A stretch of 64,000 nucleotides of DNA from Octopus vulgaris (taxonomy: Eukaryota): contig OX597824.1 in the NCBI GenBank assembly GCA_951406725.2, positions 95,356,001 to 95,420,000 on the forward strand. Reading direction: 5' to 3'. Shown here one piece after another: positions 1-64,000 of the stretch (position 1 is its first letter; every line of letters starts with the position of its first letter). The position numbers were made by a program, and so were the translations under genes. The notes under the pieces are model-generated. The model did not search any database, was not told the DNA's origin, and saw only the letters and a list, made by a program, of their open reading frames with translations.

Positions 1-1884
1 AAAGGTTTCTATAATAACTTATTAGAAAATGGCAATTTGAAGAGTTTAGCATTTAGGTTTGACCTTTCTATGTATTTAGTAAGAGGCAAATATCTTAAGG
101 AACTGGAATCTTGTATAGGCTGAATGCTGTTTATGAAATATAGTAATTAGAGTAATGATGTGTTTGCCTGCTCATGCTTTATTCAGCTGTTGTTGCCACT
201 GTTAGGCACATTTTTGCAACCATGGGATTTCAAGTTCGGTCCCAGCACCTTGTGTGCAGCACCTTGGCCATGTGTCTTCTATAGCCCAAAGCCAATCTGT
301 GCTTTGTGAGTGAAATTGGTAGATGGAAACTGTGTGGAATCCTACTGTGTGTGTGTGTGTGTGTGTGTGTTGTCCCCTCCACCACTTGACAATAGGTGGT
401 AGTTTCTATGCGTCATCATAAGCATTAGCAGTTCAGCAAAGAGACTGATAAAGTAAGCACCGTGCTTAAAAATAAACACTGGGGTTTAGTTTTGTTTGAC
501 TGAATCCCTTGAAGGTGGTGCCCCAGCATGGCTGCAGTCCAGTGACTGAAACAAGTAAAAGGTAAAAGATCCCTGCAGCAATCTGTGTAATTCTCGACAG
601 AGAATTATGCACAAATAGATCAGTTGGGGAAAAATAGGTTTATTTTCAATAATTGACATTGAAAAATTATGTCATTTGTGAATGCCACTTGAAATGGAAG
701 CTATAATCCTGTGAGAGTGAATTGTTAGAAGGTCTCAGTTCAGTTCTTGGCACAGCGATATGCTTCTTCATAATGAGTGGTTGGCATTAGGAAAAGCATC
801 CAGCTGTAGAAACTCTGCCAGATCAGATTGGAGCCTGGTGCAGCCATCGGGCTCACCAGTCCGCAGTCAAACCATCCAACTCATGCCAGCATGAAAAGCG
901 GACGTTAAACAATGATGATGTTCACTCCCGTCTGTAACAAGGTCACCTTCAGTTATGTGTTCATCTAAATCATCATCATCATCTTTATCATCAGCATCAT
1001 CATCATTTTTATGTCCACTTTTCCATGCCTACATGGATCAGACAAAATTTGTCGAGGCAGTTTTTCAGTGGCTGAATGCCCTTCCTGTTGCCATTCTTCT
1101 CCTGTTTCCCAAGTGAGGTAATATTTCCCCATGATCAGACTTGAAGGACATCACAGGTATAAGGGTAAAACCCATTTATGGCTATCATGGAATGTCATGA
1201 TGAGGAAACAGTAAACACATTCACACAGACTTACATTTACAAATGGGTATATACACATTTACACACACACACATACATGATGGGATTCTTTCAGTTTCTG
1301 TCTACCAAATCCTCTCACAAGGCTTTGATTGATTCAAGGCTATAGTAGAAAGCACTTGCCTAAGGTGTCGTACAGTGGGACTGAACCTAGGACCATATGA
1401 TTGGGCAGTAAACTTCTTATCATGCCTGTGCCTCCATAGATACTTCATTCAAATTCTTGTTCCATTGCAAAGCCTTGTTTAAATTTATATTAGCTAAAAG
1501 AAAATTAGTCAAAGTGTATGTGTGGGAGGTGCAGGACACAGCACTCTTCCAAGCTGAGGCCATTTACAGGAATTCCTTTAGATAAATGTAGTTTGTTGTC
1601 ATCGTCATCATCATCGTCAAAGAAATCAGTGATTTCATAACAGAGTGTTTCTTTGTCAGATATGTTAATTTCCTTGTTTATAGAATTGGTAATAACAAGT
1701 TTATTTTGTAGAACTTAAGAACCTTCAATGAAAGGAGGTAAATGCGCAACAAAGTTGGCAGTGAGGCTCTTTAAACTGTTTCTTGGTACTTAATCTGTTA
1801 CTCTTTGGTAACATTCTGTTTTTAGTATTTGTTGTTTGTTATATTTGGAGATGGTAATTTTGCCAATAAACATACGCATTATAT

Positions 1885-2170
1885 ATGACGTGGCCAATGC
1901 CAGTACCCTCTGATTGGCTCCTGTGCCGGTGGCACGTAAAAAGCACCATCCACATGTGATCGATGCCAAGCCCGCCTGACTGGCTCCTGTGCCGGTGGCA
2001 CGTAAAAACCACCCACTACACTCTTGGAGTGGTTGGTGTTAGGAATGGCATCCAGCTGTAGAAATATTTCCAAATCAGACTGGAGCCTTGTGCAGCCTCC
2101 TGGCTTCCCAGACCCCAGTCAAACCACCCAACCCATGCCAGCATGGAAAACGGACGTTAAACGATGATGT
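1885..2170 (+). mobile_element. RTE-derived 3' end repeat; further copies at about 775-921, 9520-9765, 43240-43580, 47034-47400(-), 48478-48770(-), 59788-59940(-)
   Basis: Shared GG(C/T)(A/G)TTAGGAAGGGCATCCAGCTGTAGAAAC...CATGCCAGCATGGAAAACGGACGTTAAACGATGATG, largely matching the 3' end of the RTE at 56160-56272. Confidence 0.8.
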
Positions 2171-3973
2171 TAATTATTTATTTGATCTTCACTTTATTAT
2201 TATTATTATTATTATTATCATTATTATTAGTTTGTCAGATTTCTTGCATAACACATTCTGTGTGACCTCTTCAATGACTTTCTGTTCCTTGTGTCTCCTT
2301 GTCTCTCTGGTTTTGTCCTCTCTGTTCCATTTCGAAAGACAAAAAATGTGTGATGAAAGAACTATAAATAGTGCATGTGTTTATTGGCAAAACAACCATC
2401 CTCACGTATAACAATATCTGTTTCAACACATGGGTTTCATGTGAAGAATCTTGCAAAACAAACACATAAGTATCTGTTAATTATTTCACACCCATCAAAG
2501 CCATCCTTTGACTTTGTAATAGCTATCAGCAATGGAATTTCGCTCTCAACAGAATTATTTTGAAGTCGTTGACCTAATGCATCATCCTGTATACATAATA
2601 GTTCACCTGCATCCTTTTTGCAACCACTTACATCTATAAGCATCCTGCCCTGACCATCCTTTTCTCTTGGCAACATGAGATCAAAGTGCAGTGGATCATA
2701 ATCTTTATTCATTCAACTAATTTGTTAACAAACTTTGACCATCTTTATATAAAACAATTTCCGTTGTTGGTTTTTTTCTCCTGTCCCATGTCAAATGGTT
2801 GCTATTTGAGAAACAATATGGAATTTGAGGTTGCTTGCCATCTGTTACACGAGATGGTATTGCGATATGCAGATGGTCAAGTAGTCATTCAACAAGCCCC
2901 GTAGAAGTATTTGGCCTCATGCAGATGTTGTTTACAATGTACATTTGATGACTGGTTTGAATGTCTGCAGCATAGATATGAATTTCGATAAAAGATGCTG
3001 TTTGGCCAGTGGCTAGCAGTAGTCACGTAGAAAGAAAGTGACACACACAATCTTGAATTCTCCATGTACATACACCATGTAGCTTTTGTCTCACATGAGG
3101 TGAAACCTGATGGTGTGTAGTAATTGTCGATGCTTTGGCAGAAACCACAGCTGATTCGTGCCAAAGTCGAAACTTTGGATTTCATATATATATACATGGC
3201 GATTTTTTTTTTTCCTCCGTCTTCCCTTCCTTGGACCTTTCCTTTTCCTATGTTTCTGACTAAGAGCTTCTCTCGAAACGTTAAAATCCTCCTTCTTTCT
3301 TTTCTTTCCTGAGCATCCAGTAACACTATACTTGTTCCATGTCCTCGCATTGTTGTGTTTTCATGTCTGGATTAACTATATATATATATATATATATATA
3401 TGAGCTGCTTTTACATTCTTCTCTCTATAGACACGTCTGACTTCCAGAACAAATTGCATTCATATGACAGCTGATGCCTGTCCATTTGCAGAAAATCATC
3501 TTCAGAATATTTTTCCGATTCCTTTAATGCATCATCATCAGCATCATAAAAGTGTAAAAAGCAACAGGAAAATGATGTCACTCCTGCCCTCGCAAAAACA
3601 TCTTCCCTTGCTTCACAATTAAATATGATGTGTATCCTCCTCCTCACCATCATCGTTTTACATCCACATTACACATTGACATGAGGTGGACGTGTCATCA
3701 CATCTGAGTCAATTCTTATTCAGAATTACTGCCTGCTTAAATGCGTCAGAGAACCATATTCTGGTTCTTATATTCCATTTTGGTGAGGTTTTTATTGCTG
3801 GATTTCTCTCCTTCTGTCAGCCACTTTATAGCAGACACAGGGTGCGTTTTATTGTGACATCAGCATGAGAACACTTGTCAAGTGCTCAGCAAAATTAAAG
3901 TGACCCTCTCCGAACTACGTTCTGGTGTATACACTTATTTTAAATAATTGCCAAACCATCGTTATATTACTGA

Positions 3974-4610
3974 CTAGCAGTATCGCCCGGCGTTGCTCGG
4001 GTTTGTAAGGGAAATAACTATATAAGCATTTTTAGAGAGTTATAGCCAAAAAATAGCAAAAAATGCATTAAAAATGGAAAAAATATGATGGTAAATTTTT
4101 TTTTAAATCGTTGACTCATCGTAGACATTTTTAGAGAGTTACTTCCCTTATATAATAGCGAAAAAATGCATTAAAATGGGAAAAAAACGATGGTAAATTT
4201 TTTTTTAAATCGTAGACTCATGTAGACGCTTTCTTAGCCATTTCTGTTTTGGTGTCTTCAAGCCATGAAGTCGTTGTTCTAAAAGAACACTGGTCTCCTT
4301 GACAACGCATTACGACGTTGATTTCCTTACACTCCCTTCCCCACAGGTGCAGGTGTGAGCGTGGACGCCAACTCCGCCGTCATCGACACACGAAAAATTA
4401 TGCATTAAAATGGAATAAAAAATGATGTTAAATTATTTTTAAAATCGTAGACTCATCGTAGACGCGCACTAATATTCAGACGGGCTCGATATGAATTACG
4501 ACTATAAGCTACCCGAATTTGGTTAAACTGCACCGCAAAATGTGGGAGTAGTTAGGAATCTAAATCGAAGGGGACAGACACTCACACAACTACAGTTTTA
4601 TATATATAGA
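3974..4610 (-). mobile_element. Non-autonomous Helitron
   Basis: On the minus strand: 5' TC start, 3' GC-rich hairpin (CCCGAGCAACGCCGGG) followed by CTAG, inserted between A and T. 3' end shared with the 35248 copy. Confidence 0.78.
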
Positions 4611-4619
4611 TATACATAG

Positions 4620-4985
4620 CGCAGTAGTGGTGAGATGTGACAGCAAAGAAAAGCATACATTCACTCTCTGCATGCAATTAGACTCGGAAAGTTCGTGAGG
4701 AACCCATTGACCCAATTTGCTGACTTTTCCGATAGCACACAGGTCTCAATGAATGGTTGAATGACCAAATCCAAGCTTCTCTGCTAGTTCCTCAACAGTT
4801 ACGATGAGATTTTGTTCCACCAGGGTTTTCAGGATGTCCTTGTCGAGTTCTACAGATCTTTCAGGATGAGGCTCGTCTTCTAGGCTGTAGTTTATGGCTC
4901 GGGATTTCTGGAACCACCATTGACACTGCCTTACACTTATTGTCCAATCCCCATATACTGCATTAATATTTCTTGTACTTTGCAC
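4620..4985 (-). mobile_element. Degenerate mariner transposase fragment (HTH region to WVPH)
   Basis: RNINAVYGDWTISVRQCQWWFQK...SLEDEPH...TVEELAEKLGFGHSTIH, then past a stop KLGQWVPH, the mariner WVPHEL motif. Confidence 0.85.
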
Positions 4986-5276
4986 ACATTTATATTCTGT
5001 TATTCTTTTATATGTTTCAGCCTTGAGGTTGTGGCCATGCTGGATCATGTGTGTGTGTGTGTGTCTATCTGTCTGTCTGTCTGTATGTATATATGTATAT
5101 GTATGTGTGTGAACAATAATATTTTCAACAGATGTGTTGCAAATGTATCTGATTGTTCTCAAGCTTCAATACTGTGTGTGTGTGTATGTGTGTGTGTGTA
5201 TGTATGTATGTATATGTATGTATGTATGTATATGTATGTATGTATGTGTGTATGTATGTATGTGTGTGTGTATGTA

Positions 5277-5311
<35 letters not shown>

Positions 5312-5829
5312 ATGTATGAGTGTATGTTTACTTTATTACTAACACAAGCCACTACGGTTATTTAATGTAAAGTCTTCGTCAAATCACTCTCTCTCTCGCT
5401 ATTTACTCTCTTCCAAGAACATTTTCACTCACTCTTAGCTCTTAGCTTCCCATACATTTTACTCATGTATCTATCAGCGTCATAGACAGAATACTTTCAG
5501 TTTAGTCTTCCTCAAATCACTCTGTCGCTATTTACTTTCATTTTATTCGTTGCCCACTGTGTGTGTGCGTTTGCGTGTGGTGTAAACCAGACTAAGAAAA
5601 GCATTTGACACACACACCAAAATGTGAGTTTTCTGTAAATTTTGCTTAATTGGAGTTTAAATTTTAAAAACTGGACCTGGCATGACGCGATGCATTGTAC
5701 TGTTAAAAATGCTAGGTAAATTGTAATTGAAGAAATCCTATATTGTAGATTTGTATAACTCCCAAAGGGAGGCAGATAAAATCTGCCTTTTATAATAAGA
5801 GATAATGAAATTGTGCTTCCTAAGAGTAT

Positions 5830-6420
5830 GGACAAAGCTCTAGACTGCTTCACTTACCTCAGCCGTATGATCCACAGCAGTGTTTGCTGTGACTCTGAAG
5901 TCTTAAAAAGAATTGGATGTGTTGGTGCAGTTGTGGACTCACTGGACAAGGGTGTCTGGTGCTATTAATATTTGAGCTGGAGGACAATAATTCGGGTCTT
6001 CAGGTTTCTGGTCTTTCCTGTCTTGCTCTATAGTTGCAAGATTTGGACACTGTTTGGGGCCTTTAGGAACCACCTGGACTCCTTTGGCACCAGGATGCTT
6101 CACAGGAATGCAGGTCACCTTTGGTTGGATTTTGTGGGGCTGCGTCCTGTTAGTTGCATGGTTTGGAGTTTGTTGTTGACTCAGACTGCTTGGTCGTGAT
6201 GCTTAATTTTTCAAGTGTGATCCTGCATATTGTGTCCTCTTCACTGAAGATCTGGCCTGGGTGATGGCTCACATTGGTCATCCTCATGCCACATGGTCAT
6301 GGTGGATGAGGAAGTGTTTCGCAGAGATGGAGACTCACTGGGAGAATTGCTTGGGACAACCTGAGCAAATGCAGGCAAATGGTAGATGCAGTGCAACTGT
6401 GCATACCCCTATATCTGAGC
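5830..6420 (+). mobile_element. Degenerate RTE-clade LINE ORF2 C-terminal fragment
   Basis: LSWRTIIRVFRFLVFPVLLYSCKIWTL resembles the RTE PVLLYGCETWTL motif; stops and frameshifts present. Confidence 0.75.
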
Positions 6421-6844
6421 TGACTAATACCTGGGTCCTATGCTCTCTCTCTTATTGATGTGATGCACCATTTCTAATTTTGACCTTATGACTCCTTTCC
6501 AGATCAATGAAATAAGGACCAAGGTCGATAAAACCAAGTAAAAATATGTTGAAAGGGGATTCACCTGCATGGCTGCCATCTAATGACTGAAACCCGTGAG
6601 AGAATACATGTATCTAGGACAATAGGTTGGAAGAAATAATAAAATGCCTTGCAGTATTTAAGTTTGAGCCTCTGTGGTCTGAGTAAACAAAACACGTACC
6701 AGTCATAAATTGGAGTTAATTCAATCAATTAAATGCCCCCCTCTACAAATGTGTGGCCTCTTGCCAGTATTATCCATCTTGCTGTTTTATCTCGACTGGA
6801 TATCACTTTCATCAGTTTATATTTTCTCTTGTTTCTATTTTCAG

Positions 6845-7053
6845 GTTGTGAAGATATAATTGTAGAAAGTATTGCTGTAGAAAATTTAAGTTCTATTTTG
6901 ACATGGAGTTCTGAACCCCATGGGTCTCAGTGGGTCCATCGGCAAGCTTTACATTTTTTACGAGAAGAATTTCTTCAGTTGCTACACTCTCCAATTTTCT
7001 GTGAAATGGGAAAAGATTATCTCATTGCTGCCATTTGCTCTGACTTCTTACAG
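6845..7053 (+). CDS. BTBD7: BTBD7-like coding exon (BACK region); upstream exons lie outside the window
   Basis: ttttcAG|GTTGT acceptor and CAG|GTAAAA donor. Translation GCEDIIVESIAVENLSSILTWSSEPHGSQWVHRQALHFLREEF...SDFLQ matches my recollection of vertebrate BTBD7 (GCEDII...WVHRQALHFLCEEF). Confidence 0.93.
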
Positions 7054-7094
7054 GTAAAACCGTTTTCTGTATTTTATTTCAAGTTATAATTTAT

Positions 7095-7348
7095 TATTCT
7101 GTTGTGTCTGGGGAGAGTCATTTTCTTTTTGTGCCTTATAATATAACACACTCAAAACTATTGAAAAGATTGCAAGATGCAACGAAAATTTTAGGAAAAT
7201 AAAAATAAGAAAAAAGTGGAAATTTTACCGGTGAGTGTGTTATATTATAAGGCACAAACAGAAAATGACTCTCCCCAGACACAACAGAATATGCTTCAAC
7301 ACACCAACTTATATAAAGAATCTTGCAAACCAAATCCAAAAACGAAAT
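7095..7348. mobile_element. Penelope-like fold-back remnant, family A, with a U3A8 hammerhead motif
   Basis: Inverted arms 7095-7154 and 7232-7291. Motif CTA-TTGAAAA-G-ATTGC-AAGAT-GCAAC-GAA-AATT-T-TAG at 7158-7193. Second copy at 25117. Confidence 0.7.
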
Positions 7349-7744
7349 ATAATTAATTACATATATTGTTACTACATCTTTAGATTTTTTTTTTCTCTCT
7401 GTCTTGAAATATTGGTTTTGTTTAGACTTCAACATTTTGCTTACCTTGTCTACCACCTGCAACACCTGCAGTCCAGAATGAATATAATATTTGCTCTGAA
7501 CTGTGGGATGTCACTGCTGACACCCATGCTATAAATCTGTCATAGTTTATATTGCGAGCTAAAACAGATATATGATTAAAAAAGGGCATAATTAGGCCAA
7601 TGGCACAAAAGAAAATATGGTGTAAAATGGGTTTGATAGATGAAATGTTAATTATTTGTATGATGTTTAATGTCATTTGGTCATGGTTAGTCCACAATAC
7701 TCTGTAGGAAGCATAAGGTAGGTTTCCTGGTTTTTCTGTCATAT

Positions 7745-8395
7745 ACAGGGTAAGATATTTGAGGACAAATTTATGCTTATAAAAAATAGATATATAATAA
7801 CAGATAACTTTATTTATCAAAAAATGCTATTAGGATAAAAATGATGTTATTCAATGAAGCCACCTTCAGCTTCAACAACTGCTTCTATATGAGATCTAAA
7901 TCAACCACATGCTCGAATCAAGTGGTCCTGGTTCATTTTGGACATTACTCTGACTATGGCATCTTTCAAAGAATCTTTGGTGATATGGACATGTTCATTG
8001 ACCTCTCTCTCAACAATGCTCCACATGTAATAGTCCAATGGATTGAGATCTGGGAAATTAGTAGGCCAAGTATTAGGGGTTATGTGATCATCAAAATTTC
8101 CAGCCATCCATTCCTGTGTTACTAGAGCCATGCATGATAGTGCAGAGACTTACTGAAACATATATGGCCTTCCATTGCATACACTCTCTATCCAGGGCTT
8201 AATTGTTTCCAGGACCTCAATATAGGTGGCAGAATTAACTCAAAGTCCTTGTAGAAAGAAGTAAGGAGGCATCACATGTCCTTCATTGTTGACAACCCCT
8301 AAAACTATGACAGTTTCAGGAAATTTTGTATGCATAACACTTGGAACTTCAGAAGGGTCTGCACATAACCATCTTTCATTTTGATCTTGGTCGAA
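7745..8395 (-). mobile_element. Degenerate Tc1/mariner (DD37D/maT-like) transposon, 3' part
   Basis: KFPETVIVLGVVNNEGHVMPP...WPTNFPDLNPLDYYMWSIVE...AVVEAEGGFIE, with a TA-CAGGGT terminus near 7745. Confidence 0.85.
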
Positions 8396-11300
8396 GTTTT
8401 TCATATAGATGTGTGTGTGTGTGTGCTTTTCTGTTTGTATTGACCCCTTACTGCTTGACAACTGGTGTTGGTTTGTTTACATCCCCATCACTTAGCAGTT
8501 TGGCAGAAGATCCTGATGGAATAAATACTGCAGTGGATTCGTTCAAGTAAAACCTTCCCGTGCATTACCTCGACATGGCAGCAGTCTAATTACTGAAACG
8601 AGTAAAAGATAAATTAATGGGCATTTTACTTTCAATTTATAATCAATTAGAAACGGCTGGAGTAACATTTAGAGACTTTACCATCTGTGTACTGGCTTCA
8701 AAATAAATTACTTTCACTGATAAGGGGCTTTGTTAATGAGCTGGTGTTACATCATCCGGATTGAGTCTAGCAAATGAGCTGAAGATATTTTAAGTTGATA
8801 ACAGTTTTATATTACTAACTATAACTAATTGGATATTAACGAAAAAACAGAAAAATAATCTCTTCTTTTTCTTCATTTTGTTATCTTTTATTAATTTTGT
8901 TAAAAAGAACTACATGAAAATTACAATACTGACAATACTAAAATGGTATACGATGAAACCACATATATCATCGTCATCGTCATCATAATTGAATTTCCAC
9001 TTTTTTCCATGTTTGCATGGGTCAGATGGAATTTGGTGAGGCCGATGCCTTTCCTGTCACCAACCATCAGCTGTTTTGAAACAAGATAGTCTTCTCCCAT
9101 AGGGAGATATTTCTTTCATGGAAGGCTGGAAAACAACGACTTCGTTTGTATGACGATGATGCTCATTTATGAACATCATGTGTAGACAAGGACACACAGA
9201 CATGATAGGCATCTTTCAATTTCTGTCTATCATATCCACTCACAAGGCTTTGGCTGGCCCAGGGTTTTAGTGAAAGACACTTGTTCAAGTGAGTCTGAAT
9301 CCAAGACATGATTCAGAGCATCTCAACCACACAACCAAACCTACACCTGTATGTCCTAGTATATGTGTGCTTCAAAATCGTACAGGTATTAATCTTTTAC
9401 TTGTTTTAGTCACTTGAGGTTGACTTTGCCTTTCATCCTTTCGGGGTCGATAAATTCAGTACCAGTGAAATACTGGGGATCGATGTGATCAATTTAACCC
9501 CTTTGTCTGTTCTTGTTTGTATAAGCACCATCCAAATGTGGTCAATGCCAGTGCCGCCTGACCCCCCCCCCATCCCCCGTGCTGGTGGCACATAAAAAGC
9601 ACCCACTATACTCTCAGAGTGGTTGGCATTAGGAAGAGCATCCGGCTGTAGAAACCTTGTCAGATCAGATTGGAGCCTGGCACAGCCTACTGGCTTGCTA
9701 CTCCCCAGTCAAACCGACCCACCCATGCCAGCATGGAAAACGGATGTTAAACAATGATGATGGTGAGTGAATCCTGCCATAATAAACATTGTATTTTATC
9801 CCTGTAGAGTTAATAAAATATTTACCAAAGAAATTGTTGTTTATTCAGAAAAATAACCTGTGATATTATAATGAAGTGAGTTAGAATCAAAATTAAGTTA
9901 TAAGAATAAAAAAACCTGAAACTTAAGTTACATTAAATGGACTGCTTTTTAAGTGTTGACTTTAATGTTAGTCTTTTTAACATAATCACAGTCTATTTAT
10001 GAAGAAATTGGATATGAATATGTATGACTGATAATAACTAGGTGAACAAGTTTACTGGCTGGGTCGGTTAATTCAAAGGTGTATAAAGTTTTTAAGATAA
10101 GCCATGTTTGGCTTTGGTTTACTTTGACTGAAAGTGACTGGATAAAAATGGATCAGTTGAGCAGCCTTTTGGAAAAAAAGAACATGTTACTGGCTTTTAT
10201 ATTAACAATTGTATGTATGTATGTATGGTACAGGCATGGCTATGTGGTTGAGAAATTTAGTTTCCAACCACAGGATTTTGGGTTCAGTCCCACTGTGTGG
10301 CACCTTGGGCAAGTGCCTTCTGGTACAGCTCTGCGTCTTGTGGATGGATTTGGTAGTCAGAAACCGAAACAAGTCCATATGTGTGTCCCCTTTCTCCCCC
10401 ACTCTTTGACAATGGGTGTTGGTTTGTTTTCATCCCCATAACTAGTCAATTTGTTGAGCAAAACCCTCTCACTCTTTCTTCCTGTTTCTTTTGTACCTGT
10501 ATTTCAAAGGGCCGGCCTTGTCACACTCTGGGTCACACTGAATCTCCCTGAGAGCTACGTTAAGGATACTCATGTCTGTGGATTGCTCAGTCACTTGCAC
10601 GTTAATTTCACGAGCAGGCTGTTCCGTTAATCGTATCAGCTGGGACCCTCGTCTTCATAACTGACGGAGTGCTCCTATGTATTGTATGTATGTATCTGTG
10701 TGTGTGTTACTGTCTCCTCCTTGTGATAGTTGTCAATGAGTGTCACAATCATGCAAGTGGTGTCTTTTGTTTCCAGTCTTCTGTGGCAACATTCCTGATC
10801 ATAGAAAAATATTACCTCACTTGGAAACAGGTGAAGGTTGGTGACAGCAAGGGCATTTCAGTTGTAGAAAATTCACCTCAATAAATTCTCACTGACCGAT
10901 GTGAGCATAGAAAAATGGACATTAAAATTCATCTCAATAAATTCTCACTGACTGATGTAAGCATAGGAAAATGGACATTAAAATTCACCTCGATAAATTC
11001 TATCTGACCGATGCGAGCATAGAAAAATGGACATTAAAAGCAATGATCACAAGTCTGAAGTTCTGCAATTCTGTGAGCAAGGATCCATCTGAACCCCCTC
11101 ATTCATCGCACATCACCAGAATAAATAATCAGATTAGCTACAAAACCAGGGAGTGACCTAGATGTCACATGGTGAACCGACTGACTGGGCACTTGATATA
11201 ATAATTGGATTCATGTTTTTGAGTGCTGTCTTATGATAAAGAACGAGAAAAGGGGGTGAGAGAGAGAGAGAGAGACTGATGTCCCCTCTGAAGAGCAATG

Positions 11301-12974
11301 TATCTCTCATCTGCTTGTTGCTGTCAAATTAGGGGTAATGGAGCAGGGGGTGTATGGTGGTGGTGATTAATGATTTGCTCTTCAAGCACAAATCTTGACT
11401 GAGTTTGAGTTTTAGAACAATATTTTTAAACTGCTTCCTTTACAGTTTTGTACGGGTTTTATTGTTTTATTAACCTGAATGCTTTTCTTTTATACCTTTT
11501 AAAAAAATTTCTTTGTTAATGTTTTTTTTAAAGTTTAAACACACACACACACACACGCACACACACACACACACACACACACTGTTAAAGAAACTAACTT
11601 CCTGGCATTCTGTGTAGAAGGACCACTGTTCACTATTAAATCCACACCATTCACAACTTCTACATTAATTTTCCCTTCCTTCCGACCTATTTTCTACCCA
11701 CTGCACTTGAAGACCTGCTTTCTTCAATTCTGTATAAACATTTCCTCCTTGTGAACTATCTGTGTCTATTTCTATATTTCTACACTAATCTTTCTTTGTT
11801 CTATTACTAATCTACATTCTGAAAAAAATACATTGTCCCCCCCCCCCCGCCACTTTCTTTATCTCCCTTACATTTCACTTACTTTGTTATTAATCCAGTA
11901 ACTTTAATGAAAACTATTTTTAGAACAAAATATTAAGATCTCTTGACAAAATTACAGTTTTTGCAGAGTAAGGGATATTTCCCCCTTCAGTGCATGATGG
12001 CTATTTAGTCTCTCAACTTGACTCAATGGAGTGTTTTACACACAAAGACTTAATTTAAATAACATTTAGCATGCAAACTTCATATATTCATATTATTCAG
12101 TTGATAAATAAATAAATACAGTTTGAAATGTCATTCACCTCATTAAAATGTCTCACATTCACTTATCTGGAAATACTTGTAGGCTTTCATACATATTTGT
12201 GCACCTTGCCTGTGTTTTTCACATTCAGTTTGAGACATTTGTGTGTGTTTGTAAATGCATACATTACTTCTGCATTTCGCTTACTCTTTTACCCTTTTAC
12301 TTGTTTCAGTCATTTGACTGCGGCCATGCTGGAGCACCACCTTTAGTCGAGCAAATCAACCCCGGGACTTATTCTTTGTAAGCCCAGTACTTATTCTATC
12401 GGTCTCTTTTGCCGAATCGCTAAGTTACGGGGACGTAAACACACCAGCATCAGTTGTCAAGCAATGCTAGGGAGACAAACACAGACACACAAACACACAC
12501 ACACACACATGCATATATATACATATATACGACAGGCTTCTTTCAGTTTCCGTCTACCAAATCCACTCACAAGGCATTGGTCGGCCCGGGGCTATAGCAG
12601 AAGACACTTGCCCAAGATGCCACGCAGTGGGACTGAACCCGGAACCATGTGGTTGGATAGCAAGCTACTTACCACACAGCCACTCCTGCGCTTATTTAAT
12701 TTCTGCATTTATTTTGAAAACTCATATGGACACAAGCATAGCTTTGTTTGTTGATAAGCTGCCTTCCCAACCATGTGATCTTGGGCTCAATCTCACTGCA
12801 CAGCACCACCTTAGTCCCCAGGCTGACCAAAGCCTTGTGAGCGGATTTGGTAGACGGGAACTGCGTGAAAACCCATTGTGTGTGTGTTTATGTGTACCCT
12901 AGTCTAGATATCATGTGATGGCTGTAAATGAGCATCATTGTCAACCAAGCGAGGTTGTTTGTTTCCAGTTTTCC

Positions 12975-13217
12975 TTCAGGGTTGGCGAAAGCGATGTGGT
13001 GGACAATGAAAACCCTGGCTGATGACAGTCAAGGCTGATCTGGAACCCAACCTAGGCCCCCATATCTATGGCGTTCACCGGAGGGGTTGGAGATCACGCA
13101 GGCGTTAACCTCAAATCGCCAGGCCTGGTCGGCATTTGTGAGAGATGCAGCATTGAGGATGAATGAAGCCAGCTCAACCCACCCCGGGTGAATGCTGTCT
13201 CAAGTCAAGTCAAGTCA
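12975..13217 (+). mobile_element. RTE LINE 3' end with a (CAAGT)n tail
   Basis: GWRKRCGGQ*KPWLMTVKADLEP...RQAWSAFVRDA...STHPG* followed by CAAGTCAAGTCAAGTCA. Confidence 0.72.
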
Positions 13218-14059
13218 TGGAAAACATGTCTGGCTATGGGGAAATATTTCCTTGCTTTGAGACAAATTTGCCTCAATAAATTCTACCTGACCCATAGCAT
13301 CATTGAAAAGCGTATGTTAAACAATGATGATGTCTATCAATATTCTGTTAGATTTGAGGTTTTTTTTCTATTTCCATCCTTTCCATATTCCAAAGTCAAA
13401 AGTTTCCATTCCATTGTCAGTAGTCACAGTAGCTAACTTAAATAGTAGTGTCACTTTTGTTAGAGAAATTTTCCATGAGGCATGCTAGGAAGAACGGTGA
13501 TAATTCCATCTGGCATTGTTACCTCTATACTTTAGACCAAGGCTATTAAATGGATCTCTTTCCTATCTCGTTTCTTTGATTACAATGTCCTTTCTTGCAG
13601 ACTGCAATCAAGCTTTAAAAACATGCAGTTGTAATGAGCTAAGTTCAATTGTTAAATGTTTCCATTTAAAAGTATAAGAGTGGTTGTAAGTAGCTTGCTT
13701 ACCAACCACGTGGTTCTGGGTTCAGTCCCACTGTGTGGCACCTTGGGCAAGTGTCTTCTACTATAGCGTCGGGCCAACCAAAGCCTTGTGAGTGGATTTG
13801 GTAGACGGAAACTGAAAGAAGCCCGTCGTATATATGTATATATATGTATGTATATGTTTGTGTGTCTGTGTTTGTCCCCACCCCAACATCGCTTGACAAC
13901 TGATGCAGGTGTGTTTATGTCCCCGTAACTTAGTGTTTCGGCAAAAGAGACCGATACAATAAGTACTAGGCTTACAAAGAATTAAGTCCAGGGGTCGATT
14001 TGCTTGACCAAAGGTGGTGCTCCAGCATGGCCACAGTCACATGACTGAAACAAGTAAAA

Positions 14060-14105
<46 letters not shown>

Positions 14106-14834
14106 GTCTGTTTCATCAGTTCTGAACATTGATACATTTTTTTGAATGAACAGTTTGCTTTCCAGCCACATGGTTTTGGGTTCAATCCCAGTGCATGACA
14201 CTTTTGTTTAGTGTCTATGCATTAGTCCCAGTCTGATCAAAGCCTTTTGAGTGGGTTTGGTAGGTGGAAACTGAAAGAAGCTTGTTGTATATATCTTTTA
14301 TCTTTTACTTGTTTCAGCTATTGTTTATCCTTTAATTTCCAATAAGTGAGATTCATCACCATTTAACATCCATGTTCCATGCTAGCATGAGGTGAATGGT
14401 GTGACAGCATCATGTTCCAGCATCTGATTTGGCAAGGTTTCCACAGCTGAATGCCCTTCCTGATGTCAACCACTTTACTGCATGTACTGAGTGCATGTTT
14501 TCATTCTACCAGCACTTTTGAGGTTACCATACACTTTGCAAGACTGTGAACCTGAAGGAGTGGGTTTGGCTTTATGCCAGGAGATGAAAGGTTAAAATAT
14601 GAGAGAAGGGTGGGGTCAGAGCAGGTTCTTGCATAAGAGGGACATGACTGCTCACATTTAGAAAAGTGAGAGAGAAAAAAATTATCATTTGGAACTGCAA
14701 AGAGATAAATATTAGAGGTGGGGCATCCAGGTAGCCCCTCAAGACACAAGGTTAGTAGCAGTGAGTAGCTGGGGTTTTGCAAGATTGTATAGGACTGTTA
14801 ATTTTAAATATTACAATCATCACCATTGTTGTCG

Positions 14835-14865
<31 letters not shown>

Positions 14866-16178
14866 TAATGTCTGAGATTAATCAAATTGACAAGAAAATA
14901 TGGAGTGGTGTGGGCTGGTTGCATAGTTTAATTTTCCTGCTCACTTCGTGGCTTGAATAACTAGCTGCTATTCATGTAAAATTTTATTGTTAGCATTATT
15001 TCTCATGAGAATAAAATGCAATATATATATATACATGTGTGTGTGTGTGTGTGTGTGTGTACTAAATTAAGTTAGCTAAAATTTTGTATTCCTTTCATAA
15101 GCTCCCAGTTGCTTTTTATTCAATAACTCTTTCCCTCTGAATTGTTTTGTTCTGTCTGCTGACATGGCTAAGTAAATTCAAAATACCACAGTTGAAATAC
15201 TTGCATAACTTTCATAAATAATTCATTAATGTTTCTTTTCTGTTTTTTCTTTTTTTGCTTTAATTTTATGTTGAAATAATAGTTTTAATATAAATAGTCT
15301 AATTGATAAAGTGGTGTTGTAACACTTTCATTTCTACATTAACAACTGAGATGAGTTTTTATTACATTTGTAAGGATTTATCAAACCATCGACCAATCCA
15401 GGAACCATGGGAGATTTTCCTTTTACTGCTGCCGGGGTTATTGTGAGCGACTGCAGGAATCTGATTTGTGCCTGGTTTTGCACAGTTGAAGTGGGATTAA
15501 AATTTATGGGAGCAGAAGAGAAAAAAACACCCCCAAAAAACCTAAGCTTGTAATGCATATAAAGCAGAAAACCTGTAAGCTCTCTGTCTGTCTCTCTATG
15601 CATACACACACATTCATATACATAGGTGAATCTGTGTGGTTTTGAGTTTAGCTCCACTGCGCACCATCTTGGCCAAGTGTTCAGTTATAGTCTTGGGGCT
15701 TGTGAGTGAATATGGTAGATGGAACCTCGAAGAAGCTCATGTGTGTGTAAGGAATGTCACTCATTTCCAATATTCTGTAAAAACATGTTTGGCAATGGCA
15801 GGAATATTACCTTGCTTGGAAGCAAGTGAAGGTTGACAGGCAGGGTAATCCAGCTGTAGAAAAATCTGCCTCTGTAAACTCTTCCATCTGACCCCCATAC
15901 AAGCATAAAACAGTAGACATTAAAACAATGATGATGATGACGTGGGGCAGACAAAGATATCTTTTATACATGGTCTTTGGTTGCATGGGTTGACAAGGTC
16001 TATACAGTTTGATATTTTGGAAATGTTCTTGGGAAGTTCGAAGCTATATTTTTCAATATCTTTCATAGTGAACTGTATGCAGTAATCCCTCACCATATCG
16101 CGGTTCACTTTTGTATGTATAATGCATTTGGTAATTTACTTTTTTTTTTCTATATGGTGGTTTTATATTGTATTTCAG

Positions 16179-16254
16179 GCTGGCGAATTAGATGTTCTGA
16201 ATGCTGTATTAAAATGGGGGGAACACCAGCTTGTGAAAAGAGTGGAGGAGCGAG
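16179..16254 (+). CDS. BTBD7: BTBD7-like coding exon (76 nt)
   Basis: tttcAG|GCT...CGAG|GTAAGT. Encodes AGELDVLNAVLKWGEHQLVKRVEER. Phase 0 in, phase 1 out, consistent with its neighbours. Confidence 0.92.
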
Positions 16255-17193
16255 GTAAGTGGGTTTCCAATAATAATAATCTTTTACTTTCATCATATTT
16301 AGCATTAAAATTGTGTGTGTGTGTGTGTGTGTGTGTTGTTATAGTGTCAATTGAAAGAACATCTTCAAACAGTTGCAATTAGAATATAATTATTATTATT
16401 ATATAATTCACTGAATTAAGGGTTCAAGGGTCATCATGGGAGTTCTATAATGAAAATGATTTCAGCATTTGCAACACTAACTCCAGGAAACTGGCCAACC
16501 ATCTGATCACCTGCCATTTATGTGACCACACCAGCCAGAGAGACTTCATACTCTCCAAATGTCTTTTTAAATGCTCTCCTAAACGTGAATGTTTTTAATT
16601 AAAAGAAACCAGTAGACGATCAAGGATTAATATAAATAGTAATTAGTAATAAATTAAATAATCGGCATGGCTGTGTGGTTAAGAAGCTCACTTTGCATCT
16701 CTATGGCTTCAGGTTCAGTCTTGTACAGCATCTTGGGCAAGGGTCTTCTGCTATAGCCTCAGGCTGCTCAATTCCTTGTGAGTGAATTTGGTTGGTGGAT
16801 ATTGAGTGGAAGCCCATTTTATATAATGCTAGAACCTTCCCTGACTAATGAAAAATCTTCATGTCAAATTTAGTACAGATTAATCCAGCGGTTTGACCAT
16901 GCATAGAGGAAACGCACACAGTGTATTTTATAGATAAAAGTGAAACAATATTATAGTCTTATTAAAGTGAAAGAATAAAAGAGAAACAATATATCACTGA
17001 AAAAAAAAATCAGAAGTGTCGTATGGTGGGGGACGCAGCCCCCTATATGGGCAAGGAGCAAAATTTGCTTCCTCCCCTACCCACTAGAACCATCCCCGAG
17101 TAATGAAAAACCTTCATGCCAAACTTGATACAGATTGATCCAACAGTTTGACCATACATATAGGAAACACACACACACACACAATGAATTTTA

Positions 17194-17229
<36 letters not shown>

Positions 17230-17259
17230 CATATATACACTCACACATACATACATACA

Positions 17260-17815
17260 CAGTAATGCCTTGATACATGAGTTAATTTGTTCCCAGAGAC
17301 AACTCGTAAAGCAAAAACTCATTAAGCAGGGCAATAATTTCCCATAGTATCAATGTTATAAATCATAATTTGTTCCCAGAAAACTATTCTACCCTGTAAA
17401 ATTTTATAACACTCATAAATAAATGGCAATAAAACAACAGCAGGATGTAAAGAATACTTTATGTCAAGATCATTTATAATAAAAAATATTATCATTATTA
17501 TTATAATCATTTTCTGAGTCACTTTCACTCACACTAGACTTGTGCACACCATCGCTTGTAGATGTGATTGCCAATTCACAAGAACTTGTAGGATGGACTT
17601 GCAGATTTCTTTTTTAAAAACAAGTCTGAAGTTGTTTGCTTAGAATAAAGCCTTTTTTTCACTCTCTGTAAATTTCTTGGTAACACACCGAGGCACTTGT
17701 GGTTGTAGAAACTTTTGCACTTCTTTCAAAATTTGGATCTTTATATTTATTTTAAAATAAAACTCGTAAACCTGGGATCTCGCAAAGGGGGTCCTTACAA
17801 AATGAGGTATTACTG
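17260..17815. mobile_element. Tigger/pogo-like MITE
   Basis: TIRs CAGTAATGCCT and AGGTATTACTG, the latter followed by TA. Confidence 0.6.
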
Positions 17816-19499
17816 TATGAGTATGTGCTATTGTTTGTTCCACCTCTGCTTGACAACTGGTGTTGGTTTGTTTATGACCCCTGTAACTTAGCAGTTTGGC
17901 AAAAGAGACCAATAGAATACGTACTGGAGTTGATCTGTTTAACCAAGTGCTTCATTGTGGTGCTCCAGTATGGCTGCAGTCGAATGACAGAAACAAGAGA
18001 AAGATAAGGTACTTTCCCAAACAAACTTGGGATACATCTGTCTGATGATCCAAGCTCACATCACAAATATATTTATAACTAATATAGTTGTGCTGGTGCT
18101 AGCTTAATTTTGTAGTCTTTCAGCTATACAGGTGTTGTTTTAGTATACTAAAATGCAGTTAGTTGAAGTAAACCCTTTTATGATAAAGTAAATCAAAAGA
18201 GAGCGGAACCAGGTGTCTTTATTTCAAACAGTCTGTTTAATTAGATATCTTTGACATTGTCACAATTTTGTATAATCAATCACTCATAAATTGTGGATCA
18301 TTTATTATTGTAGCTGTGTCTTATTCAGTATTTTTCAGTATTGAATTAATTTGCAGCTTGGTCACACTTCATTACAATCAAGTGTTGCTGACTCAGGAAT
18401 TATACTAACTGTACTTAATGCTCTGAAAGAAATCTTCCAAGTTTAAGGAAACCAAAAAACTGATTTAATATCTTGCTAAACTTTTCCTCAGCCTTGTTTT
18501 TGATTCAGTGGCTTGAACCCAGTTATTTTGGAATCATATCTAAATTAATAACAGACTGTTCAGCCTTTTTGCATGACAGCATTTCTTCACAACATATTTT
18601 ATATTTATCCATTTTTTTTTCGTTGTTGTTTCGGCTTTTTAATCATACCTGTGCACTGTATTTATTTGGCAACCACCCACGTATCTTCAGGGACATCTCT
18701 CTCTCTCTGCAACCAATTTATTTGCTTTAGTAGTATTTTCTTTGAACAGATGGTCTGTTCAGTTAAGATATCAACAAGAACACTCTCTGCTGTAATGTCA
18801 TTCCACTGCAACATGGAGCTTATGATCTTGTGTGTTCGTTATTTTTATCATCAATTTTGTTACTTTGATTAGTGCCAGAACACTTTCAACATTATACACC
18901 CATCTTGTAGCCAGATACGCCAGACTATTTAGACACTCTACTGCTTACTACTAATTCTAATTTTTAGTAATTATTATTCTCCTTTCTATTAATAGTAGCC
19001 TACTTTCCAGCCAAGTCGAAGTAAATTTAATAGATGCATTTATTAGTTTTGTCCATTAACAGCTCAGACCTTTTTTTTCTTTTCGACATTGAGAATGTAG
19101 TCTTTGTATGAAATTAAGATTACTTCTTTTATATCTCTTGCTGATCAAAGAATGCCTTTGTGCATTTCATGGCCTGCAAGCTCTCTCTTGTTCCCAAAGT
19201 CATAACCAGTCCTCCTTGTCTCTTACCAAGAGAATTTTCTACTAGATTTTCAAATTCATCCCATTCACCACACCTTAATGTGTTCTGTAAGTAGTATTCC
19301 TGCAGACAGAACAATGACATTTGCTGTCAGTTTACCTTCCAGTTCCACACGGCAGTGCATGCACATAAAAGCCACTCCCAAGTGCACCCTGTTGACTCCA
19401 CCTGTCTCACCATTACATGGCTCACAATTGCCCAGTGTGAAAACATACACAATTACTACGACCGAACATGGTGACTAACCCTGACACGGTCCCTTCCTT

Positions 19500-20000
19500 G
19501 TTTACCCTCAAACAGTACATTCCGTAGCTAGCTTTTTTCTTCAATCTCTCTCTGTGGGGATCTATGCTAATTTATAGCAACATATGATACTGTGTCACTC
19601 CCAAAAAGGTTAAATTCTAATCTCATCAGCTGCTAACAAATCACTCTTTTTCAACAACTTAAAGATTCTGGAAACAATCATTAAAAAAAAAATCCCTTTT
19701 TTTGTCTCTTACATACTCACTGACCATCAATCTGGTTCCCATAGAACCAATTCTATCAGAGATCTGCTTTCCTGTATCATCAACCAGTGGCCGTGTGTCC
19801 TTGAAAGCTTCCACAAATGCAAGGTGGTGGTGGTTCTTGATATCTGACAAAAATACCTCCTCACCCACTTATATGGTCCATTGCAATGTTTCCTAATGAG
19901 ACACTCTCTGATTTGTGTATTTGTGCCAGTGTTAGTGTACCTCATAGTTTGGTTCTACCCCATGCTTCTCCTTCTGTATATAAATGACCATCTCACTGTT
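19500..20000 (+). mobile_element. Heavily decayed CR1/L2-type reverse transcriptase fragment
   Basis: Fragmentary motifs ILTDHQSG, VVLDI and VSVPHSLVL...LLLYINDH. Boundaries approximate. Confidence 0.45.
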
Positions 20001-20919
20001 ACAACTTTAACTTCCTATTCTTCATAATTCCAAACTAGTCAACATTCCACTCCCTTATCCTCGGGTATCTTTAGCAGTGTTTCAACCAAATCTCTTCTAA
20101 CTTGTTAAAAAAGAAATACCATTTTTAAGGGGTATTCAAGTGTACATTATCTAATGCATCTTTACTTTTTCAAGACTGTAGGAAGACTTGGCTGTTATCT
20201 CTAATTCTTTCAACTTGTTCTTTAAGGTACCAAACAATCATACCATGGTTAATAAATGCTGTAGTACTATTAGAATAAAAAATTGAAGTGAGTACTCTAC
20301 CTAGTACCAACTAAATGAACGGGAAACATAAACGATACTTATTTTCAACTAATGTGAATGAAAGAAAGAATAAATCTAATACGTTTGGAAAGAGATTACT
20401 ATGCAATGACTTCATGGACAGTTTCTTTCATTTTAATTACTTGGCTTCTAGGAGGGAGCCTCTATGTGGTTGCTCAAACAGCTAGAAATAACAGCCAGTT
20501 TTTTTTTTTTGTTGCTGTATTTTTGCATTGCAAGAGTTCCATAAGATATGCCAGTTGTTAAATGGCAACTATAGTGTATGAAACTTTATAGTTCTCTTCC
20601 AGTCTTACAAACAAGGAAGATTGTTGAAGCGCATTCCCTGTCATACAGCCTACCATTAGCATCAGAGATGGCTGCTATAATCACTAAATCCCCCGTGAAA
20701 AATTTATATTGAGCAGAATTTATGAGAATGTACCAACTAACGAATACCCTATTAGAAAGAAATGAGGATTAGATCTTTAGGGGGGGTCAAAGCAACTCAA
20801 TACTAATCCTCCTCAGTGCAGACATGTTCTCTCCTCTCTCCATGGCATTGGTAAAAGTACAGAACTGACTCATTAATCTACCTCAATCCTGCCACGTTCC
20901 TCTACCTTTTATAGAAAGA

Positions 20920-21333
20920 CTAGCAGCTAAGCCCGGTTTCACCCGGTCTGTTTGGATAATGTGGCTGTGTTCATTTTCGGTTAGGCATAATCTATAAGAA
21001 CGTTCTCTCAACCTTATCATTTCGGGTCCCCTGTTTCGATTGGAGCCTCCAGCTGTATGAAAATTTCCTGACCCCAACTCCGTCAGAAAACAGCTTCTAA
21101 GCAACTGGTTGTTTTAATGGCGGAAGAAAGAGGGGAATTCCATTGGAAAAAGATTTCATCGATTTTCTCGGTAAGTATGGGGGCTATGAAAAAAATACAA
21201 ACTGCATTCCATTCTATGCACCTGTCTCCACATGTGTGCCATTTTTCACGTGAATCCACCCAGGTGTTTGGCTGTGAACCTCAAGACAAGAAAGAATACA
21301 ACGATCGCCCCCTTGTCCAATTTATATGATAGG
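20920..21333 (-). mobile_element. Non-autonomous Helitron (different family)
   Basis: aCTAGcagctaagCCCGGtttcaCCCGG terminus resembling the other Helitrons; CpG-rich body. Far end approximate. Confidence 0.6.
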
Positions 21334-22049
21334 TTATGCTTCTTGCCACTCTCACCTTTCAGTTCATGTGATACATGGTTTCTTTCCAGTAAACATTTGT
21401 TTCTAATACGTTTAATCTTTTCTGCCATACCATCTAGTTTGTTATCGGCACCGAGCAGAGAGACAGTTCTTCACCATCCTTCTGAATGTCTCCTATTGTA
21501 TGTTCTGTATTAAGTCGTAAACAATATTCAGTACTTTTTGTATTTCTCTGCACTATTGACCTATTTTGCCAAAAAGTATGAAAAGCAAAAATAATATTCC
21601 ACAGCAAGTTGGAACTGAACTTCATTGGATCTAATATTATCGCCTGAAGGTGGCAGAACCATTAGCACACTGGGCAAAACGCTTAGCATTTTGTCCGTCT
21701 TCATGTTCTCAGTTCAAATTCTGCCGAGGTTGACTTTGCTTTTTATCCTTTTGGGGGGACAAAATAAGTACCAGTTGAACACTGGGGTTGATGTAATCGA
21801 CTTACTCCCTCCCCTAAAATTGCCGGCCTTGTGCCAAAATTTGAAATTGGTATTAATGGGATTAACTCTTTATATCTTTGGACATTAAATAAATGATGGT
21901 CGCTTTAAATGCAGGGTCCTACTTTACCAGAAAGTACTAGCTTGATACAATTTCACAAGGAATAATGTTAAAAATAGCTAAAGAGTAAATCAAATTTTTT
22001 GTGCTAAATTACCATTTCCTCTCTACTGAAGTAGAACTTCTTGTTTCAG

Positions 22050-22357
22050 AACCTAACCTGCTCAATCATACGGCTCACAGTGTGAGCAAAAAAGGTATTC
22101 GGAAGCGAGATTTGAATGATGTTGAACTCCGTGAGATATTGGCCGAACTTCTTCCGCATATACGAATGGATCATGTGATACCTTACAACAGTGAAATCCT
22201 AAATAGTGCAATAAAACGAGGACTTGTGAGTACCCCTCCATCACACATGATTGCAGACGAAGGCGGTAACCACCGTGTTGGAGCCTGGATCAGAGCCAAG
22301 AACAGTGGAATGTATGTCAAGCCTCGACTCTTTACTCCATATTACGAAGAAACAAAG
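22050..22357 (+). CDS. BTBD7: BTBD7-like coding exon (308 nt)
   Basis: tttcAG|AACCT...AAG|GTAATA. Encodes (E)PNLLNHTAHSVSKKGIRKRDL...KRGLVSTPPS...YVKPRLFTPYYEETK. Confidence 0.93.
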
Positions 22358-22401
22358 GTAATATTCTCTTTCAATAATTTCACCTGGTTAGTCTTTAGTC
22401 A

Positions 22402-22677
22402 CAAAAACCATTAGATTCACTTCAACATTTAAATTTAATTTGTCAAAATATTTTAGACGCGGCGCCTGTTCACTGAGAAAACTTCATGCATCACAAAGTT
22501 TTCTCAGTGAACAGGTCGTGGTCTGAAAATATTTTGACAAATTAAATTTAAATGTTGAAGTGAATCTAACAGTTTTTGCGTGTTTCTTAAATGGCTTATA
22601 AACACCTTCCATGCTGCAATTGTTTTCGTTCCAGCACACGATCTCAGGTCAGGTCACTTGCTATGCAAGTACATCTC
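22402..22677. mobile_element. Penelope-like fold-back remnant, family B (G3C8 hammerhead variant, stem II partly deleted)
   Basis: Inverted repeat 22402-22578 plus a unique tail shared in reverse orientation with 38789-38890. Confidence 0.68.
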
Positions 22678-22863
22678 CGTAAAGCTTTAGTCATTTGTAT
22701 TATTAATGATGTTAAGTCACAACTAAAGAATTTACTTTGTTTTTTTGTACTTAAATATTTGCAGTTGTTTTATGCTTAATTTTGTAGGGTGAAGAAAGAG
22801 AAACGTCAATCTTTTTTTAATTGCTTTTCTGTAGAAAAATATATTTTAAATAGTTTAGTAATG

Positions 22864-23190
22864 ACACATGGCTCAGTAGTTAGAGCATTGGGCTCCCAAT
22901 CATGAGGTAATGAGTTTGATTCCCAGGCTAGGCTACGTGTTGTGATCTTGAGTAAGACACATTGCTCCAGTTCACTCAGCTGTAGAAATGAGTTGCAATG
23001 TCACTGGTGCCAAGCTGTATCGGCCCCTTTGCCTTTCCCTTGGACAATATCAGTGGCATGAAGAGGGGGAGCTAGTATGCATGAGCGACTGTTGGTCTTT
23101 CATGAACAACCTCACCTGGGCTTGTGTCTTGGAGGGGAAATTTCTCTGTGCAATTCCATGGTCATTCATGACCAGAGAGGATCTTTACCC
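22864..23190 (+). mobile_element. tRNA-derived SINE of another family (related heads at about 44235 and 60715)
   Basis: TGGCTCAGTAG A-box, GAGTTTGATTCC B-box, then CTTGAGTAAGACAC...CAGCTGTA. Confidence 0.6.
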
Positions 23191-24515
23191 TATATTATAT
23201 AATTCATTATTGAATAAGGATATCCAATTGAAATTGAATTCACAAACCCTCATCACGTGCAAGGATTCAACACCCTTTTCTGTTACAATCCACTCAAGTA
23301 CAATTTCAGTGTATAGATTATTTGAATTCAGTTTTTATTAATTGCAACCATATCAGCCTTACTGACAAAGTTTACAGCTGATGTTACATGCATGGAAGCT
23401 GGACGTTAAACAATGATGGTGACGAACCTGCCTGTATATCTTTTATGACATGAAATACGGTACTCCATGTTTTGACTATAACTGCATTTATATTGTTATA
23501 TTGTTTGCTTTAATGCATGTAAGAATTCTGATTATTTCACATTTTTTACTGCACTTCTATAAGAGATATTCAACCAGATCTTGTAATAATGATAATAATA
23601 ATGATGTAATAGTATTGTTGAAACATAAAATGCATTTTGCACAGGCCATTAATCCAACCTTCATCTATTAATACTCTTCTATTCCCCCATACTTCCACCG
23701 AATTATCTCTTCCCCCCACACCATAGACCTTACCTTCTTCATACATTATATCTGCGTCTCTCTCTTTCCCATCTACCCCTGCCAGCAACCCAATGTCATC
23801 TCTCCCTCTCTCTCTCTCTCTCAGACCCCCCGCCCCTATCCCCTCCCTCACTGGCACCCTCTCTTCCCCTACCCCCCTCTCATCTCCCTGTTTACTATAT
23901 CACCATTATTATTCTGCTGCTCGGCACCATCAGGCATCCCCTACTCTCCTACTCACTCCTGGCTCCACTGCCTCACCCATTCCTACACACCTCTTACGCA
24001 AGATGTCCCCCCTGATACCTTATCACCACTATTTTTATCACTTCCCATCTTCACCTAATCACTCCCACTCTCTCCCTTCTCAACTCTGAGTTGTCATTTA
24101 ATTCCTCTACAGCAAGAAACCTGTTCTGTTCTGGCCCTTTCCTCTCATACTTTACCCCTCTCTACTTCTCATTTCCTAACATAAAGTTACTCCCTTGGGG
24201 TTCACAGTTATGGTGACCCCACTACTGCTGGTTGCATAAATGAAACACCCAATACACACCCTAAAGTGGTTGGTTTTAGGAAGGGCATCCAGCCTTAGAA
24301 ACAATATCAAAGCAGACACTGGAACATGATGCATTCCTCGGGCCCATCGGATCCTGTCAAACTGCCCAACCCATTCCACTGAAGAATATCTTTTTATTGG
24401 AAAGGAAAAAAAAAACCCAAAACACCAATTAAAATATGTCTGAATTTTTCTGTTTGTTTCTAGAATGTTAATTTTTAGACAATCTTTTGAATTAAAATTC
24501 TGTTGGTATTTTCAG

Positions 24516-24696
24516 AGTATGCTTGAAGAGCTGCTCGGACAAGTACAAGAAAATGACTTGGTCAATGTGCGTATGATACACATGTCGTCCATTCCCGATA
24601 CTCTTTACATGGTTGAAGACCGTCAGTATGCTGTACCTTCAGTGGCCTATTTGGCACCAACCTCCACCGTAGATGTCATAGCTGGTACTATACCTG
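24516..24696 (+). CDS. BTBD7: BTBD7-like coding exon (181 nt)
   Basis: tttcAG|AGT...CCTG|GTAAGT. Encodes SMLEELLGQVQENDLVNVRMIHMSSIPDTLYMV...GTIP. Confidence 0.92.
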
Positions 24697-25116
24697 GTAA
24701 GTGAATTAGTGATTAAAATCTCTGCAAATTTATATGATTATTATGTTTTCTAAGTTAAGGCAGAATTGTTAGTGTGTCAAACAAAATGCTTACAAACATT
24801 TCTTCTGGCTCTTTGCATTCCATTCTGAGTTCAAATTCTGCTAAAGTTAGCTTGGAACTTTCATCCTTTTGGGATCGTTAAAATAAGTTGAGTGCAAGGG
24901 TCAATGTTATTGGCTTACCCCTTGCCCCTAAAAGAAATTGCTGGCCTTATGCCAAATTTTGAAGCCATTATGTTTCAAAGTTAATATGTATCACATTTTT
25001 ACATTTTATAATGCAATTATTAAATTTCCCATTAAAATCAACAAAGATCCTTTTAGAAAATCCAAATTTGGTTTGATTCCAGTATTTTCATTATAATTAT
25101 TCTCCTGTAATTATTT

Positions 25117-25437
25117 CATATTCTGTTGTGTCTGGGGAGAGTCATTTTCTTTTTGTGCCTTATAATCTAACACACTCACCAGTAAAATTTCCACTTATTT
25201 CTTATTTTTATTTTCCTAAAATTTTCATTGCATCTTGCAACCTTTTCAATAGTCTTGAAAAGGTTGCAAGATGCAACGAAAATTTTAGGAAAATAAGAAA
25301 TAAGTGGAAATTTTACCGGTGAGTGTGTTACATTACAAGGCACAAAAAGAAAATTACTTTCCCCAGACACAACAGAATATGCTTCAACACACAAACTCAC
25401 ATAAAGAATCTTGCAAACCAAATCCAAAAACGAAATT
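25117..25437. mobile_element. Penelope-like fold-back remnant, family A, with two opposed hammerhead motifs
   Basis: Near-perfect ~130-bp arms (25117-25249 and 25255-25381), each containing TTGAAAAGGTTGCAAGATGCAA(C/T)GAAAATTTTAGG. Confidence 0.72.
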
Positions 25438-25475
25438 ATTCCATATATGTATATCTAATTGAATTTCTTTTGCAG

Positions 25476-25924
25476 TTCCTGATAGGAATACGTTAATCAT
25501 GATGCTTCACCGTGAGCAAGAATTACAAAGAACCAAGCTGATTCAAAAAGCTTATTCCCTCCCATACACAGACAAACGTGCAGTGACATATCAAATAAAA
25601 TTGCGGGTTGTGAGAGAATTTGGGTTGCCTGACTCAGCTGTTGAAATCTTGCAGAACAGCCAGTATTACTACCCTGAAGAATCCCTTTATGTTGAACGGC
25701 AATATCAAGTCAATACTTCCTCCTCCTCTTCTTCACCAAGCCGGCACAAGCATAGTCCAGGTACATCCGTACCACCACCAGCTCGAACTTATAGCCCCGT
25801 AGAAGTGAACTCTCCACCAGTGACAAAACTAGATTGCGTTGCTCATTGTACAACTCAGTCTGATATCCGACACAATCCTTCCACCCCGCTGCCATCTCCC
25901 ACCAGGTGCTACAGTCCTGTGCAG
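25476..25924 (+). CDS. BTBD7: BTBD7-like coding exon (449 nt), ending in an S/P-rich low-complexity region
   Basis: tttgcAG|TTCCT...CAG|GTAAAT. Encodes (V)PDRNTLIMMLHREQEL...IKLRVVREFGLPDSAVEILQN...YSPVQ. Phase matches both neighbours. Confidence 0.9.
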
Positions 25925-26316
25925 GTAAATGCTATGAAACTCAAATTGTTTTTCGGTTAATGTTCTCTGTAGCCATTTTGAGGTGCAACCACTCAAAAAT
26001 TTCATTCTGACTGCTTTTGTATACCAATCTATGTTTTGTTGAGGAATGCCATGTTTGGAACTACTTTTTGTTGAGATGTCAAAGTGAAAAATTGTCTTTG
26101 TGTGTGTGTGTTTTATGAATAGACAGTATTGAAATCTTGCATAAGGTCCTTTGTATAGGTGGTTGAAAATAGGGTTAGGAGTGATCAGTAAAATGATCGA
26201 GATTTATGTGACAATGTAAAATGCTTAATGAATCCAAGAAAAACCTGAAAGCTTGTGAGTTTGACAAGAGAAGCTTGGGTTGGTGAGGCTTAGAAATACC
26301 TGTAAAAGGTTTAGAT

Positions 26317-27059
26317 CTGGTTCTCAACCATTTTTCACTATGGACCCCTTTGATTACTATTCTATTCTTGTGGACCCCCCCCCCCCCATAGCCTGTCTGT
26401 GTTTTTAAATGAATTTTATAGATACCAGGGCAGTGAGCTGGCAGAATCGTTAGGACGCCGGGCGAAATGCTTAGCAGTATTTCATCTGTCGCTACGTTTT
26501 GAGTTCAAATTCCACCGAGGTCGACTTTGCCTTTCATCCTTTCAGGGTCAATTAAATAAGTACCAGTTACGCACTGGGGTCGATATAATCGACTTAATCC
26601 ATTTGTCTGTCCTTGTTTGTCCTCTCTGTTTGGCCCCTTGTGGGTAGTAAAGAAATAGGTATTTCGTCTGTCTTTACATTCTGAGTTCAAATTCTGCTGA
26701 GGTCAGCTTTGCTTTCAACCTTTTTGGAGTTGATAAATTAAGTACCAGTTGCATATTGGGGTCAATCTAATCGACTGCCCCCCGCACTCCCCACAAAAAT
26801 TTAGGCCTTGTACCTAGAGTAGAAAACAATTTTATAGATACTTCTTTTATAATTTCTATTTTGTTTTTAACTCATCAAGTTGTGTAGTTTGAATTATGTA
26901 AACACTTAGACCAAAATACCTTGCTGGTTTTTGCAATAAACACATCTAAAGCAATATTTTTTTTTATGGACCCCTAAAATACCACAGTGGATCTCCAATT
27001 TACTATTTTGCTTGTGTGGACCCCAAAAATCTTATATGGACCCCAGTTGAGAACCACTG
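26317..27059. mobile_element. hAT-type MITE with an 8-bp TSD, interrupted by a SINE
   Basis: TIRs (C)TGGTTCTCAAC and GTTGAGAACCACTG. GTTTAGAT at both 26309-26316 and 27060-27067. Internal GGACCCC repeats. Confidence 0.85.
26428..26827 (+). mobile_element. Meta-domain-type SINE, dimeric form; also 58403-58788 and 60205-60595(-), with monomers at about 21650, 24760, 40765, 41120, 63200
   Basis: GAGTTCAAATTCC B-box followed by GTCGACTTTGCCTTTCATCCTTTC...TAAGTACCAG, which resembles the MetaSINE central domain (from recall). The unit is present twice. Confidence 0.75.
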
Positions 27060-27471
27060 GTTTAGATAAACAAACGGAAGATATGTTGAGCAACCTGAAA
27101 TCCTGTGAAGGCTGATATTCTAGGCAAGGTCCTTCATTTCTTGGGAGAATCTCCTCAATTTTTTTCCCAGATTAGACAGATTTAGGTAAAAGATGGATGG
27201 GGCAAATAAGCTTAGATGAGCAGCAGCTATTGTGGTAGAATGTCCAAAGGGGTAATGAATGTGGATTGCAGGTATGGCTGTGTGGTTAGGGAACTTGCTT
27301 TGCAGCTATGTGGTTTTGGGTTCAGTCCCACTGTGCAGAACCCTCAACAAGTGTCATCTATTATAATCCTAGGCTGACCAATACCTTGTGAATAAATTTG
27401 GTAGATGACAACCATGCGGAAGCCCATCATATGTGTGTATGTGTGCAAGTATATATGTATTCAAGTATATG

Positions 27472-27667
27472 TAGTGGCTGTGTGGTAAGTAGCTTGCTTA
27501 CCAACCACATGGTTCTGGGTTCAGTCCCACTGTGTGGCACCTTGGGCAAGTGTCTTCTACTATAGCCTCGGGCTGACCAAAGCCTTGTGAGTGGACTTGG
27601 TAAACGGAAACTGAAAGAAGCCTGCCGTATATATGTATGTGTGTGTGTGTGTGTATATATATAGGTA

Positions 27668-27700
<33 letters not shown>

Positions 27701-28157
27701 ATGCATGTATGTATGCGTGTATGTATGTATATTTGTATGTATAGGAGTGGCAAGTAGCTTGCTTACCAACCACATGGTTCTGGGTTCAGTCCCACTGTGT
27801 GGCACCTTGGGCAAGTGTCTTCTACTATAGCCTCGGGCTGACCAAAGCCTTGTGAGTGGACTTGGTAAACGGAAACTGAAAGAAGCCTGCCGTATATATG
27901 TATGTGTGTGTGTGTGTGTGTATATATATAGGTGTGTGTGTGTGTGTGTATATGTTTGCGTGTCTGTGCTTGTCTCCCCAAAATCGCTTGACAACCGATG
28001 CTGGTGTGTTTACCTCCCCGTAACTTAGCGGTTCAGCAAAAGAGACCGATAGAATAAGTACTAGACTTACAAAGAATAAGTCCTTGAGGCCAATTTTCTC
28101 GACTAAAGGCGGTGCTCCAGCATGGCCACAGTCAAATGACTGAAACAAGTAAAAGAG
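27472..28157 (+). mobile_element. tRNA-derived SINE with an internal microsatellite (head duplicated here); further copies at about 12280-12690(-), 13675-14062, 47598-47980, 53199-53545, 53806-54145(-), 60983-61407(-)
   Basis: A-box TGGCTGTGTGG, B-box-like GGTTCAGTCCC, conserved body CACCTTGGGCAAGTGTCTTCT, (TA/TG)n middle, and tail GGTGCTCCAGCATGGCCACAGTCAAATGACTGAAACAAGTAAAAGAG. Confidence 0.88.
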
Positions 28158-29107
28158 TATATAAGTTTGTGAGTATGTATGTGTGTTTGTTTTTGTCTCC
28201 TGGCCCCTCTTGACAACCAGTTCTGTTTTGTTTAATGTCTTTGTAACTTAGAGATTCACATAAATAAGCACCAGACCTACTGGGGTCAGTTTGTTTGCCT
28301 AAAACCTTCCAAGGTGGTGCCACAGCATGGCCATAGTCCAGTGATTGAAATAAATAAAAGAAGGGAAAAAAGAGGATAAGTTACTGAACAAAATCAGGCA
28401 CGGGCAGCCTTTTTTCAGGCAGCAGGCTACACGTGACTTGGCTCACCATCAGGTCGGCTGCCACTACCAAAAATATTCAAAGTAAGTTTTCATTAGGCAG
28501 AGCATTCAGAAAGTCCTGTGGGCCACAGTTTGCCCCTGGCTGCTCTAAATTATGCACAAGATTGTTATCTAAGTTTTAACTTATGTAAACAAAATAAGTG
28601 AAGTGAAACAATGTTTAATTATGAACAAAGTTTTAACACATTTCTTTCAATATGATTTCATATGGAGAATGAAGTACTCTGCTAGACTTCCTTGTTCTTG
28701 ACACACTACATGAAGACATTCTTCAATGATGAAGTCATTAAGGTTTACAACATGTTTACATACTCATCTTTATTAATTGTAGAATTTTCTTTTACAAACT
28801 GCTGTTTAAATTCTTTTGATACGTTTACAAAAGAATTTTTCTTTTTTGTAGATTTTTATGTTGAAGTAGTCGAATTGCATTTCTCTTTGCAAAATAGAAT
28901 GTTTTGACTTTGCATTTTATGGAGTTTTATTCCTTTTCTGTTTTGTTTGTTGGCTTTAACCCTTTAGCATTCAGATTACTCTGCCAAATATGTTTTTTTG
29001 CCTTCTGACTACATGGCTCGTGGGTTCAGTCCCACTGCATGGCACCTGGAACGAGTGTCTTCTAGTATAGCCTCGGGTAGACGGAAACTGAAAGAAAATC
29101 ATAGTGT

Positions 29108-29330
29108 ATATATATCTGTAAATGTAATATGTGACAATTATTCGGTAGCCAAGATAAAACTTTGAGTTTCGGATGCCTATGTAGAAATCCATGCCACCAT
29201 CTCTTCAGTTATCCAGCCATCCAAGAGATAGGGGGGTGGATTTCCACCTCGGCATCCGAAACTCAAAGTTTTATCTTGGCTACCGAATAATTGTCACATA
29301 TTCCATTTACAGATATATCTATATATATAT
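29108..29330. mobile_element. Penelope-like fold-back remnant, family C, with a canonical CUGAAGA hammerhead motif on the minus strand
   Basis: Inverted arms around 29190-29235. Minus strand 29213-29153 reads GATAA-CTGAAGA-GATG...CATC-C-GAA-ACT-CAA-AGT-T-TTATC. Confidence 0.68.
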
Positions 29331-29859
29331 ATATGCATATATATATATGTATATATATATATACATACATACATATATACATATATATATTTATGTGTGT
29401 GTTTTTGTTTCTGTATTTCTTCCCCAGCACCACTTCAAACTGGTGTTGGTGTGTTTACATCCCTGTTAGCAGTTTCAGCAAATGAGGCCTATAGACTAAG
29501 TACCAGGCTTTGCAAAAGAAAAATAAGTCCCGGGGTTGATTTTGTTTGACTAAAATTCTCTAAGGCAGTGTTCCAGCATGGCCACAGTCAAATGACTGAA
29601 ACAAGTAAAAGAGTAAAGGATAAATTAATCATACATCATCACTTAGGTTCAAGATCTCCGTGATGTGGTTGTTTACTTTTAGAATGACATTGTAGGGTAG
29701 GAGTGAAAAGCTAGATGTGGCCAGTTTGAACCTAAACCAGAATATTTGGGCCGCTTTATATGGCCAGTTGAAATACTAAAGGGTTAAAGTCTCTTTTACT
29801 TTTTCCTTACTAGTTGATAAAATGGCAGAGCCTCCCATGTGTGCTCCCTGCTGACTTTG

Positions 29860-30510
29860 TTGCCTCATAACTTCCAGGAAAATGGATATTTTTTAATGGA
29901 AGTTTCTAGAAATCCATTTCAGATGGTGTACATTCTGATGATATTGGAATGTGTAGTGAAAAAGTTTTTCCAAGGGTGGGGTGAGGCGTTTTGGAAAATT
30001 TACATAAGACGGCTTTGTTTATTCATAACTTTGAGAAAAACGGGCAATATTTTATGAAATTTTCTATAAATACCTTTCAGAATCTGTAGGTTACAATTAT
30101 ATTGGAATTTAATGTAAGAAACAAAAATTTGATGGGCTCATATACATACATACTGATACACATCACATAAATCTACAAATGAAACTTGAAATTTTGAAAG
30201 AAATCGTGATGTGTGTCAGTATGTATGTGTGCATGCTTACTATGTTTCTTTTCATATCAAATTTCAATGTAATCATGATTTACACACTCTGAAAAGTATT
30301 TGTAGAAAATTTCATTAAAAAATACCCATTTTTCTGAAAGTTATGAGGAAAGGAAGCCAACTCATGTGAGTTTTCCAAAACTCTTCTTCCCACCCATAGA
30401 AAAAATTCTTCCACAACAAATTCCAATATAATCGGAATGTACACCATCTGAAGAGTATTTATAGAAAATTTCATTAAAAAATATCCATTTTTTGGAAAGT
30501 TATGAGGAAA
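29860..30510. repeat. Inverted pair of an unclassified repeat
   Basis: CTCATAACTT(T/C)C...AAAATGGATATTTTTTAATG(A/G)AA(T/G)TTTCT sub-units occur twice on + (29860-30110) and twice on - (30280-30510). Confidence 0.65.
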
Positions 30511-30613
30511 CAAAATCGACGGAGCCACATGTGTGTAGGTGTGCCACTAAAACATTCACACAACTCAATTTAATCTCCATTTTCATTGCTGATTTTCTTA
30601 TATTTTTCTTTAG

Positions 30614-30769
30614 AACGAACCAAATACCTGTGGAGAGAATGCACTTAGCGAAGTGATGCCTGATATTGCTATGGCGACTGCCTCGTTGGATCAGATGCAC
30701 ATGCATGAGACTGATTTAGATTTGGACATTGTTTCAGATGGCATTCATCATGGAACCCTCTATGTATGA
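30614..30769 (+). CDS. BTBD7: BTBD7-like terminal coding exon (too short for the ORF track)
   Basis: Polypyrimidine tract and tttAG|AAC acceptor, phase 0. Encodes NEPNTCGENALSEVMPDIAMATASLDQMHMHETDLDLDIVSDGIHHGTLYV, then TGA at 30767-30769. PDIA motif recalled from BTBD7 C-termini. Confidence 0.78.
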   Translation, partial: NEPNTCGENALSEVMPDIAMATASLDQMHMHETDLDLDIVSDGIHHGTLYV

Positions 30770-33700
30770 AGCGCTTCCCCTTATCCCTCCCCCCGACCAA
30801 GGACACTCTTCAACTTGTTGATCCTTCTTAAACTGCTGCTGCTGCTGCTGCCATTGATTTGCTGCTGTCACCTGTGTCATGTAAGTTGCACAGAACAAAC
30901 TAGCCTCTTGCCGCTCCACAACACACAATGGCTTGGTGCTGGTACCGAAGAGAATGGCTTGTTGTCACAACAGAAGAGATTAAGCCTGTTAGTAACATAG
31001 GACTGTTGCAGTTGCAGAGCTGATGCAGAATAGCAAATAACCCGTGGAATTATTGTACTTAACTGCATTAAGACTTGTCGATGGCTGTTGCCAAAAGCAT
31101 TGGATTTTCAAATTTACAGCTTGCAAGACCTCTCATGTTTGATAAACCTTTTGAAGCTAATTGAGTTTATAGTCTTTCCACAGCCATTTCATTACTGACT
31201 TGAAAGCATGTCCACTGTCTATTTATTATTTATTTATCATATTTATTGACTTATTTTGAATAATTTCCACCTTTTGCTGTTTTATTTTTTTTTTATCATT
31301 TTGTTTTAAAAGTTGATTTTTTTTTTTTTTTTTTACCATCTCCATCATTTCATTTTTGCATTTTAAATTGGTTGCCGAATTTCGTAAGTCTTAAGTCATT
31401 CGTCATATGAAACGTCCTACCATGAAGTAATTTTATCTCCAACAATATGATGCCTTTGCTAAAATCCTATTTTGCATTTTTGTTTGAGAACACAAAACCC
31501 TTTTGATAACCCTGCAAATCACACAGCTACTTAAGGACTCATCAAACACTGTTGTCAATAGAAATATTTAGTCAAAAATGCTACTCCTTTTGTTTTTTTT
31601 TGTTTTTTAAAACAAAGTGAAAATGTGGAACATTATTTATTACTGAATAAATATTTTCTAGAGGCATTTTCATAAATTTATAAGGTGTAAAGTTTTCTGC
31701 TCACTGCATAAGCTATATATTGATGTTTTTTAAAAGTTTTTTTCATCAGCAGCTAGAAATGGATAACAAAATACAAGCTTTAGTATAACTTTAAGTTAAG
31801 GAACCGTAGAATTCTGAATCTGTTTTTCTTTTTTGTTTCATCACCTAATGTGTACAGTAATGACACGCTTAATCTGTTGTGTAAGCTTTCCTATCAATGA
31901 TTACGGCTTAGGTATTAATTAAACCATTAACTCAGTATATATTTGCTTCTAGTCATCCCTACTTCATATATATAGATATATATATATATATGATATTTAA
32001 ATGATATAGTTTGTAATTAAAAGATAGTACTCAATACATGGTAAAGAGTATATTGTTTACTTAAACTGAGCTCTTTTTTTTTGCAACTTGAGTTTCATGC
32101 CTCTGAAATCGATAAGGTATTTTCTTTGGTGCATGGCTACCATTTTCATTGGCCAGTTTCTGAATGTTGTTTCGTTAGGTTGGTTGGGGGTTTTGATTAT
32201 TCTCGTTTTGTCTCTGTTCATTGGCAAATGACTGGTGAGAACATTGCAATAATTAAAATTAACAATTAAAAAGAAACCGTCCTAACAAAACAATGTTGAG
32301 AAACTAGGCAATAAAAATGATTACCACACACAGAGAAACAAGCCTGCTTCAAATTATATATATATATATATATAATTTTACTTAGGTATGGTGATACTAA
32401 TAATATACTAGTACTAAATATAGTGATACTTAGAACTCAATATACTTATGCTTTAAGTTAGGCAAGTATGGAGTGTAATATTAATGAATGAATGACAAAA
32501 GAACAGGAGTTGTGCAATCACTATCATTGGCATAAAAGCTATTTCTTCTGTAGGAAGCGATGTACTCTGAGCTAAGTGCTGTGCTTCTTTTAGTAGAAAT
32601 AGTCGTAAAGCAAATGAAAGCATTTATGAGGCCCTTGTTTGTTTGTCAGCCATTAATTTATGTGTGTGTGTGTGCGTGTGCATGCGATATATTTCAGTTG
32701 ATCAACCTTTAAGAAGTTTCTTAGAAAAGTTTGTCAAACATCATAGGGAACATAAATTCAATATTCTAGCAAAATTCTGTAAAAGAATTTTTTTTTCCAT
32801 ATTAGGTTCTAGAAGTTTAAAAAAAAAAAATCAGTCATTAATTTTTTTTTTGTTCATTCTCACATTTCACTGGGGTTTTTTTCTTTTTTTTAAAAATTAT
32901 TTTGGTCACAAAAAAAAATGTAACTTTCATCCAAATACATCTGAAATACTTATCTCTCTGCTGGCAGATTGGTAAGTTTTTGTTTTTTTTCTTTGGATGG
33001 TACATTTCGATATTTGACATCAATAAATTTAGTCTGTTCCAATGTTAAGAATTTTATTTACTGTTCGCCCCTCCCCCTGCCATCTACCATTTGTTATTGT
33101 ATTTATGATTTTCGAAAGGGAAGAAAATCCACTTTTTAAATATGAACCATTCATTCAATCAAACAAGTGTTACTTTCTAACAAACCAACCAACAAAAAAA
33201 AGTTTAAAATAAACCACTTTATTTTCAAGTTTTTTTTGTGTTTTTTTTTTTTAACTTTCATTGTACAAAACCCAGTGTTAATAATGGTAAACTAACAGCC
33301 ATTTAGCTTTTATTTTCTATTTTCCTCAACACATAAAATGTAATGATTTTGTCCAAAAGATTCATCTATTCTCTTGCTAGCTAGATTCTAGAAATATTTC
33401 TTATGGTGCTTCATACCTCTCTCTCTCTCTCTCTCTCTCTCATACAAACATGCCTTTCCTGCTCATAATAAATTCCCCAGTTTTTTCTCTGAGATTATGT
33501 TTAACATGATTAAACATTTTTTTTTTTTTCAAAAGCAATAAAATTCTGTTTTTTCTTAGACAAGACAAATAGTATTGGTTAACTGGAGAAGAAAAGCCAC
33601 TACATTGTTAAAGAAAAGTGCTTGTGTTTCATAGAATTTCTTTGAGTTGTAAAATTATTCATGTTTATGTTGGGCACAAGAAATACCTTCTTGATATGTT

Positions 33701-34516
33701 TAAGGTAATGTCTCCTATATTTTCTTTTTATTTTTTCGTTCTATAAAAAGGAAAGAATGAGTCATTATCTCTTTCTCCTACACTCATCTCTCACCAACTG
33801 TAGATTTTAGGAAATTTGGCTTTTCTTTTTTTTTTTATACTCTAAAAATGAAAACCACAAGAATTTGGACATTTTGAAATTGTTTTGTCAACTTTTACAT
33901 CTTAAATGTAAGTTCAATCTTTCTGTTTTTATGATAATCACAAAGGTTTGATTTTTCTAAGTCTGATGTCATACAATTAAGTAAGACTTTGATATTCCGT
34001 CATGAATTCATATGACAAATTGGTGTAAGAATTTTTTTCATTAAAATAAACAATCTTCATCGTGTCTCTTATAAGAAGTGCCCAGCTGAAGAATTATCTC
34101 TCACATTAGCAGTCAAAATAGATTTGTCATCTTGTTGCACATTTCTCAATTCCAGACATAGCTGCTACATTGACGCATTGTCTTGGTATTAAAACAATAC
34201 CATCTTTTCTTAATACCATCTTTTTTCAAACAAAATCAAACAATATTTTGAAAAGGTAGACTATTGGATTCCAGCAATGAAGATGAGTTGTGAAATCAAT
34301 TCACAAGAATTAGCCCACGATTATGTTTCTTACTCATCAAGATAGAGATTACTGACAAAATTAGTTTAATTGCTATGATTATTCATTACATTATAAATGA
34401 TCTCAAAATATTCAAAGACATTAATTTACCCCACTTTTCTTAAGAACATAACTTTAGACAATGGCTATTTCTTTGAATATCACACAGCTTAATTTCAGTT
34501 TCAGTTCCATATTGTT
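30770..34516 (+). other. Putative 3' UTR of BTBD7 (true end unknown)
   Basis: Follows the stop codon. U-rich, with several AATAAA hexamers (e.g. near 31646, 32310, 33022, 33537, 34044) and no recognisable SINE/LINE until the MITE at 34521. Confidence 0.5.
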
Positions 34517-34520
34517 TTAA

Positions 34521-34741
34521 CCCTTTTGTTACCAACCCAGCTGAAACCATCTCTGGCTCTTTAATATACATGTCTTGTTTTCATAAGTTTTGAATTAAAA
34601 TCTTCCACCAAACCTTAGTCACAATTTATGTTCCCAACACTAGCTTAATGATAACGAAGTTATTTTACTAAATTCTTTGTTATATCTGAAATAATTGAAA
34701 GAAGCACAGAGCATCTCAAAATAAATACAGTAACGAAAGGG
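34521..34741. mobile_element. piggyBac-type MITE family 1 (~221 bp); copies at 41444-41665, 42580-42802, 61836-62056
   Basis: TTAA|CCCTTT(T/C)GTTAC...GTAACGAAAGGG|TTAA; four highly similar copies. Confidence 0.85.
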
Positions 34742-35247
34742 TTAAAGCACATACATAGGCAATGAGTGGTGGTGGGGGGTGGGCACTATTTTAAAATGAT
34801 ACACTCCTTTACATGAATTGGTAGAATTCTTCTTAGAAATAGTTGCATTTCCATTAAAGCAAAATTTCTGCAAATGTTTACTTGCTAGTTCTTAACCTTT
34901 CTCTCTTATAACTTTATTAAATGACCATTTTTTCTTTAAAATATATTCTCAATAAATATATTTTCCAACTTAGTTCTTCAGTACAGCAAAATCTTTAATT
35001 CTTTCTTTTCCTTTGTACATGCCTTAGTTTTTTTTCTTAATAATTGTAATAAGAGCATTATTAAATATATTTGCTGTAAACTTTCATTGCCAAAGCGAAG
35101 AAAAAATTTTACCTCCAATATTTACTTTCAAAAATGATTAAATTCCATACACACATTTTAAGATAAAAGAAATGCTTCTAATTAAAGCATACTTTTATTA
35201 GTATATATCTTACTGTTTTTTGGAGGGAGTTCCATTCTTTCTGCTAA

Positions 35248-35624
35248 TCTCTCTCTATATAAACGGCAGTTTGTCTGTGCGTTTTCTGTGTGTCTGTTTT
35301 CTCGTACCCTCACCCTGACCACGGCTTTCAACCGATTCTGATGAAACTTGACACACACATAGCCCAATGTCATAATTCAAAACTAACGCAGGGAAAATTT
35401 TGAAAAGTTCCCCAGTTCTGAAAAAAAATCGATAAATTCGACATGGGGTCGAGAATCAGAAACCCAAACCACAGACCGTCTAGGGGACGCAACTCCACCT
35501 TTTTTAACTCTCAAAAAAAAAAATTTACCATCATTTTTTTTTCTATTTTTTGGCTATAACTCTCTAAAAATGCTTTATAGTTATTTCCCTTACAAACCTG
35601 AGCAACGCCGGGCGATACTGCTAG
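35248..35624 (+). mobile_element. Non-autonomous Helitron
   Basis: a|TCTCTCTCTATATAAA...CCTGAGCAACGCCGGGCGATACTGCTAG|t, giving TC...CTAG termini at an AT target. Confidence 0.82.
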
Positions 35625-36317
35625 TTTTCTTCATAAATTTGTGTGTAGAACTTAGAAGTTTTTTCATAATTTTTGTATTAAAATTTTTTAGGCTGTATTA
35701 GATTAGACATATATCACCAGTTAACATGGATGAAAATTATTAGGTGGCTTCAAGGATACAGAAAATCACAGCATTTGAAAACACATAAAATATATTTAAT
35801 AATATATCTGCTCAAGTTCTATAGACTTTAATATTAGAAGTAGGTTGTGTAAGAGCTTACAAACTGTACTTTCGACTTTTAAAATTTCAAAATGAAAGTT
35901 GTTTTATTTTTAAGATAAAATATTATAAGACCTCAGCTTCGGCTTTCTAACTATTTGTCTTCAAAAGTATTTTCCTGTAATTTAACTGGGGGCTTTCAAA
36001 GAATAGAAAGTAGTTTCGAATTTTGAAGAGAAAAAGTTTCTTGGTTTTGATGGAAATCTAAACCCCTTGAAGGAATTCCAAACTACTAATGAATTTAGGA
36101 CATTAAAATACTAAAATACTCTTTATATGTCAGTTTCATATCTTATAGGAGAGATCGGATTAGAGTTACCTGTACATCTCAGGTAAATATATTGAATAAT
36201 ATGCTATACATAAAATATAATTGTATATTTTATCAGAAGTGTATATTCCATTAATCTCTGTTATTTAACCATCAAGTCTATGATGGTAGTCACTTCATAT
36301 TATTCAGGAATAAAATC

Positions 36318-37240
36318 ATCAGCAAGATGGGTCCACAGATAACTGATGATGCCTATCCAAGGATGGAAGGTGATTCCAGTGTTGGAATAAAGGATCAAAT
36401 TGACACAAAATCTTAAGGATTGCTGTCTGGATTAACTCCTTTGCTTCTCTGCAGCATTCCTGACATAACATGGAACCTTTATGTACAGAAGAATCCTGTT
36501 TGGACCTGGTCAATGTGTCATTGTGTTCCCAGGTGTGTGGATTTAGAGAAATAAATTTTAGGAGTACCTGAAGCATCTCTTAAAATCTCTTTTCTGAACT
36601 TCCCGGAGCTGGCTGATGCAGTATTTCAGTTTTCTTTGTTCTAAAGGCAAGACTGATGTTTGTGTATGTAGCGAATAATAACTTGTCTTGGACATCAGTT
36701 TCTGAGCCAGCATCAGGGATGCAGCCATTTGCAAACTTGATATTTTTGCCAAGTTGAAGATTTTTGCCAGCCAACCCTGCTGGACACTATTTGAGATTGT
36801 AAACAGTTCTGATCTCTTCCCATTTTCATGGATATCTTGATGCCTGTGTAAAATGGTTGCATCAAAAAGATGAACTTGTTTGGTATCTGCTTTTAGCAAT
36901 GATCTTCCACATCCTAAATGCTGATAACAATGAAGTGCTTGCTTGGTTGAGTTAGTACAGGTGCAAAATAAACCAGTTCTGTTATTGGCAGTGAATATCC
37001 TGTCAACTGCTCCTCACCCACTCATCTACAATCCTCATAGGCTTTTGTACAAAGTCCCTGATCAAGATCTGCAATGAACCAGCTCAGCAGGATGCTGGCA
37101 AATATCTTGTCAGTAAGGAGGCAACACCTACCAGCTCCCTTTCACCTCGTACAGATCTGCATTTTTGAGCCAACTAGTCTGTAGAGGTCTGCATCCATGA
37201 GCTTCTGGGGACAAAATCTTATTGGTCAAGGCTGAACCAT
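36318..37240 (-). mobile_element. Decayed RTE-type LINE fragment
   Basis: SELFTISNSVQQG, KLLFA and KKTEILHQPAP resemble RTE/BovB-type RT motifs. Boundaries approximate. Confidence 0.6.
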
Positions 37241-38788
37241 TGTACAGTTCACTCCACCTATCTGTTTTTCTCTCTGGTCACATAAAAGCTATTTAATTCT
37301 TTATATTATTCTATCTTCTGTTGTAGACTGTAATATTTTTAAAATCAACTCAAGAACTATTTAAATAATATGATTATAATTCTATCAACTTTACAGATGA
37401 AATATTTCTGTTATATTTACATTTACTCTATATTGGTTGCTTTAGTGACCAAATAGATTGAAATGTAGTGTTAGTGTGTTGTGAAAAGATTTTCATGTTA
37501 ACAATTTGAAAAATCATGTTAACATCTCAGCTAGGAGGGGAATATTTCAGAATGTACTTTAGTTTCTGTAACATCTGCCGATTTATTAAGAATGATATTA
37601 GAAAAATATTACTGTTTTTGATGGCATAGAGGTATATGGTCATATTAGATGCCCCCCAATTTCAGTGGAGCTTATTCAGGAGAAAAATGTTTTTTGTGCA
37701 TTAAAGCTTATGGGTGACCCAACTTTACGTATAGGATCCTTTTTAAGACATTTTTTTTTCTTTGGAAAAAGTGCATCTTTTGTGCCATCAAATATTGTAT
37801 ATTCTAAAACATATTGGCCTCTATCATACAGTGCCTATATATAGTGTGAAATTATCGGTAGAACACTGGACAAAATGCTTTGTGGCATTTAGCTGGGTTC
37901 TGAGTTTAAATCTTGTTGAAGTCAATATCTTTCAGATCTGATGATATAAAATAGCTGTTGAAGTACTCCAAACCCTCACCCTTCCACCAATAAAAAGAAA
38001 TAATAAATTCTAGCCTTCCATGTGCCTGTGTTAGAAATCATTATTATCCTGGGTATAATAAACAGTACCATTTTCTTTTCTTTTTTTCTTTTTCGTTTTT
38101 TTTTTCCTTGTACATATCAAAAATATCAATACATTTTTTTGTTTAATCAAAATTGAGAATTATAGTCTTTTGATACTGGAAACAGCAGTTTAACATTCAA
38201 TTTTGAAAAATAAAAATGTAAAAAAAGAAAAAGAAAATGCAATGAGATTTATTCAAATTAATACTGAGATTGGCATTTTTTTTTCCTTGCTCAAAGAAAT
38301 TTTGTTCATTTTTACTTTTTTTTTCTCTATGCAAAGGGCTTGTCTGATTTTCTTCAGCTGCAGTGTAAATGATACTTTTTTATAACATCTTCAGTCAATT
38401 AATTAAATAACATTTTAAAATATTTCCTATGTAAACATATACTTCAGTGGAATTCTGTAAACAGAATTCTTTAGTAGAATTAGAGTAATTAGTAACAATT
38501 TATTTGAAAAAACACTCTGCGTTTAGTATTTATTAAAAATTCTAGCCATTATAATAGTAAATTGTAGCCATAACCCCTTAGCATTCAGATTACTCTGTCA
38601 AATATAATATTTATTTATTCACATTGTTTTGAATTAACCGTGCATTATCTCATGGCTTTGAGATTTCGAAGATTTTTGTTTTTAGAATAACATTGTGTGA
38701 AGGGCCAAATCTGACCAGTTCAAACACAAAACAGAATATTTGGGCTGGATTTGGCTGGCTTAAATACTAATGCAGTAATATTATTTCA

Positions 38789-39070
38789 GAGATGTACTTG
38801 CATAGCAAGTGACCTGATCTGAGATAGTGTGTTGCAACAAAAACAATTGCAGCATGGAAGGTGTTTATAAGCCATTTAAGAAACACACAAAAACCGTTTA
38901 ATTTAATTTGTCAAAATATTTTCGTAGCTTTGAAACTGTGACCTGTTCACTGACAAGACTTCTTTCTACACCAAATTTTGTCAGTGAACAGGTTGCAGTC
39001 TCAAAGCAACAAAAATATTTTTGCATATTAAATTTAGATGTTGAAGTGAATCTAACGGATTTTACACACA
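38789..39070. mobile_element. Penelope-like fold-back remnant, family B
   Basis: Opposed TTGTCA-GTGAACA-G...(G/A)AAAATATTT motifs at 38908-38956 (-) and 38978-39022 (+). Homologous to the 22402 copy. Confidence 0.7.
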
Positions 39071-39821
39071 ACATATTAAGGGATCGTACATAGCAACCAT
39101 CACTTATGTATACAAACATGACTAAATATTTCCGAACACACAATAAGCATTTGTATACTCTTAATATGCTTTCATGTGCTGTAAAGATTGGAAGTTTGTA
39201 TTTTAGTGCCTCCCAAACTTAACCAATAAGCAAGACAATTCTCAAATTTCCTTGAAAATATAAAACAAAACGGAAGTTTCGCTACTGAAGAGGTCATTTA
39301 GCTTTTATTTTGTAGTCTTAATTTGGCTAAAACTTCTGACAAACCATTGTTAGATAATCACTTGTCTCTATAAAATTATGAACCCTAATAGCAGGTAATG
39401 GAGCCTTTTTATTTTCCATGTAGCAGCTAAACCTCTTTCAACAAATACCATACTATGAAATGACAGGCCAATCACATCAGCTAAGTATGGTGCCATGAAG
39501 CCATAAACCTTTGGACATTTCTTGTTTATTATGTCAAAAACATTGGATAAATCCAATTTGTATTTACATCTCTAGGATATTCCATCTGTTGATTGTGCTT
39601 TGTTGAGGTTTGGAGTTGTTATTTGGGGAAGGAACACACTACAGTTTCACTTTGACAGAACAGGTAACTGCTTCAGAGCCAAGAAAACTATATTTTTGCT
39701 CATAAATATAAACTTTATCCTAGAGATCATCGCAATTTAAACAAAAGATATAAAAAAAATTACAAATTGTACAAGTGACATTGGAAATTATTTTACTTTA
39801 AAAACTGAAATAGAAAAAAGC

Positions 39822-39853
<32 letters not shown>

Positions 39854-42228
39854 AAATAAAAAAATAAAGTGCTTGTATTTAGCAATATTCTGCTCTGTTA
39901 GTAAATATTAAATGACTTTTTGAAATATTTAGAAATGCAATTGTGTCAATTGAAGCAGCAATACTAAAAATTTTGAATAGAAATCAAAAAGACAATGAGT
40001 TTACAAAATGGATTTTATTGATTAAAAATTGAGGGCAAGGCACCAAGAGAGAGAAAGAAAAAGGGAAAAAAATCATCAAAATACATGTTGACTTTAGAGC
40101 TCTAGAAGAAAGGGTCAGCCTGTACCCTTTGACATCAAACTGATTTCTTGGACAAGAAACATTATTACTGATTCTCTCCTGTAACAGATATTTTTTTGTT
40201 AGAACTTTCATAATTTAGGTAGGTACCATGTTCATGGTTTGTAAATCTCTCCCCACTATACCAATATAATAAAACATTACTAGAAAATATTACATGCATG
40301 GCAATATTTAAATTTATGAGAGTCACAAATTTAATGACTTATAAACACCTTCCATGCTACAATATTATTTCATTTAGTTAGAATTTAATTTTAGTTTTTA
40401 ATTGAAATAATTACATAAGAGGGATATCATTTGTTCATGAGTTATTTATTAAAGCTTTTCATAGCCTTACACCTTAATTTTATAACCATTATTTAAACAA
40501 CAAATCCTTTCCTATTGATGTAATACCAAAATTTCACTAACTTTCATAATTCAAAGATTACTCCTTCATTTATAGTAATACTGTATCTAAAAGAAAATTT
40601 ACATATATTTTCTTAATTAAGCTATTATTTAATTTTGGGTATTATTAATTACAGGTTATAATTTACTTCTCTTTTTAAAAATTGTTTCTAACAATGGTTT
40701 TTTAGAATACTTTCTTTTGTAATAGCCTGTGATTATTTCATATTTTAATATTTAAACTGACAGAGGCATTGAGCTGGCAGAATCGTTAGCATGCTGGGCT
40801 AGTGGCATTTCGTCTGTCTTTACGTTCTGAGTTCAAATTCCGTCGAGGTCGACTTTGCCTTTCATCCTTCCAGGGTCAATAAAATAAGTACCAGTTATGC
40901 ACTGGGGTTGATGTAATCAACTTACCCACTTCCCCAGAATTGCTGGCCTTGTGCCAAAATTTGAAACCAATATTTAAACTGACTGAACAAAAGTCTTTTT
41001 TTTTTCGTATAAAATGAACAAAACAAATGATTAAATATAGAGATTTGTTAGAAAATATCTGACTTGATGAAGGAAATCAATTTTAATTTATTATTAAATA
41101 CGACACTTTAAGGATGGTGGAGAGGCAGAATTACTGGAGTGACAGACAAAATGCCTTGTGGTATTTCTTCTAGCTTTTCATGTTCTGACTCCAAATCCCA
41201 CCGTGGTCAACTTTGCTTCTCATCCCTTTGGGGTTGCTAAACTTAAGTACCAGCTATATACTGGGGTTTGTCGGTATCAACTAATCCCTTCCCCCACCAA
41301 ATTTCAGGCTTTGTGTCTATTTTAGAAAGAATTTTCAATACAATACTTTATAAGTGAGAGAGAGGGACTTGGATGGAGCAGGCTGGATGAGGCGTTATTA
41401 CTTGAGGAGGAAGTGTTAGGACTTGGCTTCTGTGTCCTGTTAACCCTTTTGTTACCAACCCCGGCTGAAACCAGCTCTGGCTCTGAGTGCAAATGTCTTG
41501 TTTTCATAAGTTTTCAATTAAAATCTTCCACCAAACCTTAGTCACAGTTTATCTTCTTAACACTAGCTGAATGATAGTTAAGTTATTTTACTAAATTCTT
41601 TGTTATAATTAGAATTAATTGAAAGAAACACAGAGCATCTCAAAATAAATTTGGTAACGAAAGGGTTAATGAATGACATACTCTGTAAGTCTTTTATCAC
41701 GTGAATTATTCAAGACGGTTATTTATAAGCATCAGGTGTGTTGCAGTTTAGAATTGAGGATTGATTGAATGGATGTTGGCCAGTCATTGAGTGATAGGAA
41801 GCCCTTGTCTTATTTTTTTTTCCCTACCTATCACTAACTTCTTTAGCGAAAAAGTAACACAAAAGGATTGAACATTGAATGATGCATTTTATCATAATTT
41901 AAACCCAAACCATATTTAATTGTCAACCTGAGGGAAAAAAAAAATGTTTAAATTATCAACTTATGAAGGGTAGGGGGATCTATCTGTTACCATGTGTTGT
42001 GAAAAACTATGAAAAAAAAAAATATTTCTAAATTTGCAATGAGATGAAGCCAAAACAGTTGTCCAGATCAACATTGTATAATTGTCTGTATATATTTCTC
42101 TCTAATTTTATTTATTTTAAATTTACATTTAAAGTTTCATGTGCACTGTTTTTTTTTTCTATAAAAAATTAATAAAAAATTAAATTTACAAATATATTGA
42201 AGTTTTTGTCATTATTAAAAAAAAAAAA

Positions 42229-42505
42229 TAATAATAATAAACATTGTGTACAGTGCTCAGGTGCACTACAACTCATCTAAAGTGCATATATAATCAGGTG
42301 TAGTTTCGATGGATTTCGGAAAGCATGAGGGCCTTAAAAGATGCAGTGTCATGGCAGTCAACAACTGACGCAGGCAGTTTATTCCATGCTTCAGCAACTC
42401 TGAGCGTGAAAAAATGTTTCCGAAAGTCATGGGAGCTGTGTTGTTTTCTGACTTTGTAGGCATGTCTACGTGTGTTAGACACATGGAGATACAAATCACG
42501 ACCAA
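42229..42505 (-). mobile_element. CR1-group LINE 3' end
   Basis: HAYKVRKQHSSHDFRKHFFTLRVAEAWNKLPASVV followed by a short UTR and a (TTA)n tail. Same family on + at 43950-44180. Confidence 0.82.
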
Positions 42506-43949
42506 TATATTGTATGGTTTCTCATATATAAAATGTTTGAATACATTTCGATTAATCAGGCTTCACACTTGGTATTGAACCCTTTCGTTACCAACCCGGC
42601 TGAAACCGGCTCTGGCTCTTTAGTACAAATGTCTTGTTTTCATAAGTTTTGAATTAAAATTTTCCACCAAATCTTTGGTTAAAATTTATGTTCCTAACAC
42701 TAGATTAATGATAACTAAGTTATTTTACTAAATTCTTTGTTATAATTAGAATTAATTGAAAGAAACACAGAACATCTCAAAAGAAATACGGTAACGAAAG
42801 GGTTAAGCTTGAAACATCCTATTTTAACATCCACTTTCTCATGTTTGCATGGGTCAGACCAAATTTACTGGAACAGATTTTCTACAGCTGGATGCTCTTC
42901 CTGTCACCAATCCTCACCTGTTTCCAAGCAACATAACATTTCCCTATGGCTAGGTATGTTTTTACAGAACATTGGAAATGAAGGACACACTACATGTATA
43001 ATAGTAACACACATTTACAACTACCATGCTATCAAGACAAGGTCTCACACACACACACACACACAAACACACACATACGGTGGGCTTCCACATAGTTATC
43101 TACAAAAACCCTTCACGAAGCTTTGGTTGACCCAGGATTGTAATAGAAGACATTTGCTCAAGGTAACACACTGAGAGATTGAACCCAAAACCATACAGTC
43201 GGAAAGCAAATCTCTTCACCACAGCCATGCCTGCATCTCCAACTTCAAAAAGCAATACCGTATAATCATCCAGGGGACCTTTTGAGTCAAGTACACCAAC
43301 ATCAAAAAAGCAAATGGAAATTGTAGTTGTGATACCTGTGCCGGTGGCACAGAAAATGCACCATCCATATATGGCCGATGCCAGCGCCACCTTGACTGGC
43401 TTCTGTGCCGGTGGTACGTAAAAAGCACCAACCGATTGTGGCTGTTGCCAGGAAGGGCATCCAGCTGTAGAAACACTGCCAGATCAGACTGGAGCCTGGT
43501 GCAGCCTTCTGGCTTCCCAGACCCCGGTCGAACCGTCCAACCCATGCTAGCATGGAAACAGACGTTAAACGATGATAATGATTCATTTGTTTATTTGATT
43601 TTACCTCCATTTTTTCATGCTAGCATGAGTTAGGTGAATATATTCTTGAGGTTTTGTTTTATAACCAGATGCCTATCAGTAGCCTCTGTGTGTATTCTTT
43701 TCCTTTCTGGCAAGTTTATTCATGACCTCACTAGTGCCAGTGGCACGAGAAGAACACCTGGTACTCTCTGTAAAGTGGTGGACATTAGGAAGGACATCCT
43801 ACCTTAGAAATCATGCCAAAGCAGGCATTAAAGCTTGGTGCCATCCTCTAGCTTACCAGCTCCTGTCGAACCATCTAACCCATGCCAGCATGGAAAACAC
43901 ACCAAATGTCACTGGAGCTTGATGCAACCTAGTAGCTCCCTGGATTCCA

Positions 43950-44180
43950 GAACAAACTGCCGGCATCAGTTGTTAGTTGTCGGAGCACTGCATCCTTCAA
44001 AACTTCCATGCTTCCTGAGATTCGCCAACACTACACCTGATCTTCTCCCCTCCATACACACGCAAGCAGGTATCTGTTCACTTCCCAGACATTTGAACAT
44101 TACTGCATATGCTTTACACGCACTTTTGACAAGTTGTGGTGCACCTGAGCACTGTATACAATAATTTCATTATTATTTTA
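43950..44180 (+). mobile_element. CR1-group LINE 3' end (same family as 42229)
   Basis: NKLPASVVSCRSTASFKTSML, then GTGCACCTGAGCACTGTA and an (ATT)n tail. Confidence 0.75.
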
Positions 44181-45448
44181 AACCCAGTAAGGGAAATAGA
44201 TGTTAAATGATAATGTTATATATGACAGGGTGAAGCTGTATAGCTTAGTGGTTTTGAGTGCTCGTGGTCATAAGGTCTTGTGTTTGATTCCTAGCAAAGC
44301 ATTGTGTCCTTGAGCAAGACACTTTAATTCACGTTGCTTCAGCCCAGTCAGCTGGTAAAAATGAGTTGTACATGTAATTTAAAAGGGTCTGCCTTGTTAT
44401 TTTCTGTGTCACACTGAACCTCCCAGAGGACTACATTAAGGGGGCACATGTCCATGGAGTACTTGACCACTTGCACGTTAACTTCATGTGGTGTGATGGA
44501 GGAAAAGGACAACAGAAAAAGAAGCAAACGGGAGAAAGAAATACAAAAGGCCTCACCTTAAGACCTTGGCGAAATCAGTGGTCACTCTCATGAATTAAAA
44601 ACGTCTCTATGCGAACTGACCACACGTGCTTCCTGCCCACGCATGCCCTCTGCCTGTCTCACTGGCCCCTGCAGTCCTTACTTCCGTCCACCTCATCTGC
44701 AATCCCCTCCACCAACACCACACAGCTCCATCACAGCCCATAACACCACACTTCACAAGCAGGCTGTTCCAATGAATGAATCAAATGGAACACTTGTTGT
44801 CGCAAATGATGGAGAGCCAGGCAGAAATAGGACAGGCTTCTTTCATTTTTTTGTTGTCTACCAAATCTACTCTGAAGAGTTTGGTTGGCATAGGCCTACA
44901 ATAGAAGATGCTTGCCCAAATTGCCAAACAGCGGGACTTACCTCAAAACCATCTGGTTACAAACCCTCACTCACACTTTCCGGTTCAGTTATTGGAGGAA
45001 GGATCTTCCTCATTTTCATTCAAACAACCAACTTATATCTAATTTCAGTCTTCACTAACATGACCAAAACCCAGCACAGAAACGACAGGGTGTGGCAGTG
45101 ATTTATGGAACGTGGGATTAGAATTGGTAATCTAATGGCAGGAAGTCAATGGGCTGCAGCCAAACTGGAGCACCACACTCAAGGGTTTTTAGTTTTTTTT
45201 CCCTCAATACAGTTGTTTTTGTTGGTTATTTCCTCGCTTGTCCGAGAAATTATGTGCAAAGTAGATATTCGTATCAAGGGAGATAACTCGAAGCATACAG
45301 AACATATTTCTGTACAGATATACTAGAATATCACGAAGTAAGATTTTCAGCTTGTGATGATATAAACTTTATATTGATTTGTTCTCAGGTAAGTAGATAA
45401 AAGCTTGCATATGTATCTATCTATCTCTCTCTCTATATATATATATAT

Positions 45449-45828
45449 TTGGCATTGAAAGCTACACCAATGCCAGAACAGGACGACACTGCATAGTGCC
45501 AAAGATCCTAGCAATGCCATCACGCCTCAGGACCAGTTACTGCAACAGCCTGGGTTTCAAGGGCCCACAGTTTTTTAATATTCTCCCAAAGAGTCTGAGG
45601 AACTTGCACAAAGTAGATGTAGGAGTTTTTAAATCAAAGCTGGACATCTTCCTGTCGAGAGTCCCAGATAAACCTACCTCACGGCAAGAGGTGCAACTGA
45701 AGGTAGCTATATCAAACTCCATTCTTCACCAAGTGCCGCATATTAGAGGAGGCTCTTCGTAATAACAGTGTAGCAAAACGGCGGTGCATCAGCATGGCCG
45801 CAGCTCTGAGCTGAAACTAGAAAAAAGA
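45449..45828 (+). mobile_element. CR1-group LINE 3' end whose tail resembles the dominant SINE tail
   Basis: RTGRHCIVP...SLGFKGPQFFNILPKSLRNL...FKSKLDIFLSRVPDKP, stop at 45760-45762, then GCGGTGCATCAGCATGGCCGCAGCTCTGAGCTGAAAC. Confidence 0.8.
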
Positions 45829-45869
45829 TATGTGTGTGTGTGTTTGTGTATGTATGTATGTACATACAC

Positions 45870-47030
45870 AGTTTGGTTTTTGGACAGAACAAAGCTGCCT
45901 AACACAACTACACCATAATACTATTCTTAATAATCCACTGAAGAGAATGGATACTGACTGTATGTACCTTGATTTTACTAAAGCTTTTGTCAAGATTGAT
46001 CAAAGAATTATCTGCCATAGGTCAAGGGATCCTGGTATCACAGGAAAACTCAGAGTATGGCACTTTGACTTTTTACTGGTAGGAATCAATCTGTTGTTTC
46101 AAATGGTCTCCTCTCTGCCAACTCACCTGTAATAAGTGGTGTGTCTCAAGGTACAGTTCCAAGACCACTATTATTTATCCTTACTCTATCAGATATAAGC
46201 TTAAAGATACTTTCGGCCAATCTAACAAATTACACTAAGTATCAAAGGCTATTTTCGATCCAACCTAATGGATACGCATTTGATATAAATTATTTGATAC
46301 TAGATAACGTAACAATTCAAAGTTCAAATAAAATACAGGACTTTGTAATCATGTCAAACGATGCATCTTTCAACAGCCATATCACCAATTTGACTTCTAA
46401 ATGCAGATATCTCATATGGTGGATACCAAAAACCTTCATGTCATAAGAACCAGTAGTCATGTCAACTCTATAGAAATCCTTTTCAGTGGACTAGGTTACT
46501 GTTCATATATTTGGTCTCTAAACACATTTGTCTCCTAGAAGAAATTGAATGGCTAAGAGAACATTCAGTAGAAAAATAACTTCAGTTAAAGAGATTAATT
46601 ACTGGGAAGGTTTCAAAGCTCAATGTTTCCACTCTTTTGAACAATGTAGAGAGAGATACAGTCGTGGCCAAAAGCTTGGAACATAGGGCTGAAAATTAGA
46701 ATTTTTATATGAAATGCCCAAATATATATGTTGTGTATATTTGAATCAAATTGTACTTGGACGTAACAATTTCAATTTTTTAAAAAGATGTTCCAGACTT
46801 GTGGCCACAACTGTATATTGTTATTTGTGTAATGAAGAACCTGGCATTAAAGAAAACTTCAATGCAAGAGCTGGTAGATCCTGCCAGCTTCCACATACAA
46901 CCACCTTCGAAACCAAGAGCAAAGTTACTATTCTGCAATAATCTGATATTTAGGGGCCCTCAGTTGTTCAACTGCTTACCTTAAGAAATAAAGGGACTTC
47001 TATGGAAACATTCAAGAAACCAGTGGATGA
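45870..47030 (+). mobile_element. Decayed CR1-group LINE RT region
   Basis: SCLTQL, DCMYLDFTKAF, SGVSQGTVPRPLLFIL and GPQLFNCLP, with many frameshifts. Confidence 0.8.
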
Positions 47031-49088
47031 ACTCATCATCATCATCATCGTTTAATGTCCGTTTTCCATGCTAGCATGGGTTGGACAGTTCGACTGGGGT
47101 CTGGGAAGCCAGGAGGCTGCACCAGGCTCCAATCTGATCTGGCAAGGTTTCTACAGCTGGATGCCCTTCCTAACACCAACCACTCCGTGAGTGTAGTGGG
47201 TGCTTTTTACGTGCCACAGGGGCAAGCGGCCACGATCGGTTGGTGCTTTTTACGTGTCACCGACACAGATGCCGGTCAGGCAGCGCTGGCATCAGCCACG
47301 TTCGGACGGTGCTTTTTATGTGCCACCAGCATGGGTATCATAACTACAATTTCCATTTGATTTTTATTTTGATGTTCACGTACTTGACTCAATAGGTCTC
47401 CTGAAGCACAGAGTCTCCTCAACCCAAAATCCCAGACCAGTCAACTATACAAAGTTGCACTCAAGGAAGACCAGCTGCTACTAACTCAATAATAGACTAA
47501 CTTTCTGCCATAAAACTTCAACAAACAATGGTAACAGCAACATATGGCTGTATGATTAAAACCCATGTATGCCCATGAAAAATTTCACTGCATTATAGGC
47601 GTAGGAGTGGCTGTGTGGTAAGTAGCTTGCTTACCAACCACAGTTCCAGGTTCAGTCCCACTGCGTAACACCATGGGCAAGTGTCTTCTACTATAGCTTC
47701 GGGCCGACCAAAGCCTTGAAAGAAGTCCATTGTATATATGTATATATAGATATGTGTGTATATATGTTTGTGTGTCTGTGTTTGTCCCCCCACCCAACAT
47801 CGCTTGACAACCGATGGTGGTGTGTTTACGTACCCGTAACTTAGCAGTTTGGCAAAAGAGACCGATAGAATAAGTACTAGGCTTACAAAGAATAAGTCCT
47901 GGGGTCGATTTTCTCGGTTAAAGGCGGTGCTCCAGCATGGCTGCAATCAAATGACTGAAACGAGTAAAAGAGTAAAGAGTATTTAGATTAAACCTTATGG
48001 TAAGCTTTCACAATCTGAAAGAAAAGGACAGTATGCAACTGTTAGCTACGGGTGTCGACTACCAACTGGACATTTTGTATGCTCAGTCAGATGCTTCTCG
48101 GTGAGTTCATGTCCAAACAAGGAGGAACAGGTATTGCATTGCAAAATCGCAACCAGGTGTATATATGGGTTAAGAGGCACATTTTGCAACCACTTCATGG
48201 CAAGTGTCTTTTACTATAGCCCCAAGTTGACTAATGGCTTGTGAGTGAAGTTGTTTTATGGAAACTATGTGGAAGCTCATTGTGTATCTGTCTTTGTCCC
48301 TTGCTTGACAACCAATGCTGGTTTGTTTATATCCCTGTAGTGCCTGTGCCTGTACACACACACACACATCCCACTTCTGACAGCTGCTTTTATTGTAGGT
48401 GGAAACGTGGTTAAGTAGTCCACTTCCCAACCATAAGGTTTCAGGTTCAGTCCAACCATGAAGCATGTTGAGCAAGTCATCATAATCATCGTTTAACATC
48501 CGTTTTCCATGCTAGCATGGGTTGGACAGTTCGACTGGGGTCTGGGAAGCCAGGAGGCTGCATCAGGCTCCAGTCTGATCTGGCAATGTTTCTACAGCTG
48601 GATGCCTTTCCTAAAACTAACCACTCCGTGAGTGTAGTGGGTGCTTTTTACGTGGAAGCCAGTCAAGGCGGCGCTGGCATCGACCACATTCAGATGGTGC
48701 TTTTTACGTGCCACCGGCACAGGTATCACAACTACAATTTCTATTTGATATTTATTTTGATGTTGATGTGACATGTAAAAGCAAGTTAACCTCATGCTGA
48801 CCAAAGATTTGTGAATGAATTTAACAGACAGAAATTGAAAGAGATTTGTTCATGTGTGTGTGTGTGTGTTGTGTGTGTGTGTGTGTGTTTGTTGCTGCTA
48901 TGCTCAGTTGTATGTGCAGTATCGGTATGCATGTATGACAAAAGTGCTAATGTATTGAGAGGAAAACTAATGCATAAGAGGAATCAGATGTAGTATAAGT
49001 CCCAGGGTCGATTTGCTCGACTAAAGGCGGTGCTCCAGCATGGTTGCAGTCAAATGACTGAAACAAGTAAAAGAGTAAAAGAGTAAGA

Positions 49089-49089
<1 letters not shown>

Positions 49090-49126
<37 letters not shown>

Positions 49127-49206
49127 TCATCATCATCATCGTCATATATATATATATATATATATAAATATGTATGTATATAAATACATATGTATATATA
49201 CATATG

Positions 49207-49260
<54 letters not shown>

Positions 49261-49335
49261 CATATATACATATATATCTATATCTATATATATATATATA
49301 TGTATGTATGTATGTATATATATAGATATATACTA
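49090..49335. repeat. Compound (TA)n/(CAT)n/(TATG)n microsatellite; similar tracts at 5174-5320 and 50884-51135
   Basis: Directly visible. Confidence 0.95.
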
Positions 49336-49868
49336 GTATTATAATCTGATTTCATTCGGGTTTATTAGGGCCACATTTTAAAGATGAGGAATTTTGCCCT
49401 AGAGGCCACGCCTTTTCTATTGAGCAAAATCAAAGTTGCCATGGAAACTCCCCAGCATTTTCAACACACACCCACACACACACATTTTTATTAATATTTG
49501 GCAAAAGTAACAGAGTGACTCAAGGTCCGAGAGTTTCGTGCATTGGCACTTATCAAAGTTTGGTAAATGGTAACACACACACACGAAACTCTCGGCCCTT
49601 GGAGTCACTCCGTTACTACTGCTAAACATTAATAAAAAAATATAGCTACACTCATATTTTCTGTTCTAATTTTTTTCCCGTTTGCATCAATCTATAAATA
49701 TACTTCTTTATTTTCATATAGCCATACACATGTGTGTGTGCGTGTATGTGTTCATGCGTGTAAAGGAGAGGGAGTGGTGGTGGTATTCGGGTCGGCGTGT
49801 ACTCGGGGTAGAAAAGCGAACTGCGCAGCGCCTCCTGCTTCTGTCGGACAGAACTAAACGACAACAAG

Positions 49869-49988
49869 ATGGCTGACCGGCACGACTTGCCCTACCAGGC
49901 TGAGTACGCCAAGAGCAACCGTTCCACCTGCAAAGCATGCAGAACTGGCATCAAACAAGGCAACCTGAGAATGGCAGTTATGGTTCAG
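49869..49988 (+). CDS. PARP1: PARP1 exon 1 (start of zinc finger 1)
   Basis: AAGATGG Kozak-like start. Encodes MADRHDLPYQAEYAKSNRSTCKACRTGIKQGNLRMAVMVQ, then a GTGCGT donor. PARP-type ZnF motif EYAKS-R--CK-C. Confidence 0.95.
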
Positions 49989-50070
49989 GTGCGTAGCTGA
50001 GAGGGCTTCTATCTGTTTCTTCCTTCGTTTTCCGTCATGATCAACGACAACTCGTAGCGAATCTGCGGTG

Positions 50071-50380
50071 CTACTAGCGAACAGTGGTCCTGGCGCGCGC
50101 TCCCGCGTACTCGCGCATCCGCGCCAGCTAGACGTGACTAGTCGATCCATACTCTGTGTTTTTTGTGTTGTTTACTTTGTTTTAAAAATCATTTACTTCG
50201 TGTTTTTGTGTTTTATTTACCTCGTTTAACGAAAATTATTTACTTTATGTAAAAAAAAATGATTAATTTGTATTTTATTTACTTTGCTGGGTAGTGGTTG
50301 TAGGATCGACTAATCACGACTATCTAACACGGATGCGCGATTGCGCGTGTGCGCGCACCGGGACCACTGTTCGCTAGTAG
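50071..50380. repeat. 78-bp ungapped inverted repeat with an AT-rich spacer in PARP1 intron 1
   Basis: 50071-50148 versus the reverse complement of 50303-50380: 66/78 identical, no indels. Confidence 0.9.
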
Positions 50381-50880
50381 TACGGCTGCCGGTTTTCTCT
50401 GATGTCTCATTTCTATAATTTCTCCCTTGTTTTTAAACCGCAAACCTCAAAAATAATATCCCGAGATATCTGTCCTTTGTACATCTCAAATCCTAAATAA
50501 AACACGATAGTATAATCCTGATAAAACCACTTTGGCTTCTTATCCAAAGTCGGTGTTGTTCTTTTTTCCTCCCATCAATTATTAAACAATAATATTATGA
50601 TCCGAATGTTTTTATTATTTTCTAAGTTTAAATTTATGAGACGCAATCGACGTGAAGATAAAAAATGTTCGTTAGAATATTAATATTAGAAACTTTGACC
50701 GTTGTGGGTGTTCCTTTTTTATTTCTTTTTGTAGGGTCTGTGGGGTTTGTATTGGCTTCACCGACCCCACGTGTCTTTTTATTTGGTGGTTGACCCTCGT
50801 GTTCCATTTCACTCTCGTTGCTTCATGAGACACTAAATCGTTAATGTTTCCTTTTATGTTGAAGCCTGACCAGTGCCTGC

Positions 50881-50926
<46 letters not shown>

Positions 50927-52216
50927 GATGTAGATATATAGAGATATAGATATATATAGATGTAGATATATATATATAGATAGATGTATATATATATATA
51001 TAGATAGATGTATATATATATATAGATAGATGTATAGATATATACAGATAGATGTATAGATATATACAGATAGATGTATATATATATAGATATATATATA
51101 TATACACACGCATAGCGAGTTATATATATATACAAACTCGTTGTCTACCTATATATGTGTGTGTGTGGGTGCAGTTATTTAGTAATCCGCCTTTTTCCAT
51201 AACGATTCACTTGACTTGCTGGAAATAGCAGCCAAATTTCCACAAAACCAAATTCAATCGTTTTCGGAAGGAACCTATTTCATAATGTCATTCTCGTGAC
51301 ACAATCCCTTAAAGAATGACTGGAATGGTCATGGCTGGAACACCGTTAATCATTGAATTTTAGAGCTGTGTAAACAACAATTGACTCGTTTGAACTTATT
51401 GGGGTTTTTTTTTTTTCTAATGTTTTCCCTTGGCTTCAGTAAACATTTAATTATACATAATTGATAATAATTAAGATGTTTATAGTCTTAATTGTGTAGT
51501 TAAGTATTTATTACAATAATCGGGGAAATATATTGAGATTTAATTTGTACCGTGTTTAATTGTATTTCGAAACAGATTAAAAAGAAAGAAAGAAAACGAA
51601 AAGCAAGTTGGTTTTGACAACCATAACCTGTCAAACATTTTCCCGCCAAATAATGTTGGGGGATGTTTTTCTGTCGATCGATGACCCCTTATTAATAATT
51701 CTATTACAAACTTAATGAATTATTAAACGAGCAACATTGCTGTTTGTATTTATTGTGATAAATTTTGTGTGACCTACATATTGAAATATCTTCTTACTGT
51801 TCAAAAAATCAAAATAGTGAATGAATGAATGAATTAATAATATTTATAGAACGTTATGAAACTTGAATATCAAATATATTTATCATCATTATTATATATT
51901 CAGAAATATATATTTCATAATAATTAAATCTACCCTAATGTAAGATTGATTTTGTTAAAAGAAAGGAGGTCAACATGACCCACACTGTTTATTGATTTTT
52001 AACCGTTTTACGTTCTATTCTCCCTTCAGATATTTTTATTTTTGATTTGTATTTCGGTAATGTCAGATGTTAGGCATTTTTGCATCTTTAAAATATGGTT
52101 TTGTTGAGAACATTTCATCAACGTTTGCAAACCGAATATTAATTTTATTTGATCGCCATCCGCCCTCTTACTTGCCTACAACTTGTCACATATTTGTTGT
52201 TACATTGTAGTTAAAA

Positions 52217-52491
52217 TTAGGATGTGGTTAGGCCTCTGGTAACTAAATGTAGCATTTCGTCAGACCTCTGGTAACTAAAATTAGGATTTCATCAGAGCAC
52301 TTGTTACTAAACTTATGATTTCGTTAGGCCTCTGGTAATTAACGTTAGTATTGCGTCAAATCTTTGGTTACTAAAATTAGGATTTTAGACCTTCGGTTAT
52401 TTAACGTAGAATTTCGTCAGGCCTCTTGTAACTAAAATTAGCATTTCGTTATGTCTCTTGGTAGTTAATAATCGAACATTTCGTTAGACCT
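52217..52491. repeat. Degenerate 32-bp minisatellite, about 8-9 copies
   Basis: Consensus approximately TTAGGATTTCGTTAGGCCTCTGGTAACTAAAA; units abut with no unique spacers. Confidence 0.85.
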
Positions 52492-54369
52492 ATGATTAAA
52501 AGTATTCTAGTCATGTTACATCCCGAGGTATGTAGACAATGTTATGAGGTCATCGAGCTACTAAATTTTAGTACCCCAACCTGTTAAAGTTTGGGTTTAA
52601 AGGCCACAGTTATGTCGTTGTTGTGACTTCGTATAAAACGTGATTAGTTAAAGCAGTTACGAAGAATGAGCACAAGATAAAAATCTATGAAATGAAAGAC
52701 AAACTGTTTTTAATAACCCTTTTACTACAAAAATTAGATCCACTCAAGGCAACGTGACTTGCAGAAAACACCAATTTTAGTTATTGGTATGTATTTAGTA
52801 TCATTACTGGAATAACCATGAACTGTTATTTCGCTGTGAAAGTGTTAAAAGTCGGCTGTCTTTCCACTTTATAAGCCATTTGTGCAGACCCGTGACGCAA
52901 AACGAAGGATATTTTTAGTTTTATTCAATTTTCAATTCCGTTCACACACGTCGTTAAAGTGAAACTTAGCTTGAAGCTGTGAAAAGATGAAAACGGATGC
53001 GGAAGCAATAGACTACTATAAAAATACCACGAAAGAAAATTTCGGTTCAAAATTCTAAAGATCGTCAAAGTGAAAGCTTAAGAGTCGAGTACGTAAAAGT
53101 AACAAATGACTATTTTAAAAGAAACGAATTCAGGTGGGATACGTAGCCCTTTCCTTGTTGGGTTGAAAAAAAATTAAATAAATATTGTTATATATATAGG
53201 CGCAGGAGTGGCTGTGTGGTAAGTAGATGCTTACCAACCACATGGTTCCGGGTTCAGTCCCACTGTGTGGCACTTTGGGCAAGTGTCTTCTACTAGAGCC
53301 TTGGGTAGACGGAAACTGAAAGAAGCCCGTCGTGTATATGTATATATGTGTTTGTCCTCCCAACATCGCTTGACAACCGATGCTGGTGTGTTCATGTCCC
53401 CGTAACTTAGCGGTTTGGCAAAAGAGACCGATAGAATAAGTACTTGGCTTACAAAGAATAAGTCCTGGGGTCGATTTGCTTGACTAAAGGTGGTGCTCCA
53501 GCATGGCCACAGTCAAATGACTGAAACAAGTAAAAGAGTAAAGAGAGAGAGTATGTATATATATATTTTTTTTTGGCCAAAATAAACCTACGCACGATAT
53601 ATTCGTTCTCCGCTTGTTTATAATTGTTCTTTTTTTTTTAATTTTATGGCCATTGTTTTGAAATCTTTCAAACATTTGTGTCTCCAGTGATTCTGACATC
53701 CATGTGTTTCCTTCATGTCACTGAAGTGGTCACATGTATGACGAAAGACAATGGACAGAGGACCAAATAAGAACAATAATAAATGTGTGTAGAACAATAT
53801 ACAGTCTTTTACTTGGTTCAGTCATTTGGCTGTGGCCATGCTGGAGCACCACCTTTAATCGAGCAAATCGACCTCAGAGCTTATTCTTTGTAAGCCTAGT
53901 ACTTATTCTATCAGTCTCTTTTGTCGAACCATTAAATTATGGGGCATAAACACACCAGTTTCGGTTGTCAAGCGATGTTGGGGGGACAAACACAGACATA
54001 CATATATATATACATATATGACGGGCTTCTCCCAGTTTCTGTCTACCAAATCCACTCACAAGGTTTTGGTTGGCCCAAGGTTTCATGTAGTGGGACTGAA
54101 CCCGACACATTGTGGTTGGTAAGCAAGCTACTTACCACACAGCCAGTCTTTATTTTAGTAAAAAAACAAAACCATCCTGAAATATAATATCTCTTTCAAC
54201 ACATGATTTCACATTAGGAATCCTTCAAAACAGATTCATAAACGACTTAAATAAATAAAAAAAATTACAGATATTTTGTTTACAAGCATTTGCTTATATC
54301 AGATCTTCCTAAACTGGAGCCTTAAACTGATTTGATTATTTTTCACTGCAGAATTTGGGAAATTTAGCA

Positions 54370-56272
54370 TATAATATTGCCAGAAGAGAGGCTAGGAGGC
54401 AGGTTTACTTAGCCAGAGGATAAAAAAAAAAGTTTGCCAATGTTCTGCTTCATGAGGTCCAGAGACTTGAAGTGTTTCAAATTGCAAGACAGTTTGTAAG
54501 AGAAAATCATGATGTCATAGGAGAGAAATGTGTCCACATAGATTCTGGCTGTGTCAGCTGTAGTCTAGTGACCTGTATAGTCAATCAGGTGATACACGAA
54601 GGAGTCATACCCAAGGAGAGGTGTAATAGCACCATAGTCAACTGCTACAAAGGGGATACCGTAGATAGAAATAATTACAAAGGTATCAAATTGTTGGATC
54701 AGGTGATGAAAGTCACGAGAGGGTCATAGCCCAACTAATTAGGGAGAGAGTCAGTTTAGGTGAGATGCAGTTTGTGTCAAGGAGAAACACCACTGATGCT
54801 ATATTTCTGGTAAGACAGCTGCACGAGAAATTCCTAGCCAAAGATAAACCTCTGTACTTGGCTTTTGTTGACATGGAGAAAGCCTTTGACAGGGTGCTCC
54901 AATCCCTTATCTGGTGATTAATGCAGATGAGTGGTTGGTGAGAGCTGTACAAGCCATGTACAGGGATGCTGTCAGAAAGGTGAGGGTTGGCAACAAGTAT
55001 AGTGAAGAATTCCAGGTAGAAGTAAGGGTTCACCAAGGATTGGTCCTCAGCCCCCTCTTATTCATCATAGTCCTCCAGGCAATAACAGAGGAATTCAAGC
55101 CAGACTGCCCCAGGAGCTCCTCTATGTTGATGACCTTGCTCTAATAGCAGAGTCACTATCAGAACTAGAGAAGTTTCAGGTGTGGTAGCAAGGTCTAGAG
55201 TTGTAGGACTTTAGAGTCATCCTAGTAAAAACCACTGCTCGATCTGTAGAAAAGGCATCAGTAGAAACTCCATTAGCTGTACCCAGTGTAAGCTATGGAC
55301 ACATAAGAGCTGCAACAATACCAAAGGAAGGTTAAGTTAGAAGAGTTTTTATGTGTGGTAGATGCACACATGCAATAGACGCCAAAGTTGTACAGATAAC
55401 AAATTCCATCACATGCCAGGAGGAACTAGAAGTAGTTGATAGCTTCCGTTACCGAGGTGACTAAGTCAGTAGTGGGGGTAGATGCTCTGAGATCATAGTT
55501 GCTAGAATAAGAATAGCCTGGGCAAAGTTCAGAGAGCTCCTAACTCTGCTGGTAACAAAGGGTTTCTCACTCAGAATGAATGGTCGACTGTGTGTGAACA
55601 GCCATGCTACATGGCAGTGAAACATGGACCTGTGACTGCTGAGGGCATGTGTAGGCTTGAAAGAAATGAAGCTAGTATACTCCGCTGGATGTGTAAAGTC
55701 AGTGTGCATACACGACAGAGCGCAAGTGCCCTGAGAGAAAAGTTGGACATAAGAAGCATCAGATGTGGTGTACGGCACTCAATATGTTCATGTGTTACAT
55801 ATGGATAAGGGCAGCTGTGTGAAGAATGTCACACCCTAACAGTGGAGGGAACCTATGAGATGAGGTGGTGAAGCATGACCTTCAAACATTGGGCCTTACA
55901 GAGGCTATGACAAGTGACTGAGAAGACCTGGCAAACCTAGTGAGCTCGTAGCTGTGGCCGATGCCAGTGTCACATAACTGGCCCCTTTAAAAATACCCTT
56001 CAATCATCGGGCAATGTGCTGTGCTTGTGAAGACCTATCGAACCAAGTGAAACCATAGTCATGGCCAGTGTCAGCGCTGCCTGACTGGCACCCATACTGG
56101 TGGCACTTACAAGGTACTGTTTGAGCATGGTCGATGCCAGAGCCGCCCGACTACACTCTTGGAATGGTGGGCATTAGGAAGGGCATCCAGCTGTAGAAAC
56201 TGCCAAATCAGATTGGAGCCTGGTGCAGCCTCCCGGCTTGCCAGTCCTCAGTTAAACACAACGATGATGATG
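54370..56272 (+). mobile_element. Decayed RTE LINE (RT region, 3' UTR, (GAT)n tail)
   Basis: NYKGIKLLDQVMKV, TTDAIFLVRQLHEK...LYLAFVDMEKAFDRV, VHQGLVLSPLLFIIVL and LLYVDDL; ends ACGATGATGATG. Confidence 0.9.
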
Positions 56273-56904
56273 AATGTGGCATTAGAGTGCCACTGTGACG
56301 AATATTAATTGCAACCATGTGGTTTCAGGTTCAATCCCACTGGGCAACACTTTGGGCATCTTCTATTGTTCTGGGCCGACCAATGTCTTGTGAGTGAATT
56401 AGGTTGACAGAAACTGCGTGGATGTGTGTGTGTGTGTAAGCCTTTGTGCCTGTCCCCCCACTTCCACCACATGACAATTGGTGTTGGGTTGTTTACATTC
56501 GCTTAACATAGCAGTTTCAGAAAGGGGACTTAAAAGTTGATTTGTTTTTTCATTAAACAAATCAAAGCTCTGGGTGCTCCAGCATGGCTGTAGTCCAAGT
56601 TCCAGTACACTTTATGATTAACATTCTTCTTTAAAGGAACATCAGGTGACATTACCTTGAGGCCAGACTATTTGCAATATAATGTTAGTTCAAAAGGCAG
56701 GCAGAGCTCTTAAAATGTGAAAGCTATAATCAGTGGAAATGGAAAAAAATTGTTCAAATTCTTATCTAACTCTGAATAGTGAATCTCATTCTCTGTAGTG
56801 TGAATTGTTTCTCTAAACAATTTAACTCCTTTGTTGCCATACTTCTGTTAAAATATACTGCTTTCGGTGAGTCTAAAAAAGAATGGAAAATTTGTCATTT
56901 GTAA

Positions 56905-57183
56905 ACTGGTATTTGCAACCTGTGTCATCTCTTGTGAAAGGTAGGAGAGTCCAGTTTGCTGGACATTGTTGTAGTGCTGATAAAGAGGTAATTTCTCCTC
57001 TTCTCCTCTGGAAGCCATCTGCTCGCAATACCAGAGGGCGCACACTCTCCTACCCTGATGTAATCTCCAGGGATACAGGCATCCAGCAATAGGATCTCCG
57101 TAATGCCATGATGGACCATGAAGTCTGGCGTAGCATGGTAAATTCCATTGTCTCGACCACGGTCGAACAATGATGATGATGAT
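56905..57183 (+). mobile_element. RTE-like LINE 3' fragment
   Basis: RRVQFAGHC...LLLWKP...RGRTLSYPDVISRDTG...WRSMV followed by (GAT)n. Confidence 0.72.
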
Positions 57184-58151
57184 TTGGAATATAAATGGAC
57201 ATGACATTTTGATGGTAAATTTTAATTTAAATGCTTTTAAAACAAGAAATTTATGTCATAGGACCAGGGACAGTTTCAGGTGGGTTGATATCAAAAGAGT
57301 TAAAGAACTTGGGTAGTCTCAGGTTGGTTGGTTGGTTGGTAGCAAAAGTGTTAGAATGAGCAAATAAGATAGAAATGTGTTCTGAAGTAAGACACTCTGC
57401 AATGATGAACAGACTAATGGGTTTATGAAGAGGGATATGTCTTCCATATGGAATTAAACCAGCTAGTACTATGGTTGGCGATTAGTGCCAATGTCTGAAG
57501 CTTTCAATCTTGTTCACTTCCTGGAGCACTAGAAATAATTAAAAAAAAATAATGCTAAGAAGTTTGCTTCGCAACCACATGGTTCCGGGTTCAGTCCTAC
57601 TGTGTGGCACCTTGGGCAAGTGTCTTCTATAGCCTTGGGCCAACCAAAGCTTTGTGAGTAGATTTGTTAGATGGAAACTAAAAGAAGCCCATTTGATGTC
57701 CTTACAAAAATTCCTCACATTGATGAAAATGACAATGCATAAATTTAATTATAATTACTATGGTTATAATCTTTTTCTTACATATTCGTATTGTCCTTTG
57801 AAACAAACATATGTATTGAATCCTATTTTGTACTAAATCTAATTTTGATTCAACATCTTTTTCTCCTCCAATTTTCTGTAATTATTTGTAGTTTATTTGT
57901 ACATATAACGATACTTTTCAACTATATGTATTTGTGTGTCTGTGTTTGTCCCCCTACCATTGCTTGACAACTGATGTTGGTGTGTTTACGTCCCCGAAAC
58001 CTAGCAGTTTGGCAAAAGAAACCAATAGAATAAGTACTAAAGCTTACAAAGAATAACTCCTGGTGTTGATCTGTTTGACTAAAGGTGGTGCTCCAGCATG
58101 GCCACAGTCAAATAACTGAAACAAGTAAAAGAGTAAAAGAGTCGCATTCTT

Positions 58152-58310
58152 TACATTTGACGGATATTTTGTCCTCATCTTGTTTGTTGTTAACGTTTCG
58201 GCTGATATACCCTCCAGCCTTCATCAGGTGTCTTGGGGAAATTTGAACCTGGGTTCTCATTCCTAAGGTATTTTTCAATGTTGTTGTTATACTATTATTA
58301 TTATTCAGGT
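58152..58310 (-). mobile_element. Penelope-like terminal fragment, family D, with a CUGAUGA hammerhead core
   Basis: Minus strand: GACAC-CTGATGA-A-GGCTG-GAGGGTATAT-CAGCC-GAA-ACGT-T. The 3' strand of stem I is not evident in this copy. Confidence 0.6.
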
Positions 58311-58342
58311 CTTTGACAATATCACTTTTTTTCTCTTTTCAG

Positions 58343-58363
58343 TCACCTGTATTTGATGGAAAG
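58343..58363 (+). CDS. PARP1: PARP1 21-nt microexon (SPVFDGK)
   Basis: ttttttttctcttttcAG|TCACCTGTATTTGATGGAAAG|GTAAGT. Fills exactly the conserved SPxFDGK segment between MVQ and VPxW. Confidence 0.92.
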
Positions 58364-59227
58364 GTAAGTTAATCATTTTATTTGTCAATATGTATTTTCA
58401 TAAGGCGGCGAGTTGGCAGAAACATTAGTATGCCAGGCAAAATGTTTAGTGGTACTTCGTCTGTCTTTACATTCTGAGTTCAAATTCCACTGATGTCGAC
58501 TTTGCCTTTCATCCTTTTGGGGATCGATAAATTAAGTACCAGTTATGCACTGGGGTTGATATAATCGACTTAATCCGTTTGTCCTCTCTGTGTTTAGCCC
58601 CTTGTGGGTAGTAAAGAAATAGGTATTTCTTCTGTCTTTATGTTCTGAGTTCAAATTCCGCCGAGGTTGACTTTGCCTTTCATCCTTTTGGGGTTGATAA
58701 AATTAAGTACCAGTTACATATTGGGGTCAATCTAATCGACTGGCTCATCCCTAAAAATTTCGGACCTTGTGCCTAGAGTAGAAAAGAATATGTATTTTCA
58801 TGAAAAAAACTTCGTTTTCCTCAACAGAATTTTAATTTTTTTATATTTCGTTGCAAATTCAGTAGAAAGATATATATTTAGTTATGAAGGCTTGGATGTG
58901 TGGGTGACTGGTTAAGTTGTTCACTTTGGTATCACGTGGTTGTGATTAGGAGTTGGGTTCCAGTGCATGGAAAACGGATGTTAAACGATGATGATATATT
59001 ATGCTGAGTAGAAGTGTGTGGCTTAGTCGTTAAGATTTTAGACTCATGATCATAAGATTGTGGTTTCAATTCCTGGACTGAGCAACACGTTGAGCAGAGT
59101 AGAGTGAAGGACAGGTTGATTTTAAAAAGGTCAAAGTAATTTTTCACTTGAAAAAAAAAAAAAAGAATTAAAGTTTCCAATTTGAATTTTAGTTTTGAAA
59201 CAGTGTTCTTTATATTGGTTTGTTTAG

Positions 59228-59351
59228 GTGCCAAACTGGTTCCATTTTGCCTGCTTCTGGAAGAGATCCCGTGTTTCTAATCATCAAGAAATACACAACT
59301 TTGACTCGTTACGTTGGGAAGACCAGAAGAATATCAAAGACAAAATAGCAG
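59228..59351 (+). CDS. PARP1: PARP1 exon 3 (end of zinc finger 1)
   Basis: tttAG|GTG...GCAG|GTACGA. Encodes VPNWFHFACFWKRSRVSNHQEIHNFDSLRWEDQKNIKDKIA. Confidence 0.94.
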
Positions 59352-61176
59352 GTACGAATAATAAATTGTAATCTCTGTTTCTCTCCTCCTCTCTTTTTCA
59401 CTTTTTTTTTATTTGTAAGTGTATATTTCAGCATGTATGTGTCTGTCTGTCTGTCTTCTGTGCCAAAAGGTGCTGTTGCCAAAACAGACTGAATGTCCAA
59501 TCTTCCAAGCCAAATTTTCAGCATCTAAACAGCTGTACCCTATCATCTCATTTTGTTGTTATTGGGCCCTTATTGTTCTCATCCCCAGTAAAAGGAGATA
59601 AATTTTATTTATATTTAAAATATCCATTCCTCTGACAACGGAGCTCCAGTTTGTTTTCTTTGAAGAACAATAGGATAATGTGTCCCCTGTTCTTAACTCT
59701 CTTAGGTAACAAGGATCCCTCCCCTGCAATGATATCAGAAGTGGTTGAAGATAAGAATAATTAAAATGCAGTCTACCTAAAAAAAATCATCATCATCATC
59801 GTTTAACGTCCGCTTTCCATGCTAGCATGGGTTGGACGATTTTGACTGAGGGCTGGTGAATCAGATGGCTGCACCAGGCTCCAATCTTGATCTGGCAGAG
59901 TTTCTACAGCTGGATGCTCTTCCTAACGCCAACCACTCCATGCTACGTAAAAAGCACTCGTGCTGGTGCTACATAAAGGGCACTCGCATTGGTGCCATGT
60001 AAAAGGCACTCGTGCCACATAAATAGTGCTCATGTTAGTGCTGTGTTAAAGCACTCAGTAGATTCTATAAAGTGGTTCGCATTAGGAAGGGCATCCAGCC
60101 ATAGAAACCATTGCAAAATAGACATGATGCCTGGGCAGCTGTCAGACCATCCAATTCATGCCAGCATGGAAAAGGACATTAAGTGATGATGATATTCTTT
60201 TCAACTCTGGGCACAAGGCCTGAAATTTTTTGGGAGGAGGAGCAGTCGATTAGATCGACCCCATTACACATCTGGTACTTAATTTATCAATCCTTGAAAG
60301 GATGAAAGGCAAAGTCAACCTCGGTGGAATTTGAACTCCGAACATAAAGACAGGTGAAATACCTATTTCTTTACTACCCAACAAGGGGCTAAACACAGAG
60401 GGGACAAACAAGGACAAACAAATGGATTGTCCATTATATCGACCCCAGTGCGTAACTGGTACTTAATTTATTGACCCCGAAAGGGTGAAAGGCAAAGTCG
60501 ACCTCGGCAGAATTTGAACTCAGAACTTAGCGACAGACGAAATACCGCTAAGCATTTCGCCTGGCATGCTAACGATTCTGCCAGCTTGCTGCCTTTAAAT
60601 GATGATGATGAGATTGAATGCCTAATGATTTCATACTATTTTGTTAATATCTAACTCAATAACACAGACATGTGTTTGTTTTTTGAAGGGTAAAGTATAA
60701 GAAAATAAAGGTGTGTGGCCTGGTAGTCAGGGTGTTGCATTCGTGGTCACAAGATTGTGGTTTCAGTTTCTGAACCGGGCAGTGCAGTGTGTTGCTGAGC
60801 TAAACATTTCATTTCCCATCGCTTCAGTACATTCAGCTGTAAATGGCTAACCCCTATGATTGACCAGCATCCCATTCGCTGGGAATGTGGGGACCTTAGT
60901 CACCTATATGGCATGCTAGACGGGTCACTGGCCCTTTGAATTCTTGGTTTCGGGGTAGCAAAGTCCAGATCTTTTTATTCTTTTTACTTGTTTCAGTCAT
61001 TTTAACTGTGGCCATGCTGGAGCACCGCCTTTAGTCGAGCAAATCGACCCCAGGACTTATTCTTTGTAAGCCTAGTACTTATTCTATCAGTCTCTTTTGC
61101 CGAACTGCTAGGTTACGGGGATGTAAACACATCAGCATTGGTTGTCAAGCAATGTTGTGGTAACCCACAAACACAC

Positions 61177-61233
<57 letters not shown>

Positions 61234-61474
61234 TACATATATACGACGGACTTCTTTCAGCCTCCGTCTACCAAATCCACTCACAAGGCTTTGGTCGGCC
61301 CGAGGCTATAGTAGAAGACACTTGCCCAAGGTACCATGCAGTGGGACTGAACCCAGAACCATGTGGTTGGCAAGCAAGCTACTTACCACACAGCCACTCC
61401 TACGCCTAGATGTTGATTATAAGTATAAAATAATGTCTTCTTGCTAATTTCTTTCTCTTTCGTTGTTCTTGCAG

Positions 61475-61605
61475 GTGGGAGTGGTGGAATTAACGAGAAA
61501 AGTGCTGCGGCTGGTGGCTCCGGACCTGCTGTTAGTGATTTCAAAGCCGAGTATGCAAAATCAAACCGGAGCAAGTGTCGAGGCTGTGAAGAGAAAATCG
61601 ATAAA
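61475..61605 (+). CDS. PARP1: PARP1 exon 4 (Gly-rich linker and start of zinc finger 2)
   Basis: ttgcAG|GT...AAA|GTAAAT. Encodes GGSGGINEKSAAAGGSGPAVSDFKAEYAKSNRSKCRGCEEKIDK. Confidence 0.93.
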
Positions 61606-62060
61606 GTAAATAATTTGGTTTACATTGAAAAAATAAAGTCTTTGGGATAAATGTTTGGTATTTTTGAACAGCAGAATCAAATACTGCTTGCATCAAAAGG
61701 GATGGCTGTATCGATCCATGACATTGTTCTTCCTCCCCCTCCAGAACATTGTTTCTCGTAGGAGCAGATGTAGCTGACAAGACTGATATGAGATGGGCAA
61801 ATCCTTTGGCAGGAGGGCACTGAAAGTGACCTTAACCCTTTCGTTACCAACCCGGCTGAAACCATCTCTGACTCTGTAGTACAAACGTCTTGTTTTCATA
61901 AGTTTTCAATTAAAATCTTCCACCAAACCTTAGTCACAATTCATGTTCCTAACACTAGCTTAATGACAACTAAGTTAGCTTACTAAATTCTTTGTTGTAT
62001 TTAAAGTAATTAAAAGAAACACAGATCATCTCAAAATAAATACAGTAATGAAAGGGTTAA

Positions 62061-62282
62061 CCCCTTAGTGTTCAGATTATTCTGTCAAATGTGATGTTTG
62101 TTTATTTAAAGTGGTTTGAATTAATCCTGCGTTATCTTGTAGTTTAGAGATTTCAGTGGTGTGATTTTTTTTAGTTTTAGAATGACATTGTAGGGCTGAG
62201 GTGAGAGGTGAGATCTGGTCAGTTTCAATATGAAACAAGTTAAATATTTTGGCCGGATATGGCCGGTTTGAATGCTAAAGGG
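62061..62282. mobile_element. piggyBac-type MITE family 2; copies at 28960-29783 (interrupted) and about 38573-38770
   Basis: TTAA|CCC(C/T)TTAG...CTAAAGGG|T(T)TAA termini with a shared body. Confidence 0.75.
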
Positions 62283-63011
62283 TTTAACAACATCCACAGA
62301 GGGTTGATGACCACATCTCCTCTCTTCATGCAGTCTCCTGCGTTTGGTTTCAAAGCACTCTACTTCAACATCACACACGGACCCCCTATGCATTCTGATT
62401 AACGTCTAGGGGCTCTAAATGTTTGAGAGGGACACCACCTAAAATGAGAGACTGCTTGAGATGATCGCGATAAAGTTTTCCATGTGGCCTATTTTCAGTC
62501 TTGATCTTACTGAAGAGGGCCATCTTTGTGCGCCAGTTACCCGGCATCCAAATCACATGGCCAGCCCTGCTATGATTCTGTTAATCCATCACCATTATGG
62601 AATAACATTTCAGAGCAGGTGTGAGAGCTTAGCTCTGGTTAGTTGCAACATAAAACTGGTAGAATATTTGGACTGGGTACGGCTAGTTTAATTGATAAAG
62701 GTTTAAGCCACTCTAACTCTGCCCATCCCAGTTTATTTTCAGCTAATGCATCTGTAACTATATTAGCTAATGTGTCCTTCCTTCCTTTTGGTTTTTAAAA
62801 TAAAATGTAGTTTGAGGAAACCATAGCTACTATTTCTAGCAGGTCATGTGACCACATCAATGCTTTCTCTTATTGACTCTGTTTCGTATTTTTAGTTGTG
62901 TGTTCAAGTTTTTTTTTTTTCTTTTGCTTTTGTAAGTTAAAATCTCTGCAGTCACCTGTTGCAAACACAAATTGAATTATCTTCTTTTGCATTGATTTAT
63001 GGTTCTTGTAG

Positions 63012-63148
63012 GATGCTTTACGCTTATCAAAGAAAGATTTTACGAGTGAAAGGGCAAAGATGTATGGCCCACAAGACACCTGGTACCATGTTGACTGTTT
63101 TGTTAAAAACCGTGATGAACTGGAATTTGCAGACAAGAGTGTTGATGA
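63012..63148 (+). CDS. PARP1: PARP1 exon 5 (zinc finger 2); gene continues beyond the window
   Basis: ttgtAG|GAT...GA|GTGAGT. Encodes DALRLSKKDFTSERAKMYGPQDTWYHVDCFVKNRDELEFADKSVD. Confidence 0.92.
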
Positions 63149-63596
63149 GTGAGTATTAATCATAAAGTCATTAATAGTTTCAAATTTTGATATTAGGCGA
63201 GCAAATTTGAGAGGAGGGGGTAAGACGACTACATCGGTCATAGAGTTCAGCTGGAGTTTATTTTATTGCCTGCAAAAGAATGAAAGGCAAAGTCGCCCTC
63301 AGAGGAATTTGAACTCAGAATGTAAAGAACTGGAAGACCTGCTGCTTGGCATTTTGTTTGCCATGCTAATGATTCTGCCAGCTTGCCATTTTAATAATAA
63401 TAATAATCTTTTCTGCTATAGGCACAAGGCTTAGAATTTTTGAGGAGGGAGATAATTTATCAACCCCAAGAGGATAAAAAGCAAAATTGACTTTGGTGGA
63501 ATTTGAACTCGAGATGTAAAGAGCTGGAAGATATGCTTCCATGCGTTTTGTCTGATGTGCTAACAATCTGCCAACTTCCCACCTTATATCAAAGTC

Positions 63597-63958
63597 AACA
63601 AGAGCACTCAGTGCAAACCTCTGCCAAGGCAACACCAACATCCTCTCAATGATTAGCTGGAGATGATTTTTAAAATGAGAATATCTTAAATAAACTTGAC
63701 TGCTCTCACAAACGAGAATACTAAAAATGAACTCAACTGCTCTCAAAAATTAAATAAAAAAAACGGGAAAATAATCCAGAATCCTTGTGCAGGACTGGAT
63801 TGATCCCAAAATTTAATCAGTTTGTACCAGTCACAAGGCCAAACATCCCTGAAAGTTTCATCTGAATATATCCAGCAGTTCTTGAGATATCTTGTCCATG
63901 GACGAACAAACAAACATGACTGAAAACAATACCTCTGCCTTTGTTAAGGCGAAGGTGA
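63597..63958. mobile_element. Helentron-associated (HINE/DINE-1-like) element
   Basis: Begins AACAAGAG, repeats ACCTCTGCC near both ends, ends in an imperfect hairpin ACCTCTGCCTT-TGTT-AAGGCGAAGGT, and contains a short (ACAA)n run. Confidence 0.5.
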
Positions 63959-64000
63959 TATTAAAGCTCAGTAAAGTTAAGTGGAATGGCTTGTCTGTGA

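What the first reader, a model, noticed from the sequence alone, without database searches (positions are those of the whole stretch)
7095..58310. Four hammerhead-bearing Penelope-like families covary at the catalytic 3-8 pair (C3G8, U3A8, G3C8)
Seen in the sequence: four unrelated repeat families share one architecture of stem I, a 7-nt core, stem II, GAA, a tiny or palindromic stem III, U17 and stem I. The cores are CTGAAGA (29213-29153, -), CTGATGA (58227-58191, -), TTGAAAA (7161, 25255 and its mirror) and GTGAACA (22507, 38984 and mirrors). Established: hammerhead nucleotides 3 and 8 form a Watson-Crick tertiary pair, and Penelope-like elements carry minimal type I hammerheads with palindromic stem III that are thought to work as dimers. 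Inference: these are hammerhead variants that a CUGANGA-only search would miss, with three compensatory states in one 64-kb window. Such variants have been reported in other taxa, so the novelty would be these particular families.
Basis: partly seen in the sequence, partly recalled or inferred. Interest (0 to 1): 0.8.

Follow-up and report, generated by a model that had tools for sequence, protein, structure and literature searches.

The report
Penelope hammerheads with swapped core pair
Four repeat families spread by Penelope-type jumping genes carry a small hammerhead-shaped RNA motif whose core base pair reads C-G, U-A or G-C, all three states occurring in one related lineage; the intact motifs likely cut RNA weakly, but every copy in this window is decayed.

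Summary
The cores are at the stated places, but 0 of 9 window copies pass a strict hammerhead descriptor. The family majorities do, and shuffled DNA never does (0 in 2.56 Mb). Families A, C and D are pseudo-LTRs of Penelope-like elements (PLEs), each traced to RT plus GIY-YIG ORFs. C (U3-A8) and D (G3-C8) are not unrelated: with a young sister family F (C3-G8) they form one clade (54-62% RT identity, 100/100), with the motif at the same site. That is true 3:8 covariation in one lineage. With 3:8 pairing not required, 83 of 86 hits are Watson-Crick. U3-A8 is in print. I found natural G3-C8 in no paper held (Lünse 2017 was not readable); this scan noted G3-C8 before in phage and protist DNA. Family B is a SINE-like element with a tRNA-like head that inserts with the PLE signature (16 of 16 two-armed copies long+short); its driver was not found. 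Cleavage is untested. Insertions show no 5' ends at the cut site, and F and some B copies carry damaged motifs, so cleavage looks dispensable for insertion. Verdict: new variant of a known kind.

The parts
7096..7348 (+). Family C insertion (PLE pseudo-LTR end): inverted short arm 7096-7154, sense arm with tail ending 7348
   Evidence: family linked to RT+GIY-YIG
7158..7194 (+). Decayed U3-A8 minimal hammerhead (core U3 at 7161, H17 at 7191; G10.1 mutated to A)
22402..22682 (+). Family D head-to-head insertion; the + arm carries the long 3' end (tail)
22500..22541 (+). Decayed G3-C8 hammerhead (core G3 at 22507; 3' strand of stem II deleted); mirror core at 22473 (-) also decayed
25117..25436 (+). 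Family C head-to-head insertion; U3-A8 cores at 25255 (+, stem I lost at the junction) and 25249 (-, C11.1>U)
29110..29318 (-). Family A head-to-head insertion (both arms short); end of a Nematis-type PLE pseudo-LTR
29152..29214 (-). Decayed C3-G8 hammerhead with long stem II and an extra C at its base (core C3 at 29208, H17 at 29158; stem III mutated)
38789..39063 (-). Family D head-to-head insertion (long arm on -); G3-C8 cores at 38984 (+, G12>A) and 38950 (-, stem II broken)
58146..58310 (-). Family B, 5'-truncated copy of a SINE-like element with a tRNA-like head: last bases of head, (AAT)n, hammerhead, short 3' end
58191..58232 (-). C3-G8 minimal hammerhead lacking the 3' strand of stem I (core C3 at 58227, H17 at 58192)
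40330..40363 (+). Short family D fragment from the 3' region, no hammerhead
54195..54245 (+). Old fragment resembling the C/F ORF-start tail, no hammerhead seen

Best explanation
[quoted passage not shown] Shown: motif anatomy, ORF links, shared position of the motif in C, D and F, and decay of the window copies. Inferred: uncut RNA is the template. The PLE endonuclease nicks AT-rich DNA, and RT starts at two sites 35-64 nt apart, downstream of the hammerhead. This gives head-to-head arms, one with a tail and one without, mostly ending just 5' of stem I in C and D. Inferred: selection on the masters kept a Watson-Crick 3:8 pair, so both positions changed together, while the dispersed copies decay neutrally. 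Untested: cleavage after U17.
For: Family majorities give complete motifs, with 1,055 exact genome matches to an intact B stretch and 402 to an intact 51-nt D motif; reversed-pattern controls gave 0. Without requiring 3:8 pairing, 83 of 86 distinct hits in 1.06 Mb of family-selected DNA are Watson-Crick (29 U-A, 28 C-G, 26 G-C); shuffles gave 0. A: a 402-aa RT-to-linker/EN frame lies upstream of the motif. C: a 665-aa RT+GIY-YIG frame, and the C core lies downstream in 22 of 30 EN loci. D: a full pLTR-ORF-pLTR copy with G3-C8 in both repeats. C, D and F are 54-62% identical, clade support 100/100; the motif and ORF start align; D tail peptide versus F and C, 0 of 5000 shuffles each. Stem II differs between families by paired changes. 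A distant autonomous family E also has U3-A8 (21 of 30 GIY-YIG loci). Two-armed insertions with one long and one short end: A 12 of 16, B 16 of 16, C 21 of 21, D 18 of 20 and 14 of 15, as described for PLEs. The engineered C3G/G8C double mutant partly rescues a PLE hammerhead (PMC11167929).
Against: No cleavage was tested. 5' ends do not pile up at the cut site: within 2 nt of it lie 0 of 59 D, 1 of 110 C, 0 of 28 A and 0 of 24 B arms not chosen by the query. The youngest family, F, has C in place of A9 in 6 of 9 distinct sequences, and 10 of 30 B copies share loss of stem I. C has only a 3-bp stem I, and stem III self-duplex energies are weak for C (+2.2) and D (-0.2 kcal/mol). Only about three independent 3:8 changes are seen; copy counts are not independent events. 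The order of branching in C/D/F is unresolved. Stem II variation within D is independent CpG decay, not covariation (Fisher p=0.15). Rfam finds none of the motifs. B's driver element was not found.
Confidence: 0.7

Rival explanations
1. The motifs are real PLE hammerhead homologues but no longer cut; the fold is kept for another role (RT binding, promoter or splice context), or the paired states are relics.
For: No insertion 5' ends at the cut site; F amplifies with C9; B copies lacking stem I are common; cleavage was not needed for insertion in vitro in PMC11167929; min-HHRs cut poorly in PMC4209133.
Against: The 3:8 pair is a tertiary pair of the active conformation (PMC3884650). All masters seen keep it Watson-Crick across three states, and G5, G12, A13, A14 and U-H are kept in the majorities.
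Confidence: 0.22
2. Family B is not one element: PLE pseudo-LTR ends insert repeatedly into the (AAT)n tail of an unrelated tRNA SINE.
For: PLEs prefer AT-rich targets; other elements do sit in B's (AAT)n (L095, L118); 12 of 30 copies lack the head within 330 nt; ARAGORN at default and Rfam do not call the head.
Against: In L094, L097, L108 and L111 head and tail are inverted together. The head is the same in 18 of 30 copies, with A and B boxes 45 nt apart in 12 of the 14 copies where both were matched. The two units checked have no run of four T. In loci not chosen for B, 3 of 5 places have the head and 2 are truncated.
Confidence: 0.06
3. The palindromes are MITE or foldback DNA elements, and the hammerhead likeness is chance.
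For: The window copies are long palindromes that fail the descriptor; Rfam returns only hairpin noise.
Against: Arms are asymmetric with a fixed tail; the same sequence flanks RT+GIY-YIG ORFs; the descriptor never hits shuffles.
Confidence: 0.02

Closest known systems
Minimal type I hammerheads (min-HHRs) of metazoan PLEs, including the U3-A8 variant of Schistosoma Cercyon elements (Cervera & de la Peña 2014, PMC4209133)
   Same: Position in pseudo-LTRs; extra nucleotide between 9 and 10.1 (B, C, D); G10.1-C11.1; palindromic stem III; short stem I; thousands of dispersed truncated copies; U3-A8 state (C, E).
   Different: G3-C8 in family D is not among the variants in the text read or the supplement passages seen. 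Three states are placed in one clade. A has an extra C on the 3' side of stem II; F has C9.
Poseidon PAc element of Anolis (Frangieh et al. 2024, PMC11167929)
   Same: Two RT start sites that define the tail; AT-rich targets; uncut RNA as template; C3G/G8C partly rescues a protein-assisted hammerhead.
   Different: There G3-C8 is an engineered mutant; here it is the natural state of a family. Tails are 35-64 nt. C/D/F have a CxxxxCxxC linker before the endonuclease.
Natural hammerhead core variants (Perreault et al. 2011, PMC3088659)
   Same: Natural covariation of C3-G8 to U3-A8.
   Different: In the passages read, G3-C8 is not reported, and the variant examples named are phage and bacterial.
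Non-autonomous PLE passengers: metazoan non-LTR retrozymes (PMC7761336; bioRxiv 10.64898/2026.07.22.740005) and Chlamys MRC1 (PMC8557442); tRNA-derived SINEs
   Same: Short non-coding elements thought to borrow PLE machinery; a hammerhead in retrozymes; a Pol III-type head as in SINEs.
   Different: Family B joins a tRNA-like head to a min-HHR and a PLE tail and inserts head-to-head. It is dispersed rather than tandem and has no poly(A) tail. I found no such element described.

Membership tests
PLE minimal type I hammerhead | Core N3-UGA-N-N8-A with Watson-Crick 3:8, GAAA, U-H | tested here: met
   Family majorities; 83 of 86 hits Watson-Crick. Several window copies have lost G12 or stems.
PLE minimal type I hammerhead | Stem I, stem II closed by G10.1-C11.1, palindromic stem III | tested here: met
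   20/29 A, 5/30 B, 4/30 C, 26/59 D pass; predicted folds of intact C and D copies match stems I and II. C stem I is only 3 bp; A has an extra C. Window copies 0 of 9.
PLE minimal type I hammerhead | Located in the pseudo-LTR of an RT+GIY-YIG element | tested here: met
   A, C, D. Not shown for B, whose driver was not found.
PLE minimal type I hammerhead | Self-cleavage after H17, as a dimer or with protein help | not testable with these tools
   No assay; only contigs were available; no 5'-end pile-up at the site in DNA copies.
Rfam hammerhead models | Match to a curated covariance model | tested here: not met
   No hammerhead hit in the window at E<=5, in 11 loci at E<=10 or in one B region.
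EN+ Penelope-like elements (A, C, D) | PLE-type RT followed by C-terminal GIY-YIG endonuclease | tested here: met
   C: GIY-YIG E=1e-6, RVT_1 weak at E=0.008. D is 54-57% identical to C and F across RT and EN. A: RT motifs by eye and tblastn E about 1e-4 to other PLEs, GIY-YIG E=0.17.
EN+ Penelope-like elements (A, C, D) | Pseudo-LTRs, inverted 5'-truncated arm, one-sided tail | tested here: met
   pLTR-ORF-pLTR in D and F; long+short arms.
Named PLE clade (Neptune for C/D/F and E; Nematis for A) | Placement among reference RTs | not tested
   No reference sequences in session. CxxxxCxxC linker seen in C, D, F and E; the Nematis label for A rests on recalled motifs.
tRNA-derived SINE (family B) | tRNA-derived head with A and B boxes | tested here: inconclusive
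   Boxes at tRNA spacing, 45 nt in 12 of 14. ARAGORN default 0 of 12 loci; 3 calls in 30 regions at a lowered score; none on the majority head; no Rfam tRNA hit.
tRNA-derived SINE (family B) | 3' end shared with a LINE partner, simple-repeat or A tail | tested here: not met
   Two fixed 3' ends about 35 nt apart and inverted arms (16 of 16) instead. It works like a SINE but inserts like a PLE.
Non-LTR retrozyme (family B) | Tandem repeats with a hammerhead in each unit | tested here: not met
   The 30 copies examined are single or head-to-head.

The most novel reading that the evidence does not exclude
An animal retrotransposon lineage has fixed a working natural G3-C8 hammerhead beside U3-A8 and C3-G8 sisters, giving an evolutionary series for the catalytic pair; the same genome holds a tRNA-headed SINE driven by Penelope machinery instead of a LINE.
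Probability: 0.4. Interest if true: 0.72.

Novelty: new variant of a known kind. Interest (0 to 1): 0.55.

Why it matters
Whether PLE hammerheads cut in vivo, and why they are kept, is open. Three Watson-Crick states at one homologous site are comparative evidence that the active-state 3:8 pair was under selection in the masters. The clade offers a natural test panel: C-G, U-A, G-C, and a young family with C9 and intact ORFs. G3-C8 motifs escape both CUGANGA and UUGANAA descriptors and Rfam, so ribozyme counts in animal genomes are probably too low. Family B would extend SINE biology to a third class of driver.

Tried and rejected
Rfam scans found no hammerhead or tRNA. Stem II covariation within D was rejected as independent CpG decay. 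The idea that mirror arms act as dimer partners was rejected: they are antisense, and whole insertions fold into hairpins of -92 to -182 kcal/mol. A cleavage footprint in insertion 5' ends was not found. B's driver was not found among the fetched PLE loci. An exact search for D's upstream flank gave 3 places and no ORF; the link came through F's N-terminus. Expression: no holder on record as RNA was listed, and contigs cannot show ends, so this is no evidence either way. Alignment A1 had two mis-set rows and was not used. A splice-acceptor cause for the 5'-end cluster fits D but not C or F, so it was left open. Lünse 2017, Przybilski & Hammann 2007 and Arkhipova 2017 were not held.
Full report
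Setting. The window lies in a 2.8-Gb animal genome of 227 contigs. It is repeat-rich, with no open frame over 179 codons. The repeats look octopus-like to me; that is recalled and untested. I label the four families A (29.2 kb), B (58.2 kb), C (7.2 and 25.3 kb) and D (22.5 and 39.0 kb).

Observation. All nine cores are at the stated places. None passes a strict descriptor (stem I >=3 bp, stem II >=4 bp closed by G-C, GAAA, palindromic stem III, U-H; one extra base allowed on either side of stem II). Each has a specific lesion, listed under the observation check. Genome searches gave 1,056 (A), 1,364 (B), 1,427 (C) and 2,436 and 1,918 (D) first-look candidates; 40 were scored and 30 loci kept per search. 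These samples lean toward the window copies. Among distinct copies, positions 3 and 8 read C 29/29 and G 28/29 (A), C 30/30 and G 30/30 (B), U 28/30 and A 29/30 (C), G 57/59 and C 57/59 (D); the anchors used included the core and allowed four mismatches. 20/29, 5/30, 4/30 and 26/59 pass the descriptor. C passes rarely because the inversion junction often removes stem I; B because of CpG decay and a shared deletion. Forty dinucleotide shuffles of the window (2.56 Mb) gave no hit, with or without the 3:8 rule. Exact counts: 1,055 matches to an intact B stretch and 402 to an intact D motif, reversed controls 0. In contigs of four runs under four organism labels, no other base reached 10% at D positions 3-9; these descend from the same expansion and are not independent support.

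Links to PLE genes. A: one copy runs upstream into a 402-aa frame with RT motifs, linker and the start of an endonuclease; Pfam support is weak (GIY-YIG E=0.17), and the Nematis label rests on recalled motifs. C: an endonuclease remnant upstream of one copy (GIY-YIG E=1e-6) retrieved 30 loci, 22 with the C core downstream (21 U-A, 1 C-A); one has a 665-aa RT+EN frame. Searching with C's RT found a very young sister family F with intact 1,312-aa frames between two pseudo-LTRs. Searching with F's N-terminus and reading upstream of 40 of the 150 listed hits, chosen for divergence, gave 5 regions where D runs on into the ORF. One is a full pLTR-ORF-pLTR copy with G3-C8 in both repeats. A Pfam GIY-YIG search found another autonomous family, E (781-aa RT+EN frame), with U3-A8 in 21 of 30 loci. 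B matched none of the fetched PLE loci except as B copies.

Covariation. C, D and F proteins are 54-62% identical to each other and 21-29% to E-type proteins. They form a clade at 100/100 with unresolved inner order (7 rows). Their pseudo-LTRs align with the hammerhead at one site upstream of the ORF start, and the tail peptides are homologous (D versus F and versus C: 0 of 5000 shuffles each). The long 3' ends stop at or next to the same Arg codon. The cores are C3-G8 (F, and one old C-like copy, L296), U3-A8 (C) and G3-C8 (D); stem II differs by paired changes. So the states are alternatives at a homologous site, not look-alikes in unrelated repeats. With the 3:8 rule removed, 83 of 86 distinct hits in all DNA held are Watson-Crick, and the 3 exceptions are single copies. 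These hits come from about six masters, so the real evidence is about three double changes (to U-A in C and in E, to G-C in D), taking C-G as ancestral by inference. Within D, stem II changes are independent CpG decay (8 double, 14 and 15 single, 63 neither; p=0.15).

Mechanism. Among two-armed insertions, one arm carries a tail and the other does not: A 12 of 16, B 16 of 16, C 21 of 21, D 18 of 20 and 14 of 15. Median spacing of the two ends is 64, 35, 57 and 60 nt. This is the PLE signature described in PMC8557442 (passages) and explained by two RT start sites in PMC11167929 (parts 1-2 of 4). The copies keep the whole motif, so their templates were uncut. 5' ends cluster 8-28 nt (D) and 0-13 nt (C) upstream of the core and not at the cut site; whether this marks a start site, a fold-back or an RT stop is unexplained. 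Intact C and D monomers are predicted to fold into stems I and II, but their stem III duplexes are weak, so cleavage would need tandem context or protein help, as for PAc. Head-to-head window copies fold into long hairpins and are predicted inert. Against a strict need for cleavage: F has C9 in 6 of 9 distinct sequences, including the intact young copies (three unrelated rows dropped), and 10 of 30 B copies lack stem I's 3' strand (the script flagged 11, one a false match).

Family B. Upstream of the hammerhead lie (AAT)n and, in 18 of 30 copies, a common head with A- and B-box matches 45 nt apart in 12 of 14 (box consensus recalled). Head and tail are inverted together in several copies, and the two units checked lack four-T runs. 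tRNA finders do not call the head at default settings. I read B as a tRNA-headed element carried by PLE machinery; this is an inference, and the driver is unknown.

Literature. U3-A8 is in print: PMC3088659 (passages) and PMC4209133 (parts 1-2 of 4; supplement file 2 passages, file 1 not searchable). G3-C8 appears only as an engineered rescue in what I saw. Searches for a natural case found none, but Lünse 2017, Przybilski & Hammann 2007 and Arkhipova 2017 were not held, and supplements I could not see may list it. Searches for a PLE-driven tRNA SINE found none. Non-autonomous PLE passengers without such a head are known (passages of PMC8557442, PMC7761336, PMC8969392, bioRxiv 10.1101/596502, and part 1 of 5 plus passages of bioRxiv 10.64898/2026.07.22.740005). 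I also read passages of PMC6765202, PMC6155905, PMC13282606 and PMC10886601; none described these families' hammerheads. Earlier notes of this scan report G3-C8 candidates in phages and, with an extra core base, in protist PLEs; I did not test them.

Verdict. Real, PLE-borne and partly new: a known kind of ribozyme motif with a natural G3-C8 state placed in a lineage series, plus a candidate PLE-driven SINE. Activity is unshown and the window copies are decayed. Interest 0.55.

Noticed in passing
L260:1337-1385 and 5925-5973; L261; L262: Very young PLE family F (intact ~1,312-aa ORFs, dozens of copies with the same score over the query) carries C instead of the conserved A9 in its hammerhead; older relatives have A9.
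   Followed up: partly
L153:68-3768; L155; L205: Young PLE family E with an upstream ORF overlapping a 781-aa RT+EN frame, promoter-like boxes and a likely intron before a U3-A8 hammerhead.
   Followed up: partly
L091-L120 (family B); window 58146-58310: tRNA-like head + (AAT)n + hammerhead + PLE tail; full-length two-armed copies invert at the head's 5' end.
   Followed up: partly
L095, L118 (also L105, L119, L120), upstream of (AAT)n: 3' ends of other elements sit in B's (AAT)n; the L095 one looks like a Dong/R4-type LINE end (recalled motif).
   Followed up: no
L165, hit at 5429 counted on the minus strand: A further U3-A8 minimal hammerhead with a different palindromic stem III, family unassigned (one copy).
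   Followed up: no
L296, L288, L293: Old single copies related to C with C3-G8, U3/G8 or C3/A8 cores; possible intermediates or decay.
   Followed up: partly
families C and D, 5' junctions: 5' ends cluster just upstream of stem I, next to small natural hairpins; D has a splice-acceptor-like site there. Cause unexplained.
   Followed up: partly
L211-L216: Six family C insertions at about 15-kb spacing on one contig, apparently inside a tandem segmental duplication.
   Followed up: no
window 13683-14102, 27482-28197, 47648-48012, 53219-53578 and others: Abundant SINE-like repeats and microsatellites fill the window; the B copy abuts the 3' end of one.
   Followed up: no
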